Shown: positions 1 through 64,000 of the stretch, piece by piece | Layout: each line of letters opens with the position of its first letter | Numbering within the stretch: position 1 is the stretch's first letter | Assembly (NCBI GenBank): GCA_030429485.1 | Contig: JAUIFD010000002.1 | Coordinates: forward strand, 130 to 64,129 | Origin: Phycisphaerae bacterium | GTDB taxonomy: Bacteria; Planctomycetota; Phycisphaerae; Phycisphaerales; UBA1924 | Direction of reading: 5' to 3' | Length of the DNA: 64,000 nucleotides | Notes under the pieces: model-generated | The model's input: the letters and a program-made list of their open reading frames with translations, nothing else | The model's database searches: none | Told to the model about the DNA's origin: nothing | Program-made: the position numbers and the translations under genes

Positions 1-1526
1 GTCTTTTCCTTCTTCAGGGTGAAGTCAGTCGCGAGACCCTCAGGCCCGTTGCCGTTGCCCTTGCCGGGCCCGCCCGAGCCGTTGCCTTGCTTCATGCTCT
101 GCCCGGGTCTCCAGGGGTTCTGTCCCTGGCCCTGGCACTCGCCCACACCGTTGCACTGAGCCCACTGCTGCGAGTCCATCTGCTGCGAGAGCTTCTGCAT
201 GTTCGCCATCGCCGCCTGCATCGCGGCTTCGAGGCTCTGCATGTCGGCAGCCGCCATCTCGAGCTCAGAGAGCTGGCCGGCGAGCTGGTCCATGCCCTGC
301 ATGCCCTCCTGGCCCATGCCCTGCTGGCCCATCCCCTGAGCCATCTTGCTCATCGACTGCCCGAGCCCGTTGCACTGCTTGCACGCCTCAGCCATCGACT
401 GGAGCTGCTGCTGAAGCTGCTGCTTCTGCTCCTCGCTCATGTTCTGCATGTTCTCGAGGGCCTTCTTGAGCGCCTCGGGGTTCGACATCGCCTGCTTCGC
501 CTGCTCGCTCGAAAGCCCGGCTGCCCGCAGCGCCTGCTCGGTCTGCTGCTGCTGATTCGCGAGGTTCTCGAGCTGCTTGCCGAGTTCCTCAAGCTGCTTC
601 TTCGCCTGCGCCTGCTGCTCGGGCGAGAGCGAGCCGTCGGCCATCTGCTTCGCGAGCTTGTCGAGTTGCTCCTTCGCCTTCGCGAAGTTGCCTCGAGCGA
701 GCTCACGGGAGAGCTCGGTCATCGGGCCCTGCCCGGGCGTGCGCAGCTGGCGCAGCATGTTCTCGAGCGAGTCCATCTTCTTCGCTTCGTCGCTCGACAG
801 ACGCTCCTGTAGCGCCTCGGTCATGTTGGTCAGCTTGCGCAGGGCCTGCTTCTTGATCGCCTCGGGCGACTTGTCCTTGCCGATCTCGTCTCCTTCGAGC
901 CCGAGGTCTTCGTCATCGCCCTCGCCCAGTTCGATGTTCGCCTTGGCGAGAATCGCCTCGGTCTCCTTGATCGCCTTGTCGGCATCGGCCTTCGCCTCGA
1001 TCACCTGCTGTTCGGTGGCTTCCTTCTCGCGTGCCTCCGCCAGTCGGCCGCGCCAATCGAGCTCCGGGAGCAGGAAGAACGCCGCGGTGAACGCCAGCGC
1101 CGCGCCGACAGGCACGGGCCAGAAGCGCGGGCCCTGGATCGGGAGCGCGTCCCTAACGACCACCCGCCGCGCGCGCTCGACCGCGGTCTCGACCACCGCA
1201 CGCGACCAAGGGTCCTGCTCGCGCTCGACGCACAGCGCGGTCGAGAGCGACTCACGGAGACCGGCGCGCTCGTCAACCGTCCGCGCCACTTCAGCCTCGC
1301 GCGCCCGGCCGACGATCGCCCAGAGCAACGCCGAGGCGGCCGTGAGACCCGCCGCCCAGTACGCGACCTCGACCCAGGGCAGCGTCAACGTCAGCGCCCG
1401 ATCCGCCAGCAGCACCACCAGCAGCACGCCGAGCATCACCGTCGTGCAGACCGCGAGCGTGCGCATGAGATCGATGACAAGAAGCCGCCGAGAGGCCGTC
1501 TTCAATACGCGCCGGATGTCGTCCAT
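1..1526 (-). CDS. hypothetical membrane-anchored coiled-coil protein with a Q/M-rich tail (N-terminal ~508 codons; C-terminus lies beyond the window start)
   Basis: Absent from the ORF track because it runs off the window. Manual translation of the minus strand from ATG at 1526 (MDDIRRVLKTASRRLLVIDLMRTLAVCTTVMLGVLLVVLLADR...) stays open to position 1. It has 2-3 hydrophobic helices, a long K/E/Q-rich heptad-like region, then QGMGQQGMGQEGMQGMDQ. The plus-strand ORFs 87..812 and 577..1563 are its Leu/Ser-rich antisense shadows. Confidence 0.6.
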   Translation of the reverse strand, partial: MDDIRRVLKTASRRLLVIDLMRTLAVCTTVMLGVLLVVLLADRALTLTLPWVEVAYWAAGLTAASALLWAIVGRAREAEVARTVDERAGLRESLSTALCVEREQDPWSRAVVETAVERARRVVVRDALPIQGPRFWPVPVGAALAFTAAFFLLPELDWRGRLAEAREKEATEQQVIEAKADADKAIKETEAILAKANIELGEGDDEDLGLEGDEIGKDKSPEAIKKQALRKLTNMTEALQERLSSDEAKKMDSLENMLRQLRTPGQGPMTELSRELARGNFAKAKEQLDKLAKQMADGSLSPEQQAQAKKQLEELGKQLENLANQQQQTEQALRAAGLSSEQAKQAMSNPEALKKALENMQNMSEEQKQQLQQQLQSMAEACKQCNGLGQSMSKMAQGMGQQGMGQEGMQGMDQLAGQLSELEMAAADMQSLEAAMQAAMANMQKLSQQMDSQQWAQCNGVGECQGQGQNPWRPGQSMKQGNGSGGPGKGNGNGPEGLATDFTLKKEK

Positions 1527-1752
1527 CGTGCGTCTCCGCCAATCGCCCAAAAGTCGGGCCTAGTGCGAGCCCGCCACGGGGCCGCCATTAGAGCCTACCC
1601 AGCGTCTAACGGCTAGACCCGACGTCTTCTTCGACAAACCGGCACCGGGCGTTCGTCACAGCCGCGGTACCGGGCACGGTTGGGCGTCGTTGATACCGAT
1701 ATGCCCTCACCCGAGTTGCCCCGAGGCGTGCCCGGACGGATGATCGACCGAC

Positions 1753-3087
1753 TTGAGTCGATATCCGATCAAAACCCGATCGTCTGTGCGGTGGCTCGCC
1801 CTCGGGGCGCCGACCGCCACGGAGACCGCCTTCCGCCGCCAGATCGAGGTGGACCCGTTCGGGCTCCGCATCCACGCCATGGCGGCCTGCTTGGGCCTCG
1901 CGATGGTCGCTTCCCCGACCTCGATCGCGGAGTTCGCGATCGTGCCGCCCGGGCTCGCGTGGTGCATCCGGGTGCACCGCCACTGGCGGGCATCGCTCGC
2001 CCTGCTCGCCCAGCCCGGGTTCGTCGCCCTGCTCGCCTGGCTCGCTTGGAGGCTCATCGCGCTGACGTGGTCGCCCGATCGGGCCCAGGGTTGGGATGAA
2101 CTGGGCGTCGCCCGCTTCGGGCTGCTGACGGTCGCCTGTTGGCCGGCGATGCCGTATCGCCGGTGGTTCATCCCGTCGCTCGCATTCGGGTTCCTGGTTG
2201 GCAACCTGACCCAGGTGGGACACGCGGTTGGGTCGGCGACGGGTGTCGATTGGCTCGTGTGGCCCCGCTTCCCGGGTCGCAACTCGGGATGGTGGGATCC
2301 GGTGATCGCGGGCTCTCTGCTGACGGGCGTGCTCGGGCTGCATCTCGCCGCGGCTGCGTGGGGCGCGGGGCGCTGGCGCATCGCGGGGGTTGTCTGCTCG
2401 ATGCTCACCGCGGGTGCGATTGTGGCGACAGGCACCCGCGGCGCCTGGCTCGCCTCTGGGGCGCTCATCGCGCTCGTCGTCGGGCTTCTGGCGTTCGGCG
2501 CGGTCCGCCGCGCCGGGTCGCTCCGCCACGCGGGGGTGCTCGTCGCGGTCGTGGTGGTGGGGGTGCTGGTGGTCGGATTCGTCGCGAGAGGTCCGCTCGG
2601 CGCGCGGGTCGACGCCGCTCGCGCCGAGATTGCGGGCGCGTTGGAGCACGCCGACTATTCGACCGACACGGGCGCGCGCATCGGCATGGCCTTCGCGGCG
2701 CTCCGTGCGCTGCGTGAGCACCCCATCGGTGGCGTGGGCGCCGGCGGATATCAAGCATGGACGGAGGTCGAGTTCGCGCCCGAGCACGCGCCGTCACTCG
2801 AGCCTCACGCCCACGCGCACAACGCCTTGCTCCATGAACTCGCGACGACGGGGCTTGTGGGCGGTGCGATCGCCTGTGCCTTTGGGCTCGCGTTGTTCAG
2901 CGGCGCCCTGCGCACGTTCGAGGGCGACGGTCCGCCCGGGTACGCGCATGGTCCAGCGCTCGCGCTGTTGGGGCTCGCCCTTGTCAGCGCGTTCGACGTC
3001 GTCCACCTCAACGCGCAGACCGCGCAGCTTCTTGCCGCTGTCGCGCTGCTCAGCGCCAATCCGCGCCCGAGGGGCGTCTGCTCGTGA
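1753..3087 (+). CDS. O-antigen ligase / Wzy_C family polytopic membrane protein
   Basis: About 10 hydrophobic segments. The motif region ...IVATGTRGAWLASGALIAL... and the loop with HAHAHNALLHELATTGLVGG are typical of O-antigen ligase-like (PF04932) proteins. Start uncertain: TTG 1753, GTG 1786 or ATG ~1879. Confidence 0.7.
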   Translation: MSRYPIKTRSSVRWLALGAPTATETAFRRQIEVDPFGLRIHAMAACLGLAMVASPTSIAEFAIVPPGLAWCIRVHRHWRASLALLAQPGFVALLAWLAWRLIALTWSPDRAQGWDELGVARFGLLTVACWPAMPYRRWFIPSLAFGFLVGNLTQVGHAVGSATGVDWLVWPRFPGRNSGWWDPVIAGSLLTGVLGLHLAAAAWGAGRWRIAGVVCSMLTAGAIVATGTRGAWLASGALIALVVGLLAFGAVRRAGSLRHAGVLVAVVVVGVLVVGFVARGPLGARVDAARAEIAGALEHADYSTDTGARIGMAFAALRALREHPIGGVGAGGYQAWTEVEFAPEHAPSLEPHAHAHNALLHELATTGLVGGAIACAFGLALFSGALRTFEGDGPPGYAHGPALALLGLALVSAFDVVHLNAQTAQLLAAVALLSANPRPRGVCS

Positions 3088-4145
3088 GGGTCGCGGTCCT
3101 CGCGGAGTACGTGCAGCACTCGCCCGCGTCACCGAGCCGACGCGTGCTTGACATCGCGCGCGGGCTCTCGGCGCGAGGCCACGAGGTCACCCTCTGCACC
3201 GACGGCATGGACGACGAGCGGGACGCGGCGCCGATCCACACGATCGTGCTCGATCCGAATCGCAGCATGCGCCAGCTGCGCATCGGGAGGTTTCTGTCGT
3301 CGGCTGCGGCGCTCAAACGCACCCACGGGTTTGATCGGGTGATCTCGACCACGCACCTCTGGGAGGGCGACGTATGGGTGCCGCTCGGCCCGCCGTCTCT
3401 CGCCTTCGCATCGGCGCTGGTGCGGCGCATCGGGCGTCCCGCCCCGATCGCGATGTTCGTGCTCTCACGCCCCTGGCTCGCCCGGGCGGCGTGGGTCGAG
3501 CGAGCGGTGCGCGCCCGCGCGACCCCCATCAAGCTCCCGCCCGCCTCCGCGCTCGCGCCGCTGACGAGCGAGGAACGCGAAGCCGCCCGAGCCCGCTTGC
3601 GCGACGTGCTTGGTGTGTCGGGCTCGACGCCGATCGTGGTCTCGAGTGTCGTGCATGCCGAGCGTCCCGGTCTGGACGCCGCCCTCCGCACGCTCGCTTC
3701 GAGCGTCTCCGGGTCCGAGGCGCCGGTCTTGGTTCTCTTGGGATTCGGCGCGTGGCGACTCCGAGGGAGAGCGGTGGCAGCCGGAGTCGAGTCGGTCACA
3801 CGCCCGCTCGGCGTGACCTGGAGCATGCGCGACGTGCTCGCCGGGGCCGACCTCGCGCTCGCCTCGCAACGCGAGCCGGGGGCTTGGGCGATGGGACGAT
3901 TCGTGTCCGACGCGGCCCGGTGCGGGCTGCCGGTGCTCGCCGCTCGCGAAGCTCCCGGGGCGGCATCCCTCGATCCAGAAGCCGCCGAGATCGTCGACGC
4001 GGACGAGGGGTGGGCGTTGGCATGGTCGCGGGTGTTCGCCGGACCGCGGCTCGATGAGATGCGGGCCGCCGCCGCGCGCGCCGCCGACCGATTCGGCTTG
4101 GGCCCCATGCTCGATGCGCTCGAGACCGGACTAACGCTCACGTAG
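3084..4145 (+). CDS. glycosyltransferase, GT4-like
   Basis: N-terminus MRVAVLAEYVQHSPASPSRRVLDIARGLSARGHEVTLCTDG resembles a GT-B (GT4) N-domain. Its start overlaps the stop of the upstream ligase-like gene by 4 nt (translational coupling). The C-terminal donor-binding motif is weak. Confidence 0.55.
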   Translation: MRVAVLAEYVQHSPASPSRRVLDIARGLSARGHEVTLCTDGMDDERDAAPIHTIVLDPNRSMRQLRIGRFLSSAAALKRTHGFDRVISTTHLWEGDVWVPLGPPSLAFASALVRRIGRPAPIAMFVLSRPWLARAAWVERAVRARATPIKLPPASALAPLTSEEREAARARLRDVLGVSGSTPIVVSSVVHAERPGLDAALRTLASSVSGSEAPVLVLLGFGAWRLRGRAVAAGVESVTRPLGVTWSMRDVLAGADLALASQREPGAWAMGRFVSDAARCGLPVLAAREAPGAASLDPEAAEIVDADEGWALAWSRVFAGPRLDEMRAAAARAADRFGLGPMLDALETGLTLT

Positions 4146-4196
4146 TTCCGATGGGGTACCCTCCACGGCTTCGGGGAAGGTCAAGGAGTCACGACG

Positions 4197-4640
4197 ATGG
4201 GTCTGATCAGCGAGTTTCGCGAGTTTGCGATCAAGGGCAACATGGTCGATATGGCCGTGGGCATCGTCATCGGCGGGGCGTTTGGCACGATCGTCAGCAC
4301 CTTGGTCAACAAGATCGTGATGCCGCCGATCGGCATGCTCACCGCGGGCATCGACTTCGGCAGCTTGAAGCTCGTGCTGAAGGATGGTGTGGAGGCGGTC
4401 AAGGAGGGCGACAGGGTCGTGACCCCGGCTGTGCCGGAAGTCGCCATCGGGTACGGCGAGTTCATCAACGCCCTGCTGAGTTTCCTGATCGTCGCGATCT
4501 GCCTCTTCATCGTGGTGAAGATGATCAACACCGCGCGCGCGAAGTTCGAGAAGGAGCAGGAAGAAGCGCCGCCCCCCGGTCCGACCAAGGACCAGGAACT
4601 GCTCATGGAGATCCGCGACGCGATCAAGGCCAACGGCTAG
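4197..4640 (+). CDS. mscL: large-conductance mechanosensitive channel MscL
   Basis: MGLISEFREFAIKGNMVDMAVGIVIGGAFGTIVSTLVNKIVMPPIG is the canonical MscL N-terminus and TM1. The 147-aa length fits. Confidence 0.95.
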   Translation: MGLISEFREFAIKGNMVDMAVGIVIGGAFGTIVSTLVNKIVMPPIGMLTAGIDFGSLKLVLKDGVEAVKEGDRVVTPAVPEVAIGYGEFINALLSFLIVAICLFIVVKMINTARAKFEKEQEEAPPPGPTKDQELLMEIRDAIKANG

Positions 4641-4648
4641 TCAAAGAG

Positions 4649-4675
4649 GGCGGTGGTTATCCGACCGCCTTCTTC
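4649..4675 (+). terminator. weak hairpin after mscL, overlapping the metK stop codon
   Basis: ggcggt(4649-4654) / 9-nt loop / accgcc(4664-4669), followed by ttcttc. The stem is only 6 bp and the T-tract is poor. Confidence 0.3.
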
Positions 4676-5814
4676 AGCGCGTCGGCCTTGTCGGTCCGTT
4701 CCCAGGTGAAGAAGTCGCCGTGCGGCTCGCGCCCGAAGTGCCCGTGCCGTGCTGTCGGCCTGTAGATCGGCTTGCGCAGGCCGAGCGATTCGATGATCCC
4801 TCGCGGCGTGAGTTGGAACACCTCACGCACCGCGCCGGCGATCTTCTCCTCGTCGGCCTTCGCCGTGCCCATGCAGTCGACGAGCACGCTCGTCGGCTCC
4901 ACCACGCCGATCGCGTAGGAGAGCTGCACCTCGCACTCATCGGCGAGGTCAGCAGCGACGATGTTCTTCGCGATGTACCGCGCCATGTAGGCGGCCGAGC
5001 GGTCGACCTTGGTCGGGTCTTTGCCGGAGAACGCGCCGCCACCGTGCCGCCCTCGCCCGCCGTAGGTGTCGACGATGATCTTGCGTCCGGTGAGTCCCGC
5101 GTCGCCGTGCGGGCCGCCGATCTCGAACTTGCCGGTCGGGTTCACATGCACCGTGATGCCGGGGTTCCACCAGTCACCCAGCACGGGGCGGATCACGTGC
5201 TCGATCAGCTCGCGCTTGAGTTGGTCCTGGCGCTCGTTCCAGCTCGAGTTGTGCTGGGTCGAGAGCACGACCGTCCCCACGCCAACCGGACGCGCGCCCT
5301 CGTACTCGACCGTTACCTGGCTCTTCGCGTCGGGGCGGAGTCCGGGGATCGCGCCCTCGCGCCGGGCGTTGGCCTGCTGCTCCACGAGGCGGTGCGAGAG
5401 CTGGATCGGCAGCGGCATCAGTTCGGGAGTCTCGCGGCATGCAAACCCGAACATCATGCCCTGGTCGCCCGCCCCCTCGCGGTCCACGCCCTGCGCGATA
5501 TCCGGCGACTGCTTGTTGAGCGCCACCATCACGGCGCAGCTCTCGGAATCAAACCGCATGTGCGCGTCGGTGTACCCGATGTCGGCGATCGTGTGACGCA
5601 CCACCTCCGGGATGTCCACGTAGGTCTGCGTCGTCACCTCGCCGGCGACAACGACGAGGCCCGTCGCGACCAGCGTCTCGACCGCGACGCGCGAGTGCGG
5701 ATCATCCTTGAGCATCGCGTCCAGGATGGCGTCGGAGATCTGGTCGGAGACCTTGTCCGGGTGCCCCATCGACACCGACTCGCTCGTAAACACTCGGGTT
5801 TGGCCCATCTGCAC
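4657..5814 (-). CDS. metK: S-adenosylmethionine synthetase
   Basis: [35 protein letters not shown] and [19 protein letters not shown] are canonical MetK motifs. Confidence 0.97.
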
Positions 5815-5903
5815 TCCTATCCCGCGAGAAACCAGGTGAAGCGGAGTGTAGCCGGACGCCGGATCGCCGCCCGCCGAACGGGCGCCCGCGGCTATCCTCG
5901 ATC

Positions 5904-7010
5904 ATGCCCACCGCCTCCCAAACACCCCCGAACGGGCTGACCTACGCGTCGAGCGGGATCGACCTCGACCGGTACGACGGGTTTGTGGGTTCGCTCGGGG
6001 CGCTGATCCGGCGGACGCGCACGCCGCGCGTCATCGACAACCCGGGCGGGTTCGGCGGGCTCTTCCGCCTCGATTACAACGAGAAGCTCTTCGCGCGCAA
6101 CTACAAGGAGCCCGTGCTCGTCGCATGCGCCGACGGCATCGGGACCAAGATCCGCATCGCACAGGCCGCGGGGCGGTTTGACACCATCGGCATCGATTGT
6201 GTCGCGATGAACGTCAACGACCTGATTGTCGAGGGTGCCGAGCCGTTGTTCTTTCTGGACATCCTCTCCGTGCCCCACGTCGACGACGCGATCATGCGCC
6301 CGCTGATGGCGGGCGTGGCGCGCGGGTGCGAGATCGCCGGGTGTGCGCTGCTCGGCGGCGAGACGGCGGAGATGGGCGACCTCTACGCCGAGGGAGATTT
6401 CGATCTTAACGGCTTCGCGCTGGGCGTGGTGGAACTGCACCGCGCGATGAGCCGGCGCGAGACCTCGCCTGGCGATGTGATCCTCGGGCTCGAGTCGTCG
6501 GGCGTGCATTCCAATGGCTTCACGCTGATTCGCGCGATCCTCAAAGAGGCGAAGCTCGATCTCGCCAAGCGATACCCGGACCTGAAGCGCGAGGGGGAAG
6601 ACGAGGCGCCGACATTGGGCGATGAGCTGCTCGTGCCGACGCGGATCTACGCGGAATCAATCGTGCGCCTGCAGCGGGCGTATCGCGTGAAGAAGGTCGT
6701 CACCGCGATGGCGCACGTCACCGGCGGGGGGCTTGCGGACAACCTCGCGCGCACACTCACGCCCGACGTCGACGCTGTGCTCAGCGCCAAGGCGTGGCCC
6801 GTGCCGCCGATCTTCGGCTTCCTCCAGGAACGCGGCAAGGTCGAACTCGACGAGATGCGCCGCGTGTTCAACATGGGCATCGGGTATGTCGTCGTCGTCC
6901 GCCCCGCGTTCGCGGACGCGGTGACGCAGCGGCTCACCCGCCTCGGCGAGCGCGTCCACCGCATCGGCGAACTCCGCAAGGGAACGGGGAAGGTGCAGTA
7001 CAAGGGGTGA
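5904..7010 (+). CDS. purM: phosphoribosylformylglycinamidine cyclo-ligase (AIR synthetase)
   Basis: LTYASSGIDLD..., GGFGGLFRLD, DGIGTKIRIA, DCVAMNVNDLIVEGAEPLFFLD and GGETAEM are PurM signatures. Confidence 0.95.
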   Translation: MPTASQTPPNGLTYASSGIDLDRYDGFVGSLGALIRRTRTPRVIDNPGGFGGLFRLDYNEKLFARNYKEPVLVACADGIGTKIRIAQAAGRFDTIGIDCVAMNVNDLIVEGAEPLFFLDILSVPHVDDAIMRPLMAGVARGCEIAGCALLGGETAEMGDLYAEGDFDLNGFALGVVELHRAMSRRETSPGDVILGLESSGVHSNGFTLIRAILKEAKLDLAKRYPDLKREGEDEAPTLGDELLVPTRIYAESIVRLQRAYRVKKVVTAMAHVTGGGLADNLARTLTPDVDAVLSAKAWPVPPIFGFLQERGKVELDEMRRVFNMGIGYVVVVRPAFADAVTQRLTRLGERVHRIGELRKGTGKVQYKG

Positions 7011-7052
7011 TCGGTGCGGCCGCGCCTGCCAGCGCGCCACTACCATCCCCCA

Positions 7053-8246
7053 ATGCCCGGACTCACCTATCTCACCGCTGGCGAATCCCACGGCCCTGCT
7101 GGGCTCTGCACCGTCTCGGGCTTGCCCGCAGGCGTGGTCGTGGATGAAGACTTCATCAACGCCGAACTCGCACGCAGGCAAGGCGGGTACGGGCGCGGCG
7201 GACGCCAACGGATCGAGACCGACCGCATCCAGATCCTCTCCGGCGTGCGGCGCGGGCACACCACCGGCGCCCCGGTCACGCTCCTCGTGCCCAACAAGGA
7301 CTCGCGCCTCGACGATCTTGAGCGCACGCCGCCCGTTCATCGTCCGCGCCCCGGGCACGCGGACCTCGCCGGCTCGGTGAAGTGGCTGACCGACGACTGC
7401 CGCGAGACCCTCGAGCGCGCCAGCGCCCGCGAGACCGCGGCCCGCGTCGCGGGGTGTGCGCTCGCCCGGTGCTACCTGCGCGAGTTCGGGATCGAGGCGT
7501 TCGGCTTTGTCCGCCAGATCCTCGACGCGCGCACCGAGGCTGACATCACCCCCGACAACTGGGCGCAGATGCGCGAAGCGCGCGATCAGTCCGAGACCTA
7601 CTGCCCCGACGCCGACGTCACCAAACGCCAGTGCGAGATCATCCGCCAGGCGAAGATCGACAAGGACACCGTCGGCGGCATCGTCGAGGCGCACGTCTTC
7701 GGGTGTCCGCCCGGGCTCGGCTCGTGCGTGCAGTGGATGGACAAGCTCGATGCACGCATCGCCTATTCCGTCATGGGCATCCAGGCGTTCAAGGCGGTGG
7801 AGATCGGGCTCGGGCGCGCGTGCGCCGAACGCCCGGGCTCGCAGGTGCACGATCCGATCTACTTCGACCGCGCGAAGATCAACACGCCATCGCTCGGCTT
7901 CGTGCGCCCCACCAACAACGCCGGCGGCACCGAGGGCGGCATGACCAACGCCCAGCCCGTCGTCGTCCGCGGCACGATGAAGCCCATCTCCACGCTGCTC
8001 CGCGGGCTCCCGTCGGTCAACCTCCAGACGCGCGAGCCCGAAGATTCGCAGTACGAGCGATCGGATATCTGCGCCGTCTCCGCCGCGAGCGTGGTGATGG
8101 AGAACGTCGTCGCGTTCGAGGTCGCCCGAGCGTTTGACACGAAGTTCGCCGGCGATTCGGTGCAAGAAACAAAATCCAACTACACGCGCTTCCTTGAGAT
8201 GGCCCGCGATCTCCCGCTCGACCCGCCGATCGCGACGATCGCGTGA
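7053..8246 (+). CDS. aroC: chorismate synthase
   Basis: MPGLTYLTAGESHGPAGLCTVSGLPAG, RRQGGYGRGGRQRIE and RPGHADLAG match AroC. ATG at 7053 is preferred over the track start 7014, which adds a non-conserved Arg/Pro-rich 13 aa. Confidence 0.95.
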   Translation: MPGLTYLTAGESHGPAGLCTVSGLPAGVVVDEDFINAELARRQGGYGRGGRQRIETDRIQILSGVRRGHTTGAPVTLLVPNKDSRLDDLERTPPVHRPRPGHADLAGSVKWLTDDCRETLERASARETAARVAGCALARCYLREFGIEAFGFVRQILDARTEADITPDNWAQMREARDQSETYCPDADVTKRQCEIIRQAKIDKDTVGGIVEAHVFGCPPGLGSCVQWMDKLDARIAYSVMGIQAFKAVEIGLGRACAERPGSQVHDPIYFDRAKINTPSLGFVRPTNNAGGTEGGMTNAQPVVVRGTMKPISTLLRGLPSVNLQTREPEDSQYERSDICAVSAASVVMENVVAFEVARAFDTKFAGDSVQETKSNYTRFLEMARDLPLDPPIATIA

Positions 8247-8281
8247 CGCTGTCGGTGCCCGATTCCCAATACGATGTCTGC

Positions 8282-9469
8282 ATGCGCTCCCTCCTCGCGC
8301 TGATTCTGTGTTCTCCCGCGCTGCTCGCGCAGCAGCTTCCTGATCGCGACGCCTGGCCCCACCGCATCACCACCCGTGACGGCTCCCTCGGCGTCGTGCG
8401 CGAGCTCACGCTCCCGCCCGGCCCGCCGGCGATGGTCCGCGTGGGTGAGATCACCGCGGGGCACAAGACCGACCTCGACCGCACCGACGCCAGCGCCCTT
8501 CTCGATGCGCTGCCCGAGAGCGAAGCCGGGCGTGAGTGGACGACCGAGGGCTCCGGCGCGATGGTGCTCCGCGATTGGCCGCGCGAGCACGAAGAGGCGA
8601 CCCCCTTCGACGCCGACGCGCACTACGTCTTCATCTCCGCGCCGCACGCGCCGCCCGACGAGCCGCTCGCGATCCAGCGCACTTGGTTTGCGTACTACGA
8701 GCCCTTCGGCGAGGTTGCCGACCCGCCCGCGCTCGCGGTGATGATCCCGGGCATGTTCGGCACGCCCGAGCCGATCATCCAGCAACTCGTCACCGGGCTG
8801 CGCCAGCGCGGTTGGCACGTCCTGCTCATGGTCGCGCAGCCGTCGCGTTTCACCGAGAGCCTCACCGTCGGCGTCGACCCGTCCGCGTCGCCGGCTGCCC
8901 AGATTGAGCCCATCGCCCGCCTGATCGACGATCGCTTTGCCGAGTGTGCGTACGCGGTCGAGGGGGTTACAGCCCACCTTGCGCTCACGCGCCCCGAAGC
9001 GCCGACCGATCGGCGTTTCGCGGTCGGGTTCAGCGCCGGCGCGCTCGCGATGCCCGCGGTGATCGCGCGCGAGCCGGAGGCATACGAGGCCGCCCTGCTC
9101 ATGGGCGGCGGGGCGGACATGCTCACCATGGTGCTCACGTCCAACTACGCGGACTGGATCGACGCGCTGCACATCGAGTGGAAGACAACGCCAACGGATG
9201 AGCAGTTCGCGTCGCTCATCGAGTCATACCGCGAGCAGGCGCGTCTTGATCCCTACGCCCTTGCGCCCTCGATGAAGGACACGCCCTCGCTCTTGGTGAT
9301 GGGGTCCAACGACCAGGCTGTGCCCGCCGAACTCGGCGAGTTGTACTGGGCGAGGGCCGGCGAGCCGGAGCGCCGCCTTATCCCCGCCGGGCACGAACTC
9401 CTCTTCTTTGGGTACATCCGCGCCCGGGCTGCCGATCTGCTGGATTGGCTCGAATCCGCGGTGCGCTGA
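8282..9469 (+). CDS. secreted alpha/beta-hydrolase-fold protein (function unknown)
   Basis: Signal peptide MRSLLALILCSPALLAQQ starts at ATG 8282. It has a nucleophile elbow GFSAGA, later GSNDQAVP and PAGHELLF (candidate Asp and His). Confidence 0.55.
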   Translation: MRSLLALILCSPALLAQQLPDRDAWPHRITTRDGSLGVVRELTLPPGPPAMVRVGEITAGHKTDLDRTDASALLDALPESEAGREWTTEGSGAMVLRDWPREHEEATPFDADAHYVFISAPHAPPDEPLAIQRTWFAYYEPFGEVADPPALAVMIPGMFGTPEPIIQQLVTGLRQRGWHVLLMVAQPSRFTESLTVGVDPSASPAAQIEPIARLIDDRFAECAYAVEGVTAHLALTRPEAPTDRRFAVGFSAGALAMPAVIAREPEAYEAALLMGGGADMLTMVLTSNYADWIDALHIEWKTTPTDEQFASLIESYREQARLDPYALAPSMKDTPSLLVMGSNDQAVPAELGELYWARAGEPERRLIPAGHELLFFGYIRARAADLLDWLESAVR

Positions 9470-9537
9470 ATCGCGTCAGCGGTGGATCGGCGCGCACCAA
9501 GACCGGCGACGTACCCCCGCCGGTTCGCGACAGCGCA

Positions 9538-9963
9538 TCAAGCCAGATCGTCAGCCTTCGCCTCAAGGTCGTCTTTTGCCAAGCGATGCTCGCCGGGGTT
9601 GAGCCCGCCGCACTCAGGGCACTCCACCCCGTACACGCCGGGCTCGACCTCGGTCAGTTCCGAGCCGCAGTACAAGCAGATCGGATGCCCAAGCCGGAGC
9701 TTGGAGGCCATCGTGTTGACCGCCACCGCAGCCGAGATCACCGCCACGCCGACCACCGGCCAGGCCGGCACGGTCGTCAGCGAGATCATCGCAATTGCCG
9801 CGAGCGCAAGCCCAATCAAGCAGGCGAATACGCGGATGCGCGCAAGTCGCAGCCAATCCCGCGGGTCGGGCAGCGACGATACTTCCACGAGTCTTCCGCG
9901 ACGCCTCGTGCCGGACATGCCCCTATTGAAGCACACGCCGCGCGATTCGTCCACAAATCTCAC
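9538..9963 (-). CDS. small membrane protein with a C-terminal zinc ribbon
   Basis: Two hydrophobic helices (VFACLIGLALAAIAMISL, WPVVGVAVISAAVAV) are followed by CLYCGSELTEVEPGVYGVECPECG (CxxC...CxxC). The start may be the internal Met at 9918. Confidence 0.5.
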   Translation of the reverse strand: MRFVDESRGVCFNRGMSGTRRRGRLVEVSSLPDPRDWLRLARIRVFACLIGLALAAIAMISLTTVPAWPVVGVAVISAAVAVNTMASKLRLGHPICLYCGSELTEVEPGVYGVECPECGGLNPGEHRLAKDDLEAKADDLA

Positions 9964-9985
9964 GCAAGCAGTGCGAGGACGGTGA

Positions 9986-10753
9986 TCACCGCCCGCCGTC
10001 CCACGCCGGCGTCGCCTGACGGTCTACGAACCGCACCCACACCCAATCCAACGCCCGCACGCCCCACCCGCGGCGGACCGCCGTACCCGCGATCGCGAGA
10101 CCGACGCAACCCCCTATCACGACGTCACTTGCGTAATGAGCCCCGAACGCGACCCGTGACACGCCCACCAGTACGGCGAGCGTCGCGACGATCGGCGTGA
10201 GGCGGGGATAGATGATCGCGAGGAATGCGCTCGCCACCACCGCGTACGCCGTGTGGCTCGAGGGCATCGACCAGAGCTTCTCCACGCCGTCGCGCCAGAA
10301 CTCGTACGGGAGCACCACCCCCTCGCCCGGGCCCATGGGGCGTCCGCCAGCCGGCCCGAGGAAGGTCCACGCCTCGTGCATGAGCGGGCGGGGTCGGCCG
10401 ACGAGCATTTTGAGCCCGGTGACCACGAGCCCCGTGATCGCCGCCGCCGCGCCCCAGTCGAGCAGCCGGCGCCGGCGGGGTGGGTCCATCACCCAGACCA
10501 CCAACGCGATCACGAGCGAACTCGTGAGCTGCCCGTATTGCCCGAGGGCTTCGAGCTCCCGCCGGACGTCCCCGCCCAGGCGCACGCCGCCCATCCAGCG
10601 CGCGATGGCGGGATCAAGCAGGAGCAGGGGCAGCGCCAGCACGCCGACGAACAGCGGGCGCGCCCACGTGCGCCGCTTCGGTGCGCTCGCCCACGCCCAC
10701 CCCGGCCCGAACACCGGACGGACGCGCCGAACACCCGCGTGCGCCCAGCGCAC
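9986..10753 (-). CDS. PAP2-family (acid phosphatase / lipid phosphate phosphatase) membrane protein
   Basis: Three PAP2 motifs in order: KMLVGRPRP, MPSSHT, SRVAFGAHYASDV. The track ORF extends to 11050 but overlaps the divergent GT39 gene. GTG at 10753 is the most upstream start compatible with that gene (start uncertain). Confidence 0.75.
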   Translation of the reverse strand: MRWAHAGVRRVRPVFGPGWAWASAPKRRTWARPLFVGVLALPLLLLDPAIARWMGGVRLGGDVRRELEALGQYGQLTSSLVIALVVWVMDPPRRRRLLDWGAAAAITGLVVTGLKMLVGRPRPLMHEAWTFLGPAGGRPMGPGEGVVLPYEFWRDGVEKLWSMPSSHTAYAVVASAFLAIIYPRLTPIVATLAVLVGVSRVAFGAHYASDVVIGGCVGLAIAGTAVRRGWGVRALDWVWVRFVDRQATPAWDGGR

Positions 10754-10784
10754 GGGCGCGATGAGCCCGCGGTTATAGTCGCGT

Positions 10785-12707
10785 GTGATGTCCGCGGGCC
10801 TGCGCACGAGTCGCCCCCATCGCGGGTGGTGTCGCAGCCCGGTTGCACTCGCCGGGCTCGTGTTGCTGTGCCTCGCAGTGTATGGGCCGGGCTTGGTCGC
10901 TCTCCCGGTGATCGATCGCGACGAGGCGCGCTTCGCGCAGGCGAGCCGACAGATGTTCGAGTCGGTCGCGCTGCCCGAATCCGAACGCGACCCTGAACTG
11001 CACGCCGGCGGGCTCGTGATCCCGCGGGTCGCGGGGCGTGATCGTCTCAATAAGCCGCCGATGATCTACTGGCTCCAGGCGGGCGCCGCGGCCGCGATGA
11101 CCGGCGCCGACCCCATGCGCGACGCGATCTGGATGTACCGCCTGCCCTCGGTGATCGCGGCGATCATCACCGTGCTCGTGACGTGGAGGCTCGGGTCGGA
11201 GATGTTCGCCCCCCGCGTCGGCCTGCTCGCGGGCGCGATGCTCGCGGTGTGCCCGCTCTTCGCGTGGGAGGCGCACCAGGCGCGCGCCGATCACGTGCTC
11301 GTCGCGTGCACCACGCTCGCGATGTGGAAGCTTTGGAGAGTCTGGTCCCGCGCGCTCGCGGGCGCGCGCGCGCCCTGGGCCCTGTGCGCGATGTGGGTGT
11401 TTGTTGCGCTCGCGGTCTACACCAAGGGGCCGATCGGGCTCGTTGTGGTCGGGCTGCCCGCATCGATGCTCGCCCTGCGCGCGCCCCGTGCGGCGATCGC
11501 CCTGAACGAGGCGTCGAAGGGGCTATCCGGGGCATCGGCGGGGGCGCCCGCCGCTGGGGAGCGCAAGCGACCGCAGCACGCACGCTACGTCTTCGGCTTC
11601 CGCTCGTTCCGACCATTGCTCGGTGCGCTCTTCGTCATCGCAGCACTCGCGCCGTGGGTGTTCGCGGTCGCGTCGCGCGTGGGGTTTGGGGCGTACGCGT
11701 CGCTCGTGGCGGACGAGGTGCTGGGTCGAGGTGTGTCCGCGAAGGAGGGGCACGTCGGGCCGCCGGGGTACCACCTCGTGGCGCTGGTGCTGCTGTTCTG
11801 GCCGGGCGTGATGCTCACCGCAGCGGGTGTCGCGCGGGCGTGGCGTCGCGGCACGGTGGCGCGCCGCGCGTTTGACGCGCCACAAGATCCACTCATCGTG
11901 CGCGCGATGCGGTCCACTTGGCGCGCGATCACGTCGCGCTTCTCAGCGACGCCCGACGCCTTTCTGGTCGCGTGGATCGTGCCGACATGGATCCTGCTCG
12001 AGCTCTACGCGACCAAACTCCCGCACTACACGATGCCGCTCTACCCCGCGATCGCGATCGCCAGCGCGCGAGCGGTGGCGGTCTACACCCGCGCCCGCAA
12101 GACGCCCGGCTCGCTCGCGCTGGTCTTCTGGTGTGTGCAGGGGGCGATCGTGGCGTTGGGTGCCTCAGTCGCTGCGCCCTGGGCGGCAGGTCGCCTCGCG
12201 CCGATCCCGACGCTCGAGATTGTGACCTTCGGCGTCGCCGCGATCGGCGCGGCGACCCTGCTCTGGCGCATGTTCCTCGCGGTGCGCAGCCGCGATCTCG
12301 TGCGCGCGCAGCTCCTCTCGATTGCCGTCGGCGTGCTCGTCTGGATCCCGCTCATGCGGTTTGCGATGCCGAGGTTTGCTGGGCTGACGACGCGCGTCGT
12401 CGCCGACGCATGCGATGCTGCGCCCGGAGCGCCCGTTGCCGCGATCGGCTTCTACGAGGACAGCCTCGACTTCCTCACCCGCGCGAGCATCGAGCGAATC
12501 ACGCCCGAACAGCAGGGCGAGTTTTGGAGCGCCCATCCCGAAGCGGTCGCGATCATCTCGGACGGTCACCTGCTCAAGGACCACGATGTGTTGGCGCGTG
12601 TCACCGGGCTTGAATACGCACGCGGACGCGTGGAAACGCTGTTGGTGGTTCGCCCAGCGTCCCTCGGCAAACCGATCGACAGCACGGCGGAGCCCGGCCA
12701 TGAGTGA
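10785..12707 (+). CDS. GT39 / ArnT-like (PMT_2) lipid-linked-sugar glycosyltransferase, polytopic membrane protein
   Basis: N-terminal loop VIDRDEARFAQASRQMFES...IPRVAGRDRLNKPPMIYWLQA matches the conserved Asp-Glu loop region of ArnT/PMT-type enzymes. It has more than 10 TM segments. Confidence 0.8.
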   Translation: MMSAGLRTSRPHRGWCRSPVALAGLVLLCLAVYGPGLVALPVIDRDEARFAQASRQMFESVALPESERDPELHAGGLVIPRVAGRDRLNKPPMIYWLQAGAAAAMTGADPMRDAIWMYRLPSVIAAIITVLVTWRLGSEMFAPRVGLLAGAMLAVCPLFAWEAHQARADHVLVACTTLAMWKLWRVWSRALAGARAPWALCAMWVFVALAVYTKGPIGLVVVGLPASMLALRAPRAAIALNEASKGLSGASAGAPAAGERKRPQHARYVFGFRSFRPLLGALFVIAALAPWVFAVASRVGFGAYASLVADEVLGRGVSAKEGHVGPPGYHLVALVLLFWPGVMLTAAGVARAWRRGTVARRAFDAPQDPLIVRAMRSTWRAITSRFSATPDAFLVAWIVPTWILLELYATKLPHYTMPLYPAIAIASARAVAVYTRARKTPGSLALVFWCVQGAIVALGASVAAPWAAGRLAPIPTLEIVTFGVAAIGAATLLWRMFLAVRSRDLVRAQLLSIAVGVLVWIPLMRFAMPRFAGLTTRVVADACDAAPGAPVAAIGFYEDSLDFLTRASIERITPEQQGEFWSAHPEAVAIISDGHLLKDHDVLARVTGLEYARGRVETLLVVRPASLGKPIDSTAEPGHE

Positions 12708-13419
12708 GGCTCCCGAATCGTCGCCCGTCGGCTTGCTGTTGGTCGACAAGCCGATCGGCCCGACGTCGATGGACGTCTGCCGGCGCGTGCGCCGTGCGCT
12801 TGTGCGCGCGGGGGCGCCCAAGCGCATCCGCGTCGGGCACGGCGGCACGCTCGATCCGCTCGCCTCCGGGTTGCTCGTGGTGCTCGTCGGTCGCCCGGCG
12901 ACGCGCCTGTCCGACCTCATCATGGCTGGTGAGAAGGAATACACCGCGACGGTGGACTTCGCGCACCGTTCCGCGACGGATGATCGCGAGGGCCCGGTGA
13001 CGCCGGTGGATGTCGCGACGCCGCCGAGCGGGGCGGAGGTGCGCGAGGCGTGCGCACGGTTTGTGGGCGAGATCATGCAGGCCCCGCCGGCCCACAGCGC
13101 GGTGAAGATCGGCGGGCGTCGGGCGTATGCCGAGGCCCGCGCGGGGCGCGATCCGAAGCCCGAGCCGCGCCCGGTGATGATCCACGCGATCGAGCTCGAA
13201 GCGTACGAGTTTCCCCGGGGTGTGCTGCACGTCCGGTGCGGCAAGGGGGCGTACATCCGCTCGCTCGCGCGCGATCTCGGCGCGGCGCTCGGCACGGGCG
13301 GCATGCTCTCGGACCTTCGGCGCACGCGCATCGCGAGGTTTCACGTCGACGACGCGAGCAAGCTCGACGACCTGCCCGAGCACATGACAAGTGATGACCT
13401 GCTCCCCATCCCCGAGTAA
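12700..13419 (+). CDS. truB: tRNA pseudouridine(55) synthase
   Basis: GLLLVDKPIGPTSMDVCRRVRR...GHGGTLDPLASGLLVVLVGRATRL and KEY..TV are TruB motifs. ATG 12700 overlaps the GT39 stop (ATGAGTGA). The track ORF start 12415 is an upstream extension inside GT39. Confidence 0.9.
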   Translation: MSEAPESSPVGLLLVDKPIGPTSMDVCRRVRRALVRAGAPKRIRVGHGGTLDPLASGLLVVLVGRPATRLSDLIMAGEKEYTATVDFAHRSATDDREGPVTPVDVATPPSGAEVREACARFVGEIMQAPPAHSAVKIGGRRAYAEARAGRDPKPEPRPVMIHAIELEAYEFPRGVLHVRCGKGAYIRSLARDLGAALGTGGMLSDLRRTRIARFHVDDASKLDDLPEHMTSDDLLPIPE

Positions 13420-13428
13420 GCTGGCGCG

Positions 13429-14382
13429 ATGCAGCGAGCGGGGTTTGGGTGTAGACGTGAGAAGCGGTCGGTCGCGTTCACGCTGATCGAGTTGCTCGTG
13501 GTGATCGCGATCATCGCGCTGCTCATCGGGATCCTGCTCCCGGCCCTGGGCGGGGCGCGCACGTCGGCGCGCACGCTGCGGTGCGCTTCGCAGATGCGCC
13601 AGCTCGGGATCGGGTGGGCGATCTACGCGGGCGACTGGGACGACGTCTCGATCCCCGGTCAGCCCGGGCGATACTCGGACGAGACACTCAACATCTACGA
13701 CGTCGGCAACGGGCAGCACTACCGCCCGCGGTGGTTCGCGACGATGGGCGCCTCGGCCGGTTTCTATGCGTACGGCGAACCTTCGACCGATCGCGATGAC
13801 GAGCACGCCTACCCGGTGACCAACGAGGTCTTTCTCTGCCCGGAAGCGGACAACTGGGTCTCGACGCGCAACTCGCCCTACGGGTACAACCACCAGTTTC
13901 TGGGCAACGCGCGCTGGCGATCGACCGATGACGACACTTCCGGGTATGTCAACTTCCCGGTGCGCGTGAGCCGGATCAACGCGTCGCGGACGGTGCTGTT
14001 TGCCGATTCGATGGGCACCGCTGCGGGCAAGCCCGAGGCGGAGCGCACAGCCAATCACGAGGACGGCTCGCGCGACCCCGACCTTCGCGCCATGGGCGGG
14101 CATGGGTACGTGATCGACCCGCCTCGGCTCGAGGCGGATTCGGACTACGCCGACCCGCGCAACCGCAGCCCACAGCATCGCAGCGCCCCCGACCCGCGCC
14201 ACTCGCGCAGCACCAACGCCGCGTTCGCTGACGGGCACGTGAAGACCACGACGCTCGAAGAACTCGGGTATGTGGTGCGCGGTGACGGCTCGATCGCGAC
14301 GGACACGGTCGACGGACGCGAACCGACGAACGAGCTGTTTTCGGGGAGCGGGCGGGATGAACTGCCGGAGGGGGTGGACTAG
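13429..14382 (+). CDS. prepilin-type N-terminal cleavage/methylation domain protein with H-X9-DG motif (pseudopilin-like)
   Basis: [25 protein letters not shown] is the class III signal and methylation motif. The C-terminal [13 protein letters not shown] fits H-X9-DG exactly. This is a family massively expanded in Planctomycetota and Verrucomicrobiota. Confidence 0.85.
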
Positions 14383-14515
14383 GGGCCCGAAGCGCACGCG
14401 AGGGTCTGTGGCTCGGGTGCTGTGCGGCGGCGTGTGAGACCCTGGCTTGCGCCACGGGCTCGCTGGATCTCGGCGGTCTCTCGGCGTTGCGTGGGCTTCG
14501 GGGTACCATCCGCCC

Positions 14516-15397
14516 ATGACCACCGCCCAGGCCGAACCGGCTGCGACGACCGAGGCTCGGGCCGAGCGCCCGTTGCTGCACGTGCAGGACCTCAAGACGC
14601 ACTTCCCCATCCGCTCGGGGCTGCTCCAGCGGGTGACGGGGCACGTGAAGGCCGTGGACGGCGTGTCGTTCGATCTCGCTCGCGGGGAAACCCTGGGGCT
14701 TGTGGGCGAATCCGGGTGTGGCAAGACGACGGTGGGGCGGTCGATCCTCCGCCTCATCCCCGCGACCTCGGGCGTGGTCGAGTTTGAGGGCAAGAACGTG
14801 TTCGCGGCTCACGGGGCCCAGCTCAAGGCCCTGCGCCGGGACATGCAGATCATCTTCCAGGACCCCGCCGGCTCGCTCAACCCGCGGATGCGGATCGCCC
14901 AGATCGTGGGTGAGCCGCTCCAGGTGCACGGCATGGCGACGCGGGACGAGCTGCGCCCGAAGGTGGAGGAACTCCTCGTGCGCTGCGGCATGCCCAAGCA
15001 GGCGGCGGACCGGTACCCCCACGAGTTTTCGGGCGGTCAGCGTCAGCGGATCGGCATCGCGCGGGCGCTGGCGCTGGAGCCGAAGTTCATCGTGTGCGAC
15101 GAGCCGACGAGCGCGCTCGACGTGTCGATTCAGGCGCAGATCATCAACCTGCTCGATGACTTGCAGAGCGAGTTCGGGCTGAGCTACCTGTTCATCTCGC
15201 ACGACATGGCGGTCATCAAGCACGTGTGCAAGAACATCGCGGTGATGTACAAGGGCAAGATCGTGGAGCACGGCCCGCGCGATCAGATCACCGAAGACCC
15301 GCAGCACAAGTACACGCAGTCACTCCTGAGTGCTGTGCCGGAGACCGATCCGAGAGCGCAGAAGCACCGGATCGTCTTCGAGGGCGGGGCGATGTAG
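14516..15397 (+). CDS. oligopeptide/dipeptide-type ABC transporter ATP-binding protein (OppF/DppF-like)
   Basis: Walker A GESGCGKTT, signature FSGGQRQRIGIARAL, Walker B FIVCDEPTSALD and the Opp/Dpp C-terminal extension HKYTQSLLSAVPETDP are present. ATG 14516 (MTTAQ) is preferred to the track start 14447. Confidence 0.9.
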   Translation: MTTAQAEPAATTEARAERPLLHVQDLKTHFPIRSGLLQRVTGHVKAVDGVSFDLARGETLGLVGESGCGKTTVGRSILRLIPATSGVVEFEGKNVFAAHGAQLKALRRDMQIIFQDPAGSLNPRMRIAQIVGEPLQVHGMATRDELRPKVEELLVRCGMPKQAADRYPHEFSGGQRQRIGIARALALEPKFIVCDEPTSALDVSIQAQIINLLDDLQSEFGLSYLFISHDMAVIKHVCKNIAVMYKGKIVEHGPRDQITEDPQHKYTQSLLSAVPETDPRAQKHRIVFEGGAM

Positions 15398-15414
15398 TCC
15401 GTGGGATCTTGCCG

Positions 15415-15768
15415 ATGACACCACATGAAATCATCACGATCGTTGGAGGTCCATCGGTTCTTCTGGCCGGCAGTGCTCTTGGGTACTTGTTACGAGAAGT
15501 GCAGTTCCGCTCGCATCCGTTCCTGGCTATTCAGTCTGTTGAGGGTGGGGTGCTGGAGAACGCGCGCGAAGTAGACATACACCAAGAAGCCAGAGTTAGC
15601 GGTTCATCGATTTGGTCGACGGCATCAAGCCGAGCAAAGGCACGCGTAGTCACACGGCGGAGACAGTTGCTGCGCTTGGATCCTTGTTCCAAGTCAGAAT
15701 GTTCGCGCACTACGTCGCAGCGACCGTGTCCGCTGGAAAGGTCGTGCTTCCCACCCAGACAAGCGTAG
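15415..15768 (+). CDS. hypothetical; only the first ~60 codons look protein-like (TM helix). Possibly the 5' part of a frameshifted gene continued in 15612..16451
   Basis: MTPHEIITIVGGPSVLLAGSALGYLLREVQFRSHPFLAIQSVEGGVLENAREVDIHQEARVSG is plausible. After ~15600 this frame becomes Arg/Ser/Cys-rich junk, while the -1 frame becomes protein-like. Confidence 0.3.
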   Translation: MTPHEIITIVGGPSVLLAGSALGYLLREVQFRSHPFLAIQSVEGGVLENAREVDIHQEARVSGSSIWSTASSRAKARVVTRRRQLLRLDPCSKSECSRTTSQRPCPLERSCFPPRQA

Positions 15769-16451
15769 AGGTCAGTGCAGGTTCCTCGCCGGTTAAGGTG
15801 CATTACGACAAGGAGCTTGGCGGGTTCGTTGTCTGGTTTCCAGCACATCAATACATGTTCGCAGAGGGGCTCATTCGCACGGACGATGCGCCCGTGGCTG
15901 AGTATTTTCGGGGGTTCTTGCAATGCGTGGCGCAAGCGGACCCCGCACCGATCGCGAAGGCTCTAAAGCAGATAGTTGTCTCGTTCAAAGATGAGTTGCA
16001 GGCCGCTAAGGAAAGCTATCCGCATCTCCGGTCTATTGTCGATTCACATAGCCGTTGGGTAATCGATGCGTACGTTGCAAACGTTTCGAGATACCCTCTG
16101 GTTCTGCACCCGGTTGCCGAAGCGACCATTCGTGACCGCAGCAAGGCTCGGTACACCCACCGATGCCACTTGGCGCCTTACATTGGTAGCGATAACGGAC
16201 CGCAGAGGAGGGTGCTTCGCCAGCCGCTGTCATTCAAGGCAGGTCAGGACATGAGGCTGTCGTTTGTCTTCGATCAGATGCAGAAGGACCTCGGTCACGG
16301 TGCTGCGATTCGCGAAGCGTTTACAAAGGGCACTGCCACTGTGAAACTACGGGTTCGTGTTTCGGGTGTTGCATGGTTGTCTCGGCGCTCAATAACAACG
16401 AGAAGGGTTCCGTTCGCAGAGCCCGAAGCAGTAGGCGAACGGGAGCGCTGA
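15612..16451 (+). CDS. hypothetical protein with no recognisable family, in the low-GC island
   Basis: A 279-codon ORF with balanced composition (…VKVHYDKELGGFVVWFPAHQYMFAEGLIRTDDAPVAEYFRGFLQCVAQ…). The frame opens just after a TAG at 15597. The start is uncertain: TTG 15612, a later ATG, or a frameshift fusion with 15415. Confidence 0.5.
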   Translation: MVDGIKPSKGTRSHTAETVAALGSLFQVRMFAHYVAATVSAGKVVLPTQTSVEVSAGSSPVKVHYDKELGGFVVWFPAHQYMFAEGLIRTDDAPVAEYFRGFLQCVAQADPAPIAKALKQIVVSFKDELQAAKESYPHLRSIVDSHSRWVIDAYVANVSRYPLVLHPVAEATIRDRSKARYTHRCHLAPYIGSDNGPQRRVLRQPLSFKAGQDMRLSFVFDQMQKDLGHGAAIREAFTKGTATVKLRVRVSGVAWLSRRSITTRRVPFAEPEAVGERER

Positions 16452-16456
16452 TGGTA

Positions 16457-16621
16457 TCAGCACCCGATCTGATACGCCGCGAGATAGGCGAAGAAGTCGT
16501 TCGTGTTGATCATGCCATCGGGCGAGAAGTCGGCCCCAAGGTCCTGCGCTTGATACAGCGCCAGGAAGGCGAAGAAGTCGTTGGTGTTGACGTCACCTTC
16601 GCCGGTGAGATCGGCGGGGCA
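16457..16621 (-). repeat. dockerin-like C-terminal module coding repeat, copy 1 of 7
   Basis: A 54 codons + stop unit shared with 27457, 28822, 29742 (minus strand) and 37550, 40172, 40886 (plus strand). Confidence 0.85.
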
Positions 16622-17062
16622 CGTGGGCTCGGCTGCCCGGACGTAGGAGAACGACCCGCCCGAGGAGCTCATCTGTCCCCACGCGGTGAACCGGATGTCG
16701 ATGTAGATGTCGTCGGTGATGAGGTGGACGACTGCGTCTTGCCCGACCGTGCCAGGTGGGTTGCTGGAGGCCCAAGTCTGCCAAGGCGCGAACGTCAGGT
16801 TCTGCCAGTCGGCCGCCAGCCCGTACGCCCACTCGGTGTCGTCGGGCCCCAGGTTGGAGTACGCCGCCTGGGTCACCGCGTTGAAGAGCCCCTGCGCGTT
16901 GCCGCGCGTGATCCAGACACTGTCGGTGATGCGGTCTTGGTTGTCCGCCTGAGTTGCGTCGGCGAACGCGTCCTTCGAGAAGGCGTAGTCGTACCCGCTC
17001 CAGACCTGCTGGGCCTGAGCGGAGGTCACGGCCAAGCCAAACACGAGCATAACGGCGCGCAT
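16457..17062 (-). CDS. secreted protein, unknown ~125-aa passenger plus C-terminal GC-terminated dockerin-like module
   Basis: Signal peptide MRAVMLVFGLAVTSAQAQQ. C-terminus CPADLTGEGDVNTNDFFAFLALYQAQDLGADFSPDGMINTNDFFAYLAAYQIGC-stop. Confidence 0.8.
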   Translation of the reverse strand: MRAVMLVFGLAVTSAQAQQVWSGYDYAFSKDAFADATQADNQDRITDSVWITRGNAQGLFNAVTQAAYSNLGPDDTEWAYGLAADWQNLTFAPWQTWASSNPPGTVGQDAVVHLITDDIYIDIRFTAWGQMSSSGGSFSYVRAAEPTCPADLTGEGDVNTNDFFAFLALYQAQDLGADFSPDGMINTNDFFAYLAAYQIGC

Positions 17063-17166
17063 GGAGTTCCTTTCGACTCGGAGTCGTCGAAACCTACCAC
17101 GCCCAGCCGGTTTGGCATTCCGCCGAACACGCTGGGGGCCGACAAGATGAGTGCTTTGGCGCGAGA

Positions 17167-17493
17167 TTAGGCGGTAATACCGGTGACCTTGACCGCGGTG
17201 TAGCGCTGGCGGTGTCCGGTCTTCCGGCGGTAGCCGATCTTGGCCTTGAACTTGTGGATGTAGATCTTCTCGCCCTTGACGACCGGCTCGGTGACCTCGG
17301 CGGTCACGGAGGCGCCGCTGACGTAGGGGCGGCCGACGGTGATGTTGCCGCCGGCTTCGCCGATGAGCAGCACCTTGTCGTAGGTGATGGCGTCGCCAGC
17401 CTTTGCGTCACCCGCGTTGATGAGGTCGACGAGGATCTCCTCGCCCTGCTCCACGCGGCGCTGGCCGCCCGACTCTTCGATGATGGCGAACAT
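17167..17493 (-). CDS. rplU: 50S ribosomal protein L21
   Basis: MFAIIEESGGQRRVEQGEEILVDL...KIYIHKFKAKIGYRRKTGHRQRYTAVKVTGI is canonical L21. ATG at 17493. The track ORF to 18072 is an upstream extension overlapping the peptidase gene. Confidence 0.95.
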   Translation of the reverse strand: MFAIIEESGGQRRVEQGEEILVDLINAGDAKAGDAITYDKVLLIGEAGGNITVGRPYVSGASVTAEVTEPVVKGEKIYIHKFKAKIGYRRKTGHRQRYTAVKVTGITA

Positions 17494-17587
17494 GGTCGTC
17501 TCCGTCCGCGCGGGGCAGGGGCGGGCTTGGATGCCCGGCTTCAGGGCCCAGGCCGCAGCGGGGCGGATGGTAGGCGCGAGCGGCGGT

Positions 17588-19759
17588 CTATCGAGTCCAG
17601 GTGTTGTTCGATCGATCCTGATCCGGGTACGCCTCGTCGGGGTCGAGCACAACGGACTGCACCTGCTTGCCCTCCGGGTTCCATCCGGTGGTCCAGGCGT
17701 TGGTGGTCGACCAGGCCTGCACGGGCAGTCGGCGGCGATCGGTCGAGCCGTCGGCGTACGTGACCGCGTAGTCCACGGGCATGACCATGTCGCTCCTGTT
17801 CTCCAGTGAGAGGCGGACCCATGAGCCGTCGGGTGCTTCGTCGACGCCGGCGATCGCCTGGTCGAGCGTGGCGGTGGTGAGGAACCACCCGCGCCAGAAC
17901 CAGGCGAGGTCCATGCCCGAAGCGTCTTCCATCGTGCGGAAGAAGTCCGCCGGGCGCGGGCTCTTGAACGCCCAGCGTCGGACGTACTCGCGGAAGGCGA
18001 AGTCGAAGCGCTCCGGCCCGAGGATCGACTCGCGGAGGATGTAGAGCCCGACGCCGGGCTTGCCGTACCCAAGGAAGCCGAGCCGCCCCTGCCAGATGTG
18101 ATCGGTCGGGGTCATGATGGGCTGCTGCTGGCCTTGGGTCATGGAGTCGGCGGTGCCGGTGATGGATCGCGAGCCGCGAAACTCGCCGGGCTCGTTAAAG
18201 AACGCGCGATTGGAGTAGATGTTGATGAACGTGTTGAAGCCCTCGTCCATCCAGACGTGACGGCGTTCGTCGGTGTTGACGAGCATCGGGAACCACTGAT
18301 GTCCAAACTCGTGGTCGGTAACGCCGAAGAGCCCGCGCTCGTTGCGTCGCCCGCGGCAGAAGACGATGGAGGGATACTCCATGCCGCCGACGATGCCGTT
18401 GACGTTGGTCGCCGCGGGGTAGGGGTACGGATAGAGCAGGTCGGAGTAGAAGCGGATCGTGTGTCGCGTCATCTGCACGTTGTCCGCCCACAGGGGAAGG
18501 CCCTCCTTGGGATAGACCGATTGGCAGAGCACGCGCGCAGGACCTTCCGCACGCTCGACTGTGACGCCCGCGGCGTCCCAGATGAACGACTCCGACGATG
18601 CCCACGCCACCGTGCGCACGTCTTCAGCCCGGAAGCGCCACGTGAGCGCCTCGGCGCCCTGCGGACGCGACGCCGGGTCGGCGACCTCTTCGGCGGAGCG
18701 GATGGTGACGGTCTCATCGGATTCGAGCGCCGTCGCAAAGGCCGCGGCCTGCGCCGGCGTAAGCACGTCTCCGGGGTTCACCAGGCGTCCGCTCGCGACG
18801 ACGATGTGGTCGCGCGGCGCGGTGATGTTGAGATCGAAGTTCCCGAAGTTGGTGTAGAACTCGCCCGTGCCGAGGTAGGGCAACGTGTTCCATCCGTAGA
18901 CGTCGTCGTAGACCGCGACAGCCGGAAACCACTGCGCAAGCTCGAAAACGACGCCTTGCTCGACGTCCTCCGTGCCCATGCGATCGGCGCCATAGGGCGC
19001 GATGTTGAACGACCACCCGACGTCAAACTCGAACGTCTGGCCTGGTTCGAGCGGGGCGGGCAGGTTGAGACGTCCCATGGTGTCGTAGGTCGCGAGGTTG
19101 AGATCGCGTCCGTCGCGCGAGGCGGAGCACCGGGTGATGCGGTATCCGCCCTCGAAGCCCTCGCGGAAGCCGAATCGCGAGCCGCGCACGCCGGAGAGCG
19201 CGCCGTCGGAGCCCTCCTTGAACAGGTTCTGCTCGAGGTGGAGCCAGATGTAGGTGAGGGTGTCGGGCGAGTTGTTGTGATAGGTGACGTGCGCGAGCCC
19301 GGTGACGCGCCGGGCCTCGTCGTCGAGGGTGGCGTCGATCCGGTAGTCCACACGCTGCTGCCAGTAGTCGGGCCCGGGCGCTCCGGAGCCCGTGCGGACG
19401 GAGTTGGCCGCGGGCAGGTCGAGCGGGTCGAACATGCCCTGCCCGATTGGGGCGGGCGCCCGGAAGCCAGCGTCGGAGGTGGGGCCGGCCATCGGAAGGT
19501 CGTCGTTCTGACCCGAAGGCGGCGGAGCCTGCTGCGGCGGGGGGGCAGGAGACGCCGCGCTGGCCGTGGCGGGAGGCCTGCTCGTGGTGGGTGCGACGAC
19601 GCCCAGGTCGGCCATCTCGGTAGGGGAACGGTTGGGTCGGGCCGGCGCAGCTGAGGTGGACTCGGCAGCCTGAGCGGTTGGCTGATCGGGGTGACGCTCG
19701 TTCGTGTTCTGGCAGGAAGCCATCCCGAGGCCGATGAACAGGGCGATCGCGATTCGCAT
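17588..19759 (-). CDS. M1-family (aminopeptidase N-like) zinc metallopeptidase, probable lipoprotein
   Basis: HEFGHQWFPMLVNTDERRHVWMDEG is HEXXH-X18-E, the gluzincin M1 motif. The N-terminus MRIAIALFIGLGMASCQ has a lipobox-like LGMASC. ATG 19759 is preceded by AGGAG. Confidence 0.9.
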   Translation of the reverse strand: MRIAIALFIGLGMASCQNTNERHPDQPTAQAAESTSAAPARPNRSPTEMADLGVVAPTTSRPPATASAASPAPPPQQAPPPSGQNDDLPMAGPTSDAGFRAPAPIGQGMFDPLDLPAANSVRTGSGAPGPDYWQQRVDYRIDATLDDEARRVTGLAHVTYHNNSPDTLTYIWLHLEQNLFKEGSDGALSGVRGSRFGFREGFEGGYRITRCSASRDGRDLNLATYDTMGRLNLPAPLEPGQTFEFDVGWSFNIAPYGADRMGTEDVEQGVVFELAQWFPAVAVYDDVYGWNTLPYLGTGEFYTNFGNFDLNITAPRDHIVVASGRLVNPGDVLTPAQAAAFATALESDETVTIRSAEEVADPASRPQGAEALTWRFRAEDVRTVAWASSESFIWDAAGVTVERAEGPARVLCQSVYPKEGLPLWADNVQMTRHTIRFYSDLLYPYPYPAATNVNGIVGGMEYPSIVFCRGRRNERGLFGVTDHEFGHQWFPMLVNTDERRHVWMDEGFNTFINIYSNRAFFNEPGEFRGSRSITGTADSMTQGQQQPIMTPTDHIWQGRLGFLGYGKPGVGLYILRESILGPERFDFAFREYVRRWAFKSPRPADFFRTMEDASGMDLAWFWRGWFLTTATLDQAIAGVDEAPDGSWVRLSLENRSDMVMPVDYAVTYADGSTDRRRLPVQAWSTTNAWTTGWNPEGKQVQSVVLDPDEAYPDQDRSNNTWTR

Positions 19760-19863
19760 ACGTAGCTCCTGGGTGAGCGGCACACGGTACCGCCAGCTCG
19801 GCCCGCGCGGGTGGACTTGGGCGGATGGGAGGGCTTTGATAGCAGCCCAACGAAGGAGCGTTC

Positions 19864-20064
19864 ATGGCGATTCGGATCAAAGCTCGCGGCGGCGAAGGCG
19901 TGGATCAGATGATGAAGCGCTTCAAGAAGCTCTGCGAGAAGGAAGGGCTCACCAAGGACATCAAGCGCAAGGAGTTCTACGAGAAGCCCTCCGAGCGCCG
20001 GCGTCGCGCAGCCCGCAAGAGCCTCAACCGCCGACTTCGGGCTGAGGGCTCCTTCGGACGCTGA
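19864..20064 (+). CDS. rpsU: 30S ribosomal protein S21
   Basis: MAIRIKARGGEGVDQMMKRFKKLCEKEGLTKDIKRKEFYEKPSERRRR is canonical S21. Length 66 aa. Confidence 0.95.
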   Translation: MAIRIKARGGEGVDQMMKRFKKLCEKEGLTKDIKRKEFYEKPSERRRRAARKSLNRRLRAEGSFGR

Positions 20065-20077
20065 ATCGACCGTTTCG

Positions 20078-20108
20078 CAGGCCCGCCCTTCGCGGGCCTG
20101 TTTCGTCT
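20078..20108 (+). terminator. intrinsic terminator-like hairpin after rpsU
   Basis: caggcccgc(20078-20086) / loop ccttc / gcgggcctg(20092-20100): a perfect 9-bp GC-rich stem followed by tttcgtct. Confidence 0.6.
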
Positions 20109-20163
20109 ATGCTTGTCCCCTTGTCTGAACGGGCGGGCGCCGTGGCGCTGCCTGTCGTGATTT

Positions 20164-22932
<2,769 letters not shown>

Positions 22933-22995
22933 TCGACGGGGCGCCACGGAACGCCCGCGACGCGGTAGGCTCCTCGCAGCAGGAGCACCACCGCG

Positions 22996-23616
22996 ATGAC
23001 GACGCTGCCGCCCCCCATCGAGGGTCTGTCCCCGTCTGCGCCGCGATCAAAGTGGCCCACCATCGTCGGTGTGCTCGCGATCATCTTCGGGAGCTACGGC
23101 ATCTTGGAGCACCTGTGCGGGCTCGGGACCGTGCTCGCGATCGGGCCGCTCGTGGACTGGATCGCCGGCTTCGCGCCGCCCGAAGACGCGTCGCACCTCG
23201 CCGCGTTCAGGCAGGCGACGACGCAGTACGCGATCCCGACGGTCTTGCTTAACGCGTTTCTGCTCGCCAACGCGGTGCTGCTGCTCGTCGCGGGGATCGG
23301 GTGCGCGCGGCGCCAGGGCGCGGTGCGTCCGAAGATGCTGCTCTATGCGGCAGTCGAGGTGTTCCTGTCGGTCGTGAGTGCCGTCCTGGCGTTCCAGGTC
23401 GCCGAGACGGTGGCCGATGTGATGCGAGAGGTCGATGGAGCCGGCGGGGTGCCCGCCCAGTTCAGCACGGCGATCAATGCGGGCGAAGCGGTCATGGGGC
23501 TGCTCTTTGCCGCGATCTGGCCGGTGTTCCTGCTCGTCTGGTTCACCCGCCGCTCGGTCGTTGAGGAAGTCGGCGCATGGGCGGCTGTGCCCCGCGACCC
23601 ATGGGATCGGGGTTGA
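22996..23616 (+). CDS. hypothetical 4-TM membrane protein (paralog A)
   Basis: WPTIVGVLAIIFGSYGILEHL..., ANAVLLLVAGIGCARRQ and AIWPVFLLVWFTRRSVVEEV are shared almost verbatim with the next gene. Confidence 0.6.
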   Translation: MTTLPPPIEGLSPSAPRSKWPTIVGVLAIIFGSYGILEHLCGLGTVLAIGPLVDWIAGFAPPEDASHLAAFRQATTQYAIPTVLLNAFLLANAVLLLVAGIGCARRQGAVRPKMLLYAAVEVFLSVVSAVLAFQVAETVADVMREVDGAGGVPAQFSTAINAGEAVMGLLFAAIWPVFLLVWFTRRSVVEEVGAWAAVPRDPWDRG

Positions 23617-23673
23617 GAAACTCACCGGCTGTGTCTTCAAAGAACAGAGGTACGCTCGACGCGGAGCACACGC

Positions 23674-24357
23674 ATGGATGATCAAGGCACCCCGCACGCA
23701 CCGCCCAACCCAGCTCCGCCCCCGGGCGCCCCGCCGACCGTCCCGGGTCCGATCCGGCGGGCCCGATCGCAGTGGCCAAACGTGGTCGGCGTGCTCGCGA
23801 TCATCTTCGGCTCGCTCGGGATGCTCATGCATGGGTGCGGAACCGCGGGGCTCTACCTCAACCTCTTCACCTCGCAGGCGATGGAGCAGCTGGCGACCGA
23901 CATACCTCCCGAGCAGAGTGACATCCTGACGGTGCAGCACGACGTCGCACTGAAGTACATCGCACCCGCAACGATCGCCAACGTGCTGCGCTTCGCCAAC
24001 GCCGTGTTCCTGCTCATCGCGGGCATTGCCTGCAACCGGCGCCAACCGGGCACGCGTCGCCTGCTACTCATCTACGCCATCGCCGAGATGGTCGTCATGA
24101 CCGTCGCGATCGGCATCGAGTGGGCGATGCAGCAGGAGATCATGTCGGCGTTGGCGAAGAGCTTGCAAGCCCAACAGTCCGGCGGTATCCCGCCTGGCAT
24201 GATGGGCGTCATGGGTGCGTTCGGCAGCATCGGCGTCATCATCAAGCTCCTGTTCTGTGCCGTATGGCCGGTCTTCCTGATCATCTGGTTCAACCGCGCC
24301 GCGGTGGTGAAGGAGATCGCGACGTGGAGACCGGCGCGTACGCTCACGGAGATGTAG
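23674..24357 (+). CDS. hypothetical 4-TM membrane protein (paralog B) with a Pro-rich N-terminus
   Basis: WPNVVGVLAIIFGSLGMLMHG..., ANAVFLLIAGIACNRRQ and AVWPVFLIIWFNRAAVVKEI make it a tandem paralog of 22996..23616. Confidence 0.6.
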   Translation: MDDQGTPHAPPNPAPPPGAPPTVPGPIRRARSQWPNVVGVLAIIFGSLGMLMHGCGTAGLYLNLFTSQAMEQLATDIPPEQSDILTVQHDVALKYIAPATIANVLRFANAVFLLIAGIACNRRQPGTRRLLLIYAIAEMVVMTVAIGIEWAMQQEIMSALAKSLQAQQSGGIPPGMMGVMGAFGSIGVIIKLLFCAVWPVFLIIWFNRAAVVKEIATWRPARTLTEM

Positions 24358-24364
24358 CTCACGC

Positions 24365-25825
24365 ATGCGCTGTACGAAGTGCAACTACGCCCTCTGGAAC
24401 ACGCCGGCCGGACCCTGCCCGGAATGCGGCGAGCCGTTCAAGCCCTCCGACTTCCGATTCCGCCAGAACGCCATCGCGTTCAGGTGTCCGTCGTGTCAGC
24501 AGGATTACTACGGCACCGACGCAAAGGGACACCTCGCCCCCGCTGAGTTCGACTGCGTCACGTGTGGTCGGCGCCTCACGATGGATGAGATGCTCATCCT
24601 GCCCACCGAAGGCGTGGACGAGCGAAAGACGGGGCAAGAGGCCAACGCGTGGGTCGCGGACGACGGCGTCTCGCGTCGATGGCGATTCCCACGCACGATC
24701 ATGCAGGGCGCGTTCTCGCCGCACATCGTCGTCGAGCGGACGCCCGAGACCAGCGGGATCTGGCCCGCCCTGAGCTTCGTCTTTCTCGTCCTTGCGTGCA
24801 TGGCGGTGCTCGGGCTGCTTCCGTTCCTATTCATCATGGTCATGCCCTTCCTGACCGGCGGCGGTGGGGGGGTTCGCGCGGCGGCCTCGATCGTCGGGGT
24901 CGTGCTCGCGCTGTTCACCGTGCCCGCGCTCCTGTTCATCGTCTGGGTGCTGACCACTCACCTTTGGCTCGTCGTGGGCGCATCAGAGAGGCCCAAGTTC
25001 CGTCGCACCGTGCAGTCGATGTCGTACACGTCGGGGCCGGTGATGCTCATCGGTGTGCCGTGCATCGGGCCCTACCTGCTCTGGCTCGCGGCGATCCCGT
25101 GGTGGATCACCACCGCGATCATCGGCCTCCGCGTCGGCACGCGCGCCCCCATCTGGAGGTGCGTCGTCGGGGGGCTCTTCTTTCCCGCGGTGGTCGCGAT
25201 CGCACTCATCGGTGGGTACATCGGGTTGCTCTCGTTCTTGTTCTCATCGACGGGGCCGATCGCGATGGCGACCGCCAACACCAACGGCGCCGCGGGCGTC
25301 TTGGCGTTTGACGCGGCGATCGGTGTTCGCTCCGGAGCGCTCCCGCCCGCGCACGCGGCGGAGTTGATGATCGGCGCCACGATCGACCCCGGGGCATTTG
25401 CGATCCGTGGCTCCAACACCAACCCGTTTACGCTACAGATCGCCAACACCGATGCGCTTGCGTTCTCAATGATGACCGCGGGCGAACAGGCCGGCGTGGT
25501 GCAGGCCGCGATCGACGCGATGCCGGAGGGGACGATCGCGCACCGCTTCGGCGACTTCGTGTTCGTGACCGATGCGGCGCCGCCGGGAAGCGACCCGAGC
25601 CAGGTCGCGTCGCTCTGGCGGGTGATCGGGGCGCTCGATCCAGAACTAAACCCTGGTGGGTGGTCGGTGATCTGGATCAGCACCCCGACCGGGACGGTGA
25701 GCTACGACCAGACCACCTTCGACGCGGCGCTCGCGCTGCAAAACCGCATCCGCGCGAGCCTCAACATGCCGCCTCTCCCGCACCCCGATGACATTACCCA
25801 CGACTCGCCCGCGGTGGCGGACTAA
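24365..25825 (+). CDS. hypothetical protein: double zinc-ribbon N-terminus, about 6 TM helices, C-terminal soluble domain
   Basis: CTKCNYALWNTPAGPCPECG and CPSCQQDYYG...CVTCG are two CxxC...CxxC pairs. Hydrophobic segments follow (ALSFVFLVLACMAVLGLLPFLFIMV ...), then about 170 aa of non-membrane tail. It starts 7 nt after the previous gene. Confidence 0.6.
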   Translation: MRCTKCNYALWNTPAGPCPECGEPFKPSDFRFRQNAIAFRCPSCQQDYYGTDAKGHLAPAEFDCVTCGRRLTMDEMLILPTEGVDERKTGQEANAWVADDGVSRRWRFPRTIMQGAFSPHIVVERTPETSGIWPALSFVFLVLACMAVLGLLPFLFIMVMPFLTGGGGGVRAAASIVGVVLALFTVPALLFIVWVLTTHLWLVVGASERPKFRRTVQSMSYTSGPVMLIGVPCIGPYLLWLAAIPWWITTAIIGLRVGTRAPIWRCVVGGLFFPAVVAIALIGGYIGLLSFLFSSTGPIAMATANTNGAAGVLAFDAAIGVRSGALPPAHAAELMIGATIDPGAFAIRGSNTNPFTLQIANTDALAFSMMTAGEQAGVVQAAIDAMPEGTIAHRFGDFVFVTDAAPPGSDPSQVASLWRVIGALDPELNPGGWSVIWISTPTGTVSYDQTTFDAALALQNRIRASLNMPPLPHPDDITHDSPAVAD

Positions 25826-25860
25826 CCGGAGCGGCTGGCGAGAGATGGGTTGCGGGTCAC

Positions 25861-27438
25861 TCAGGGCGTGAGCGTCACCGCGTAGTCGTAGGGCCGGAGA
25901 TCGACCTCGCCAACCACCGGGAGGTCGGCACGCACCGCCTCGCCCGTCAGGTTGATCGCAACCACCGCTTGCGATTCGCCGAGCGCGCGCGTGAACGCCC
26001 AGACCCCCGGATGCGCGACTTCGATCGCGGTGTAATCGCCGCGCCGCAACACCGCGTGTGTACGCCGAAGCTCGATCAACTCGCGGTAGGCCTCGAGGAG
26101 CGAGCCTTCGCTTCCGGCCTGCTCCTCTACCGATCGCCCGTCGTGATCACGGCTTGCGCGAGAAGCCTTCACCCGTGCACTCAGCGCCCAGTAGTCGCTC
26201 ATCGGAGGCCCGTCCTCCGCCCGCCACTTGAACGGCTCTCGCCGTGGGATGTCGTTGGCGTCGGAGCCGACGGACGCCTGCCGTCCCAACATCCCGATCT
26301 CGTCGCCCATGTAGATGACCGGCGGGAACGGCTGGAGCATGAGCATCGCCGCCGCAGCCCGCGCCTTCCGGAGCGTCTCCGTCGTTGTTGCGCCGATCTC
26401 GGAGGCGAGGCGGTCGACGTCGTGGTTGCCGATCGTGCAGAGGTAGGTCCCGCCCTCGGCCTGCGCCAGGGACTCAATCGTCCTCGCCGTTTCCCGATAG
26501 AGCGGCGCCGCCCGCTCGCTCTTGAGCGCCTCACGAGCCGCAAACTCGAACGGCTTGGTGAACGCCGCGTCGAACGCAACGAGCAGGTCTTCGCCGTGCG
26601 TTTCCCAGCGCGCCTGTTCAGCAAACGTGATCACCCGCGGGTTCACCGCGCGCAGCGCCGCGCGCCACTCACGCCAAAAGGGATCGATGTGATACCCCCA
26701 CCCCTCCGCCAACGCAGGACTCCCGGGCGCGAAGAGCGAGCCCTGCCCGCCCTCGTCGCGCGTCGGGTAGCGCACCCAAACGTGATCGAGCCTGTACCCG
26801 TCGATGCCGTCGGAGGGGTCGCCGTCGCCATCGGGATCAAGCCACTTGCGACCACACGACGCGACCTCGGCGCGCACGTCCGGGTTGCGCAGGTCGAGGT
26901 GCGCGAAGCCGACACGCTCGCCGCTCCACGTGCGGAAGCTGTACCCGGTGACGCGCGTGTTCTCGTCATTCTCGAACGCGAACCAGTTGTCGTACGCGGA
27001 ATCCGGGTTGTCGAACGCGTCTTGGAAGCGAGGATCGGTGCGCGAGATCCCGTAGGCGACCATATCGACAAACACCTTGATCTCGCGCTCGTGCGCCGCC
27101 CGAACGAACCCGAGAAACGCCTCGTCGCCGCCGAGCTTGTCGTCGATGCGCGTCGCCGCCTCGTGCTGATACCCGTGGTACGCCGCCGAGGGAAACGGCG
27201 GGTTGATCCACACCGCGGTGATCCCGAGCCCTTCGAGATACGGCAGCGCTTCGGTCAGCCCCGCGAAATCGCCGAACGCGTGCGGATCCTCGGGGGAACG
27301 CGCCGCCCAGTCGGGGTTGTCCGAGTCGCGGTACGCGATCGGCATGACGTGGTAGAACACCTCGTCACGCAGGTCGCGATCACGCCAATCCGGTTGTGCA
27401 GTCAATGCGATGGCCCATGATGCGAGGATCGGGAGCAT
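25861..27438 (-). CDS. alpha-amylase family glycoside hydrolase (GH13)
   Basis: GH13 conserved regions are present: GITAVWINPPF..HGY, GIDGYRLDHV, ITFAEQ and GNHDVDR. Confidence 0.9.
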   Translation of the reverse strand: MLPILASWAIALTAQPDWRDRDLRDEVFYHVMPIAYRDSDNPDWAARSPEDPHAFGDFAGLTEALPYLEGLGITAVWINPPFPSAAYHGYQHEAATRIDDKLGGDEAFLGFVRAAHEREIKVFVDMVAYGISRTDPRFQDAFDNPDSAYDNWFAFENDENTRVTGYSFRTWSGERVGFAHLDLRNPDVRAEVASCGRKWLDPDGDGDPSDGIDGYRLDHVWVRYPTRDEGGQGSLFAPGSPALAEGWGYHIDPFWREWRAALRAVNPRVITFAEQARWETHGEDLLVAFDAAFTKPFEFAAREALKSERAAPLYRETARTIESLAQAEGGTYLCTIGNHDVDRLASEIGATTTETLRKARAAAAMLMLQPFPPVIYMGDEIGMLGRQASVGSDANDIPRREPFKWRAEDGPPMSDYWALSARVKASRASRDHDGRSVEEQAGSEGSLLEAYRELIELRRTHAVLRRGDYTAIEVAHPGVWAFTRALGESQAVVAINLTGEAVRADLPVVGEVDLRPYDYAVTLTP

Positions 27439-27456
27439 GAGCCAACGGTAGCCCGA

Positions 27457-27621
27457 TCAGCACCCCGCCTGATACGCCGCGAGATACGCGAAGAAATCGT
27501 TGGTGTTGATCCCGCCGCCGGGCTCGAAGTCAGCCCGCGAGTCCTGCGCGTCGTAGTACGCGAGGAACTGGAAGAAGTCGTTGGTGTTGATGTCGCCCTC
27601 GCCGGTGAGGTCCGCCGGGCA
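27457..27621 (-). repeat. dockerin-like module coding repeat, copy 2 of 7
   Basis: See 16457..16621. Positions 27547-27616 match 29832-29901 with 2 mismatches in 70 nt. Confidence 0.85.
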
Positions 27622-28740
27622 GTCCGGGCACGCGCACACGCCGCGCGGGTTCGCGAGCGCCGCCTGGAATCCCGAGTGGACGATAGCGGTGCCCTGGTTG
27701 GCCCCGCCGCCGTTGGTGCATCCGGCGTGCGTGTGGACGCCGAGCGCGAGCCCGGTCGCTTCCTGAATGACCGGTGATCCGGAGTTGCCGCTCGTGGTGT
27801 CGGTGCGGTACCGCACGGTCGTGCCGCTGCTGCCCCGCTCGGGACCGCTGTGCGTTTTCTGCGCGCGGTAGTACGTCGGATCGACCGGCGAGCTGGTGAT
27901 GCCGTGCCCGGTGATGCGGATCGTCTCGCCCGGCGTCGGGAGCGACGACGCAAGAGAGAAGGTCGCGCCCTGCGCGTCCGCGGGATGGAGCCCGGTGTTG
28001 GAGTTGGGGAACACGCCAAAGTAGCAGTAGTCGTTGCCGACGCCCCCGTTGACGCTCTGCACGCTCGTGAAATCGATGGGGTACTGGTCCTCCGGCGCCG
28101 CCGCGACCGGCGTGCCAGACGGGGTCGAGATCGGCGCATTGAACTCGACGACTGATCCGGAGTTGGGCGCACAGTGCCCAGCGGTGATCAGGCATCGACC
28201 GCAATCGTCGATGAGCCAGACCGTGCACCGCGCGGGCCAGTAGCGGCCGACTCGTGGGTCGGTCGAGAGCTGGCGATCATCGACGACGTCGCAGATCGTC
28301 TCGCCCGGCGCATCGGGCTCGCCCGCCATGAGCGACACGATCTCGACGCTCGCTCGGCCCGCCACGCCCGCGGGGGCGACGAGCTCGACGAACACCGCGT
28401 CGCCATTGAACACCGCCGACTGGTGCTGCCACTGCGCGATGGTCACCCGGTCGAGGCGCTGCTGATGGCCGTCGCGCAGCGAGGTGATGCGGAGTGTCGC
28501 CCGCCCCAGCTGCGTTTCGCCAAAACCCGCGCGGAGCCAGGTCGCACCCTCCGCGCCGACGATGGTCGAGTAGAGAACCTGCTCCTGGTCTCGCGCGTCA
28601 AACGCAATGACCCCGGACGCGTCACCCTCAAGCGCGATGGTGCGGTAGGGGGCCGGGTCCGGCTGGATTTCCTGAGCGCCGACGATCGCGGTGCTTGCAG
28701 CGATCGCGAGGAGCGTGGCGGTGGTGAGGGTGTTGCGCAT
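27457..28740 (-). CDS. secreted trypsin-like (S1) serine peptidase with C-terminal GC-terminated dockerin-like module
   Basis: Signal peptide MRNTLTTATLLAIAASTAIVGAQE. Catalytic His in LITAGHC and catalytic Ser in TTSGNSGSPV. C-terminus CPADLTGEGDINTNDFFQFLAYYDAQDSRADFEPGGGINTNDFFAYLAAYQAGC-stop. AGGAGG lies upstream of ATG 28740. Confidence 0.85.
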   Translation of the reverse strand: MRNTLTTATLLAIAASTAIVGAQEIQPDPAPYRTIALEGDASGVIAFDARDQEQVLYSTIVGAEGATWLRAGFGETQLGRATLRITSLRDGHQQRLDRVTIAQWQHQSAVFNGDAVFVELVAPAGVAGRASVEIVSLMAGEPDAPGETICDVVDDRQLSTDPRVGRYWPARCTVWLIDDCGRCLITAGHCAPNSGSVVEFNAPISTPSGTPVAAAPEDQYPIDFTSVQSVNGGVGNDYCYFGVFPNSNTGLHPADAQGATFSLASSLPTPGETIRITGHGITSSPVDPTYYRAQKTHSGPERGSSGTTVRYRTDTTSGNSGSPVIQEATGLALGVHTHAGCTNGGGANQGTAIVHSGFQAALANPRGVCACPDCPADLTGEGDINTNDFFQFLAYYDAQDSRADFEPGGGINTNDFFAYLAAYQAGC

Positions 28741-28821
28741 TCTGACCTCCTGTGTGCCTGTTCGCTTCAGAGTCTTGGTGGTTGCTCGCTTGCTCGCGTC
28801 CGTCGCCGAGCCGGTGTGGAT

Positions 28822-28986
28822 TCAGCACCCCGCCTGATACGCCGCGAGATACGCGAAGAAGTCGTTCGTGTTGATCCCGCCGCCCGGTGAGAAATCAGCC
28901 CGCGGGTCCTGCGCCTGATAGAACGCGAGGAAAGCGAAGAAATCGTTGGTGTTCACGTCGCCCTCGCCCGTCAGGTCGGCCGGGCA
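28822..28986 (-). repeat. dockerin-like module coding repeat, copy 3 of 7
   Basis: Positions 28824-28909 match 29744-29829 with 1 mismatch in 86 nt. Confidence 0.85.
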
Positions 28987-29721
28987 GTCGTCGCCAGCCA
29001 AGAAGTGCACCGCATTGACCGCCCACTCCGCGTACGACGTGGTGTTGTTGTGGTTGTTCCACGCCACAGCCCGCCCCGCGGGCGCGAGCGTCAGGTCACC
29101 CCGGTCCCAGAGCACCGCGACCGGCGGCCCGTCCAGCGACGCCGACCCAAACGCGATCGGCGTGCCGGTGCCGATCTGATCGAAACCCCCGGTATAGATC
29201 GTCGAGGCGCCGACCGTTGCGATCGTGTTGGGCGTCGTGTTCATGGCCACCGTCGGGTCGAGGTGGATCGTCGTCCCAAGATCGCACGCGGGGCAGCTCG
29301 CCACCGTTCCCGCGCCGAGCGTGTCCGAGAGGAAGGCGTCCTTCCAGTCGTTCAGCGAGTTGAGGTTCGTGCCGCCATTCTCGCCGGAGAGGTAGAGCCC
29401 TCCACCCGCCGCGACGAAGCTTGCCAGATTCGCGCTCGCCGCGGCGCTCGGGATCGTGTTCGTCCCCGCACACCCGGTGTTGTTGGGATCCACGCCGTTG
29501 CGCAGCCAGACCACGTCGAATACCGAGAGGTCGGCGCCGTCGAGATCGCTGACACCGGCGGCCTGCGTGACCGAGATGCCGGCGTTCGTCAGCGTGGGGA
29601 CGATCGGGGGCGCGGTGCAGTACATGTCATCGCCGACGACGAGCACCTCAAGAGTCTGCGCCCGCGTGGCGGACGCCACCACCAACACCGCAAGCGAGAG
29701 AACACTGATATGTGGGCCCAT
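28822..29721 (-). CDS. secreted protein, unknown ~230-aa passenger plus GC-terminated dockerin-like module
   Basis: ATG 29721 is preceded by GGGAGGAGAG. Signal peptide MGPHISVLSLAVLVVASATRAQT. C-terminus CPADLTGEGDVNTNDFFAFLAFYQAQDPRADFSPGGGINTNDFFAYLAAYQAGC-stop. Confidence 0.75.
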   Translation of the reverse strand: MGPHISVLSLAVLVVASATRAQTLEVLVVGDDMYCTAPPIVPTLTNAGISVTQAAGVSDLDGADLSVFDVVWLRNGVDPNNTGCAGTNTIPSAAASANLASFVAAGGGLYLSGENGGTNLNSLNDWKDAFLSDTLGAGTVASCPACDLGTTIHLDPTVAMNTTPNTIATVGASTIYTGGFDQIGTGTPIAFGSASLDGPPVAVLWDRGDLTLAPAGRAVAWNNHNNTTSYAEWAVNAVHFLAGDDCPADLTGEGDVNTNDFFAFLAFYQAQDPRADFSPGGGINTNDFFAYLAAYQAGC

Positions 29722-29741
29722 GTACTCTCCTCCCGTGACGC

Positions 29742-29906
29742 CTAGCACCCCGCCTGATACGCCGCGAGATACGCGAAGAAGTCGTTCGTGTTGATCCCGC
29801 CGCCCGGCGAGAAATCAGCCCGCGGGTCCGCCGCGTCGTAGTACGCGAGGAACTGGAAGAAGTCGTTCGTGTTGACGTCGCCCTCGCCGGTGAGGTCCGC
29901 CTGGCA
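29742..29906 (-). repeat. dockerin-like module coding repeat, copy 4 of 7 (mosaic of copies 3 and 2)
   Basis: The 3' 86 nt are nearly identical to copy 3. The next 70 nt are nearly identical to copy 2. Confidence 0.85.
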
Positions 29907-31016
29907 GTCGTCGTCGGTCAGCGTCACCGCGATCGTGAGCCCGAGCGGCAGATCCTCCATGCCGTTTGCCGCCGCGGTCGCCGAGTCGTACACCAGGATC
30001 GTCTCGTCCGGTGCGAACCACGCGCCGTCGTTGTTGTGATCCGCGAGGTGGTAGAGCCTGTCGTTGAGGCTGTCGATGAACCACAGATCTCCGTTGTCGT
30101 CGATGGCGATGTCGCGCGGCGCGCCGGTCGAGACGCCCGCGAACGTCTCCCGCCAGCGCAGCTCGATCTCGAACGGCTGGTCGATGAAGCCCGAGCCGTC
30201 AATGTCGGACAGCCCGATGATCGCGTCGGAGCTCCCGCCCGAGACAGGGAGCAGGATCTGATCCGTCGCGGGGTCGTACGCGACCTCGTACGACGCGAAG
30301 ATCACAAACCCGGACAGCTGCAGCATCCGCGTGGATGTGATCCACTCGCGCACCGCGCCAGTCGCGGGGTCGATGATGTCCACCGACTCGATCTGGTTCG
30401 GGTCAGAAATGTTAACCGTGTAGAGCATCCCGTCGTCGTCTTCAGCGAGCGAGAACGTCGTGTACACGCAACATTGCCCGATCGGGCCCAACTCCGAGAT
30501 GAGCGTGACCTCGCCCGGCTCGTCCACGTCGCCATCGCCGTTGGAGTCCTGAAGCAAGTAGATCGCTTCGGGGTTGGTTTGATCGTCGAGCGTGTTGTTG
30601 TCAATGAGGTAATACCCGCCCGCGCGGCGCGGAATCAGGTCAGCCGGGTTCATCATCACGATCCCGTCGGGAAGCCCGCCCGAGAAGAAGACCGTCGTTT
30701 CGCCCGCGTCAAAGGCGTCGTGGTCGCCGTTGAGATCGGTGAGCCGGAGGATGTTGGGGGGGTCGAAGTTATCGGTCGCCAGCAGGTCGTCGGGCCCGAG
30801 CGCCACCATGCCCTGGGAGTTGTCGATCCCGAGCGTGGGCGAGGGCGAGTCGTCCATCATGAGGATGACCTCGCCCGGGTCGTGCATGTCGCCATCGCCG
30901 TTGAGGTCCTGCAGCCGCAGGATCTTGTCGTCGGTCTGCTCGGAGACGAAGACGACCGGATCGCCCGCGAAAGCGGCGCCAGCGAGGGTCAGCAAAGCAA
31001 CGGCAGTGATTCGCAT
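29742..31016 (-). CDS. secreted protein with DxNGDGD Ca-loop repeats (FG-GAP / beta-propeller-like) plus GC-terminated dockerin-like module
   Basis: ATG 31016 is preceded by GGAGAGGAG. Signal peptide MRITAVALLTLAGAAFAG. Repeats: LQDLNGDGDMHDPGEV, LTDLNGDHDAFDAGET, LQDSNGDGDVDEPGEV, LSDIDGSGFIDQPFEI, LADHNNDGAWFAPDET. C-terminus CQADLTGEGDVNTNDFFQFLAYYDAADPRADFSPGGGINTNDFFAYLAAYQAGC-stop. Confidence 0.75.
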   Translation of the reverse strand: MRITAVALLTLAGAAFAGDPVVFVSEQTDDKILRLQDLNGDGDMHDPGEVILMMDDSPSPTLGIDNSQGMVALGPDDLLATDNFDPPNILRLTDLNGDHDAFDAGETTVFFSGGLPDGIVMMNPADLIPRRAGGYYLIDNNTLDDQTNPEAIYLLQDSNGDGDVDEPGEVTLISELGPIGQCCVYTTFSLAEDDDGMLYTVNISDPNQIESVDIIDPATGAVREWITSTRMLQLSGFVIFASYEVAYDPATDQILLPVSGGSSDAIIGLSDIDGSGFIDQPFEIELRWRETFAGVSTGAPRDIAIDDNGDLWFIDSLNDRLYHLADHNNDGAWFAPDETILVYDSATAAANGMEDLPLGLTIAVTLTDDDCQADLTGEGDVNTNDFFQFLAYYDAADPRADFSPGGGINTNDFFAYLAAYQAGC

Positions 31017-31077
31017 CGGGTACTCCTCTCCCCACGCCGCCACGATAGCGGGGGGGGCGGGGAGGTCCAAGGGCGAT

Positions 31078-34026
31078 TCACTTGCCCGCGTACCAGTCCC
31101 GGCTCACCGCCGCGTCAGCGACCAGGGGCACGTCGAGAGTCATCGCGCTCTCCATGCGGCTCACGATCAACAACTTCGCCCGCTCCGCGTCGGCTTCCGG
31201 CGCTTCGAACACCAGCTCGTCGTGGACCTGGAGGATCATCCGCGTGGCACGGAGCGCGTCGACCTCGCGCGCGGATACGGCAGGTCCTCGTGGCGGCGTG
31301 AGGGTGTCCGCTTTCGGCTTGTCTTGGGCTGCGCCGATGAGCGCGTGCAGGTCGACCATCGCGAGCTTGATGAGGTCGGCCGCGGAGCCTTGGACGACGG
31401 AGTTGATCGCCATGCGTTCCGCGAGGGCGCGCCGGGCCGGGTTGCGCGCCTCGATCTCATGGATCGGCCTGCGCCGCTTCATCATCGTCTCGACATACCC
31501 CTGTTCCTGCGCCTGCGCGATGCACTCCTGCAGAAACACCGTGATCCCCGCGAAGCGCCGCTTGTAGGAGTCGATGATCTCGCCCGCCTCGGTGTTCGAG
31601 ACACCGAGCCGACGAGCAAGTCCGAAAGGCGTGATGCCATAGACGATCCCGAAGTTCACCATCTTCGCACCGTTGCGTTGCTCGCGAGTGACTTCATCAG
31701 GGGCGACGCCATGGATCTGGGCCGCGACCGCGCGGTGGATGTCCTCGCCCTCCCGGAATGCCTCGATCAGCGCCGGATCGCGCGAGAGATGCGCGAGGAG
31801 GCGGAGTTCGATCTGCGAGTAGTCGGCCGTGATGAGCACGTTGCCCTCATCCGCCACGAACGCCTTGCGGATCGTGCGCCCGACCTCCGAGCGGATCGGG
31901 ATGTTCTGGAGGTTCGGGTCCGACGACGCGAGCCGACCCGTCGCCGCGACCGTCTGGTTGAAGCTCGAGTGGATGCGCCCCGTCTCGGGGTTGATCTCGT
32001 CCGCGAGCGACACAAGGTACGTGTTCACCAGCTTCGTGAGCTGGCGGTAGTCGAGGATCAGCTGCGGCAGCTGCGTCTCGATATCCGCGTTCTGTGCGAG
32101 CTTCTCGAGCACCTCGTGATCCGTGCTCGGCCCGGTCTTGCCGCGCCGCAACGGGCGCAGCCCGAGCCCCGGCTCCGGCGCGTCCTGGCGGTGAAACAGC
32201 ACGCCCGCGAGCTGCTTGGGGGAGTCGGGGTCGAACGTGCGACCGACGCTCGCCATCGCTTCATCATCGATGCGCGCACGCAGCGTCGCGATCTCGCCCT
32301 CCAGCGCCTTGCGTTGCACCGCCAGCTCCGCCGGATCGACGCGCACGCCGTTGAACTCAAGCTCGGCGAGCACCGGCACGAGCGGCATCTCAAGCTCCTG
32401 GAACAGCCCGCAGAGGCCGGCATCGGTGATCGCGGGGAGCATGCGTTGCGCGAGTTGCAGCGCCACGTCGGCATCCTCCGCCGCGTACGGGGTCGCCAGG
32501 TCCAGACCCACCGTGTCAAACGACCGCTCGCGCGCGCCCGATCCGATCAGCTCCGAGAGCGCGATGTTGTGACGACCCAGGACCGCCAGCGCCAGGGCAT
32601 CCAGCGAGTGCCCCGAACGTGACGGATCGAGCACATAGCTTGCCACCATGGTATCGCACGCGCCCGGTGCGATAAGCCCGCGCAGCGCCACGCCGTGGCG
32701 ACGCAAGACGATCAGGTCGTACTTGAGGTTGTGTCCGATCTTGGGTCGGCTCGCATCCTCGAGGATCGGGCGCAGCGCATCGAGCACCGTCCGCTCGTCG
32801 AAGTGCGTGTCGGGCTCGGGCGAGCGCACGGGTACATACCACCCCGTACCCTCGTGCGTCGCGAACGAGAGCCCGCACAGCTGCGCGCGCATCGGGCGTG
32901 GCGAGGTCGTCTCGGTATCGAGCGAGATGGCGTCGGCGCCCTCAAGCTCACGCACGAGTGCGGCAAGGTCGTCGCGCGTGCGCACGCACCGGTACTCGCC
33001 CGATTCGGGCTCGATCACCGGCGCGTCGATCTCCGCGGGCGGGTCGAAGAGCGAGGGCTGATCCGCGTCGCGACGAGCGCGAGGGCGAGCGGGCGCCTGC
33101 GGCGTGCTCTCGAAGATGCTGCCCTGCTCAGAGGGCGCCTCGCCCATCAGCTCGCGCAGCTCATCGCGGTACCGGTTGAACCCGAGCTCTGCGAGCACCG
33201 GCTTGAGGGCGCCGAGGTCGAACGACGCGGTCCGCGCGCGCGCGAGGTCAAACTCCACAGGCGCGTCGTGCCGAAGCGTCACCAGCTCGCGCGAGGTCGC
33301 GAGCCAGTCGACCGCTTCACGCAGGCGTTCGCCGCGCTTGCCCTTGATCTCGTCGGCGTGCTCGATCAGCTTGGCGAGCGAGCCGTATTGGGCGATGAGC
33401 TGGGCTGAGGTCTTGGGGCCGACGCCATCGACGCCCGGGATGTTGTCCACGTTGTCGCCCATGAGCGCGAGCATGTCGATGACCTGCGCCGGCTCGATGC
33501 CGCTCTCCTCGCGCAGCGTGTCCGCGGTGATGAGCGCGTCGGTGTGGATGTCGTAGAGCTCCAGGCGATCCGGCGCGAGCAACTGCTTGAGGTCTTTATC
33601 CTTCGAGATCACGCGGATGCGTACGTCGCCCGCCAGCCGATCCGCCAGCGTCGCGATCGCGTCGTCCGCCTCGAAGCCCTCCGCGCCGACCATCGGCACG
33701 CCGATCTGCTCCAGGATCGTCAGGCACCGTCTGATCTGCGGGCGCAGGTCCTCGGGGGTGGGCGGGCGCGTGGCTTTGTATTCGGGATAGATTTGCGAGC
33801 GGAACGTGCCGCGATCGCCCGAGACGTCGAGCGCGACCGCAACCAGCTCGGGCCTGCCCTCGTCGCCCGCGTGCCCCTCGCCCCGCAAGAGCTTGAGGAG
33901 CATGCCGACAAACCCGAAGGTCATGTTCGTCGGCTCGCCCGTCACCGGGCTCGTCATCGGCGTGCGGATGGCGTGATACGCCCGGTAGAACTGCGCGTAC
34001 CCGTCGATGAGATAGAGCGTCTTCAC
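31078..34026 (-). CDS. polA: DNA polymerase I
   Basis: It has a 5'-nuclease N-terminus (LYLIDGYAQFYRAYHA), a 3'-5' exonuclease region (ISLDTETT) and polymerase motifs (DYSQIELRLLAH, RRxAKxVNFGIVYG, QVHDELVFE). Confidence 0.97.
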   Translation of the reverse strand: MKTLYLIDGYAQFYRAYHAIRTPMTSPVTGEPTNMTFGFVGMLLKLLRGEGHAGDEGRPELVAVALDVSGDRGTFRSQIYPEYKATRPPTPEDLRPQIRRCLTILEQIGVPMVGAEGFEADDAIATLADRLAGDVRIRVISKDKDLKQLLAPDRLELYDIHTDALITADTLREESGIEPAQVIDMLALMGDNVDNIPGVDGVGPKTSAQLIAQYGSLAKLIEHADEIKGKRGERLREAVDWLATSRELVTLRHDAPVEFDLARARTASFDLGALKPVLAELGFNRYRDELRELMGEAPSEQGSIFESTPQAPARPRARRDADQPSLFDPPAEIDAPVIEPESGEYRCVRTRDDLAALVRELEGADAISLDTETTSPRPMRAQLCGLSFATHEGTGWYVPVRSPEPDTHFDERTVLDALRPILEDASRPKIGHNLKYDLIVLRRHGVALRGLIAPGACDTMVASYVLDPSRSGHSLDALALAVLGRHNIALSELIGSGARERSFDTVGLDLATPYAAEDADVALQLAQRMLPAITDAGLCGLFQELEMPLVPVLAELEFNGVRVDPAELAVQRKALEGEIATLRARIDDEAMASVGRTFDPDSPKQLAGVLFHRQDAPEPGLGLRPLRRGKTGPSTDHEVLEKLAQNADIETQLPQLILDYRQLTKLVNTYLVSLADEINPETGRIHSSFNQTVAATGRLASSDPNLQNIPIRSEVGRTIRKAFVADEGNVLITADYSQIELRLLAHLSRDPALIEAFREGEDIHRAVAAQIHGVAPDEVTREQRNGAKMVNFGIVYGITPFGLARRLGVSNTEAGEIIDSYKRRFAGITVFLQECIAQAQEQGYVETMMKRRRPIHEIEARNPARRALAERMAINSVVQGSAADLIKLAMVDLHALIGAAQDKPKADTLTPPRGPAVSAREVDALRATRMILQVHDELVFEAPEADAERAKLLIVSRMESAMTLDVPLVADAAVSRDWYAGK

Positions 34027-34029
34027 GGG

Positions 34030-35250
34030 CTAGGCGCTGGGCGATTCAATCTGTGCCGCTGCGGCGTGCAGGGCGCGGGCGCGCTCCAAGTACGCGTGCG
34101 CCGGCTCGATCTGGCGTCGGCTCATCACGGCCCGCATGACGCCCATCCAACGGTCGAGGTCGTAGAGCTCGTCGCGCTGGTCCGTGCGCCACCGGAAGCC
34201 GGGCACACACCCCGCGATCGCACGCGAGCAGGCGAACTGCGACCCCGCGTAGAGCACCGATCCGGTCATGATGCGCGAGCCGATCGCGAACTTCGCGTGG
34301 TCGCCGATGATCGCGCCGAAGAACATCTCGCCCGTGGATTCGGGCTCCATGCCCGGCGCCGGCGACGCATGCACGGTGGTGTAGGTGTTGAGCAGGTTCG
34401 AGCCGTTCGTGCCTGCGCCGAGGTTCACCCACTCGCCCACGAACGAATCGCCCAGGAAGCCCGCGTGCGCCTTGTTGGCATACCCCTGAAACGTCACGCC
34501 CGCGACCTCGCCGGCAACCTTGCAGAATGGCCCGACGACGGTTCCGCCGCGCACGATCGCCTGTTCGAGCACGACCGCGTCGGGGCCGATCGAGCAGGGG
34601 CCGATGAGCACCGCCCCGGGGCGCACCTCGGCGCCGCCCGCGATCGTCACGGGCCCGTCCTCGACGTCGATCACCACGCTCGGACGCACGAGCGCCTCCG
34701 ACTCGATCACCGCGAGGTCCGGGTCACCGAGCACCTGCACGCCGGGCGGCGGCGGCACGCGGTCCGCCCGCGACGACAGCAGATCCAGGTCGTAACGAAG
34801 CGCGTAGTCGCGCACCGATCGCACATGCCACGGACGCGTGAGCAGCACGGGGTCCGTGAGCTGCAATCGGATCGATTCCGGCGGCGTGCCGCGGAGCACC
34901 GCCTCCGCCTGACTCCGCATGAGGCGTCCGCCGACCAGGTCGGCCCCCGCCATCACGAGGGTGCCGTGCTCGGCATTGATCACCTCGTCCGGCGGGAGGG
35001 GGCAGCGTCCGTTGACGAGCAGCACCTCGTCGTCGCCGGGGGGCACGCGGTTGATCGGCACGCCGTGGCGCTCGGCGGTCAGGTCCGCGAGGTGTGGGGG
35101 GACGAACAGGGCCGCGATTTCGAGATTGAGCGCAGTCCGCAGTCGGCGCAGCGTGGTGAGGGCGCCGGTGCGGACGTCGAACGCCGCCCGAAACTCGGTG
35201 AGCGGGCCGAGCACCCCCTTGCCGTCGTCGAAGACGATCGCCGAACGCAT
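34030..35250 (-). CDS. putative sugar nucleotidyltransferase with left-handed beta-helix domain (GlmU-like, alternative type)
   Basis: N-terminus MRSAIVFDDGKGVLGPLTEFRAAFDVRTGALTTL. Hexapeptide-repeat region IGPDAVVLEQAIVRGGTVVGPFCKVAGEVAGVTFQGYANKAHAGFLGDSFVGEWVNLGAGT. I recall this architecture as TIGR03991-like (not verifiable here). ATG 35250 is preferred to the track start 35388. Confidence 0.65.
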   Translation of the reverse strand: MRSAIVFDDGKGVLGPLTEFRAAFDVRTGALTTLRRLRTALNLEIAALFVPPHLADLTAERHGVPINRVPPGDDEVLLVNGRCPLPPDEVINAEHGTLVMAGADLVGGRLMRSQAEAVLRGTPPESIRLQLTDPVLLTRPWHVRSVRDYALRYDLDLLSSRADRVPPPPGVQVLGDPDLAVIESEALVRPSVVIDVEDGPVTIAGGAEVRPGAVLIGPCSIGPDAVVLEQAIVRGGTVVGPFCKVAGEVAGVTFQGYANKAHAGFLGDSFVGEWVNLGAGTNGSNLLNTYTTVHASPAPGMEPESTGEMFFGAIIGDHAKFAIGSRIMTGSVLYAGSQFACSRAIAGCVPGFRWRTDQRDELYDLDRWMGVMRAVMSRRQIEPAHAYLERARALHAAAAQIESPSA

Positions 35251-35294
35251 GGTCCCGAGTCTACCGCCTCGTGCGGGTTGCGCGGCGAGCCCGC

Positions 35295-36740
35295 TTAGCC
35301 CGCCTTCTCCCACGGCCCGGTGATCGCGAGCGTGAGACCGTCCTGCTGCAGGTTGAGGAACATCGTCGACCCATCCGGAGAGAAGCACACGCCTGTGAGT
35401 TCGGAGTTGCTCAGCACGTTTCGTCCGAACGGGTAGACGTTGCCGTCGGGCATGACCGCCAGCAGGCGGTCGTCGCCGTCGGAATCTTCGCAGACAAAGA
35501 GCACGCCTCTCGGCGAAATCGTGATGTTGTCCGCGTTCTCCATCGTTGAGCCGGAGTTGGACTCAACGAACAGTTCGAGCTTGCCGCGTGACTCGGGCGC
35601 AGTGAATCCCGGAACCGGCGTTGGGGCGTGCGGGTCCGGCTCGCTCCCACGATCAGGCGTGTAGCGCCAGAGCTGTCCAATGCCCGCCTGTCCGCCGTTG
35701 GTGCACGCGACGACGAACGCGTTCGGCCCGGCGAAGTCGCCGTGCCAGAGCCCCTCGCCCCGGGCGAAGCGAGCGGCGCCCGCGGCGAAGCCCTCCTCGC
35801 GGATGGTGTCGTCGTCGGGATCGATGTCGATGCCCGCAGCGGTCAGATCGACCCACTCGACCTCGATCGCGTCGCCTTGGCGCATCACGATTTCTTCCCA
35901 GTTCCGGGTATCGAGGCTGGGGCGTCCGACCGCTCGCATCGCCTGGAGGCGCCCACCCGCGTGCAGGTCTCGCGGGTTGATCGGCAGATACCGATAGATA
36001 AGGCCGTCGTGACGATCCTCCGAGAGGATGACCGCACCGGTGTCGGGGTCCGTTGCGCACGCCTCGTGGTTGAACCGGCCCATGCCGTAGATCGGCTTGG
36101 CCCGGTGCAACTCCGGCTCGAACGTCGCGGGCACCTCGAAGGCATACCCGTGGCGCTTCGAGTACAGGCCGGGTCCGGAGCCGGGCTTGGAGACCGTTTC
36201 TTCACAGGTGATCCACGAGCCGCGCGGCGTAGGACCGCCCGCGCAGTTGCGCTCGGTGCCGCCGAGCGACAGGAACTCGCGCACGAGTTCCTGCTTCCGG
36301 GTGTCGTAGACGACCGTCGTGGTGCCGCCCGGGAGCGGGCCCTCGCCCGGACCACCCGCGTCGAACAGCAGGCCCTTGTCGATCTTGGAGAACAGGCGCA
36401 GGTCCTCGCCGAACGCCCCCTCGGCGTGGACACCACCAGAGACCTCGTGGTTGCGGACGATGAGCGTCGTGCCGCCGGGCCCCGGGAACGCCGCCATGCC
36501 GTCGGGAGCGCCCGGCGTCAGGAGCCCGTCCGCCATCGTGCGTCCCGCCTTCGAGATCACGCGATAAGCGAATCCCTTCGGCAGGTCGAAGACCCCTTTG
36601 GGGTCGCCCAGCACCGGGCCAAACGGGCTATCCAAGGCCGGGCGAGCGAGCAGCCCCATCGCGCTGGCGCGTTGAAGGCCTGCGAAGCCCACGCCCACCG
36701 CCGTCGCCCGCCGCAAGAAGTGCCTTCTGGTGATGTCCAT
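35295..36740 (-). CDS. PhoX / DUF839-family secreted phosphatase-like protein with Tat signal
   Basis: Twin-arginine signal MDITRRHFLRRATAVGVGFAG. Body motifs LPKGFAYRVIS, PDGMAAF and GGTTLIVRNHE, and the beta-propeller-like length, resemble PhoX (DUF839). Confidence 0.75.
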   Translation of the reverse strand: MDITRRHFLRRATAVGVGFAGLQRASAMGLLARPALDSPFGPVLGDPKGVFDLPKGFAYRVISKAGRTMADGLLTPGAPDGMAAFPGPGGTTLIVRNHEVSGGVHAEGAFGEDLRLFSKIDKGLLFDAGGPGEGPLPGGTTTVVYDTRKQELVREFLSLGGTERNCAGGPTPRGSWITCEETVSKPGSGPGLYSKRHGYAFEVPATFEPELHRAKPIYGMGRFNHEACATDPDTGAVILSEDRHDGLIYRYLPINPRDLHAGGRLQAMRAVGRPSLDTRNWEEIVMRQGDAIEVEWVDLTAAGIDIDPDDDTIREEGFAAGAARFARGEGLWHGDFAGPNAFVVACTNGGQAGIGQLWRYTPDRGSEPDPHAPTPVPGFTAPESRGKLELFVESNSGSTMENADNITISPRGVLFVCEDSDGDDRLLAVMPDGNVYPFGRNVLSNSELTGVCFSPDGSTMFLNLQQDGLTLAITGPWEKAG

Positions 36741-36874
36741 GCACTATTGTCGCACGCTGGGGCCTGCGGGTCATGGAATCTGTGTCAAGGTTTGGCAGAG
36801 TTTCTTGGCTGGCTCCTTGCCATCGCGGGAGAGCCCTGGTCCAATGGAGGGCTCACCAGCGAACGGAGAGAGAC

Positions 36875-37714
36875 GTGCGCATTCTCCGACATGCCTGCCT
36901 CACATCGTTGGCGGTTTGTTCTGTACAGGCGTCGGCGCAGCAATCGATCTCCGATCCCGAAGTGGTCTTTGACCTCGAGAGCGAGCGGGCGACACGGACC
37001 GACGAGCCCACCGGGTCGCTCAAGTCGCTCGTCCTCCGCCATCGCGGCGTGGAGTTGCAGATCGAGCGCTCGCTGAAGACCGGGTTCGACCTCGTGGACA
37101 ATCGCGCCGGCGGTCAGCGCAAGCCGGCCAGCTGGGGCAGGATCTCGCTTGATCCGTTCTTCGCGCCCGACGCGGTCGATACGTTCGTCATCACCTTCTC
37201 CGAGCCGGTCTTCTCGTTCTCGATCGAGTTCGGAGACTTCGGGGGCGACCCCGACATCGTCACGCTCACGGCGTTGTCCGGGAAGGGCGCGACAGGTTCG
37301 GTCGTTGACTTCGTCGCGACGGTCTGGCTCGGCAACCTCCGCCGTGACGAGCCGGGCTCGATCTCGATCGACGGACCGATGCGGAGCGTGATCGTCACCG
37401 GGGGCGGGCCCGACCTTGCCAACTCGCTGTATTGGGACAACCTGCGTGTCACGGTGCCGCCCCGCGTCGGCGTGGCGCTCGACACCGAAACACCGCTCGA
37501 TCCGGGCGTGGTGGACGTTGAACTCGCTCTCGATCGCCCGATGCGCTCGTGTGCGCCCGATCTGACCGACGACGGCGCAGTCGACACCAACGACTTCTTT
37601 GCGTTCCTCTCGCTCTACGGCGCCGGCCACCCCGACGCCGACTTCACGCGCGACCGGCGTGTTGACACCAACGACTTCTTCGCGTTCCTCGCCGCGTACC
37701 AGGACGGTTGCTGA
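36875..37714 (+). CDS. secreted protein, unknown passenger plus divergent GC-terminated dockerin-like module
   Basis: GTG 36875 is preceded by GGAGAGAGA. Signal peptide VRILRHACLTSLAVCSVQASAQQ. C-terminus CAPDLTDDGAVDTNDFFAFLSLYGAGHPDADFTRDRRVDTNDFFAFLAAYQDGC-stop. Confidence 0.7.
   Translation: MRILRHACLTSLAVCSVQASAQQSISDPEVVFDLESERATRTDEPTGSLKSLVLRHRGVELQIERSLKTGFDLVDNRAGGQRKPASWGRISLDPFFAPDAVDTFVITFSEPVFSFSIEFGDFGGDPDIVTLTALSGKGATGSVVDFVATVWLGNLRRDEPGSISIDGPMRSVIVTGGGPDLANSLYWDNLRVTVPPRVGVALDTETPLDPGVVDVELALDRPMRSCAPDLTDDGAVDTNDFFAFLSLYGAGHPDADFTRDRRVDTNDFFAFLAAYQDGC
37550..37714 (+). repeat. dockerin-like module coding repeat, copy 5 of 7 (most divergent)
   Basis: Same 54-codon architecture. 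Both Cys residues and both xxTNDFFAFL helices are kept. Confidence 0.8.
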
Positions 37715-37717
37715 ACG

Positions 37718-39535
37718 CTAGTCCTTGCTCTTCGCCCAACTGTCCTTGAGCGTCGCGGTGCGGTTGAACACCATGCGGCTCGCCTGGGCCGCCTCGCGCG
37801 CCTGATCCGCATTGCGCCAGGAGGGCGCATCCACACAGAAGTACCCCAGCCGTTCAAACTGCACGCGCGCGATGCCGTCGTCGAAGAGTTCAGCCGGCCG
37901 CGCCGCGTCCCAGTTGGGTTCGAGGTACGCGCGTCCGATGATGTCGAGCGAGTCCGGATTGAGATCATCACGCAGGTCGCCCGTCTTCTTCCCGGGGCTC
38001 TCCGCGGTGAAGAGCCGGTCGAACAGGCGAACCTCCGCTTCGACCGCCGACGCCGCACACACCCAGTGGATCGTCCCCTTGACCTTCCGCACGTTGCCTT
38101 CGGCGTCTGGCGGGGGCGCCTCGCCGCCCTTGGTCAGCGGGTCGTACGTGCATCGCAGTTCCACGATCTCGCCCGCATCGTCTTTGATCGCTTCGCGGCA
38201 GGTGATCCAGTAGGCGTAGCGCAGTCGCACCTCGCCGCCCGGTTTGAGGCGGAAAAACTTCTTCGGCGCATCCTCCAGAAAGTCCTCTCGCTCGATGTAC
38301 AGCACGCGTCCGAACGGCACCTCGCGTGTGCCCGCCGAGTCGTCCTCGGGGTTGTTCACCGCGGGCACTGTTTCGATGCGGTCCCCGTCGCCGTGCTCGC
38401 CCCAGTTCTCGATGATCACGCGCAGCGGACGCAGCACCGCCATGCACCGAGGCGCGCGCTTGTTGAGGTCGTCGCGCACCGCGTTCTCAAGCAGCCCGAT
38501 GTCGTGCTTCGCGTTGAACTTCGTCACCCCCGTGGCGCTCGCGAACGCCCGCATCGCCTCCGGCGTGTATCCCCGCCGGCGCATGCCCGAGACCGTCGGC
38601 ATGCGCGGGTCGTCCCACCCGGCGACGTGCTTCTCATCGACGAGCGCGCGCAGATGTCGTTTCGATGTGATGACGTACGTCGGGTTGAGGCGGGCGAACT
38701 CGATCTGCTGCGGGTGGTGGATCGGCTCGCCCCACGCCGAGCCCGGCCCTCGCTCGCGGTTGATCGCGTCGATGAACCAGTCATACAGCCGCCGATGGTC
38801 CTCAAACTCGAGCGTGCAGATCGAGTGCGTGATGCCTTCGATCGAATCCTCGAGCCCGTGCGCCCAGTCGTACATGGGGTAGACGTGCCACCGGTCGCCC
38901 GTGCGATGGTGCGGCGCGTTGACGACGCGGTACATCACCGGGTCGCGCAGGTTCATGTTCGGGCTCGACATATCGATCTTGGCGCGCAGCACGCGCGAGC
39001 CGTCCTTGAACTCGCCGCGCACCATCCGCTCAAACTGCTCAAGGCTCTCCTCGACCGGACGCTCGCGCCAGGGTGAGGGTGTGCCGGGCGCTTTCAGATC
39101 GCCGCGCCCTGTGCGGATCGCCTCGGCGGTCTGCTCGTCGACGTAGGCGAGCCCTTTGCGGATCAGCTCCACCGACCAGTCGTGCATCTTCTTGAAGTAG
39201 TCCGAGGCAAACCGCACGCCCGCGAGTGGGTCGCTTGCGGACTGCCCCTCCCAGCGTGCGCCGAGCCAGCGCACATCGCGCACGATCGACTCGACAAACT
39301 CCTGCTCTTCCTTCGCGGGGTTGGTGTCGTCGAAGCGCAGCACGAACGCGCCGCCGAACCGCTCGGCGAGCCCCGAGTTGATCGCGATGCTCTTGGCATG
39401 TCCGATATGCAGATACCCGTTGGGCTCTGGTGGAAACCGCGTCCTGACGACGCTCGAATCACCCGGCTCGCCCCACCTCCCCGACGCAAGGTCTGCATCA
39501 ATCGCCTGCTCGATGAAGTGCCGCGTTTCGCTCAT
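37718..39535 (-). CDS. glnS: glutaminyl-tRNA synthetase
   Basis: VRTRFPPEPNGYLHIGHAKSIAINSGLAERFGG.FVLRFDDTNP (HIGH motif), VITSKRHL (KMSKS-like) and a GlnRS-type C-terminal anticodon-binding domain. Confidence 0.93.
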   Translation of the reverse strand: MSETRHFIEQAIDADLASGRWGEPGDSSVVRTRFPPEPNGYLHIGHAKSIAINSGLAERFGGAFVLRFDDTNPAKEEQEFVESIVRDVRWLGARWEGQSASDPLAGVRFASDYFKKMHDWSVELIRKGLAYVDEQTAEAIRTGRGDLKAPGTPSPWRERPVEESLEQFERMVRGEFKDGSRVLRAKIDMSSPNMNLRDPVMYRVVNAPHHRTGDRWHVYPMYDWAHGLEDSIEGITHSICTLEFEDHRRLYDWFIDAINRERGPGSAWGEPIHHPQQIEFARLNPTYVITSKRHLRALVDEKHVAGWDDPRMPTVSGMRRRGYTPEAMRAFASATGVTKFNAKHDIGLLENAVRDDLNKRAPRCMAVLRPLRVIIENWGEHGDGDRIETVPAVNNPEDDSAGTREVPFGRVLYIEREDFLEDAPKKFFRLKPGGEVRLRYAYWITCREAIKDDAGEIVELRCTYDPLTKGGEAPPPDAEGNVRKVKGTIHWVCAASAVEAEVRLFDRLFTAESPGKKTGDLRDDLNPDSLDIIGRAYLEPNWDAARPAELFDDGIARVQFERLGYFCVDAPSWRNADQAREAAQASRMVFNRTATLKDSWAKSKD

Positions 39536-39634
39536 GCTGCGCTCCGTGTAGGTGTCGCGAGGTCAGGTCTGGGGGTCTTCCTGGGATTGCGCCGTGGGTT
39601 TGTGCCCATAGACTCGGGGAGGAGGATGTTAGAC

Positions 39635-40336
39635 ATGCGTACCCAAATGCTCGCGATGTTCGTCTGCGCCGGTGCCGCCCTCGGGCAGACCGGCTTGCCC
39701 GACCAGTGGTCGCCGTGGCTCGAAGCCGACACGGGCCAGCCGGCCACGCAGTTCAACGTGAGCTACACCGGGTTCGTTTGGCAGCAGGAGTTCACGGTCT
39801 CCCGCCCGGGCGTGCTCACGGCCTTGCAGGTCGGCACCTTCGGCAACGAGGGCGAGGACTTCACGCTCGCCATCCGGCGCGGCGCCGCTCCCTCAGCCGG
39901 CGCCGAGTTGTTCGCCGCCACGATCACGCGAACAACACAGATCAGTCTCGAGATGCACACGGTCGATCTCACCGGCGCCGCCATCGCGGCGGCAGCGGGC
40001 GAGGCCTTTGTGCTCGAAGCTCGGGGCAATGGCGTGGCGCCCACGAGCGTCATCGAGATCCTCGGCTCCACCGACGACCCACCGCTCTACCCGCGCCCCC
40101 TCTACTACAACGGCAGCCCCTTCCAGGATCAGAACCTGCGCATCGGGTTCAAGCTCTACATCGATCCCGACTGCGACGCTGATCTGACCGGCGAGGGTGA
40201 CGTGAACACCAACGACTTCTTCGCCTTCCTCGCGCTCTACCAGGCCCAGGACGTGCGAGCGGACTTTGCACCCGACGGTTCGGTCAACACCAACGACTTC
40301 TTCGCGTTCCTGGCGGCCTACCAGGGCGGGTGCTAG
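39635..40336 (+). CDS. secreted protein, unknown passenger plus GC-terminated dockerin-like module (tandem paralog 1)
   Basis: ATG 39635 is preceded by GGGGAGGAGG. Signal peptide MRTQMLAMFVCAGAALGQTG. C-terminus CDADLTGEGDVNTNDFFAFLALYQAQDVRADFAPDGSVNTNDFFAFLAAYQGGC-stop. The track ORF start 39182 is an extension antisense to glnS. Confidence 0.8.
   Translation: MRTQMLAMFVCAGAALGQTGLPDQWSPWLEADTGQPATQFNVSYTGFVWQQEFTVSRPGVLTALQVGTFGNEGEDFTLAIRRGAAPSAGAELFAATITRTTQISLEMHTVDLTGAAIAAAAGEAFVLEARGNGVAPTSVIEILGSTDDPPLYPRPLYYNGSPFQDQNLRIGFKLYIDPDCDADLTGEGDVNTNDFFAFLALYQAQDVRADFAPDGSVNTNDFFAFLAAYQGGC
40172..40336 (+). repeat. dockerin-like module coding repeat, copy 6 of 7
   Basis: See 16457..16621. 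Confidence 0.85.
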
Positions 40337-40345
40337 GAGGCGCGC

Positions 40346-41050
40346 ATGCAACGCATCGTCCCCGTCGTGTGCCTGTGCGCGGGTTCGGCTCTGGCCCAGA
40401 CCGGGCTGCCCGATCAGTTCAGCCCATGGCTCGAAGGCGACATCGGCGCGACACCGACGCAGTTCCAGGTCGGCGCCATGGGGCTGACGTGGCAGCAGGA
40501 GTTCACGGTGTCGCGCCCGGGCACGCTCACGTCGCTGCTCGTGGGCACGCAGGGCAACGCGGGTGAAGACTTCGCGCTGACCATCCGCGCGGGGAGCGCA
40601 CCCTCTTCGGGTGCTGCGCTCTTCTCGCAAGAGGTCACGCGCACGCTGATCGTGCCGCTCGAGGTCGAGACGCACGTCATCGATCTCGCGCCCAGCGCGA
40701 TCCACGCCGAGGCGGGGGACACCTTCGTGCTCGAAGCTCGCGGCGACGGCGCGACGCCCGGATTCGCGATCCTCATCGTCGGCAGCACGATGGATCCACC
40801 TCTGTATCCGCACCCGCTCTTCCTCAACGCCTCGCCAGGCGTGGACGGCGCGCGCATCGGATTCAAGCTCTACATCGACCCCGACTGTGACGCCGACCTG
40901 ACCGGCGAGGGCGACGTGAACACCAACGACTTCTTCGCCTTCCTCGCGCTCTACCAGGCGCAGGACGTGCGGGCCGACTTCGCACCCGACGGGTCGATCA
41001 ACACGAACGACTTCTTCGCGTATCTGGCGGCGTATCAGGCGGGGTGCTGA
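40346..41050 (+). CDS. secreted protein, unknown passenger plus GC-terminated dockerin-like module (tandem paralog 2)
   Basis: Collinear with 39635..40336 over the whole length (GLPDQ.SPWLE, WQQEFTVSRPG.LT, FVLEARG.G, DPPLYP.PL, RIGFKLYIDPDCDADL). It starts 9 nt after paralog 1. Confidence 0.8.
   Translation: MQRIVPVVCLCAGSALAQTGLPDQFSPWLEGDIGATPTQFQVGAMGLTWQQEFTVSRPGTLTSLLVGTQGNAGEDFALTIRAGSAPSSGAALFSQEVTRTLIVPLEVETHVIDLAPSAIHAEAGDTFVLEARGDGATPGFAILIVGSTMDPPLYPHPLFLNASPGVDGARIGFKLYIDPDCDADLTGEGDVNTNDFFAFLALYQAQDVRADFAPDGSINTNDFFAYLAAYQAGC
40886..41050 (+). repeat. dockerin-like module coding repeat, copy 7 of 7
   Basis: See 16457..16621. Confidence 0.85.
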
Positions 41051-41105
41051 AGCCTTGTCGCCCCATTGACCTGAGCCGTGCCACTGACCTGCTCTGAGGT
41101 CAGCG

Positions 41106-42776
41106 CTACTCGTTGGCAAGCGTTGCGCACCGATCAATCCTCGCCACCGCGCGCTTGTATCCCAGCAGGGCGAGCGTTTCGCCGAGCCCTGGAGAGACGC
41201 CCGCGCCCGTGACCGCGACGCGGAGCGGCTGGGCGACCTGCCCCATGCCGACGCCGCGGGTCTCCGCGAAGGCGGCGCACGCCGCGTCGAGGGCTTCGGG
41301 CGACCAGTCGTCGAGTTCGCCCAGCATCGTGCGCAACTCGCCGAGCAGCGCGAGCCCGGCGCCGTCGTTCTTGAGGAGCGACTTCTGCACCGCCTTCTCG
41401 TCGTACTCGATCGCGTCATCCGCGAGCAAGGTGAAGGCGATCGGCTCGCGCAGCTGGCGCAGCGTCTTGGCGCGCGGCTGGGCCATCTTCGCCGCCAGCT
41501 CGAATCGTTCGCCAAGCTGCGCCGGGAGCGCCTCGTCGTACCGTGCACACCACTCGCGCCACCGTGCGGCAAGCGCCTCGACGCCCAGCTCGCGCATCGT
41601 GTCAAAGTTGAACGCGAGCAGCTTCTCGCGGTCAAACTTCGCAGCCGTCTTCCCGATCTGATCGAGATCAAACCGCTCGACAAACTCCGCAATCGTAAAC
41701 CGCTCGACGTCCGAGCCCTTCTGCCAACCCAGCAGCGCGATGTAGTTGCACACCACTTCCGGCAGATACCCCGCAGCACGGAAGTCCTCGACGTTGATCT
41801 CGGGCAGGTCCACATTGAACGCCCGCGCGAGCCCGTCGAGCGCATCGGTGGGAAGCTGTGCCGTCTTGTCGCCGAGCCAGGCTTCGAGCGACGCTTCGTC
41901 GGCCGTGATCGCGCCGCGTCCCGGGTGCTCCATCGCCTTCGCCACGCCGCCGAGGTCACGCACGACCGCCTTCAGCGCCTTGTCCTTGTCTCGCTTGCTC
42001 ATCTTCGACCCGTCCGGGTTGAAGATCAGCGGCATGTGCGCATACGCCGGCGTGCGGAAGGGCGTGCCGTCGTCGCGCTTGAGCGCACGCTGCAACGCGA
42101 CATGGCGCGGCGTGTTGTTCAGGTGTTCCTGCCCACGCAGCACGTGCGTGACGCCCATCAGTTCGTCATCGACCACCACCGCGAGGTGGTAGGTCGGAAA
42201 GCCGTCCGCCTTGCGGATCACGAAGTCGTCGAGTTCGTCAGCAGAGGTCGTGACCTCCCCAAGCACGACATCGTGCACGGTGATCGCCTCGGGCGGCATG
42301 CGGAAGCGCACGACGTGCTGCTCGCGCTGCATGCGCTCCATCGCGGCTGCGCGGTCGTAGCCCGGCGCGCGCACATAGCGGAAGGTCCGCTTCGCGGCCT
42401 TCGCCTCGGCCCGCATCGCGTCGAGTTCCTCACTCGTGTCGAACGCGGGGTACGCCAGGTCGGCATCCACGAGCTGCGCGATGAACCGGTCGTAGATCTC
42501 CAGACGTTGCGACTGGTAGAACGGCCCGCCCGTGTCGGTCTGCTCGTTCGGGGCGTCCGGGCCGCGGTCCCAGTCGATGGCGAGCCAGCGCAGGTCTTCG
42601 AGGATGCCGCGGGTCGCGTCGTCGGAGGATCGCTTCTGATCGGTGTCCTCGATGCGGAGGACGAAGCCGCCGCCCCGACCCCGGGCAAAGGCCCAGGAAA
42701 AGAGCGCGGTCCGTGCGCCTCCGATGTGGAGGTGCCCGGTCGGAGAGGGTGCGAATCGGGTCACGGGGGTTTGCAC
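41106..42776 (-). CDS. gltX: glutamyl-tRNA synthetase
   Basis: VTRFAPSPTGHLHIGGARTALFSWAFARG..GGFVLRIEDTDQKRS (HIGH) and GSKMSKRD (KMSKS). The start is probably GTG 42776 or 42764. The track ORF to 43940 is an upstream extension antisense to the amidohydrolase gene. Confidence 0.9.
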   Translation of the reverse strand: MQTPVTRFAPSPTGHLHIGGARTALFSWAFARGRGGGFVLRIEDTDQKRSSDDATRGILEDLRWLAIDWDRGPDAPNEQTDTGGPFYQSQRLEIYDRFIAQLVDADLAYPAFDTSEELDAMRAEAKAAKRTFRYVRAPGYDRAAAMERMQREQHVVRFRMPPEAITVHDVVLGEVTTSADELDDFVIRKADGFPTYHLAVVVDDELMGVTHVLRGQEHLNNTPRHVALQRALKRDDGTPFRTPAYAHMPLIFNPDGSKMSKRDKDKALKAVVRDLGGVAKAMEHPGRGAITADEASLEAWLGDKTAQLPTDALDGLARAFNVDLPEINVEDFRAAGYLPEVVCNYIALLGWQKGSDVERFTIAEFVERFDLDQIGKTAAKFDREKLLAFNFDTMRELGVEALAARWREWCARYDEALPAQLGERFELAAKMAQPRAKTLRQLREPIAFTLLADDAIEYDEKAVQKSLLKNDGAGLALLGELRTMLGELDDWSPEALDAACAAFAETRGVGMGQVAQPLRVAVTGAGVSPGLGETLALLGYKRAVARIDRCATLANE

Positions 42777-42899
42777 GGGGGCAATGTAGGCGACGGCGGA
42801 GGGGCGAAGTCGACAGGCGCTCACGCGGTCGTTGCGCCTTACGCGGACCGTCGCGCGTTTTCTGCCCGCACCGGCCCGCGCTGTCCGTAAGCTCTCCCC

Positions 42900-45800
42900 A
42901 TGCACCTTCCCACCAGCGTTCACGCCCTCGCGAGGCGGGCCGCCCGCCTTGCGTCTGTCGCCCTTGTCGCGACCGCGTCCGCGCAGTCCACGTCCGACTC
43001 GCCGCTCGACCCTCCGCCCAACGGGATGCGCCGGATCGAGCCGGCGCTGCACGTGCTCCAGGGCGCGACGGTCCATCAGCGCCCGGGCGAGGTCATCCCC
43101 GACGCGACGGTGGTCATCAATCGCGGTCGGATCGTGGCGGTCGGGCCGTCGGCGGGAGTGCGCACGCCTGCGGGCGCGCGCGTGTGGGATTGCAAGGGGC
43201 TCCACATCTACGCGGGGTTCATCGATGCGCACATCCCCGTCGATGCCCCCGCCCCCGGTGGTGGTGATACGGGTGCACACTGGAACCCGCTCATCACGCC
43301 GCAGCGCTCCGCGCTCGCCGGCCCCGGGCTTTCGAACGACGCCAAGGGCAAGCTCAACAAGCTCGGATTCACGTCGGGCGCCCTCGCGCCCGAGGGGGGC
43401 ATCTTCGCCGGTCGCGCTGCGGTGGTCTCGCTCGCACCGACGCCGGGCGATGAGAGCATGGCGCAGCCCGAGGTCTACCGCGACGGTGCATACCAGGCGG
43501 CGGCGTTCGATACCGCCGGGCGCGGCGGGGGGTATCCGAACAGCCAGATGGGCTCGATCGCGCTGATGCGCCAGACGCTCAGCGACGCCGACTGGGTCGC
43601 CTCGAACGGGCACGCCGACGACGAAGTGCCCGAGTGCCTCGATGCGCTCGTCGCCACGCGCGGTGTGGATGCACCGATCATCGCGTTCCGCACGCGCGAC
43701 GAGCTCGAGGCCCTCCGGGCGGTCAAGGTCGCCCACGAGTTTGATCGCCAGGCGATGCTCGTGGGTTCGGGCACGGAGTTTCGCCGTTTGGACGCGCTGG
43801 CCGAGGCGGGGCTCCCGATCATCCTGCCGCTGACCTATCCCGAGACGCCCGACGTCTCGACGGTCGGCAAGGCCGACTCGGTGGACCTCCGCGACCTGCT
43901 TACCTGGGAGCAGGCCCCGACCAACGCGCGGCGTCTGCACGACGCGGGCCTGTCGGTGGCGCTGACCGCCTCCGGGCTGCGCCGCGGCGAGGCGTTCGAC
44001 AAGAACCTGAAGAAGGCGATAGAAACCGGCGGGCTTGAGGCAGACGCCGCGCTCGCCATGCTCACGACCAACCCCGCGAACGCCCTGGGCGTGAGCGATC
44101 AGCTCGGCGCGGTCGCCCGCGGCAAGCGAGCCAACCTCATCGTCGCGACGGGTGATCTCTTCGACGACGAGGCGAACGAGGATAAGAAGCCCGCGAAGAT
44201 CCGCGACCTCTGGATCGACGGGCTGCGTTACGAAATCAACCCCGCCGATCCGCCAGAGCTCGACGGCGATTGGTTACTCACGGTCGGCGAGTTCTTCTCG
44301 ATGCAGCTCTACTTCGACGAGGGCACGCTGCACTTTGGCGATCACGATCACAAGGGCAAGGCGCGCAAGCTCGAGGTCACACGCGACGGGCGGATCACCT
44401 TCGTCGTCGATGATCCCGAGGAAGAGGGCGGCGACGCCTATCTCATGTCCGGCACGCTGCATGACGACGGCGAGAGCATGAGCGGCACGGGGCTCAACCC
44501 CGAGGGCAAAGCCTTTGGGTGGACCGCCAAGCGCACCGGCGACCCGCGATCGAGCGAGCTTCGCGGCGAGTGGGAAGCCACCCTCGCCGGACGATTCGAA
44601 CTCGAACTCGACGTGAAGCGCAAGGGGCTCGAATGGTCGGTCACGGTGATGGAAGAAACCACCGACGACGACGGCAACGAGAAGACCATCAAGCAGAACG
44701 CGGAGGATGTCGAGGTCGAAGGCCTCACGCTCTCGTTCCAGTTCGAGCACGAACCCTTCGGCATGGCGGGCGTCTTCAAGCTCTCCGCCACGCTGCAGGA
44801 TGACGGCACGCTCAGCGGCACGGGCGAACGCCCGGACGGCCAGGCGTTCGATTGGACCGCTACGAAAGACGACGCGGACGACGAAGAAGACGCCGATGGT
44901 GACGACGGCGACGACCAGGATGCCGACGACAACGAGAAAGAAGACGAGGACGACGAGCAGGACAAGCTCCCGCCCGAGGACCTGCCGGGCTTGCCCTTCG
45001 GCGCGTACTCGATGGCGGAACTTCCCGACCAGGAGACGATCATCTTCCAGAACGCCACGATCTGGACCTGCGGCCCGGCCGGCGTGATCGATCGCGGATG
45101 GGTCATGATCCACGACGGCAGAGTCGTCGCGGTCGGCGAAGGAGCGCCCGAGTATTCAGGTCCGGCCAAGCCGCGTTACATCGAAGCGGAAGGGCTCCAC
45201 ATCACGCCCGGGCTGATCGATGCGCACTCCCACACCGGCATCTCGCGCGGCATCAACGAGAGCGGGCAGGCCGTGACGGCTGAGGTCCGCATCGCCGACG
45301 TCACCGACCCGGACGCCATCAACTGGTATCGCCAGCTCGCTGGCGGGCTCACGGTCGTGAACAACCTCCACGGCTCGGCCAACCCCATCGGCGGGCAGAG
45401 CCAGACCAACAAGATCCGCTGGGGCGTCACCCGACCCGACGACATGCACATGGAAGGCGCCAAGCGCGGCATCAAGTTTGCTTTGGGCGAAAACGTCAAG
45501 CAGTCGAACTGGGGCTCGGACTTCACGACCCGCTATCCACAGACGCGCATGGGCGTCGAGACGACCTTCCGCGATCGCTTCAACGCAGCTGATGAATACG
45601 CCTCCGACCCGAACCACCGCCGCGACCTCGAGCTCGAAGCCCTCGCGGAGATCCTCGCGGGCGAGCGCCTCATCCACTGCCATTCGTACCGTCAGGACGA
45701 GATCCTGATGCTCTGCAAGGTTGCGCACGATTACGGCTTCAAGATCGGCACCTTCCAGCACGGGCTCGAGGTCTACAAGGTCGCCGAGCACGTGCGCGAC

Positions 45801-46472
45801 GCCGCGATCGGCGCGTCGATCTTCTCCGACTGGTGGGCGTACAAGTTCGAGGTCTACGACGCGATCGCCTACGCCGGCCCGCTCCAGACGCAGGTCGGTG
45901 TGCTCACGAGCTACAACTCGGATTCCGACGAGCTCGCGCGGCGCATGAATGTCGAGGCAGCGAAGGCTGTGAAGTATTCGGGCGGCGCGATCTCGGAAGA
46001 AGAGGCCCTCAAGTTTGTCACGATCAACCCCGCGACCCAGCTCGGCATCGCCGATCGGGTTGGCTCGATCGAAGTCGGCAAAGACGCGGACCTCGCGGTC
46101 TGGTCGGGCTCGCCACTCTCCAGCTTCTCTCGGTGCGAGCACACGTTTGTCGACGGGCGTGAATACTTCTCGCTCGAGCGCGACGCGGGGCTCCGCGAAC
46201 AGAACGCTGCGCACCGCAAGCGCGTCGTGCAGCGGATTCTCGCGGAAGGCAAGCCCAAGGGCGGGAGTGACCCTGGTGGGAATGGGCGACCGAGCCGACC
46301 CGGCGACGCAACCAACTCGCTCGCGTCCGGACGCCTCCCGCTCGTCGAGCGCATGCGTCTCGAAGCCACGCGCGATCACTACTACAACCTGATGCTCCAG
46401 GGCATCGACCCCGAAGTGCACCAGTGCGGCGACTGCGGCGTCACCGATCTTCAGTATGGAGCCGGCCGATGA
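42900..46472 (+). CDS. large secreted two-lobed amidohydrolase-superfamily protein with an internal duplicated beta-domain and a polyacidic linker
   Basis: Signal-like N-terminus ...ASVALVATASAQS. The first lobe has YAGFIDAHIPVD (second His of HxH missing). The second lobe has TPGLIDAHSHTGISRG (intact HxH). The C-terminal region GSIEVGKDADLAVWSG is typical of amidohydrolases. Confidence 0.8.
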   Translation: MHLPTSVHALARRAARLASVALVATASAQSTSDSPLDPPPNGMRRIEPALHVLQGATVHQRPGEVIPDATVVINRGRIVAVGPSAGVRTPAGARVWDCKGLHIYAGFIDAHIPVDAPAPGGGDTGAHWNPLITPQRSALAGPGLSNDAKGKLNKLGFTSGALAPEGGIFAGRAAVVSLAPTPGDESMAQPEVYRDGAYQAAAFDTAGRGGGYPNSQMGSIALMRQTLSDADWVASNGHADDEVPECLDALVATRGVDAPIIAFRTRDELEALRAVKVAHEFDRQAMLVGSGTEFRRLDALAEAGLPIILPLTYPETPDVSTVGKADSVDLRDLLTWEQAPTNARRLHDAGLSVALTASGLRRGEAFDKNLKKAIETGGLEADAALAMLTTNPANALGVSDQLGAVARGKRANLIVATGDLFDDEANEDKKPAKIRDLWIDGLRYEINPADPPELDGDWLLTVGEFFSMQLYFDEGTLHFGDHDHKGKARKLEVTRDGRITFVVDDPEEEGGDAYLMSGTLHDDGESMSGTGLNPEGKAFGWTAKRTGDPRSSELRGEWEATLAGRFELELDVKRKGLEWSVTVMEETTDDDGNEKTIKQNAEDVEVEGLTLSFQFEHEPFGMAGVFKLSATLQDDGTLSGTGERPDGQAFDWTATKDDADDEEDADGDDGDDQDADDNEKEDEDDEQDKLPPEDLPGLPFGAYSMAELPDQETIIFQNATIWTCGPAGVIDRGWVMIHDGRVVAVGEGAPEYSGPAKPRYIEAEGLHITPGLIDAHSHTGISRGINESGQAVTAEVRIADVTDPDAINWYRQLAGGLTVVNNLHGSANPIGGQSQTNKIRWGVTRPDDMHMEGAKRGIKFALGENVKQSNWGSDFTTRYPQTRMGVETTFRDRFNAADEYASDPNHRRDLELEALAEILAGERLIHCHSYRQDEILMLCKVAHDYGFKIGTFQHGLEVYKVAEHVRDAAIGASIFSDWWAYKFEVYDAIAYAGPLQTQVGVLTSYNSDSDELARRMNVEAAKAVKYSGGAISEEEALKFVTINPATQLGIADRVGSIEVGKDADLAVWSGSPLSSFSRCEHTFVDGREYFSLERDAGLREQNAAHRKRVVQRILAEGKPKGGSDPGGNGRPSRPGDATNSLASGRLPLVERMRLEATRDHYYNLMLQGIDPEVHQCGDCGVTDLQYGAGR

Positions 46473-47821
46473 ACAAGCTCACTCGCTCATTGCTCGCGAT
46501 CGTGCTCGCTGCGGGCTCTTCACTCGCCCAAGACCTTCGCCCCTCAGCGGCGCCGCAGACCACGCCCGTGCTCATCGAGCACGCGACGATCCACACGATC
46601 TCCGGTGAGGTCATGGAAGACGCATCGCTCGCCTTCGAAGGCGGTCGAATCTCGGCGATCGCGCCCGCGGGCATCTCGCTCGCGTTCGCGAACCCGCCCG
46701 AGGTGATCGATGCGACCGGGTTGCACGTGTATCCCGGGCTCATCGCGCCTTCGACGCAGCTCGGGCTGATCGAGATCAGCGCCGTGCGCGCGACCGACGA
46801 CCAGTCCGAAGTGGGGGATATGACCCCCGAAGTCGCCGCGGTCACCGCGGTGAACCCGGATTCGACGATCATCCCCGTGACGCGCGCCAACGGCATCCTC
46901 ACCGCGGGCGTCATGCCGCGCGCCCAGCTCCGCCTCGGCGGGCCCTCGGGGCTCATCCCCGGGCACGCGTCGGTGATCCGTCTCGACGGGTGGACCAACG
47001 ACGACCTTGCGGTGCGCTCGCGCGCAGGCCTGGTGATCAACTACCCCATGCCCCGGCCCGTGCGCGCGTGGTGGATGAGCGAAGACGATTCTGCGCAGAC
47101 ACGCGGCATCGATGCCGCGGTGAGCATGCTCGACGAGTTCTTTAACCGCGCGACCACCTATGCCGCGCAGCACGACGACGCGACGACCACCGACCTGCGC
47201 TACGAGGGCGCCCTCGCCTGCCTGCCCGATGCCGAGGAGCAACTCCCGGTGTTCATCCAGGCGAACGACTACGACCAGATCGTCGCCGCGCTCGGGTTTG
47301 CCGAGCGGCACGGGCTGCGTCCGGTGATCGTCGGCGGGCGCGATGCGCACATGTGCATCGATCAGCTCAAGGCGCTGGACGCTTCGGTGATCCTCATCAC
47401 GCCGTACCGCACGCCCAAGCGCGACGATTCGCCATACGACCTCAACTACGCGAGCTCCGTGGCGCTCGAGCAGGCCGGCATCCTCTGGACGCTCGATACC
47501 GGTGACGACACCGCGCACGAGCGCAATCTCCCTTATGCCGCCGCGATCGCCGTCGCCCACGGCCTCTCGCCCGACGCCGCGCTGCGCGCCCTCACCCTCT
47601 CCGCCGCCGAGATCCTCGGCGTGGCCGACGATCTGGGCTCGATCGAGTCGGGGAAGGCCGCAACGCTCATCATCACCGATGGTCACCCGCTCGAAGTCAC
47701 GACCACCATCCACCACGCCTTCATCGACGGGCGCGAGATCGACCTCGGCTCCAAGCAGACCGATCTCCGCGACAAGTACGAAGAGAAGTACCGCCAGCTC
47801 GGCGACCTGCCGCGGAAGTAG
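46469..47821 (+). CDS. amidohydrolase-fold protein lacking the HxH metal motif (probable non-catalytic partner)
   Basis: ATG 46469 overlaps the upstream stop (ATGA). Signal peptide MNKLTRSLLAIVLAAGSSLAQ. YPGLIAPSTQLGLIEI sits where xDxHxH is expected. The C-terminal GSIESGKAATLIITDG resembles the amidohydrolase C-terminal strand. Confidence 0.75.
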   Translation: MNKLTRSLLAIVLAAGSSLAQDLRPSAAPQTTPVLIEHATIHTISGEVMEDASLAFEGGRISAIAPAGISLAFANPPEVIDATGLHVYPGLIAPSTQLGLIEISAVRATDDQSEVGDMTPEVAAVTAVNPDSTIIPVTRANGILTAGVMPRAQLRLGGPSGLIPGHASVIRLDGWTNDDLAVRSRAGLVINYPMPRPVRAWWMSEDDSAQTRGIDAAVSMLDEFFNRATTYAAQHDDATTTDLRYEGALACLPDAEEQLPVFIQANDYDQIVAALGFAERHGLRPVIVGGRDAHMCIDQLKALDASVILITPYRTPKRDDSPYDLNYASSVALEQAGILWTLDTGDDTAHERNLPYAAAIAVAHGLSPDAALRALTLSAAEILGVADDLGSIESGKAATLIITDGHPLEVTTTIHHAFIDGREIDLGSKQTDLRDKYEEKYRQLGDLPRK

Positions 47822-47853
47822 CTGATCGGCGAGGGCGAGCCTCGCTGGCGCCG

Positions 47854-48426
47854 CTACTGCTCCACGATCAGATCATCGCGCAGCAGGATCGCCTCGCCCT
47901 CGCGCCCGACCGTCGTGAATACGGCCCGCACCACCAGGCGATCAAGCCCGCTGCTCTCCGTGCCGCGCACGCGCGCCTCCGCGCGGTCGATCATCGGCTC
48001 CACCCACCCGGGCAGCCCCACGAGCTGCACGCGATACGCCCGCGCGACCGGATCGAACAGCGCCACATTCACATCCTCGGATCGCAGGTCGATGTCCCAC
48101 ACCGACTCCCGCACCAGCGAGCCGTCCCGCATCGGGCGGTAAAGCTGCATCTGGAGCGAGCCCAGCGCCTTGATCGAATCGCCCCATCGGTCCTTCACCT
48201 CGACGTAGGCGATGAGTCGGCCTCGCCCGTCCTCGTCGCGTTGGAGGTGTGTGAGCGGGTAGAGCCGCACCGTCGCTGGCGCGAACACGAGCGCCGAGTC
48301 GCGCGTCAGCCCCTCGTCATCGAGCGCCCGAAGCGTCATCGATGCGCCTTCCGGCGGGGGCGGTGCGCTCGTACACCCCGCCAGACTCGCGGCCACCCCC
48401 GTTGCCAGCATCGCTCGCCGTCGCAT
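47854..48426 (-). CDS. hypothetical lipoprotein
   Basis: MRRRAMLATGVAASLAGCTSAPPP carries the lipobox LAGC. It is the last gene of the minus-strand block. Confidence 0.6.
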   Translation of the reverse strand: MRRRAMLATGVAASLAGCTSAPPPPEGASMTLRALDDEGLTRDSALVFAPATVRLYPLTHLQRDEDGRGRLIAYVEVKDRWGDSIKALGSLQMQLYRPMRDGSLVRESVWDIDLRSEDVNVALFDPVARAYRVQLVGLPGWVEPMIDRAEARVRGTESSGLDRLVVRAVFTTVGREGEAILLRDDLIVEQ

Positions 48427-48436
48427 CGGCGGGAGC

Positions 48437-48703
48437 TTACTCCATCCGATCCCGTCCCGAGTCGCGGATCAGGCCGATCAGCTCCCGCTGCGCCGCTTCG
48501 AGTGCGGTCATCGCGCGGGTGTTGGCCCGGACCGTGTCGATCACCGCGTTGATCTCGATCCGATCGCTCATGAGGCGGCCGTGCGCCTCCGAGATCTCCC
48601 GCTCGCGGCCGGCGGCCGCCCGACGTTCCGCGAGCCACATCCACGCCACGAGCCCCGCGACTCCGAACTGCGTCAGCGCCGCCAGCGCCTCGACCTCGAT
48701 CAC
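48437..48703 (-). CDS. small N-terminally anchored coiled-coil protein
   Basis: GTG 48703 overlaps the upstream stop (GTGA). VIEVEALAALTQFGVAGLVAWMWLAERR (TM helix) is followed by a helical region ...EISEAHGRLMSDRIEINAVIDTVRANTRAMTALEAAQRELIGLI. The track start 48799 would overlap the upstream gene by 100 nt. Confidence 0.5.
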   Translation of the reverse strand: MIEVEALAALTQFGVAGLVAWMWLAERRAAAGREREISEAHGRLMSDRIEINAVIDTVRANTRAMTALEAAQRELIGLIRDSGRDRME

Positions 48704-49131
48704 CGCAGGCCCACGATGCTCGGCGCCGACCCGCCGCGTTCGGTCGCCGGGGTCAAGTACGCGAAGTTCCGGAACGTCGCGACATACGCGATCGACCACA
48801 CCCGCCCGCGGTCCACCCGGTCGGCTTCCTCATATCGCATGAACACCATGTCGGCCCAAGTCCGCCCGTGCTCGTCCACGAGTGTCCCCCCGGAGGGTGA
48901 GTCCTCCAACTCAGCAGTCACCGCGTCGCGGGCCGTCCAGAGCGCCGCCTCGCTCGCCGCGACCAGGCGGCCGGTCACAATCACGTCGAGTTCCAGCAGG
49001 CCGTACGGCGCCGAGGCCGGGTCGATGATCCCGAAGTACAGCTCGTTGAGCACGAGGTGCCCTTGCCGACCCAGCGCGAACCGGTGCGGCCCCGAGTTGA
49101 ACAGCGACTTGCTCTTGAACGAACTTGCCAT
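48700..49131 (-). CDS. hypothetical protein in the phage-like block
   Basis: 143-aa ORF whose ATG 49131 lies 9 nt after the upstream stop. No recognisable motif. Confidence 0.5.
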   Translation of the reverse strand: MASSFKSKSLFNSGPHRFALGRQGHLVLNELYFGIIDPASAPYGLLELDVIVTGRLVAASEAALWTARDAVTAELEDSPSGGTLVDEHGRTWADMVFMRYEEADRVDRGRVWSIAYVATFRNFAYLTPATERGGSAPSIVGLR

Positions 49132-49140
49132 GACAGCCCC

Positions 49141-49608
49141 CTAGGCCTCGCCGCCCTCGTCCGACGTCTCACCCACTCCAGTCTCGTTCGTTTCGCCGAC
49201 GGTGCCGACGTCGCCGACAACGACCGGATCGGTTGAACCATCTTCCGAGACCGCTCGGAGTGTGATCGTGCGCCCCGCGCCGCCCTTCACGCTTACTTCG
49301 TGCGATACCCCAACGATCACACAAGTCGCAGCAAACTCGCGTGCCCCGCGCGGCGAGGCCGTCGGCGATGTGACAAACGTCAGCTCAGCCTCCTCGCCCA
49401 GCGCGAGGGCTCCGATGTCATCGCCAGCGATCGTCTGCACGACCTTGACGATCACCCGCTCCTCTGGCACGTCCACGAGCGTGCACCACGGGCCGTGGTC
49501 AGACCAGTCCTCGACGAGGCGGGCGGCGGTGCGATCGACCGCGACCATCGCCGCGTCGGTCCACACGCGATCGCCGAACCGCACCTGCCGCGGGTTCACA
49601 AAGAGCAT
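49141..49608 (-). CDS. hypothetical protein in the phage-like block
   Basis: 155-aa ORF. ATG 49608 is preceded by AGGAGA and lies 9 nt after the upstream stop. It has an acidic C-terminal tail. Confidence 0.5.
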   Translation of the reverse strand: MLFVNPRQVRFGDRVWTDAAMVAVDRTAARLVEDWSDHGPWCTLVDVPEERVIVKVVQTIAGDDIGALALGEEAELTFVTSPTASPRGAREFAATCVIVGVSHEVSVKGGAGRTITLRAVSEDGSTDPVVVGDVGTVGETNETGVGETSDEGGEA

Positions 49609-49617
49609 CGTCGTCTC

Positions 49618-50256
49618 CTACAGGCGGGTGAGCACGATCGTGTTGAGCCGTCGGGTCGCGTCGGGCAGCCCGTCGCCGTCCAGATCGATCCGGGCCGCCG
49701 CGCGCTGGCGCTCGTCCGCGAACCGCTGTCGGTACATCTCGGCCCGTTCCGCCAGCGGCGATCCACCCGGCGCGAGCGCCGCCGCCGAAGCAAAGACCAG
49801 GTGCAGCGCTCCGAGCGCCTCAAGCAGCCGCAGTCCGTTCGGGTTGGTGATGTCGTCCTCCGTGAGGGCATCGTCGTCGGGGTCATCGGGCTCGATGCCG
49901 ACCGCCCGCAGCACCTGACGATGCACGATGCCGATCTGCGGCAGGAACGTGGGCACGATCAGCTCGCCACCCGAGAGCGTCTCTACTGCGATCGGATCGT
50001 CTTCACTCGAAGGGCGCATCTTCGAGACCGTCGCCGTCGTCGACGTGAGGACCTCAATCACCTCGAGTGGCACGCCCGCAACCGACACCACGTGCCCGGC
50101 GTCGACGCCCGCGTCCGTGAGCGAGAGCGAGGCGGTGATCGTGAGTGTCGTGCCGCTCACGCCCGCCGTCCCCGTGATCAGCGTCTGCCCCGACCACCCC
50201 ACATCGCGCAGCAGGTCGGGCTCGAGCACCATGAGATCGCGATCCAGTGCGAACAT
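49618..50256 (-). CDS. hypothetical protein in the phage-like block (position of a head-completion / connector gene)
   Basis: ATG 50256 is preceded by GAGGAGGTGGTG (strong SD) and is preferred over the track's TTG at 50274. It lies immediately downstream of the capsid gene. Confidence 0.55.
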   Translation of the reverse strand: MFALDRDLMVLEPDLLRDVGWSGQTLITGTAGVSGTTLTITASLSLTDAGVDAGHVVSVAGVPLEVIEVLTSTTATVSKMRPSSEDDPIAVETLSGGELIVPTFLPQIGIVHRQVLRAVGIEPDDPDDDALTEDDITNPNGLRLLEALGALHLVFASAAALAPGGSPLAERAEMYRQRFADERQRAAARIDLDGDGLPDATRRLNTIVLTRL

Positions 50257-50323
50257 CACCACCTCCTCAGCCAATGCCGCAAGCCCGCGGGCGCGCCTCT
50301 CGGCGCGCCGCGAGACCCCCCGA

Positions 50324-51502
50324 TCAATCGCCGGTCGTACTCAGGCCGCTCAGCACGGCGTGAGCGTTCTCGTTCCGGAACTCGAGTGTGTACTCACCGA
50401 TGAGCTGTCCGTTGATCGCGTCACCGGTCGCGCCCAGCGGCTGGTAGAAGAAGCTCCGCCCGGCCATCGGCATCACGCTGACGCGGGAAGAGTCGAGCAG
50501 AAGAACGGTGTCCGCCGGCGCCCAGCGCGTCATCACGACCCTGCACACGCCAAAGTCGCTCTCATACACGCTGACGACGTTCTTCATCGTCTCGTCGTCG
50601 GGCGCGTACCGCCTCTCGGTGAGGATGAAGTCATTGAGCGCCCGCTTCTGTGTCGCGTTCATGACGAGCGTGTCGACCGAGCCCGACGAGCTCTCCCACA
50701 CCGTGCGCAGTGCCGCGTTGAGTACTTCTTCCGTGAGCACGTCCTGGCTCGTGCCGCCTCCGTCGGGGATCGTGCCGGTTCCGGGCGTGAGCACGTTGGT
50801 CGAGATCGATTGGACGATCCCGTTCATCGTGCGGCGCACCGTGCTCGACCCCTGCGGGTTTGAAGCCGCGGCCACCCCGTTGATGACCGTGTTCTCCAGG
50901 TCGCGCAGCATCTCGCGCAGTCGCTCGGCCTTCTGGTAGTCGGCCTCGTCGTCGATGCCGTGCTGCCGTGCCGCCTGCATCGTGCCCGAGACGCGGATCG
51001 TCTCGGTGAAGATCTGCGTGTAGTTCTGCTTGCGGACGCGGCTCGTGAATCGTGCCGCCGCCGCGTCCTCGCCCTCGAGCGCCGCGTTTCCCAGGATGTG
51101 CAGGTCCTGGTTGTTGGTGACGCTCGCGGCCGTTGTCCCGCCGTACCCGCGCACCACGGTGAGCGTGTCGGTGATGATGTCGGTGACGAGCCACACCTCG
51201 CCCGTCCCCGCCGGCTGCACGAGGTCGCCGATCCGGAAGCGGCCCGCGTTGTCCACCTTGATCGTCGTGTCGCTCAGCGCATCCGGTGAGAACGACGACT
51301 GGTCGATCTTGTCGGTGTTCGGAATCAGCGAATCCTCGATCCACTCGTGGATCGTGTTGGTCGCCACCCGCCTCGGGTCGCCGAGGAAGTCGAGCAGCGG
51401 CGTCTCGTGCGGACTCACAATCCCGATGATGTCCGAGACGTCCTCAGCAAGCTCTGGCAGGTCCGTGCCCGCCGAGTATGTCGCCTTACCCGTGAATGTC
51501 AT
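50324..51502 (-). CDS. phage major capsid protein, DUF5309 / SU10-MCP-like (HK97 fold family)
   Basis: ATG 51502 is preceded by AAGGGGG. The N-terminal block ELAEDVSDIIGIVSPHETPLLDFLGDPRRVATNTIHEWIEDSL matches my recollection of the conserved DUF5309 start (..DlsdvI.nisP.eTPf.s.ig.......h.W.eD.L). The 392-aa size and the position after portal and scaffold fit. The track ORF to 51994 is an Arg-rich extension. Confidence 0.8.
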   Translation of the reverse strand: MTFTGKATYSAGTDLPELAEDVSDIIGIVSPHETPLLDFLGDPRRVATNTIHEWIEDSLIPNTDKIDQSSFSPDALSDTTIKVDNAGRFRIGDLVQPAGTGEVWLVTDIITDTLTVVRGYGGTTAASVTNNQDLHILGNAALEGEDAAAARFTSRVRKQNYTQIFTETIRVSGTMQAARQHGIDDEADYQKAERLREMLRDLENTVINGVAAASNPQGSSTVRRTMNGIVQSISTNVLTPGTGTIPDGGGTSQDVLTEEVLNAALRTVWESSSGSVDTLVMNATQKRALNDFILTERRYAPDDETMKNVVSVYESDFGVCRVVMTRWAPADTVLLLDSSRVSVMPMAGRSFFYQPLGATGDAINGQLIGEYTLEFRNENAHAVLSGLSTTGD

Positions 51503-51591
51503 GCATGCACCCCCTTGGTTTGTGCGTGTACGTGTTCTTGCGAGCCGACGCTCGCGCTGTGGTGGTGATCCAGTACCCGTCGACGCGCGGC

Positions 51592-52152
51592 CTAGCTCGC
51601 GCGCCGCGCCCGCAGGTAGCGCAGGAGCAGACGCTTGTCGCCGCTCTGCCGAGCCGCGTCGGCGATGGCCTCTCGCGTTCGGGGCGAGGCGGCGTTGTGT
51701 GCGGGAGCGAGACCGGTCGCGAGCCCGCGCACGCCGCGCCTTGCGAACAGCCGCGGATTGGACGCCACCACGCGCCGCACGGCCTCGACCGGCTCGTCCG
51801 CGTTCGGATCGACGAGGGCTCTGGCGGCGGCGAGGTCGTGTGCGCCCGCTCGCACCAGTTCCACATCGATCAGGCCCGCCCGCGCCGAGGCGGTCAGAGC
51901 GCTCTTCAGGTCGTTCGCCGCTGCTTCGGCATCCGCGAGCCGCGCCGCGACCTCGGCCAGTCGTACCTCCGCCTCGTCCGCTCGGGTACGCCATCCGCTC
52001 TGCTCGTCAGCCGGCTCCGGGGCGGCGCCGGGCGCGTCGCCATCAGTTCTTTCGCCATCGTCGCGCGTCGGGCGTTCGTCCGCTTCCGCCTCGCGCTGCG
52101 CCACGGGCGCGGTCAGACTCTCGATCAACTCGCGGTCCACGGTTTCGTTCAA
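51592..52152 (-). CDS. scaffolding-like protein (acidic N-terminus, Ala-rich helical region)
   Basis: The call rests on position between portal and capsid, helical low-complexity composition (AEVRLAEVAARLADAEAAANDLKSAL) and a TTG start overlapping the portal stop (TTGA). No family-specific motif recognised. Confidence 0.45.
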   Translation of the reverse strand: MNETVDRELIESLTAPVAQREAEADERPTRDDGERTDGDAPGAAPEPADEQSGWRTRADEAEVRLAEVAARLADAEAAANDLKSALTASARAGLIDVELVRAGAHDLAAARALVDPNADEPVEAVRRVVASNPRLFARRGVRGLATGLAPAHNAASPRTREAIADAARQSGDKRLLLRYLRARRAS

Positions 52153-53654
52153 AGCACACCCCCATCCGTCGGCTCATATCCGAGTTCGTCGCGCACCCGT
52201 TCGGCAGAGACGCCGAGGTCGATCTTCCGCTTCGCCGCCAGCGTCTCATCGAGCACGTCCTCGGGCAGCGGGTCGGGCCACTCGAGGCGCACGCCTCGAT
52301 CGGCGGCGCCGGTGCGGAGCACACCCGCCGTGTCGAGCGCGCGGAGGATCAGCTCGCTGACCTGCGCGATCCCCCGCCCGTAGGTCACGCGCTTGCGAGC
52401 CGTCTTGGCGAGCAGGCCCACGAGCGTGATCTTCAGCGCGTTCGCGCTCGAGAGGTTGCCCACGCGCCCTTGCACCACGCCGGTCGCGAGGGGCGGCACG
52501 GCGCTCGTCTTGTCGAGCGCGTCGCGCACCTCCTTGATGTGCGCGTCCTCGCTCGGGCTCGCCGCGTCGCCGCCGAAGGCCTCGACCGAGGCGTCGGGGT
52601 TATCGGTGCTCCACACCTGGCCCGGGCCGACCGGCACGCGATCAAACCCCTCGATCCCGCGGGCGAGGTACATCTTGAAGCTCTGCAACGTCACACGGCT
52701 CGCGCGGTCGCTCAGCCGCGTGTTCAGCTCGTCCTGCAACGGCACGAGCGGCTCCACCTCGCTCAGGCCCGAGTAGTGGAACGGCTGCGCGATGTTCTGG
52801 ATGTGCACCACCGGCAGCGTGTCGCCGAGCAGGCGGTCCTCATCCTCGGCGATCAGCTCGCCATCCTCGAACACCCACCGGCGCCCCGGCTCGATGATCT
52901 CCGTCAGCGTCGAGCGCCGGCGTGCGCCGGCATCAACACCGGCGAGCCCGAGCCAGCGCCCGAAGCGCCCGCCCTCGGCCACCTCGTTGAGCGTGCGTTC
53001 GTAGTGGATGACGTACGACGCGAGCCGCCGATAGTCGCCCGGGTCGAGCACCGGAATGCCACGCTTCGGCTCGACCGGTTCGATCAGGAACGCGTCGGCG
53101 ATGCGGCGAAGAGCGGTGTCGGAGAGGGCGCCCTCGCGCTGTCGCAGTGCCGGCGCGTCGCCCAGGCGATCGGCGTCGGTGCGCACAATCAGATCGACAT
53201 GCCCATACACGTGCCCGAGCAGCGCCATGTCCTGCAAGAGCGCGATCCCGCCCGATGCCTCCCACACCGCGTCGAGCAAGCGGTCGATCGCGTCGCGCAG
53301 CGCCGCATCGCTCGCGGTCGAGCGCAACCGGACCGGCTTGCCGAACATGAAGTCCACCATCGTGTGAACGCGCCACGCGATGTCGTTCTCGATCACGATC
53401 TCTCGGCGCGACGCGGCCCGATCGTCCTCATGCGCCCCGACCCGCCCCGTCAGGCGGCGCGGGAGCCCGTCCCGCTGCGCGAGCTTCCGCCCCGCGCCGC
53501 CCACGCCCTCGCCCGCCACGGGTTCGACCGGATTTCGGTAGTAGCGCCACAGCGTCTCCATCCGCGGCAGCTCGACCGCTTCGTGCTCCGCGATGAGCGC
53601 GTCGAGCAGCGCCTCGTCCAGCCCGGCCTGCGCGAATCCAGCCTGCTCGCTCAT
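52149..53654 (-). CDS. phage portal protein (SPP1 Gp6-like type)
   Basis: 501 aa. METLWRYYRNP and IENDIAWRVHTMVDFMFGKPV resemble the conserved N-terminal portal blocks (..YY.G.. ; N..a..ivd....y.fGkPv). ATG 53654 is preceded by GGGAGGG. It is the first gene of the block. Confidence 0.65.
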   Translation of the reverse strand: MSEQAGFAQAGLDEALLDALIAEHEAVELPRMETLWRYYRNPVEPVAGEGVGGAGRKLAQRDGLPRRLTGRVGAHEDDRAASRREIVIENDIAWRVHTMVDFMFGKPVRLRSTASDAALRDAIDRLLDAVWEASGGIALLQDMALLGHVYGHVDLIVRTDADRLGDAPALRQREGALSDTALRRIADAFLIEPVEPKRGIPVLDPGDYRRLASYVIHYERTLNEVAEGGRFGRWLGLAGVDAGARRRSTLTEIIEPGRRWVFEDGELIAEDEDRLLGDTLPVVHIQNIAQPFHYSGLSEVEPLVPLQDELNTRLSDRASRVTLQSFKMYLARGIEGFDRVPVGPGQVWSTDNPDASVEAFGGDAASPSEDAHIKEVRDALDKTSAVPPLATGVVQGRVGNLSSANALKITLVGLLAKTARKRVTYGRGIAQVSELILRALDTAGVLRTGAADRGVRLEWPDPLPEDVLDETLAAKRKIDLGVSAERVRDELGYEPTDGGVL

Positions 53655-53818
53655 GCAACCCTCCCGAGTCCGCGGCGATCGTCGCCCCGCTCAACCTTCG
53701 CGCCGCCGGACGCGTTCGTGCGCGCGCCGCACCCCCGCCCTCGGCCGCGATCGGCACGCCCGAGCCCGCCAGCCCGCCAACCACGCTGCGGATCGGCGCC
53801 GAACGGGCGACCTCCCGG

Positions 53819-53844
53819 AGCCCGGCGCGTGCGCGCGCCGGGCT
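53819..53844. promoter_or_regulatory. perfect 11-bp GC-rich inverted repeat in the divergent portal / MBL-like intergenic region
   Basis: agcccggcgcg / tgcg / cgcgccgggct, ending 12 nt upstream of ATG 53856. It could be an operator palindrome or a 5'-UTR hairpin. Confidence 0.35.
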
Positions 53845-53855
53845 TACGATGCCGC

Positions 53856-54548
53856 ATGGACCTCCGCGTGATCTCGATCGGCGCCCTGTCGGCTCACCCA
53901 CTCCGGAATGAGGCGCCCGCCACCCGCACCGGGCACGCGACGACCACCCTCGTGCGCACCGGCGACAACGTCATCCTCATCGATCCGGGCCTGCCGGGCG
54001 TCGTCCTCGAGCAGCGGCTGAGCGAGCGGGCCGGCATCCCGCCCACCGCCGTCACCCACGTCTTCCTCACGAGCTTCAAGCCTGCGACTTCGCGCGGCAT
54101 CACGATCTTCGAGGCCGCCGAGTGGTTCATCTCGGAGCACGAGCGCGAAGCGGTCGGCATCCCGCTCGCGCAGATGGCCCGCACCCTCGCGGAGAGCGAC
54201 GACACCCCCGAGGACGAAGCCACGCGGCGCGAGCTCGAGTTTCAGATCGGCGTCCTCCAACGCTGCCGACCCGCCCCCGACCGGCTCGCCCCGGGCGTCG
54301 ACCTCTTCCCGCTCCACGGCGTGACGCCGGGGCTCACCGGGCTGCTTCTCCCCGAATCGAGCCGCACAACGCTGATCTGCGGCGACGCGATCCCGACCAT
54401 CGAGCACCTCGAGCGCGGGCAGGTGCTCCAGTCGGCCGCCGACGTCGAAGCGGCCCGGGAGAGCCTCACCGAGGCGATCGAGATCGCCGACGTCCTCGTC
54501 CTCGGGCGGGACAATCTGACGCCGAACCTCACCAAACGCCCGTTCTAG
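53856..54548 (+). CDS. MBL-fold protein with a degenerate metal-binding motif (probable pseudo-enzyme)
   Basis: The layout VILIDPG...(40 aa)...THVFLTSFKPATSRG...LHGVTPG...LICGDAIP follows the metallo-beta-lactamase fold order. TSFKPAT replaces THxHxDH. This is only the last 230 codons of the 1172-codon track ORF 51030..54548. Confidence 0.6.
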   Translation: MDLRVISIGALSAHPLRNEAPATRTGHATTTLVRTGDNVILIDPGLPGVVLEQRLSERAGIPPTAVTHVFLTSFKPATSRGITIFEAAEWFISEHEREAVGIPLAQMARTLAESDDTPEDEATRRELEFQIGVLQRCRPAPDRLAPGVDLFPLHGVTPGLTGLLLPESSRTTLICGDAIPTIEHLERGQVLQSAADVEAARESLTEAIEIADVLVLGRDNLTPNLTKRPF

Positions 54549-54666
54549 ATGTTGCGCGCCGCGTGGTGCTCACGCCACACGCGTTGATCCCTCGCAACAT
54601 CCCGACGCCACCCGCGTACCGCAGAGCATGTGCACGGCCCGGCACGCGCGTTGCCCAGGGTGGGGT

Positions 54667-55047
54667 ATGGACCCCGCGCGGGATATTCGGACGCTTACCG
54701 CTGGAGCACTCGCCGCGTTCGCGCTGTGCGGGTCGCAGCCGGCGGAGGCGCAGAACGGCCCACAGGCGATGGGCGCGAGCGGCGCCTCCAGCGAACTCGT
54801 CTTCGCGACCGCGAGCGTGCCCCGAGCGCAGTCACTGGACCTCAACACCCGGCGCGACGCGGCCCTCAATGTGCGCACAAGCGAGCGCCCCACCGCCCTT
54901 GACTCATGGCGGGGTCTCGCCCGCCCGGATCTCTCTCGCGACCGGCGGATCTACTTCCCGCGACACGCCGAGAGCTACCTCTACTTCGAGCGAGACACCG
55001 ACCGTTCGCACGGCTCCCGGTACGAGTACTTCCGCCGACGCTATTGA
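54667..55047 (+). CDS. small secreted hypothetical protein with an Arg/Tyr-rich C-terminus
   Basis: Signal-like MDPARDIRTLTAGALAAFALCGSQPAEAQ and tail RRIYFPRHAESYLYFERDTDRSHGSRYEYFRRRY. Coding status is uncertain. Confidence 0.4.
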   Translation: MDPARDIRTLTAGALAAFALCGSQPAEAQNGPQAMGASGASSELVFATASVPRAQSLDLNTRRDAALNVRTSERPTALDSWRGLARPDLSRDRRIYFPRHAESYLYFERDTDRSHGSRYEYFRRRY

Positions 55048-55118
55048 CCCGTGCGTGAATCCGACCCCTCCACGATCGCCCGGCGCGCGGCCGGCGATCG
55101 CATGCGCACGCCTCGCGA

Positions 55119-55862
55119 TCACGCCGCGTGTGCGCCCTTCTTGGTCCGCCTCGCCGCGAGCATTTGCAGCACGTCGACGAACAGCGCAAAGCCCATCGCG
55201 ACATAGACGTACCCACGCTCGACGTGGTTGCCCAGCCCGTCCATCGTCAGCATGACCCCGATCATGACGAGGAACGCGAGCCCGAGCATCTTGAAGCTCG
55301 GGTGGCGTTCGATGAACTTCGCAACCGCCTCTGCGGCGAGCATCATGATGAGGATGGCGACGATGATCGCCGCGATCATCACCTGCAGGTGCTCGGCCAT
55401 GCCCACCGCGGTGATCACCGAGTCGATGCTGAAGATCAGGTCCATCGCGATGATCTGCACGAGCACCATCTTGAACGACGCCGCGCGATACCCGCTCTTG
55501 CCATGCCCGCCACCCTCGACCATCGCGTAGATCTCGTGTGTCGCCTTCCCGATGAGGAACGCGCCTCCCGCGAACAGGAACAGGTCCTTGCCCGAGAACC
55601 CGTGCCCGAACACGTGGAACAGCTCGTCTTCGAGCTTGGTGATCCAACTCGCGAGTAGCAGGAGGAGGATCCGCCCGACCGCCGCGAGAGCGAGCCCCAT
55701 GCGCCGAGCGAGCTTCTGCTTCGAGGGCTCGAGCTTGCTCGCGAGGATCGAGATAAACACGACGTTGTCGATCCCGAGGACGATCTCGAGCCCGGCGAGC
55801 GCAGCAAATGCGCCCAGTGAGTGCAGGCTGAATAGGGCGTGCGTGGCTTCCTGAGCGAGCAT
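55119..55862 (-). CDS. TerC-family integral membrane protein
   Basis: LEIVLGIDNVVFISILA and DLIFSIDSVITAVGM are the duplicated TerC motifs. ATG 55862 (MLAQEATH) is preceded by AGGAG. The track ORF to 56045 is an extension. Confidence 0.9.
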   Translation of the reverse strand: MLAQEATHALFSLHSLGAFAALAGLEIVLGIDNVVFISILASKLEPSKQKLARRMGLALAAVGRILLLLLASWITKLEDELFHVFGHGFSGKDLFLFAGGAFLIGKATHEIYAMVEGGGHGKSGYRAASFKMVLVQIIAMDLIFSIDSVITAVGMAEHLQVMIAAIIVAILIMMLAAEAVAKFIERHPSFKMLGLAFLVMIGVMLTMDGLGNHVERGYVYVAMGFALFVDVLQMLAARRTKKGAHAA

Positions 55863-56166
55863 TACTGGCTCCTGGTTGGGGGTGAGCAAGATATCGGGCT
55901 TGCGGGTCGCGGGGGTGCGCGGTCCGCAGGCGATGTCGCGCGGAAGGTGGCAAAGCACCGGGGCTCGCGTGCCGATGGCTCGATTGGCGTCGTCCCGCCT
56001 AACGTGAGGCCGGGCGCGGGCGTCCTGAGTCCGAACCCTGGCCATGGGGTCGGCGTAGGGAGGTCGTCGTTAGGAGCAGGCCGGGCCGTCGCCTCGCGGC
56101 AGCCCACTTCAGGCCGCCATCATCACACGCCCGCATGTCGGGCCCTTGTTTGAGCGGGAGTCAACG

Positions 56167-57195
56167 ATGTCGAAGGATGGTCTGGTTGTGGTCGGTGGCG
56201 GCGGTGGGTTCATCGGCGGGCACCTCGTCGCGCACCTTCTTGCCGAGGGGTTCACCAACGTCCGCTCCGTCGATATCAAGCCCCTCGACGAGTGGTACCA
56301 GGTGCATGAGGGCGTGGACAACGTCGTCGGCGATCTCAAGGACCTCGCCACCTGCCGGCGCGTCTGTGACGGCGTGCGCGACGTCTACCAGCTCGCTGCC
56401 GACATGGGCGGCATGGGCTTCATCGAGAACAACAAGGCCCTGTGCATGCTCTCGGTGCTCACCAACACCCACATGCTCATGGCCGCGAACGAGAACAAGG
56501 CCCGCCGGTTCTTCTACTCCTCCTCCGCGTGCGTCTACAACGCCGACAAGCAGAAGTCCGAGGATGTCGTCGCGCTCAAGGAAGAGGACGCCTACCCCGC
56601 GATGCCCGAAGATGGGTACGGGTGGGAGAAGCTCTTCTCCGAGCGCATGTGCCGTCACTTCCGCGAGGACTTCGACCTGCAGACGCGCGTCGCGCGCTTC
56701 CACAACGTCTACGGCCCGTGGGGCACGTGGGACGGCGGACGCGAGAAGGCGCCCGCCGCGGTCTGCCGAAAGGTCATCCACGCCAAGGCGACCGGCAACC
56801 ACGACATGGAGATCTGGGGTGACGGCAAGCAGACGCGTTCCTTCATGTACGTCGACGACTGCGTCAAGGGCATCCGCATGTTCACCGAGGGTGAGTGCGT
56901 CGAGCCCCTGAACCTCGGCTCCAACGAGCTCGTCACCATCAACGGGCTCGTCGACATCGTCGAGGAGATCGCCGGCATCAAGCTCGACCGTCACTACAAG
57001 CTCGACGCGCCCAAGGGCGTCAACGGGCGCAACTCGGACAACACCCTCATTCAGCAGCACTTCGGGTGGGAGCCCTCGATCCGCCTGCGCGACGGCATGG
57101 AGCGCACGTACAACTGGATCGCCAAGGAATACAACGCCAAACACGGCACCAGCGTGCCGCAGACCGCCGCGGGCGAGAGCTTCGCGACCGCCTAG
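56167..57195 (+). CDS. GDP-mannose 3,5-epimerase (SDR superfamily)
   Basis: GGGGFIGGHL (Rossmann), QLAADMGGMGFI, RFFYSSSACVY, YGWEKL and RFHNVYGPWGTWDGGREKAPAAVCRK closely parallel plant and bacterial GME (NLAADMGGMGFI, RFFYASSACIY, RFHNIYGPFGTWKGGREKAPAAFCRK). Confidence 0.88.
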   Translation: MSKDGLVVVGGGGGFIGGHLVAHLLAEGFTNVRSVDIKPLDEWYQVHEGVDNVVGDLKDLATCRRVCDGVRDVYQLAADMGGMGFIENNKALCMLSVLTNTHMLMAANENKARRFFYSSSACVYNADKQKSEDVVALKEEDAYPAMPEDGYGWEKLFSERMCRHFREDFDLQTRVARFHNVYGPWGTWDGGREKAPAAVCRKVIHAKATGNHDMEIWGDGKQTRSFMYVDDCVKGIRMFTEGECVEPLNLGSNELVTINGLVDIVEEIAGIKLDRHYKLDAPKGVNGRNSDNTLIQQHFGWEPSIRLRDGMERTYNWIAKEYNAKHGTSVPQTAAGESFATA

Positions 57196-57223
57196 TCACC
57201 TGCGAATAGTCCTTCTTGGACAC

Positions 57224-58240
57224 TCAATCGGCCTCGAGCGCAGCCCCCTCCTGGGGGCTGCGTCGTTGCAGCGCCGCGATGGCCATTCCCTTGATCTTCG
57301 CGGCGAAGACGAGCACGCGCGCGCCTGTCGCGCACCACACCTGGGAGGCCGCGGCACCCACGCGGTCCATCCACGTCGCGTCGTCCGCGGGCGTGGTGTC
57401 GTAGCCGAACGCGTCGAGATGACGCCGCATCACGAGCGTGAGCCGCCGAATCTCGGGGGTGATCTCTCGCTTCGACCACGCGAACGCGCGGCTGGGGTCG
57501 ATCGACTCCGACGCCTTGGACTTCCATTGGTGCTCGAAGCCATCCGCCACGGCGGCGCCCGCCTGCGGATCGAGCATCGAGGCTTCGTATTCGAGCCCGA
57601 TCGACCGCAACACGCGTTCGGTCGCCTGGTGCGGATCATGGAGCAGGTCCTCATACTTCACGAGCACGACCCGATCCGGGAATCGCTCGAGCAAACCGCG
57701 CGTCGCACGCCCCGCGCGGTTCCAGTCCAGGGCGTGCAGCCCCTTCCATTCATGCGTGAACGGCGCTTTGGCGAGCGAGGCGACGGTGTCGCGCCCGTCG
57801 CGCACCAAGATCACGCCGCGGGCATTCGGCAGGTGCTCGAGAATGCCCTCGAGCTCAAACAGGTGCAGCGGCGTCTTCTCGCCGGGCACCGTCTTGCCAC
57901 GGCTCCGCGCGTATTGATGCATGACCAAGTCAAACACGCGATACGCGTTGATCGGGCCTGCGCGAAGGTCCGCTTCGAGCTGCACGCGATCCAGCTCCGG
58001 CTGCTCCGTCGCTGACCGAAAGAACTGGCGGTCGAGCAGCATCCGTGCATTGTGGAGACCGCCGCGGAGGCGGAACGGGAGGCGGACCAAGTCATGCAGG
58101 CGGTTGAAGTACGCGGTCTCACCCGGGATCGCGATCTGCGAGTGGCGGTTGAGGATCGTCGCGAGAAGGGTCGTGCCTGAGCGCCCAAGCCCGACGACCA
58201 AGAAGAGGGTCTGCGTACGCTCGGGCTGGTCGTTCCTCAT
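57224..58240 (-). CDS. PAPS-dependent sulfotransferase-family protein
   Basis: 5'-PSB-like loop VVGLGRSGTTLLATIL and 3'-PB-like ILVRDGRDTVASL. ATG 58240 (MRNDQ) is preferred to the track start 58297. Confidence 0.75.
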   Translation of the reverse strand: MRNDQPERTQTLFLVVGLGRSGTTLLATILNRHSQIAIPGETAYFNRLHDLVRLPFRLRGGLHNARMLLDRQFFRSATEQPELDRVQLEADLRAGPINAYRVFDLVMHQYARSRGKTVPGEKTPLHLFELEGILEHLPNARGVILVRDGRDTVASLAKAPFTHEWKGLHALDWNRAGRATRGLLERFPDRVVLVKYEDLLHDPHQATERVLRSIGLEYEASMLDPQAGAAVADGFEHQWKSKASESIDPSRAFAWSKREITPEIRRLTLVMRRHLDAFGYDTTPADDATWMDRVGAAASQVWCATGARVLVFAAKIKGMAIAALQRRSPQEGAALEAD

Positions 58241-58291
58241 TCGAAGCGCGGCCTCCCTGCGCGTAGCTCGCGACGATTCTAGTGCGGCCCG

Positions 58292-59380
58292 GTGCAACGC
58301 CGATGCGTGGGATCGGACTCCAGCGGGCTAGGGTATTCCGTGCATTACGACGTCGTTATCGCCACGAGAAACCGAGCCGAGGTGCTCGCGATCTCGATCC
58401 CGACCTTCCTCTCGCAGTCTCGCCCACCCGCGAGCGTGATCGTCGTGGATTCGAGCGCTGACCATGAACCTGTGCGGGCGGCTGTGCAACGAGCGACCGC
58501 GGGCGCCGACACGCGCGTGCTCTGCCTGCACGAGCCCGAGCCCTCGTCTTCGCGGCAGCGGAACATCGGGCTCGCCGAGGCGATGTCTCCGATCGTCATG
58601 ATGCCCGACGATGACTCGCTCTGGTTTCCTGGGGCTGCCGAGGCGGTGATGCGGGTGTATGAGCGCGATCGGGAGAGCAGCGTGGGGGGCGTGATCCTCC
58701 GCGAGCACCGCGAGCCCCCGCCGGGCGTGCTGCCGGCATCAGGAGCCGATCGTCGATCGCTCGCCGAGCGCCTCACCTATCGCCTGAGCCCAATGCGTAT
58801 GGCGATCGAGGGTGTCGTCTGCCCGAGCCCGCTCGACTACTTGGGCGACCGGCTCAAGGCGGAACGGGCCCACCCCGCGTGGCTATCCGAGTGCCACGCC
58901 GAGCCCACGGGTCTTGCCCACGGCTTCAGGATGAGCTTCCGCAAGGACGCGATCGACCGCGTGGGGGGGTTTGACGAGACTCTGAGTGCGTACGCCCTCT
59001 ACGAGGACTTCGACGTGTCGTTCAAGATCGCGGCCACCCAACTTCTGGTGGAGGCGAGCGATGCGGGTGTCTATCACCACCGCCAGCCCGGAGCGAGGGC
59101 CGACGCCCGGACCACCGGCGCCATCCTGATGCTCAACCTGGCCTACGTGATCTGCCGCAACACGCCACCCGGGGATCGGGTCAGATCGATGCTCGGGAGG
59201 TACGCGAAGGTCCGATATGCTCAGTATCGCCTGCGGTCCGGCGGTGAGTTCGGGCGGGAGCGACTGGAGGGGTTCAAGGCGGCGATGGGGTGTCTCGATG
59301 AAATGGTCGACACGTCGCGCGACGAGCTGCCGGGGCTCTACACCCGTCTGCTCGGGGCGTGCCTGAACCCCGCGCCCTGA
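58292..59380 (+). CDS. glycosyltransferase family 2
   Basis: YDVVIATRNRAEVLAISIPTFLSQS, VIVVDSSADH and MMPDDDSLWFP (DxD) are GT-A / GT2 features. Start GTG 58292 or GTG 58340. Confidence 0.75.
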   Translation: MQRRCVGSDSSGLGYSVHYDVVIATRNRAEVLAISIPTFLSQSRPPASVIVVDSSADHEPVRAAVQRATAGADTRVLCLHEPEPSSSRQRNIGLAEAMSPIVMMPDDDSLWFPGAAEAVMRVYERDRESSVGGVILREHREPPPGVLPASGADRRSLAERLTYRLSPMRMAIEGVVCPSPLDYLGDRLKAERAHPAWLSECHAEPTGLAHGFRMSFRKDAIDRVGGFDETLSAYALYEDFDVSFKIAATQLLVEASDAGVYHHRQPGARADARTTGAILMLNLAYVICRNTPPGDRVRSMLGRYAKVRYAQYRLRSGGEFGRERLEGFKAAMGCLDEMVDTSRDELPGLYTRLLGACLNPAP

Positions 59381-59439
59381 TCCTCGCTACGGGATGGGGG
59401 GCAACTCGCCGCCCGTCCGGTCATAAGGTCCAGCCCTCC

Positions 59440-60729
59440 ATGAGCACCGCCACCCCAGACACGCCGGCCCCGAGCCCCTCCCGGGGGACGTTCCTGGTGA
59501 TCTCCCAGGTCTACGTGCCCGACCCGGCTTCGGTGGGGCAGCACATGGCCGACGCCGCAGCCGAGATGGCCGCTCGCGGGTACCGCGTCATCGCGTACGC
59601 CTCAGCTCGGGGCTATGACGACCCTTCCCAGCAATACCCGAAGCGCGAGACCCTTGAAGGCGTGGATGTCCAACGGTTCGCCCTCTCGAGCTTCGGCAAG
59701 TCCTCCATCAAGGTCCGCCTCCTCGGACAGATGCTCTTCCTCATCCAGTGCATCGCCAAGGGCCTGTTCATCCGCGATCTCCGCGGCATCCTCGTCTCCA
59801 CCTCGCCCCCGATGGCCTCGATCGCCTCGACCATCCTCTCGAAGGTGCGCGGCGTCCCGGTCAAGTTCTGGGCGATGGACCTCAACCCCGACCAGATGAT
59901 CGCGATGCACATGATCAAGGAGGGCTCATTCCCCGCCCGGGTGTTCGACTTCCTCAACCGTCAGCTTCTCCGCGGCGCGAGCGACGTTGTCGCCCTCGAT
60001 CGCTTCATGCTCGAACGTCTCAACCGCAAGGTGGAGGTCACGGACAAGTCCGAGGTCTTCCCGCCCTGGCCGCACGACGATCACCTGGAGCGCGTGGCGC
60101 ACGCCGACAACCCCTTCCGGCGTGAGCACGGGCTCGATGGCAAGTTCGTCGTGATGTACTCGGGCAACCACTCGCCCGCGAACCCCATCGCGACAGTCAT
60201 CGACGCGGCCCGCGCGCTCAAGGACGACGATTCGATCGTCTTCATGTTCATCGGGGGCGGGCTCCAGAAGGAAGCGGTCGAGAAAGCGATCGCTGAGGGG
60301 TGCACCAACATCCGCTCGCTCCCCTATCAGCCGATGGAGTCGCTCCGCTACTCGCTCTCCGCAGCCGACATGCACGTGGTGACCGTGGGCGACGAGGTCG
60401 TCGGCATTGTGCACCCGTGCAAGATCTACGGGGCGATGGCGGTGGGGCGTCCGGTGCTCACCTTCGGGCCTGAGCGGTGCCACCTGGCCGACCTGGTGGG
60501 CGAGTACGAGATCGGTCGGCACATCGCGCACGGGCGCGTGGACGACGCGGTGCAGGCGATCCGCGACATGGCGGCGATGCCCGAATCCGAGCGTCTGGCG
60601 ATGGGTGATCGCGCCGCAGCGGTGGTGCGTGAGAAGCTGAGCAAGCGCGTGCTGTGCGCGCGATTCGCGGATATCTGTGAGCGAGGGCTGCCGGGCGCCG
60701 CGCCGGCTGCTGTGGGGAGTGCGCTGTGA
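59440..60729 (+). CDS. glycosyltransferase family 4 (WcaI-like GT-B)
   Basis: FLVISQVYVPDPASVGQHMADAAAEMAARGYRV (GT4 N-domain) and MYSGNHSPANP...FMFIGGG...HVVTVGDEVVGIVHPCKIYGAMAVGRPVL (donor-binding domain). ATG 59440. Confidence 0.8.
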   Translation: MSTATPDTPAPSPSRGTFLVISQVYVPDPASVGQHMADAAAEMAARGYRVIAYASARGYDDPSQQYPKRETLEGVDVQRFALSSFGKSSIKVRLLGQMLFLIQCIAKGLFIRDLRGILVSTSPPMASIASTILSKVRGVPVKFWAMDLNPDQMIAMHMIKEGSFPARVFDFLNRQLLRGASDVVALDRFMLERLNRKVEVTDKSEVFPPWPHDDHLERVAHADNPFRREHGLDGKFVVMYSGNHSPANPIATVIDAARALKDDDSIVFMFIGGGLQKEAVEKAIAEGCTNIRSLPYQPMESLRYSLSAADMHVVTVGDEVVGIVHPCKIYGAMAVGRPVLTFGPERCHLADLVGEYEIGRHIAHGRVDDAVQAIRDMAAMPESERLAMGDRAAAVVREKLSKRVLCARFADICERGLPGAAPAAVGSAL

Positions 60730-62255
60730 TCGACGTCATGATCATCGCGTACAACGAGGCGCTCAACCTCCCGCACTGCCTGCGCTCACTCCAGGGTGGC
60801 GACTGGATCCGTCGCACGTTCGTGATCGACTCCGGGTCGAACGACGGCACGCAGGACATCGCCAAGGCGCACGGCGCGGAGGTGATCCACCACGAGTGGG
60901 AGGGGTACGCCCGCCAGAAGAACTGGGGGCTTCGCAACCTGCCGTTCGAGAGCGAGTGGGTGCTGATCCTCGACGCCGACGAGGTCGTGACCTCGGAGCT
61001 GCGTGAGGAGATCCGTAAACGCACGTCGGGCGATCCGGCGCACGTCGCGGAGAACGGGTTCTTCATCAACCGCCTCACGATCTTCCTCGGGCGCCCGATC
61101 CGGCACTGCGGGTTCTTCCCGTCGTGGAACATGCGTCTGTTCAAGCGCGGCAAGGCGCACTACGAAGACCGTGTCGTCCACGAGCACATGATCATCGATA
61201 ACCCGACGGGCTTCATCCAGGGGCACATGCTCCACGAGGACCGCCGGGGTATCGAGCACTACGTCGCGAAGCACAACCGGTATTCGACGCTCGAAGCGGG
61301 CGCGATCTTCGCCGAGCGGGAGGAGGCGACGCGCGGGCCTTCCGCGACGGCGCCCAACCTCACCAAGGACACCCGTTTCCGACGCTGGCTCAAGCGCAAC
61401 GTCATGCCGCGTGCGCCCTTCCCCGGGCTGTGGCGGTTCATCTACATGTACGTCTTCCGCCTGGGCTTTCTCGACGGGCGCGCGGGGCTGGAGTTCTGCC
61501 GGTTTATCTCCGGGTACGACGCGCTGGTCGCGCTCAAGCTCAAGGAGCTCAACCGCCTCGCCAAATCGGGCGAACTCGAGCGCCTGCGTCGTCAGCGCAA
61601 GCCCGACCCCTCGGGGCTGGCGGTGCGCGAGGGCGAGGCGCACGTGGTGGACGCGTCGCAGGGGCGCTCGTCGCGCACGGCCCCGGCGAGCCCGTCTTCT
61701 GAGCCGGTGCCGCCGGTTGAGCAACTCCAGCCGGAGGCATCGCCCTGGTCGCTCAAGGAGAAGATCTTCCGTGCGGTGTGGATGCTGGTGGGCAAGCCCA
61801 TTTTCCGCCTGAGCTTCCACAACTGGTACGGGTTCCGTGCCTGGTTGCTTCGGCTCTTTGGCGCGAAGATCGGAAAGGACGTGCGTTTGCGTCCATCGGT
61901 GAACGTCGAGATTCCGTGGAATCTGGACATCCGCGACGGCGCCACAGTGGGTGACTACGCGATCCTCTACGGGCTCGGCACGATCACCATCGGCGAGCGC
62001 ACGATTGTCTCGCAGTACGCACACCTGTGCGCCGGGACGCACGATTTCACGGATCGGCGATTCCCGCTGTTGCGGGATCCGATCGAGATCGGTCCCGACG
62101 CGTGGGTCGGCGCTGACGCATTCGTGGGTCCGAACGTGCATGTGGGGCGTCTGGCGGTCCTCGGCGCGCGCTCGAGCACGTACAAGGATCTCGCGCCGGG
62201 CATGGTGTATGTGGGCAACCCCGCCAAGCCGCTCAAGGAGCGCGTGCTGCAATGA
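60726..62255 (+). CDS. bifunctional fusion: N-terminal GT2 glycosyltransferase plus C-terminal WcaF-like hexapeptide-repeat O-acetyltransferase
   Basis: N-terminus IDVMIIAYNEALNLPHCLRSL, FVIDSGSNDGT, LILDADE and a GT2-associated helical region. C-terminus FHNWYGFRAWLLRLFGAKIGKDVRLRPSV...IGERTIVSQYAHLCAGTHD...IGPDAWVGADAFVGPNVHVG matches the WcaF (colanic acid acetyltransferase) pattern. GTG start overlaps the upstream stop (GTGA). Confidence 0.8.
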   Translation: MIDVMIIAYNEALNLPHCLRSLQGGDWIRRTFVIDSGSNDGTQDIAKAHGAEVIHHEWEGYARQKNWGLRNLPFESEWVLILDADEVVTSELREEIRKRTSGDPAHVAENGFFINRLTIFLGRPIRHCGFFPSWNMRLFKRGKAHYEDRVVHEHMIIDNPTGFIQGHMLHEDRRGIEHYVAKHNRYSTLEAGAIFAEREEATRGPSATAPNLTKDTRFRRWLKRNVMPRAPFPGLWRFIYMYVFRLGFLDGRAGLEFCRFISGYDALVALKLKELNRLAKSGELERLRRQRKPDPSGLAVREGEAHVVDASQGRSSRTAPASPSSEPVPPVEQLQPEASPWSLKEKIFRAVWMLVGKPIFRLSFHNWYGFRAWLLRLFGAKIGKDVRLRPSVNVEIPWNLDIRDGATVGDYAILYGLGTITIGERTIVSQYAHLCAGTHDFTDRRFPLLRDPIEIGPDAWVGADAFVGPNVHVGRLAVLGARSSTYKDLAPGMVYVGNPAKPLKERVLQ

Positions 62256-62995
62256 CTGACGCGGGCGAGCATCGGGACTCGGCGGACCATCCGGGGCGAG
62301 ACGAGCAGTCGACGCCGGAATCGGACGAGGTGCGCGCGGGCCCTGCCGACCAGCGCGAGCCAGAGGTCGTGGACCCCTCTTCTCTACCGGAAGATTGGCG
62401 CATCGACGCGAAGCAGAGCTACAACCGGCTCTGGGGGCTCGATCCGGTGCATCCGCTACGGCACCTCCTCTGGCGCTACTGCGGGTCACCGATCTTCGCG
62501 ATCACCTTCCACAACTGGTACGGGCTGCGCCGGTGGATGCTGCGCGTATTCGGTGCGGATATCCACCCGACGGTCCGGGTCCGCCCGACGGCGCGGATCT
62601 CGCACCCGTGGAATCTACGCATGGCGAGGTACGCCGCGATCGGCGACCACGCGATCATCTACTCGCACGGCAAGGTGTCACTCGGCGAGCGGGCCTCGGT
62701 GAGCCAATATGCGCACTTGTGCGCGGCTGGCCATGACTACACGCAGCGGTCCATGCCGCTGATCGCGGACGAGATCCAGATCGAAGACGACGTGTGGATC
62801 GCGGCGGACGTGTTCGTCGGGCCCGGCGTGACGATCGGACGCGACACCGTGGTGGGCGCGCGCTCGACCGTGCTCCATAACCTGCCCGAGCGGAGCGTCA
62901 CCGCGGGCGACAACGCGAAGCGGATTGGGGAACGCGTCATCACGTGGCCTCCTCCGGGTCAGGACGTCGAGGATCACCGAGGGGGCGTGGTGTGA
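62252..62995 (+). CDS. WcaF-like hexapeptide-repeat O-acetyltransferase (stand-alone paralog of the preceding C-terminal domain)
   Basis: FHNWYGLRRWMLRVFGADIHPTVRVRPTA...LGERASVSQYAHLCAAGHD...IEDDVWIAADVFVGPGVTIG. ATGA overlap with the upstream stop. The acidic N-terminal ~60 aa are unique. Confidence 0.8.
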   Translation: MTDAGEHRDSADHPGRDEQSTPESDEVRAGPADQREPEVVDPSSLPEDWRIDAKQSYNRLWGLDPVHPLRHLLWRYCGSPIFAITFHNWYGLRRWMLRVFGADIHPTVRVRPTARISHPWNLRMARYAAIGDHAIIYSHGKVSLGERASVSQYAHLCAAGHDYTQRSMPLIADEIQIEDDVWIAADVFVGPGVTIGRDTVVGARSTVLHNLPERSVTAGDNAKRIGERVITWPPPGQDVEDHRGGVV

Positions 62996-64000
62996 AGATC
63001 GCGCACTACCTCAACCGGATCGACCTGGCGGAGGGTGGGGTCGTGCGCGCGGTGCTCGACCTGTGCGCCGTGATGGCTGCACGCGGGCACGCGGTGACGC
63101 TCCTGACCCACGATCCGCAGGACATCCCGAGCGAGTGGGAGGGCTCCTCTGCACCGCGTGTCGTTCAGGTCAGGCCGCCCACGCGCCGGCCCGGGCTCTT
63201 CGACAAGGACGTGCTGGCGGCGTTTGCGGAGCGGTTCGCGGAGTGCGACGTCGTCCATCTGCACACGCCTTGGGACCCCGCGAACCTCCAACTCGCATCG
63301 ATCGCGCGTCGCCTGCACAAGCCTTACGTGCTGACGGTCCACGGCATGCTCGACGACTGGTCGATGGGGCAGAAGTCGGCGAAGAAGCGGCTCTACCACA
63401 TGACGTTTGCGAAGGGCCTGCTCGAACGCGCCGCGTTGGTGCATTGCACCGCGCAGGCCGAACTGGCGCAGGCCCGGCGCTGGATAGGTCGGGGGCGCGG
63501 CGTGGTCGTGCCGCTGCTCTTCGATACAGCGCCTTTCGAGTCGCTCCCGGGGCCCGAGCGGGCCCGCGAGCATTGGGCGGGGGCGTTTGCCACCGGGCGT
63601 CCGGTCTTGCTCTTCTTGAGCCGGCTGCATCCCAAGAAGGGCGTCCACGTCCTGCTCGACGCGGTGGCGAACCTCGAGCGTCGCGGGATGGCGGTGGAGG
63701 TGGTGATTGCCGGAACGGGCGACGAGCCGTACACGGGTGAGCTTCGGTCCCAGGCCGAACGCCTGGGGTTGACCGAGCGCGTGCACTTCGTCGGCCTTGT
63801 GACGGGCGAGCTCAAGGTGTCGCTCTATCAGGCTGCGGATCTCTTCGTGTTGCCGACGAGCCAAGAGAACTTTGGGTTCGTGCTCCCTGAAGCGCTGGCG
63901 TGTGGGACGCCGGTGGTGACCACGCGCGGCGTAGACATCTGGCCGGAACTCGAGTCATCGGGCGGGGCGGTGATCGCCGACCACGGCGCCGACGCCATCG
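62992..64000 (+). CDS. glycosyltransferase family 4 (partial; continues beyond the window end)
   Basis: Absent from the track because it runs off the window. Manual translation from GTG 62992 (GTGA overlap) gives VKIAHYLNRIDLAEGGVVRAVLDLCAVMAARGHAVTLLTHD...LLFLSRLHPKKGVHVLLDA...LFVLPTSQENFGFVLPEALACGTPVVTT (E-x7-E motif), open to 64000. Confidence 0.8.
   Translation, partial: MKIAHYLNRIDLAEGGVVRAVLDLCAVMAARGHAVTLLTHDPQDIPSEWEGSSAPRVVQVRPPTRRPGLFDKDVLAAFAERFAECDVVHLHTPWDPANLQLASIARRLHKPYVLTVHGMLDDWSMGQKSAKKRLYHMTFAKGLLERAALVHCTAQAELAQARRWIGRGRGVVVPLLFDTAPFESLPGPERAREHWAGAFATGRPVLLFLSRLHPKKGVHVLLDAVANLERRGMAVEVVIAGTGDEPYTGELRSQAERLGLTERVHFVGLVTGELKVSLYQAADLFVLPTSQENFGFVLPEALACGTPVVTTRGVDIWPELESSGGAVIADHGADAI

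Follow-up and report, generated by a model that had tools for sequence, protein, structure and literature searches.

Seven secreted proteins of a Phycisphaerae bacterium end in GC-type dockerin modules, a candidate docking or anchoring tag

The seven genes and their common C-terminal module

The window analysed was a stretch of 64,000 nucleotides from a Phycisphaerae bacterium (contig JAUIFD010000002.1). The original prediction described seven open reading frames (ORFs) that share one C-terminal unit, and the ORF list together with an alignment of the products confirmed the positions, the strands and the shared unit (Table 1). All seven ORFs, named here by their first coordinate, are called as genes in the NCBI contig record with the start codons that had been proposed, including the GTG of 36875, and a GGAGG-like ribosome-binding site was found upstream of five. 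In the source collection, the proteins are unnamed. Signal peptides were judged by heuristics (hydrophobicity, the residues at -3/-1, and K/R): each product displayed an N-terminal hydrophobic core, with a mean Kyte-Doolittle value of 2.05-3.1, and the candidate -3/-1 positions were occupied by small residues; K/R preceded the core in six of the seven.

Table 1. Coordinates, products and family scores of the seven tagged genes in the window
ORF	Strand	Length (aa)	Product	GC-type dockerin module	NF041540 (bits)
16457..17062	-	201	Secreted, passenger of unknown fold	16460-16621	55.6
27457..28740	-	427	Trypsin-like (V8-like Glu-specific) serine protease	27460-27621	49.1
28822..29721	-	299	Secreted, passenger without Pfam family	28825-28986	53.6
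29742..31016	-	424	Secreted, DxNGDGD-repeat protein	29745-29906	47.6
36875..37714	+	279	Secreted (GTG start), passenger of unknown fold	37550-37711	52.4
39635..40336	+	233	Secreted, all-beta passenger, paralogue of 40346	40172-40333	52.9
40346..41050	+	234	Secreted, paralogue of 39635	40886-41047	54.1

The passengers upstream of the module were compared by BLASTP. Only those of 39635 and 40346 proved to be paralogous (60% identity), and each of the other five gave no match to the others. The labelling of 27457 as trypsin-like was borne out by a match of its passenger to Pfam Trypsin_2 (31.5 bits against a cut-off of 27.6) and by its orthologues, which occur in Phycisphaerae and Planctomycetota with many tail flavours and are named V8-like Glu-specific endopeptidase. 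A Pfam scan of the passenger of 29742, which had been called propeller-like, matched no family. The full-length AF2 model of 40346 was poor (pLDDT 46), with an all-beta passenger, and a Foldseek search with this model returned generic jelly-roll or CBM-like structures only, with no cohesin among the top 50.

The module itself is a gap-free unit of 54 amino acids (C-x-x-D…GC) that is followed directly by the stop codon in all seven ORFs. Alignment of the seven copies gave 30 invariant columns and a mean column identity of 87%; the outlier was the tail of 36875 (63% mean column identity), which is 56-67% identical to the other six and the most divergent in the window. When the whole window was scanned in six frames with an HMM, exactly seven copies were recovered, at 95.8-112.1 bits (E 4e-31 to 3e-36; 110.3 bits for 16457 and 112.1 bits for 28822), and no eighth. 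The genome has a G+C content of 65-70% and so contains many spurious ORFs, but beyond this nothing was found to suggest that the tails resemble each other by chance or through low complexity, or that assembly or annotation created them. Such an origin, to which we attach practically no weight, is refuted by the seven full-length matches at 96-112 bits with none elsewhere in six frames, by the location of every match in a gene that is GC3-supported or independently called, and by the matches to the curated model NF041540 and the thousands of relatives.

Family membership, predicted fold and the cysteine pair

All seven tails passed the NCBIfam model NF041540 (47.6-55.6 bits, cut-off 29) over its entire length (positions 1-67 of 67), so the name 'GC-type dockerin domain-anchored protein', which had been suggested, was the right one and the family is already catalogued. 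The NCBI label 'GC-type dockerin domain-anchored protein [Phycisphaerales bacterium]' is carried by orthologues, including some from Planctomycetota MAGs, and a literature search found no paper that uses the family name and no experiments on the family. With the GC profile, 16,105 clusters (50% identity) were collected at E<=1e-3. The seven tails are members of this catalogued family, a planctomycetal branch of the dockerin superfamily, and what the observation adds, as submitted, is seven further proteins in a domain family with an existing NCBI name.

The module lies no more than 3 aa from the C terminus in 125 of 152 family proteins. Among these 152, the chain ends in 'GC' in 71 cases, one residue later in 44 and two residues later in three (118 in sum), the additional residue usually being Pro. 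The expectation that Cys is the very last residue was thus correct for the seven window proteins but not for the relatives, and because 47 of the 152 continue past this Cys, the covalent attachment through a terminal Cys that the original prediction had entertained is unlikely.

The structure of the module was modelled with AF2 (pLDDT 94.6). The prediction is a loop-helix-loop-helix arrangement in which, from the alignment and the model, loop 1 corresponds to residues 4-15, loop 2 to residues 31-42, and the helices to residues 13-24 and 40-52. In Foldseek, the only low-rmsd matches were dockerins (2y3n_B, 2ozn_B, 2vn5_D and 5k39_B), which superposed with an rmsd of 2.3-2.7 Å, a TMq of 0.53-0.63 and a probability of up to 0.91, the E values being weak (>=0.43) with a query of 54 residues. 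In sequence comparisons, the window tails missed the gathering threshold of Pfam Dockerin_1 (PF00404, 22.9 bits), with matches in three of the seven and a best E of 0.13, and comparison with the sequences of PDB dockerins gave no significant match (E 0.28-3). A direct Dockerin_1 match was obtained for 5 of 88 GC tails. The relatives P0007 (83.7 bits) and P0010 (58.5 bits), both of which contain tandem internal arrays of the Cys-flanked module, score above the Dockerin_1 threshold and are also top matches of the GC profile, and the protease orthologues P0237, P0256, P0260 and P0322 combine a GC ending with a Dockerin_1 match. Since the model superposes on dockerins and relatives match both profiles, the GC tails are placed, as judged from profiles and predicted structure, in the dockerin superfamily, and the duplicated F-hand fold that had been proposed is supported.

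Oxygen-donor residues had been expected at positions 1, 3, 5, 9 and 12 of both loops. In loop 1 this was found in all seven tails (D, T, E/D, N/D, D), but the loop 2 set is complete only in 16457 and 36875; each of the other five tails lacks one canonical ligand there, with Gly at position 5 in 27457, 28822 and 29742, and Ala at position 3 in 39635 and 40346. The FF and FS flavours of the tail have Ala or Pro at aligned ligand positions, so that Ca2+ binding, if it occurs, may not be universal. Within the modules, half-to-half identity was 0.52-0.71. In the comparison across genomes, the halves of one module matched each other at 62-70%, whereas equivalent halves from different genomes matched at 33%.

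The bracketing cysteines are a genuine feature of the family and co-occur in 119 of 139 C-terminal copies and, in an independent set, in 36 of 37 tails. They are the sole cysteines in four of the seven mature proteins, including 16457, 36875 and 39635; in 16457 (residues 148 and 201) they are the only ones of the whole protein, and 28822 has six in total. The first is located at position -3 relative to loop 1 and the second at the C terminus. To our knowledge, all intact classical dockerins have an N-C 'intramolecular clasp'. This clasp involves positions -1 to -3 and the C-terminal residue, and its disruption lowers stability and cohesin binding ~10-fold (PMC3821032); disulfides are not mentioned there. 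Because both cysteines occupy the clasp site of classical dockerins, the pair likely forms a disulfide, which would close the module as a covalent version of the classical clasp.

Genome-specific tails and the search for a receptor

The relationship between tail and host was studied with 38 tails from five genomes. Tail identity was 0.69 within and 0.38 between genomes, a difference that no label shuffle reached (0/2000), and the nearest neighbour came from the same genome for every one of the 38. The tails therefore cluster by genome and not by passenger. For 29742, at least 24 orthologues were found with a passenger identity of 40-53%, and their C termini either carry a tail with no more than 32-48% identity or end in some other way. 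Where passenger and tail were set side by side, the passenger was 45-53% identical and the tail 32-48%. In two of them (P0169 and P0173) a PEP-CTERM-like end, consisting of VPEP, a hydrophobic stretch and basic residues, replaces the GC tail; an HMM check of both proteins did not confirm the PEP-CTERM reading. Such a replacement points to an anchoring role for the GC tail. The passengers are diverse, with 47 Pfam families among 88, and the tagged genes occur in runs at related loci (12 tails at L003, nine at L004 and six at L006). The peptidases tagged at the loci covered include S8, M10, M43, M12B and trypsin-like enzymes.

In classical dockerins, a Ser-Thr pair is the cohesin-contact dipeptide (PMC4728124). 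The corresponding dipeptide of the GC tails takes at least eight forms across lineages and is the same in both halves of 29/34 and 121/159 modules; on this alignment, it changes in parallel in the two halves.

Within-genome homogeneity could also stem from gene conversion. In the neighbouring genes 27457, 28822 and 29742, 0.81-0.90 of the tail codons are identical, and for adjacent genes in general the value is 0.78-0.90 where 0.59 is expected from codon bias, which indicates some recent exchange. It could be, then, that the tail has no protein receptor at all. As a Ca2+-dependent and disulfide-locked module, it might stabilise the proteins or keep them soluble, or it might bind an envelope component other than protein, for example sulfated polysaccharide or peptidoglycan, its similarity within each genome being the product of conversion and domain shuffling. 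In keeping with this, no cohesin (PF00963) was detected in the 42 window ORFs scanned or among the precomputed Pfam matches of ~45 genes in L003-L006. Both ends of the window also carry genes for polysaccharide synthesis, which is probably a coincidence. However, several tail pairs have a synonymous-codon identity of 0.52-0.61, equal to the codon-bias expectation of 0.58-0.59, while their amino-acid identity is 59-85%; the protein sequence has been kept, which indicates selection and not just conversion. Moreover, the same surface dipeptide shifts in both halves on a constant scaffold, which is hard to attribute to stability alone, and an anchor-like end takes the place of the tail in orthologues. 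We give the receptor-free reading a rather small chance.

A second alternative is a role of the tail as a signal for sorting or secretion that is read, and perhaps removed, by a dedicated machine, as in T9SS or PEP-CTERM/exosortase systems; its flavour would then reflect co-evolution with that machine. The extreme C-terminal position in most family proteins, the many copies per genome on unrelated passengers and the PEP-CTERM-like end at the same place in orthologues are all compatible with this, and one flavour per genome would also be expected from a single recognition machine. The GC tail, however, has no transmembrane segment or cleavage motif, its predicted fold belongs to a module known to dock proteins to each other, and the two-fold symmetry of its putative contact residues is a feature of dockerin binding with no known role in sorting. 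A terminal signal does not account for the tandem internal arrays of P0007 and P0010, and neither the window nor L003-L006 showed a candidate for such a machine. A sorting signal is unlikely, if somewhat less so than a module without a receptor.

The best reading of the data remains the 'docking or sorting tag' of the original prediction, which is backed by the genome-specific concerted evolution and by the anchor swap in orthologues. We consider it moderately probable that the GC tails act as a common tag, folded as two F-hands, for docking or anchoring to an envelope partner that they share and that is genome-specific and co-evolves with them. Following export by Sec, each tail would fold independently, either in the oxidising periplasm or extracellularly, into two F-hand repeats of a 12-residue loop and a helix. 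Through this common tag, a wide variety of enzymes and binding proteins would be held by a single envelope receptor, and the secretome would in this way stay with the cell. Recognition may proceed through two-fold symmetric helix faces formed by positions 17-18 and by the dipeptide that precedes the loop-closing Asp, in the manner of the dual binding mode of cohesin and dockerin.

A wider proposal is possible but doubtful. Phycisphaerales and related Planctomycetota could possess a large, undescribed system of surface display, with GC-type dockerins as its enzyme-borne half. Each genome would then export dozens to hundreds of proteins by Sec, to be held by a non-cohesin, genome-specific receptor through a disulfide-clasped, two-fold symmetric dockerin, and divergence of the code between lineages (TN, FF, FS, VD/LD, PG, VQ, SQ and others) would let every cell retain the enzymes that it makes. 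The hosts of the family are polymer-degrading bacteria. Dockerin-like modules outside cellulosomes are very common. The flavours per genome and the parallel change at the contact positions offer a concrete handle on the receptor, which should appear as a protein family that co-varies with tail flavour. If confirmed, the docking tag would explain how the secretome is retained at the surface of Gram-negative-type planctomycetes, and would provide small, disulfide-stabilised and mutually orthogonal docking pairs for protein engineering.

Comparison with known systems

The closest counterpart is NF041540 (dockerin_GC), with its end-to-end match, C-terminal position and GC ending; structurally there is no difference, but NF041540 is an annotation model only, and the cysteine co-occurrence, the clustering by genome, the parallel dipeptide change and the PEP-CTERM-like ends in orthologues are new here. 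In the 'planctosome' hypothesis (Andrei et al. 2019; PMC6461901), a non-cellulosomal cohesin-dockerin assembly of a Phycisphaerae lineage tethers peptidases to the outer membrane. That model was built on canonical Pfam cohesin and dockerin matches in few proteins of Nemodlikiaceae. Many peptidases are tagged at the present loci too, but the hypothesis describes no GC-type Cys-bracketed tail, flavours per genome or large copy number, and the cohesin on which it relies was not found in the window or in L003-L006.

PEP-CTERM/exosortase systems likewise label unrelated secreted proteins, many per genome, with a short tag at the C terminus. The GC tail differs from these in being a folded helical domain, and the seven tails have no PEP motif, transmembrane helix or basic cluster and no match to TIGR02595/PF07589. 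The T9SS C-terminal domain is a beta-sandwich of ~80-100 aa, whereas the GC tail is helical, has 54 aa and matches no such NCBIfam or Pfam model. Calmodulin-type EF-hand pairs resemble the module in their DxDxDG-like 12-residue loops, and weak Pfam EF-hand matches occur in GC tails; however, position 12 is Asp and not Glu in both loops of all seven, there is no entering helix, and the Foldseek alignment is poor (rmsd 8-12 Å, TMq 0.25-0.34).

Classical enzyme-borne dockerins are mostly C-terminal as well, and their genes mostly lie away from scaffoldin genes. On this general background, two of the three differences from classical dockerins that had been claimed, the C-terminal position and the lack of a nearby partner, are no real differences. 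Type I dockerins (PF00404; for example PDB 1OHZ, 2CCL, 2VN5 and 2Y3N) and GC tails both consist of two tandem F-hands, each an Asp-closed 12-residue loop followed by a helix, both sit at the C terminus of diverse secreted enzymes, and both have internal two-fold symmetry and lineage-specific contact dipeptides; the cysteines of the GC tail lie where the N-C clasp of the type I module is located. They differ in that the type I clasp is made of aromatic, Pro or salt-bridge contacts and that of the GC tail would be a Cys-Cys pair, and in that loop 2 of the GC tail is partly degenerate and the window tails miss the Pfam threshold. The host of the GC tail is a Gram-negative-type planctomycete in which, within the loci covered, the cohesin of cellulosomal dockerins has no counterpart so far, and the passengers are proteases, oxidoreductases, beta-propellers and lectin-like domains, whereas those of type I dockerins are mainly cellulases.

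The shared C-terminal module and its genomic setting

All seven ORFs predicted to encode secreted proteins with a common C-terminal module were present at the proposed positions (Table; ORFs are named by start coordinate) and one 64,753-bp NCBI contig likewise carries a called gene for each. The gene calls share the proposed start codons exactly, including the GTG of 36875, and a GGAGG-like site was found upstream of five of the seven. Features of the predicted Sec-type signal peptides, judged by heuristics alone, were seen in every case, all seven N termini combining a hydrophobic core with small residues at the candidate −3/−1 positions. Alignment showed that the gap-free 54-aa unit reaches the stop codon in 7/7 proteins, with 30 invariant columns and a mean column identity of 87%. 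A six-frame scan of the whole window with an HMM built from the seven modules gave exactly seven matches (95.8–112.1 bits), and no eighth copy in any frame. Oxygen donors had been proposed at loop positions 1, 3, 5, 9 and 12 of both halves; this was correct for loop 1 in all seven copies, while loop 2 was complete in only two, having Gly at position 5 in three copies and Ala at position 3 in two.

The shared tail on unrelated passengers (the remainder of each secreted protein) proved real, except that 39635 and 40346 form a paralogous tandem pair with passengers 60% identical by BLASTP. No kinship was detected by BLASTP among the other passengers of the seven. Trypsin_2, on 27457, was the sole Pfam family among the seven, and the small passengers other than those of 39635 and 40346 had no homologues among the fetched proteins. 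Across 88 GC-tailed proteins, the passengers comprised 47 Pfam families with none dominant, including S8, M12B and trypsin-like peptidases, FG-GAP, PQQ and Kelch propellers, beta-helix, GSDH, PA14 and Laminin_G. The GC tail appears to be a general tag, and runs of tagged genes were found in other genomes also (Table).

The window has a G+C content of 65–70% and is otherwise occupied by housekeeping genes, namely MetK, PurM, AroC, TruB, M1 peptidase, alpha-amylase and PhoX (Pfam), together with PolA, GlnRS, GluRS and H+-pyrophosphatase, recognized by eye from the ORFs. A weak, sub-threshold match to DUF1559, a family typical of planctomycetes, was also present. Taken with the named orthologues and with loci L001 and L003, it makes a Phycisphaerales MAG the most likely source. 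The portal gene and the small ORFs that precede it, set in this otherwise housekeeping region, might be either what remains of a prophage or head-packaging genes of a GTA-like type. Each end of the window holds envelope-glycan genes (an NAD-dependent epimerase, a sulfotransferase and four glycosyltransferases at one, and a Wzy_C, O-antigen-ligase-like protein with a GT4 at the other), and their predicted functions point to synthesis of a sulfated surface polysaccharide.

Table. Positions of the GC-tailed genes, other window features, and runs of tagged genes.
Feature	Position	Strand	Observation
ORF 16457	16457–17062		GC-tailed
ORF 27457	27457–28740		GC-tailed, trypsin-like protease
ORF 28822	28822–29721		GC-tailed
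ORF 29742	29742–31016		GC-tailed
ORF 36875	36875–37714		GC-tailed
ORF 39635	39635–40336		GC-tailed
ORF 40346	40346–41050		GC-tailed
Envelope-glycan genes	1744–4142
Envelope-glycan genes	57224–64000
279-aa ORF	15612–16451	+	Directly upstream of first GC-tail gene; no Pfam/PHROG match; fails coding filter (GC3 ≥ 0.80); surrounding 16–20 kb block has the window's lowest G+C, 0.653
Membrane proteins	22996–23616, 23674–24357	+	Adjacent, paralogous by eye, no Pfam family; common C terminus '...WPVFLxxWFxRxxVVxEx..W'
Next ORF after membrane pair	24365–25825	+	Zinc-ribbon-like N terminus, weak Yip1-like membrane domain
1193-aa protein	42891–46469	+	Amidohydrolase domains in C-terminal part only; first ~1000 residues without assignment
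Second amidohydrolase ORF	46271–47818	+	Next after and overlapping 42891–46469 (ORF map)
Portal block	47854–53690	−	Six small GC3-supported ORFs precede portal gene; no Pfam/PHROG match
Phage portal gene	52152–53690	−	Pfam SPP1_portal E 8.3e-18; PHROG 64 portal E 7.5e-18
Tagged-gene run, window			7 in 25 kb
Tagged-gene run, L003 (GCA_040219655.1, JAVJSB010000001.1)	1–21437		12 consecutive genes in 21 kb
Tagged-gene run, L004 (GCA_041984565.1)			9
Tagged-gene run, L005			4
Tagged-gene run, L006 (GCA_052168215.1)			6 in 11.6 kb

Relationship of the GC tail to dockerins

NCBIfam NF041540, 'GC-type dockerin domain-anchored protein', matched all seven window proteins over the whole model (47.6–55.6 bits against a cut-off of 29 bits); the family name given in the original prediction is therefore correct and the domain already catalogued. 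Orthologues from MAGs of Phycisphaerales and Planctomycetota bear the same name at NCBI, and a literature search found no paper that uses it. Both the family name and the general idea are known already.

Direct sequence comparison with dockerins remained below threshold. The best match of the window tails to Pfam Dockerin_1 had E = 0.13 and PDB dockerin chains gave E = 0.28–3; dockerins made up 8 of the 18 weak PDB sequence matches, with both loops aligned. An AF2 model from a 12-row alignment (pLDDT 94.6) had the order loop, helix 13–24, turn, loop, helix 40–52. The only good PDB superpositions found by Foldseek were dockerins from four different cohesin–dockerin complexes (2y3n_B, 2ozn_B, 2vn5_D and 5k39_B; rmsd 2.3–2.7 Å, TMq 0.53–0.63), with weak E-values (≥ 0.43), as expected for a query of only 54 residues. 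A calmodulin-like EF-hand pair was ruled out by poor superposition (rmsd 8–12 Å for calmodulin-type pairs), the Asp at position 12 and the absent entering helix.

Searched exhaustively with HMMER, 1.84 billion representatives returned 16,105 family clusters at E ≤ 1e-3 and, at the stricter E ≤ 1e-10, 2,926. A word-index search with the 54-aa profile yielded only six short proteins, and a single genome pattern scan yielded two loci, one of which, L002 (Omnitrophota), was spurious (9.2 bits, module absent). Among the top family matches, P0007 and P0010 carry Cys-flanked tandem copies and themselves score 83.7 and 58.5 bits against Dockerin_1 (cut-off 22.9 bits). A direct Dockerin_1 match was found in 5/88 GC-tailed proteins, and four protease orthologues (P0237, P0256, P0260 and P0322) have tails on which a GC ending coincides with a Dockerin_1 match from the precomputed set. 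Given the predicted fold, the intermediates and this direct overlap, the tail is taken to belong fully to NF041540 and, as a divergent member, to the dockerin superfamily, with the window copies below the Pfam threshold. The window proteins add new, unnamed members to this catalogued family, which forms a Cys-bracketed branch within that superfamily.

Other module arrangements were observed among the relatives. P0007 (609 aa), P0010 (486 aa) and P0072 (1417 aa) have four to seven tandem internal Cys-flanked dockerin-like modules, with a short Cys/Pro-rich motif at the C terminus ('VCGPCP', 'PCPVCP'); a role as multi-dockerin adaptors is conceivable. In P0009 (2148 aa), 18 classical Cys-less dockerin repeats accompany a phage baseplate-wedge domain.

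The cysteine bracket

Three differences from classical dockerins had been claimed. The Cys bracket is real; an invariably C-terminal position and the lack of a nearby cohesin-like partner did not stand as distinctions. Both Cys were present in 119/139 C-terminal copies among the top family matches and, by loop regex, in 36 of the 37 tails of an independent set of protease orthologues. Once the signal peptide is gone, they are the only cysteines in 16457, 36875, 39635 and 40346, so in these four mature proteins each is the sole possible intramolecular partner of the other. A Cys as the very last residue is no family rule: the GC end occurs in 71/152 relatives, while 44 have one further residue (mostly Pro) and three have two. 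These trailing residues, in 47/152 relatives, argue against a terminal-Cys chemistry, for example lipidation or thioester formation.

According to Slutzki et al. (PMC3821032), every intact dockerin structure shows an 'intramolecular clasp' in which a residue at −1 to −3 meets one near the C terminus through stacking, hydrophobic or salt-bridge contacts; breaking it reduces stability and cohesin binding roughly tenfold. Their paper nowhere mentions a disulfide. The GC-type bracket places one Cys at −3, counted back from the Asp that opens loop 1, and the other at the C terminus, and its simplest reading is a covalent clasp, a putative disulfide.

Further cysteine patterns were observed. In the L003 tails, extra Cys at position 2 of the loop and position 15 of the helix come together, or both are Leu or another residue, giving two sub-flavours in one genome: a Cys-rich form ('ADCDGNG...DDxDCF', six Cys per tail) and a Cys-poor form ('ADLDxNG...DDIDLF'). 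This may point to additional disulfides and perhaps to a genome with two specificities. In protease orthologues P0224, P0232, P0279 and P0261, each half is bracketed alone ('C..D...WGPC-G-x-C-P-x-D...WGPC'), which suggests a symmetric second clasp from the end of helix 1 to the start of loop 2. Both patterns are supporting evidence for the putative covalent clasp.

Genome-specific tails and the proposed docking role

The tails were found to follow the genome rather than the passenger. Orthologues of the 29742 passenger are 45–53% identical in the passenger, with tails only 32–48% identical to the window's, and the window's seven tails share 56–94% identity on unrelated passengers. Across 38 tails from five genomes, mean identity was 0.69 within and 0.38 between genomes, all 38 had their nearest neighbour in their own genome, and none of 2000 label shuffles matched the observed within–between difference.

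Gene conversion partly explains this likeness, and the neighbours 27457, 28822 and 29742 use the same codon at 0.81–0.90 of identical residues, where codon bias predicts 0.59. One reading of the tail, as a stabilising or glycan-binding module that has no partner and owes its homogeneity to conversion, is improbable. In several other pairs, codon identity is at expectation (0.52–0.61) with 59–85% amino-acid identity, so selection on the protein sequence acts as well; the same pairs rule out purely recent duplication of the tails.

No cohesin was found in 42 window ORFs scanned with Pfam, nor among the precomputed Pfam matches of genes in the four loci with tagged runs (L003–L006). This absence is not diagnostic, because the tagged genes scatter among housekeeping genes and a lone receptor gene could be anywhere. 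The all-beta 39635/40346 passengers were checked as a cohesin-like partner; the AF2 model was poor (pLDDT 46, two-row alignment), and Foldseek with it gave generic jelly-roll or CBM-like matches, with no cohesin in the top 50. Cohesins do occur in class Phycisphaerae: scaffoldins are reported for Limihaloglobus (PMC11557425), and a cohesin–dockerin 'planctosome' has been proposed for Nemodlikiaceae (PMC6461901).

The tail is replaced in some 29742 orthologues. The more distant P0169 and P0173 have a single dockerin-like repeat followed by 'AVPEP', a hydrophobic stretch and basic residues, and P0171, P0172 and P0175 carry another double-repeat tail ('...VGDINxFVALxTGG'). The P0169/P0173 end resembles PEP-CTERM by eye, from the motif only, with no HMM match. 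Together these endings suggest that the C-terminal position may be an interchangeable anchor slot.

The mechanism we favour, and consider probable, is that the tail is a disulfide-clasped and probably Ca2+-dependent docking tag on a large, varied Sec-exported secretome, which it would tie to a shared, genome-specific envelope receptor. That the tail is instead a sorting signal for a dedicated machine appears unlikely, if slightly less so than the partner-less module. A type I secretion or RTX signal was rejected, as the proteins have predicted N-terminal Sec signals and inspection by eye revealed no GGxGxD nonapeptides.

Residues conserved in at least 90% of the 38 tails are those of the scaffold only, namely the two Cys, the loop Asp, 'AD' and Gly, including that of 'GC'. 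The most variable are positions 17–18 and the dipeptide just before the loop-closing Asp. Among the lineages this dipeptide has at least eight versions (TN for the window, FF, FS, VD, LD, ID, PG and QD, with VQ and SQ elsewhere), yet it is identical in both module halves in 29/34 and 121/159 cases. The halves of one module are 62–70% identical, against 33% for the same half in other genomes. With the family's size, the lack of any study of it and this clear recognition-code signal, what non-cellulosomal dockerins bind is now approachable by co-variation analysis. The variable positions correspond to the cohesin-contact residues of Clostridium thermocellum dockerins, Ser-Thr at 11–12 and Lys-Arg at 18–19 as numbered in PMC4728124. 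A two-fold symmetric binding face that co-evolves with one partner per genome, as in the dual binding mode of dockerins, would show just such a pattern.

Follow-up and report, generated by a model that had tools for sequence, protein, structure and literature searches.

Phage head genes that stand among bacterial housekeeping genes, with no terminase, tail or integrase gene beside them, raise the question of whether they are the remains of a phage, part of a mobile island or a particle that belongs to the host. Such a set lies in a 64-kb stretch of DNA from a Phycisphaerae bacterium, analysed here as a whole and hereinafter called the window. No earlier description of this capsid operon was found in the literature searched.

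Layout of the locus

Eight minus-strand genes occupy positions 47854-53654, and the coordinates, sizes and spacings given for them in an earlier note, made from the sequence alone, are confirmed. All eight are intact, in agreement with that note's statement that frameshifts are absent, and their GC content is host-like, as had been judged by eye (0.691 for the module vs 0.677 for the window). The scaffold-like gene overlaps the portal stop by 4 nt, g6 and g7 overlap by 4 nt, and the g4/g5, g5/g6 and g7/g8 gaps are 9, 9 and 10 nt. The capsid gene is flanked by gaps of 89 nt on the scaffold side and 67 nt on the g4 side.

Upstream of the portal gene lies the divergent intergenic region described before, 201 nt long, followed by a plus-strand MBL-fold gene (53856-54548); downstream are the expected plus-strand amidohydrolase genes, two in number (42900-46472 and 46424-47821). 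The rest of the window consists of housekeeping and envelope-biosynthesis genes (MetK, AroC, PolA, GlnRS, GluRS, H+-PPase and others). The lack of terminase, tail and integrase genes, noted previously for the visible flanks, extends to the whole window. Neither tRNA nor Rfam RNA was detected in the window, the module has no att site, replication gene or TerS-like gene, and a PADLOC search with the eight proteins and the adjacent MBL-fold protein gave no match.

Portal, capsid and putative scaffold

The first gene (52149-53654, minus strand; 501 aa) encodes a portal protein of the SPP1 gp6 type. The product matches Pfam SPP1_portal (PF05133; 7.6e-18, 65 bits against a cut-off of 25.5) and, in a profile search, the PHROG portal (8.7e-18). 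In the first 82 loci fetched, its orthologues share 44-67% identity with it. The median dN/dS is 0.136.

The third gene (50324-51502, minus strand; 392 aa) encodes a major capsid protein of the SU10/DUF5309 family, in the HK97-fold lineage. It matches Pfam SU10_MCP (PF17236; 2.8e-91, 306 bits against a cut-off of 24.1) and the PHROG major head protein (6e-83), and its profile matches the solved capsids 9ny2_A (9e-34), 9in6_M and SU10 7z45_A. Both products had been assigned in this way in the earlier note. More than 100 capsid homologues at 63-69% identity have a near-constant length (388-404 aa) and lie on contigs of up to 3.2 Mb; the median dN/dS is 0.079.

Between the two lies a gene with a TTG start (51592-52152, minus strand; 186 aa), whose acidic, Ala-rich product (23% Ala, 18% Asp+Glu, pI 5.2) ends in a basic helix (GDKRLLLRYLRARR). 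Its position and composition suggest a scaffold. BLAST finds the gene in 44 of 58 loci; in 13 of the 14 loci that it misses, the portal-capsid interval contains an ORF with the C-terminal motif GDRRxLLxYLRxRR. The median dN/dS is 0.24.

Candidate neck proteins

The three genes that follow the capsid are candidates for a neck. The AF2 model of g4 (49618-50256, minus strand; 212 aa; pLDDT 94.6) contains helices, a beta-barrel (residues 24-103), a helix bundle and a C-terminal hairpin with a DxDxDG loop, which is EF-hand-like (E about 0.03). The model has no significant match in PDB. In BFVD it has weak matches to phage tail-fibre barrels and one to a 'head to tail adaptor' (3.4e-3), weak evidence that g4 may be a head-to-tail adaptor. 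It is found in 57 of 58 loci, with a median dN/dS of 0.14.

The product of g5 (49141-49608, minus strand; 155 aa) has no match in Pfam, PHROG, NCBIfam, PADLOC or PDB, and from its position it is suspected to be a neck component. It is found in 51 of 58 loci, with a median dN/dS of 0.30.

The AF2 model of g6 (48700-49131, minus strand; 143 aa; pLDDT 83) has the phage tail-tube fold, a family that comprises tube, terminator, Dit and tube-initiator proteins. Specifically, nearly all of the top 50 Foldseek matches in PDB are tail-tube-fold proteins of phages, tailocins or GTAs (E 3e-4 to 3e-2, probability mostly >0.9). The gene is found in 52 of 58 loci. One clade and deeper relatives lack g5 and g6, so not every lineage has the neck.

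The label of a head module, used in the earlier note, is too narrow in scope. Given the predicted fold of g6, the adaptor hint in g4 and the g7/g8 pair, the operon would encode head, neck and envelope proteins.

A putative envelope pair

In the alignment, g7 (48437-48703, minus strand; GTG start; 88 aa) has one N-terminal transmembrane helix with conserved Q, G, G and W, followed by an invariant ERR and a coiled-coil helix. The product of g8 (47854-48426, minus strand; 190 aa) is a lipoprotein with lipobox LAGC, in which Cys18 is invariant; its mature domain looks beta-rich by sequence pattern and matches no protein family or PDB entry. The median dN/dS of g8 is 0.20. Both genes stay with the module even in relatives at 48-56% capsid identity. 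In deep relatives, g7 still adjoins g4 (L084 and L087) and g8 is kept, though inverted (L087 and L088).

The product of g7 matches PHROG 32121 at 3e-3. Among 101 members of the g4, g5, g7 and g8 families, 20 match phrog_32121 and 10 match the Rz-like spanin phrog_89 (best E 1.2e-3). These matches weakly suggest that g7 and g8 form a spanin-like pair. Against this, the E-values are about 1e-3, no holin or endolysin gene is adjacent, and g8 is far larger than a typical o-spanin. Moreover, the acidic N-terminus of g7 and the ERR after its transmembrane helix indicate that its coiled coil may face the cytoplasm, opposite to that of an i-spanin.

Upstream palindromes and post-capsid hairpin

The intergenic region upstream of the portal gene contains two operator-like elements. 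The distal palindrome (53821-53842), CCCGGCGCG-CGCA-CGCGCCGGG, carries the conserved core GCGCGCAC (53829-53836) 182 nt upstream of the portal start. The proximal core, GTGCGCGC on the plus strand (53718-53725), lies 71 nt before the portal start. The two cores are 111 nt apart, and the window holds no other core pair with this type of spacing. In related loci, TTTGTGCGCAC-type cores occur as a pair, one near -85 and the other near -196, with 110-114 nt as the commonest spacing. The 9-mer density is 3.88/kb upstream of portals vs 0.007/kb in 1.35 Mb of other locus DNA, a difference of about 550-fold. The palindromic pair is thus a conserved cis-regulatory motif specific to the capsid operon. 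It had been missed in the earlier note.

A GC-rich hairpin (50281-50318, minus strand) of about 16 pairs, with a GAGA loop and followed by CUUG, lies directly 3' of the capsid stop. Its folding energy in the window is -35 kcal/mol, with a z of only -1.25. Across 73 related loci, the post-capsid intergenic region has a median folding z of -3.2, with 68% below -2, and many of the regions listed have a stem followed by GGGTTTG. The hairpin is a candidate attenuator or mRNA stabiliser.

Distribution, synteny and selection

The capsid has matches in at least 558 species-level genomes. The best 80 are all labelled Phycisphaerae or Planctomycetota, except two 'uncultured bacterium' records. Nearly all of these 80 loci have the genes in colinear order, and the same two amidohydrolase genes follow the module in about half. 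PTPS, phosphoglucomutase, amidohydrolase and phosphofructokinase genes are conserved in the flanks, and on complete chromosomes the 10-kb flanks hold host genes only.

The capsids of at least 80 species differ by 30-39% from that of the window. Capsid divergence follows the divergence of neighbouring host genes (Spearman 0.88 and 0.85; host-vs-host control 0.885), and the capsid is conserved more than those genes (75% vs 58%). Median dN/dS is 0.08-0.30 across all eight genes (14-20 species pairs). In some close species pairs, dS of g5-g8 is much above that of portal through g4. Neither frameshifted orthologues nor patchiness with a host-discordant phylogeny within Phycisphaerales was seen in the sampled loci.

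The conserved set and order of these genes in at least 80 related planctomycete species, with purifying selection acting on them, suggests that the host uses the shell-plus-neck particle itself. The earlier note had weighed an ameliorated prophage remnant, a domesticated capsid-forming module with GTA-like or cf-PICI-like logic, and a compartment-like shell, and had proposed a comparison of synteny and dN/dS. That comparison strongly supports domestication: the locus is conserved and syntenic, the genes are undamaged, keep their order and evolve under purifying selection, and they co-diverge with the host. The same features, found in dozens of species, contradict a decaying remnant. The cf-PICI analogy is not supported, since the module is immobile, with no integrase and no att or tRNA site in the window, and has housekeeping flanks in relatives.

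A proposed model of the particle

On balance we lean, if only slightly, towards the reading that a phage morphogenesis operon was domesticated by a Phycisphaerae ancestor, is now inherited vertically and most likely makes a tail-less, GTA-like particle with nucleic acid inside. It builds on the identities of portal, capsid and g6, on conservation, synteny and purifying selection, and on a motif specific to the operon. The steps of assembly, the parts played by g4, g5, g7 and g8, and the cargo and biological role are inferred, as follows. A dedicated regulator would act on the two palindromes, 111 nt apart, upstream of the portal gene, and the eight genes would be expressed from one transcript with translational coupling. 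The post-capsid hairpin probably holds portal, scaffold and capsid above the downstream minor proteins. The portal ring and the scaffold, through its basic C-terminal helix, would nucleate an HK97-lineage shell that assembles without a protease, as in P22, T7 and SU10. A short neck of g4 (the possible adaptor), g5 and a ring of g6 would then shut the portal vertex. The operon has no gene for a tube, tape measure, baseplate or fibre. At the envelope, g7 and g8 would most likely act as a spanin-like pair that aids exit of the particle from the cell. The nucleic acid would be packaged by an ATPase encoded elsewhere.

Phage relatives, missing machinery and alternative readings

No close relative is found in IMG/VR. 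Among GenBank phages, the closest capsid reaches 34% identity and the closest portal about 24%. A temperate phage from metagenomic data, whose capsid reaches 44% identity, carries a T7-type TerL, an integrase and a repressor but lacks g4, g7 and g8. Homologues of g4, g7 and g8 are not detectable in the closest true phage found, L085/L086.

A terminase gene usually adjoins the portal gene. A search of the window, and of the fetched loci up to 10 kb from the module, found no terminase or other packaging ATPase, so DNA packaging is only putative; no recurrent flanking family is terminase-like. The operon encodes no tail, fibre or receptor-binding protein, and there is therefore no evident route for cargo into another cell.

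The missing terminase would fit a DNA-free shell owned by the host: a capsid built on the portal with the scaffold, which no terminase ever fills and which works as a nanocompartment or as an organelle docked at the membrane, with portal, g4, g7 and g8 as its gate or its tether to the envelope. Consistent with such a shell, portal, scaffold, capsid, g4, g7 and g8 are the most persistent components, and some lineages do without g5 and g6; the charges along g7 suit a cytoplasmic coiled coil able to touch a cytoplasmic particle; and the capsid exceeds neighbouring enzymes in conservation, as for a structure with fixed cellular partners. However, none of the operon's products was recognised as a cargo-like enzyme bearing a targeting peptide, and known encapsulins have no portal or separate scaffold. 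Adaptor and tube-fold neck proteins normally join the portal only once DNA is packaged, and a neck kept in most lineages under purifying selection is hard to explain if the shell is empty. We consider a DNA-free shell unlikely.

More doubtful still is a fixed satellite-like or defensive module, whose capsids would be filled by the terminase, and perhaps joined by the tails, of an invading phage, so that packaging is diverted and the infection aborted, or host DNA mobilised, by the logic of a cf-PICI that does not move. The operon resembles in content the morphogenetic half of a cf-PICI (portal, capsid and connector-like proteins, no TerL, no tail), and the higher dS of g5-g8 in some close species pairs could reflect exchange or diversification of parts that meet foreign tails. 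However, integrase, att/tRNA site, replication gene and TerS-like gene are all absent, and neither the eight proteins nor the MBL-fold neighbour match PADLOC. Host co-divergence and slow evolution of capsid and portal (dN/dS 0.08-0.14) are the opposite of what an arms race with diverse phages predicts, and a lasting fit between the portal and the terminases of unrelated invaders would be implausible over such time.

An inactive, not-yet-decayed prophage, or part of an active one extending beyond the window, is very improbable. In its favour are the phage origin of the genes and the lack of terminase, tail, lysis enzymes and integrase. Against it, eight intact genes keep their order at a largely syntenic housekeeping locus in at least 80 species with capsids 30-39% different, every gene has a dN/dS of 0.08-0.30, the upstream motif is conserved and operon-specific, viral collections hold no close relative, and the module has only host genes around it, both in the window and across the 10-kb flanks on complete chromosomes.

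Comparison with known systems

SU10-family phages (SU10, PDB 7z45; 9ny2; Sporosarcina phage Lietuvens) share with the capsid operon the capsid family, the portal-scaffold-capsid order followed by small head-completion genes, and the lack of a prohead protease. In contrast to the operon, they have a terminase immediately upstream and tail genes downstream, and identity to GenBank phages is at most 34%. The three small genes directly after the capsid recall the closure sets SPP1 gp15/gp16/gp17 and P22 gp4/gp10/gp26, with a helix bundle plus barrel in the g4 model and, in g6, the tube-like fold of tail terminator and completion proteins. However, the SPP1 proteins have no sequence similarity to those of the operon, and the phage sets link head to a tail, which the operon lacks.

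Like Rz/Rz1 spanins, g7 and g8 are adjacent genes, one for a small coiled-coil protein with a single TM helix, the other for a lipoprotein whose lipobox is conserved. Unlike in Rz/Rz1, the sizes are reversed (88 aa for the putative i-spanin, 190 aa for the lipoprotein), the topology predicted for g7 is either ambiguous or the opposite, and holin and endolysin genes are not nearby.

The cf-PICIs also encode their own capsid, portal and connector-type proteins without a large terminase or tail, and in both cases the missing functions would therefore need an outside source. Members of the cf-PICI family are islands that move and have a patchy distribution; they carry an integrase, att sites, replication genes, a small terminase and, in most cases, a prohead protease. 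The operon has none of these, is syntenic between housekeeping genes and co-diverges with its host. Encapsulins, in turn, share with the operon a host-owned HK97-fold shell kept as a cellular gene. They have no portal, separate scaffold or neck proteins and are accompanied by cargo proteins, whereas the operon capsid belongs to the phage family PF17236 and portal, scaffold and the tail-tube-fold protein are kept.

No GTA in Planctomycetota is reported in the literature searched. RcGTA-type GTAs, viriforms of Alphaproteobacteria, differ from the operon in being roughly 15 kb long, in starting with TerS and TerL, and in having prohead protease, tail tube, tape measure and baseplate. The operon spans 5.8 kb without terminase, protease or tail, has a scaffold in place of the protease, uses an unrelated capsid family (SU10/DUF5309) and includes a membrane protein and a lipoprotein; its DNA packaging and transfer are putative. 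Both are chromosomally fixed, phage-derived structural clusters, inherited vertically across a large clade under purifying selection and free of integrase and replication genes. Both encode an HK97-lineage capsid, a portal and neck proteins, and the Foldseek matches of g6 include the RcGTA neck chain 6toa_G.

Gene content of the operon

The eight minus-strand open reading frames (ORFs) at 47854–53654 have exactly the sizes and junctions first read from the sequence. Portal and scaffold, and likewise g6 and g7, overlap by 4 nt, gaps of 89 nt and 67 nt flank the capsid gene, and the other junctions are 9–10 nt. The capsid protein (50324–51502; 392 aa) falls in the SU10 major capsid protein family (PF17236/DUF5309) with 306.5 bits against a cut-off of 24.1 (2.8e-91; model positions 11–291 of 292), and its profile also matches the solved capsids SU10 7z45_A and 9ny2_A. 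The portal protein (52149–53654; 501 aa) falls in the SPP1 gp6-type family (PF05133; SPP1_portal, 7.6e-18) with 65.1 bits against a cut-off of 25.5 over residues 21–471, and matches PHROG portal families at 8.7e-18 and 2.1e-14. Judged by these profiles, the capsid and portal proteins are bona fide members of PF17236 and PF05133, respectively, and the portal and capsid calls of the earlier note hold.

The note's remaining descriptions also hold. The scaffold-like protein (51592–52152; 186 aa) is acidic and alanine-rich (23% Ala, pI 5.2), g7 (48437–48703; 88 aa) has a single hydrophobic helix followed by a charged helix, and g8 (47854–48426; 190 aa) resembles a lipoprotein in its N-terminal signal peptide and LAGC lipobox. 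The operon is preceded by a 201-nt divergent intergenic region and a gene for a metallo-beta-lactamase (MBL)-fold protein, and two amidohydrolase genes lie downstream of it. The GC content of the module, 0.691, is the same as that of its surroundings.

About 40 further ORFs of the window comprise only housekeeping and envelope genes by Pfam, including those for MscL, MetK, an AIR-synthase-related protein, AroC, TruB, H+-PPase, PolA, PhoX, GlnRS, GluRS, TerC and glycosyltransferases. Four large ORFs of the window without a Pfam match show nothing phage-like in tblastn against phages, and no tRNA or Rfam RNA is found in the 64 kb. The contig itself is only ~64.75 kb long, and findings on the window are confined to that stretch. 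At 15400–17170, directly before a ribosomal protein L21-like gene, GC drops to ~0.60 against 0.68 and the ORFs are atypical; one of them (16457–17062, minus strand) encodes a 201-aa secreted protein with a duplicated C-terminal motif (NTNDFFAFLALYQ / NTNDFFAYLAAYQ). This segment is possibly a small acquired island.

Small proteins of the operon

The predicted structure of g4 (49618–50256; 212 aa; pLDDT 94.6) contains N-terminal helices, a beta-barrel, a helix bundle and a C-terminal hairpin with an invariant DxDxDG loop. Foldseek finds no significant match for it in the PDB, and in BFVD only weak matches of low TM-score, to phage tail-fibre barrels and one annotated head-to-tail adaptor. From its position and modelled architecture, g4 is tentatively assigned as a head-to-tail adaptor. 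The DxDxDG-type loop (IDLDGDGLPDATRR; 49660–49701, minus strand, residues 186–199), in which D191, D195 and G196 are invariant, resembles the EF-hand loops of polcalcins (E ~0.03), and the putative adaptor may thus have a Ca2+ site. Apart from this EF-hand-like loop and coiled-coil noise in g7, profile searches of g4–g8 against the PDB returned nothing.

The structural model of g6 (48700–49131; 143 aa; AF2, pLDDT 83) is more informative. Its top 50 Foldseek matches in the PDB are almost all tail-tube-fold proteins, with E of 3e-4 to 3e-2, probability mostly >0.9 and query TM-score up to 0.56. Specifically, the matches are tube, terminator, Dit and tube initiator proteins from phages, tailocins and the RcGTA neck. 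At the sequence level no fold match is found, and hhalign against SPP1 gp17 gives nothing. By its model, g6 is thus a member of the phage tail-tube fold superfamily. The portal and capsid of the proposed head module are confirmed, and the operon is not purely a head module because g6 has a tail-tube fold. For g5 (49141–49608; 155 aa), hhalign finds nothing against g6, SPP1 gp16 or gp16.1.

The last two proteins have features of envelope proteins. g7 combines a conserved transmembrane (TM) helix (Q, G, G, W) with an invariant ERR and a helix of heptad-like pattern. g8 carries a lipobox cysteine that is invariant, and the sequence pattern of its conserved domain suggests a beta-rich structure; profile searches find no known relatives. 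When 101 members of the g4, g5, g7 and g8 families were scanned, 20 matched PHROG 32121 and 10 matched Rz-like spanins, at best at 1.2e-3. The matching proteins are most likely g7 members, because the window's g7, searched individually, matched PHROG 32121, and the spanin signal is a weak lead. NCBIfam returned nothing, and PADLOC gave no match for the eight proteins or the adjacent MBL-fold protein.

Conservation, synteny and selection

Among the matches listed, 119 capsid homologues besides the window's own copy are all 63–69% identical and 388–404 aa long, and, where named, come from Phycisphaerales or Planctomycetota metagenome-assembled genomes with contigs up to 3.2 Mb. On two such chromosomes the equivalent gene run (portal, ~170 aa, capsid, then ~213, 132, 126 or 87, 90 and 170 aa) adjoins the same two amidohydrolase genes. 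When one genome per GTDB species was scanned, at least 558 genomes proved to have a capsid relative, a lower bound that counts pattern matches confirmed by tblastn. The best 80 of these at least 558, complete chromosomes included, are all labelled Phycisphaerae or Planctomycetota except for two "uncultured bacterium", the labels being the submitters' own. In nearly all of the 80 loci the eight genes are colinear and open (tblastn and ORF calling).

The recurrent families of the flanks, obtained by de novo clustering of ORFs, are host families only: PTPS, phosphoglucomutase, a small 85-aa protein, the two amidohydrolases and phosphofructokinase. Pairwise capsid identity follows that of the adjacent host amidohydrolases, with Spearman coefficients of 0.88 and 0.85 against 0.885 for the host-versus-host control. 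The capsid is also better conserved than these neighbours (mean identity 75% versus 58%). Median dN/dS (Nei-Gojobori; 14–20 species pairs) is 0.136 for portal, 0.241 for scaffold, 0.079 for capsid, 0.141 for g4, 0.300 for g5, 0.207 for g6, 0.174 for g7 and 0.197 for g8, and none of the eight genes has an internal stop in the pairs compared.

The module is therefore a conserved chromosomal operon of Phycisphaerae, vertically inherited and under selection. Conservation at the same locus with intact ORFs and low dN/dS, which the earlier note had named as the sign of domestication, is what the colinear loci and dN/dS of 0.08–0.30 display. The decaying prophage remnant considered at that time is refuted by the intact colinear genes, the host-congruent divergence and the purifying selection. 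On this comparative evidence, the module is very probably a domesticated, functional capsid operon.

The individual genes are retained to different degrees. Of 58 loci whose flanks are long enough, 57 have g4, 51 have g5, 52 have g6, 52 have g7 and at least 43 have g8; g5 and g6 are both missing from one clade. Where BLAST missed the scaffold, 13 of 14 loci have an ORF ending GDRRxLLxYLRxRR between portal and capsid. In some pairs of closely related species (L028/L032, L046/L051 and L036/L030), synonymous divergence is 3–5 times higher in g5–g8 than in portal, capsid and g4; in L028/L032, dS is 0.21–0.32 for portal, capsid and g4 and 0.74–1.48 for g5–g8. Over the full set of loci, the correlation between the identities of g5 and capsid is poor (Spearman 0.24). 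These patterns may reflect exchange of the distal genes by recombination, or else marked differences in codon bias.

One genome carries a 1317-aa gene between portal and scaffold (L056:5243–9196, plus strand), whose product has an N-terminal protein-kinase-like glycine loop, LIGEGGFGVVW. This locus is without g7 and g8 and adjoins genes with ruvC-like and dnaN-like N-termini, as read by eye. The MBL-fold gene of the window has a counterpart downstream of g8 in the two closest relatives (L005:14795 onward and L006:14869 onward), and in another related locus (L001:2863–3681) it lies a few genes upstream of the portal. The protein of related loci has a weak precomputed match to the anti-Pycsar Apyc1 family. 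The MBL-fold gene is a loosely linked neighbour.

Phage relatives and intermediate forms

Scanning IMG/VR with clade-specific capsid patterns revealed no close capsid relative. In GenBank phages, the best identities are 34% for the capsid and ~24% for the portal, and the nearest phage is Sporosarcina phage Lietuvens, with the order TerL, portal, minor capsid, scaffold, major capsid protein (MCP), five small genes, sheath and tube. In an exhaustive search of 50%-identity cluster representatives, the Phycisphaerales clade collapses to one full-length representative, and more distant capsid relatives form a continuum, with 237 clusters below 1e-30.

A capsid 44% identical to that of the module is found in a true temperate phage, which encodes a T7-type TerL, an integrase, a CI-like repressor, Erf, RusA and DnaB and contains none of g4, g7 and g8. 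Loci with capsids 48% and 56% identical are module-like, keeping g4 and g7 without g5 and g6; those with the 56% capsid additionally keep the portal and an inverted g8, with host-type genes downstream. By these homologies, the most persistent set is thus portal, scaffold, capsid, g4, g7 and g8. A further locus (L090:2670–9739; capsid 45% identical) has an altered layout with host genes on both sides; its portal is preceded by genes for a 561-aa protein and an rve-type transposase-like protein, by several small genes and by one resembling g4. This locus may represent a rearranged version of the element, Mu-like or otherwise. As for the operon locus itself, pipelines for annotation or virus mining could mistake it for a prophage fragment.

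Regulatory features

Upstream of the portal gene, GTGCGC(A/G)C cores are present in 58 of 70 loci, often as part of TTTGTGCGCAC(A/G). These cores are concentrated around −85 and −196, and their commonest spacing is 110–114 nt. The density of the 9-mer is 3.88 per kb upstream of portals versus 0.007 per kb in the remaining 1.35 Mb of locus DNA, which indicates that the motif is operon-specific and not a genomic repeat. The window has the cores in a GC-richer form at 53718–53725 and 53829–53836, 111 nt apart, the only such pair in the 64 kb. A loopless perfect palindrome of this kind would fit a dimeric DNA-binding protein better than an RNA hairpin.

In related loci, the capsid gene is always followed by at least 69 nt of intergenic sequence, which in most cases forms a strong GC hairpin (median z −3.2; 68% below −2). 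In many of the loci listed, GGGTTTG comes after the hairpin stem. At this position the window has a hairpin of 16 pairs with z −1.25, no better than shuffles, so that support for the hairpin comes from the cross-locus pattern. No structure is found in the 89-nt gap before the capsid gene.

A metagenome scan for the dual motif found at least 120 stretches; among the matches listed, three are module loci and the rest are unrelated repeats, and no recurrent downstream gene that would mark further motif-controlled loci is found. Six metagenome contigs (L106, L108, L117, L184, L201 and L209; mostly 0.48–0.62 GC) carry tandem arrays unrelated to the module, in which TGTGCGCAC(A) recurs every 102–125 nt, up to six times, with a period unlike that of CRISPR.

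In 43 loci, a highly conserved protein of ~85 aa (core ...KTGSWFAHSKDKKLWLDRLELRKDDGELVVVNLDQYS...) is encoded upstream of the portal on the same strand (L061:7163–7438, L002:7242–7490, L001:7315–7569 and 40 other loci; conserved ORF, plus strand); it is absent from the window. Where its gene adjoins the portal, as in these three loci, a gap of ~300 nt holds both operator-like motifs. The protein matches no Pfam, PHROG or NCBIfam family, and may be a regulator, a small DNA-binding partner or merely a conserved neighbour.

Search for a packaging motor

No terminase is found in the 64-kb window or, for the related loci fetched, in the 10-kb flanks of the module, a result that covers these stretches; a copy may lie elsewhere in the genomes. 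Likewise, tblastn with three TerL proteins gives no match in 1.48 Mb of loci plus the window, and de novo clustering of flanking ORFs yields no recurrent phage-like family. In one lineage, itself without g7 and g8, an FtsK gene follows g6 by 20–60 nt on the same strand (L029:12872–16075, plus strand, in CP051526.1, labelled Tepidisphaera sp.; L041:11089–14202, plus strand). FtsK is a membrane-anchored dsDNA translocase, and the protein here is full-length, with 4TM, alpha, motor and gamma domains. The arrangement was set aside as a packaging motor, being found in one lineage only and with the full housekeeping domain set; it is probably a housekeeping ftsK placed by chance, albeit a conspicuous one to find beside a portal module that lacks a terminase.

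Proposed mechanism and alternatives

Among the products of the operon are a portal of phage type, a phage capsid protein and a protein with the tube fold, and a specific dual motif precedes the operon. In the mechanism that we propose, a dedicated regulator would turn on a polycistronic, translationally coupled transcript, and the post-capsid hairpin would raise the ratio of shell to minor proteins. Scaffold and portal would nucleate a protease-independent shell. The shell is probably T=7-like, since the solved relatives have seven chains per deposited sequence, and thus larger than the ~30-nm particles of the isolate ZRK32. g4, g5 and g6 would form a short neck closing the portal vertex, and g7 and g8 would work at the envelope, the simplest possibility being a spanin-like pair for release; for g4, g7 and g8 these roles are suggested by weak similarity and position. 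On balance, we favour a GTA-like particle that has no tail and relies on a packaging ATPase encoded elsewhere. That the particle packages and transfers DNA in particular is a more doubtful proposition.

The universal absence of a terminase at the locus, together with the fact that g7 and g8 outlast g5 and g6, would also suit a DNA-free shell or membrane-docked compartment. We consider this unlikely, as the neck proteins are retained and no cargo is visible. The gene content fits a fixed satellite-like or defensive capsid that borrows the terminase and tails of an invader; such a capsid is improbable given the slow, host-congruent evolution, the lack of PADLOC matches and the lack of island features. 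A remnant or partial prophage is contradicted by the conserved syntenic operon, its vertical inheritance and selection, and is scarcely credible.

The GTA-like particle that we favour may be set beside a bolder reading, which we also hold to be unlikely: a new class of virus-derived cellular machine, in which a portal-bearing capsid without its own terminase or tail is docked at the envelope. In such a machine, the docking parts would be the portal vertex (g4, with or without g5 and g6), g7 and g8. It would act as a membrane-associated compartment, or as a tail-less device for DNA export and transfer whose way out of or into cells is membrane fusion or vesicles instead of injection through a tail. 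If true, the docked capsid would work by a mechanism unlike that of any known GTA, PICI, tailocin or encapsulin.

Significance

Sequence comparison lends good support to the view that this deeply conserved, host-owned capsid-plus-neck operon with its own regulatory signature represents a domesticated phage particle. To our knowledge, few independent domestications of whole phage particles have been described. They include the GTAs of Alphaproteobacteria, Bartonella, Brachyspira, Desulfovibrio and Methanococcus, as well as tailocins and eCIS. The operon would bring to this list a further lineage, from a phylum for which the searchable literature records none. Its architecture, head, neck and envelope proteins without terminase or tail, is unusual, and its conservation throughout an order-level clade exceeds that of neighbouring metabolic genes. 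With a small operon of eight genes, a cis motif specific to it and hosts in culture (Phycisphaera, Tepidisphaera and Poriferisphaera are cultured members of the class), the question of why a cell keeps a capsid becomes testable. If the particles carry DNA, they would allow genes to be exchanged among abundant planctomycetes of marine and soil habitats; if they carry none, the module would be the first portal-containing capsid serving as a cellular structure.

Comparison with known systems

An encapsulin is an HK97-fold shell without portal or scaffold, with its cargo protein encoded adjacently. The module has a portal, a scaffold and a capsid of a phage MCP family, with no cargo-like enzyme in the operon, and is therefore not an encapsulin. 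With capsid-forming PICIs it shares the logic of "no TerL, no tail". It differs from these mobile, patchily distributed elements, which carry an integrase and an att site, in having a syntenic site among housekeeping genes, with no integrase or tRNA in the window, and neither a small terminase nor a replication/primase module is matched among the eight proteins or their neighbours.

An i-spanin has an N-terminal TM helix and a periplasmic coiled coil. g7 has a TM helix and a coiled coil, which its charge distribution suggests may be cytoplasmic, and 10 family members have Rz-like PHROG matches at E of 1.2e-3 or weaker. An o-spanin is an outer-membrane lipoprotein whose gene lies beside or inside that of the i-spanin. 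g8 has an invariant lipobox cysteine and is encoded 10 nt downstream of g7; at 190 aa it is far larger than is typical of o-spanins, and it has no spanin-family match. Unlike a spanin cassette, the operon and its conserved flanks contain no holin or endolysin.

We found no description of such a module in Phycisphaerae or Planctomycetota in the searchable literature. Non-lytic, tail-less particles of ~30 nm have been reported in the Phycisphaerae isolate Poriferisphaera heterotrophicis ZRK32 and were ascribed by the authors to a separate 21.9-kb extrachromosomal phage (PMC10945688). Their connection to the module is a lead only.

A GTA has its own terminase, which packages host DNA, and a tail or delivery device. 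The locus has no terminase (window and 10-kb flanks of the loci fetched) and, for delivery, only the possible adaptor g4 and the tube-fold g6; genes for a tube polymer, tape measure, baseplate or fibre are absent from it. Because both features define GTAs, we do not classify the module as one. In evolutionary behaviour, the RcGTA-like viriform is nevertheless its closest match. Like a GTA, the module is a fixed and vertically inherited cluster of phage-derived structural genes (colinear in nearly all of the best 80 loci, from at least 558 genomes; Spearman 0.88), and it is maintained by purifying selection with no integrase or replication genes in the window or conserved flanks.
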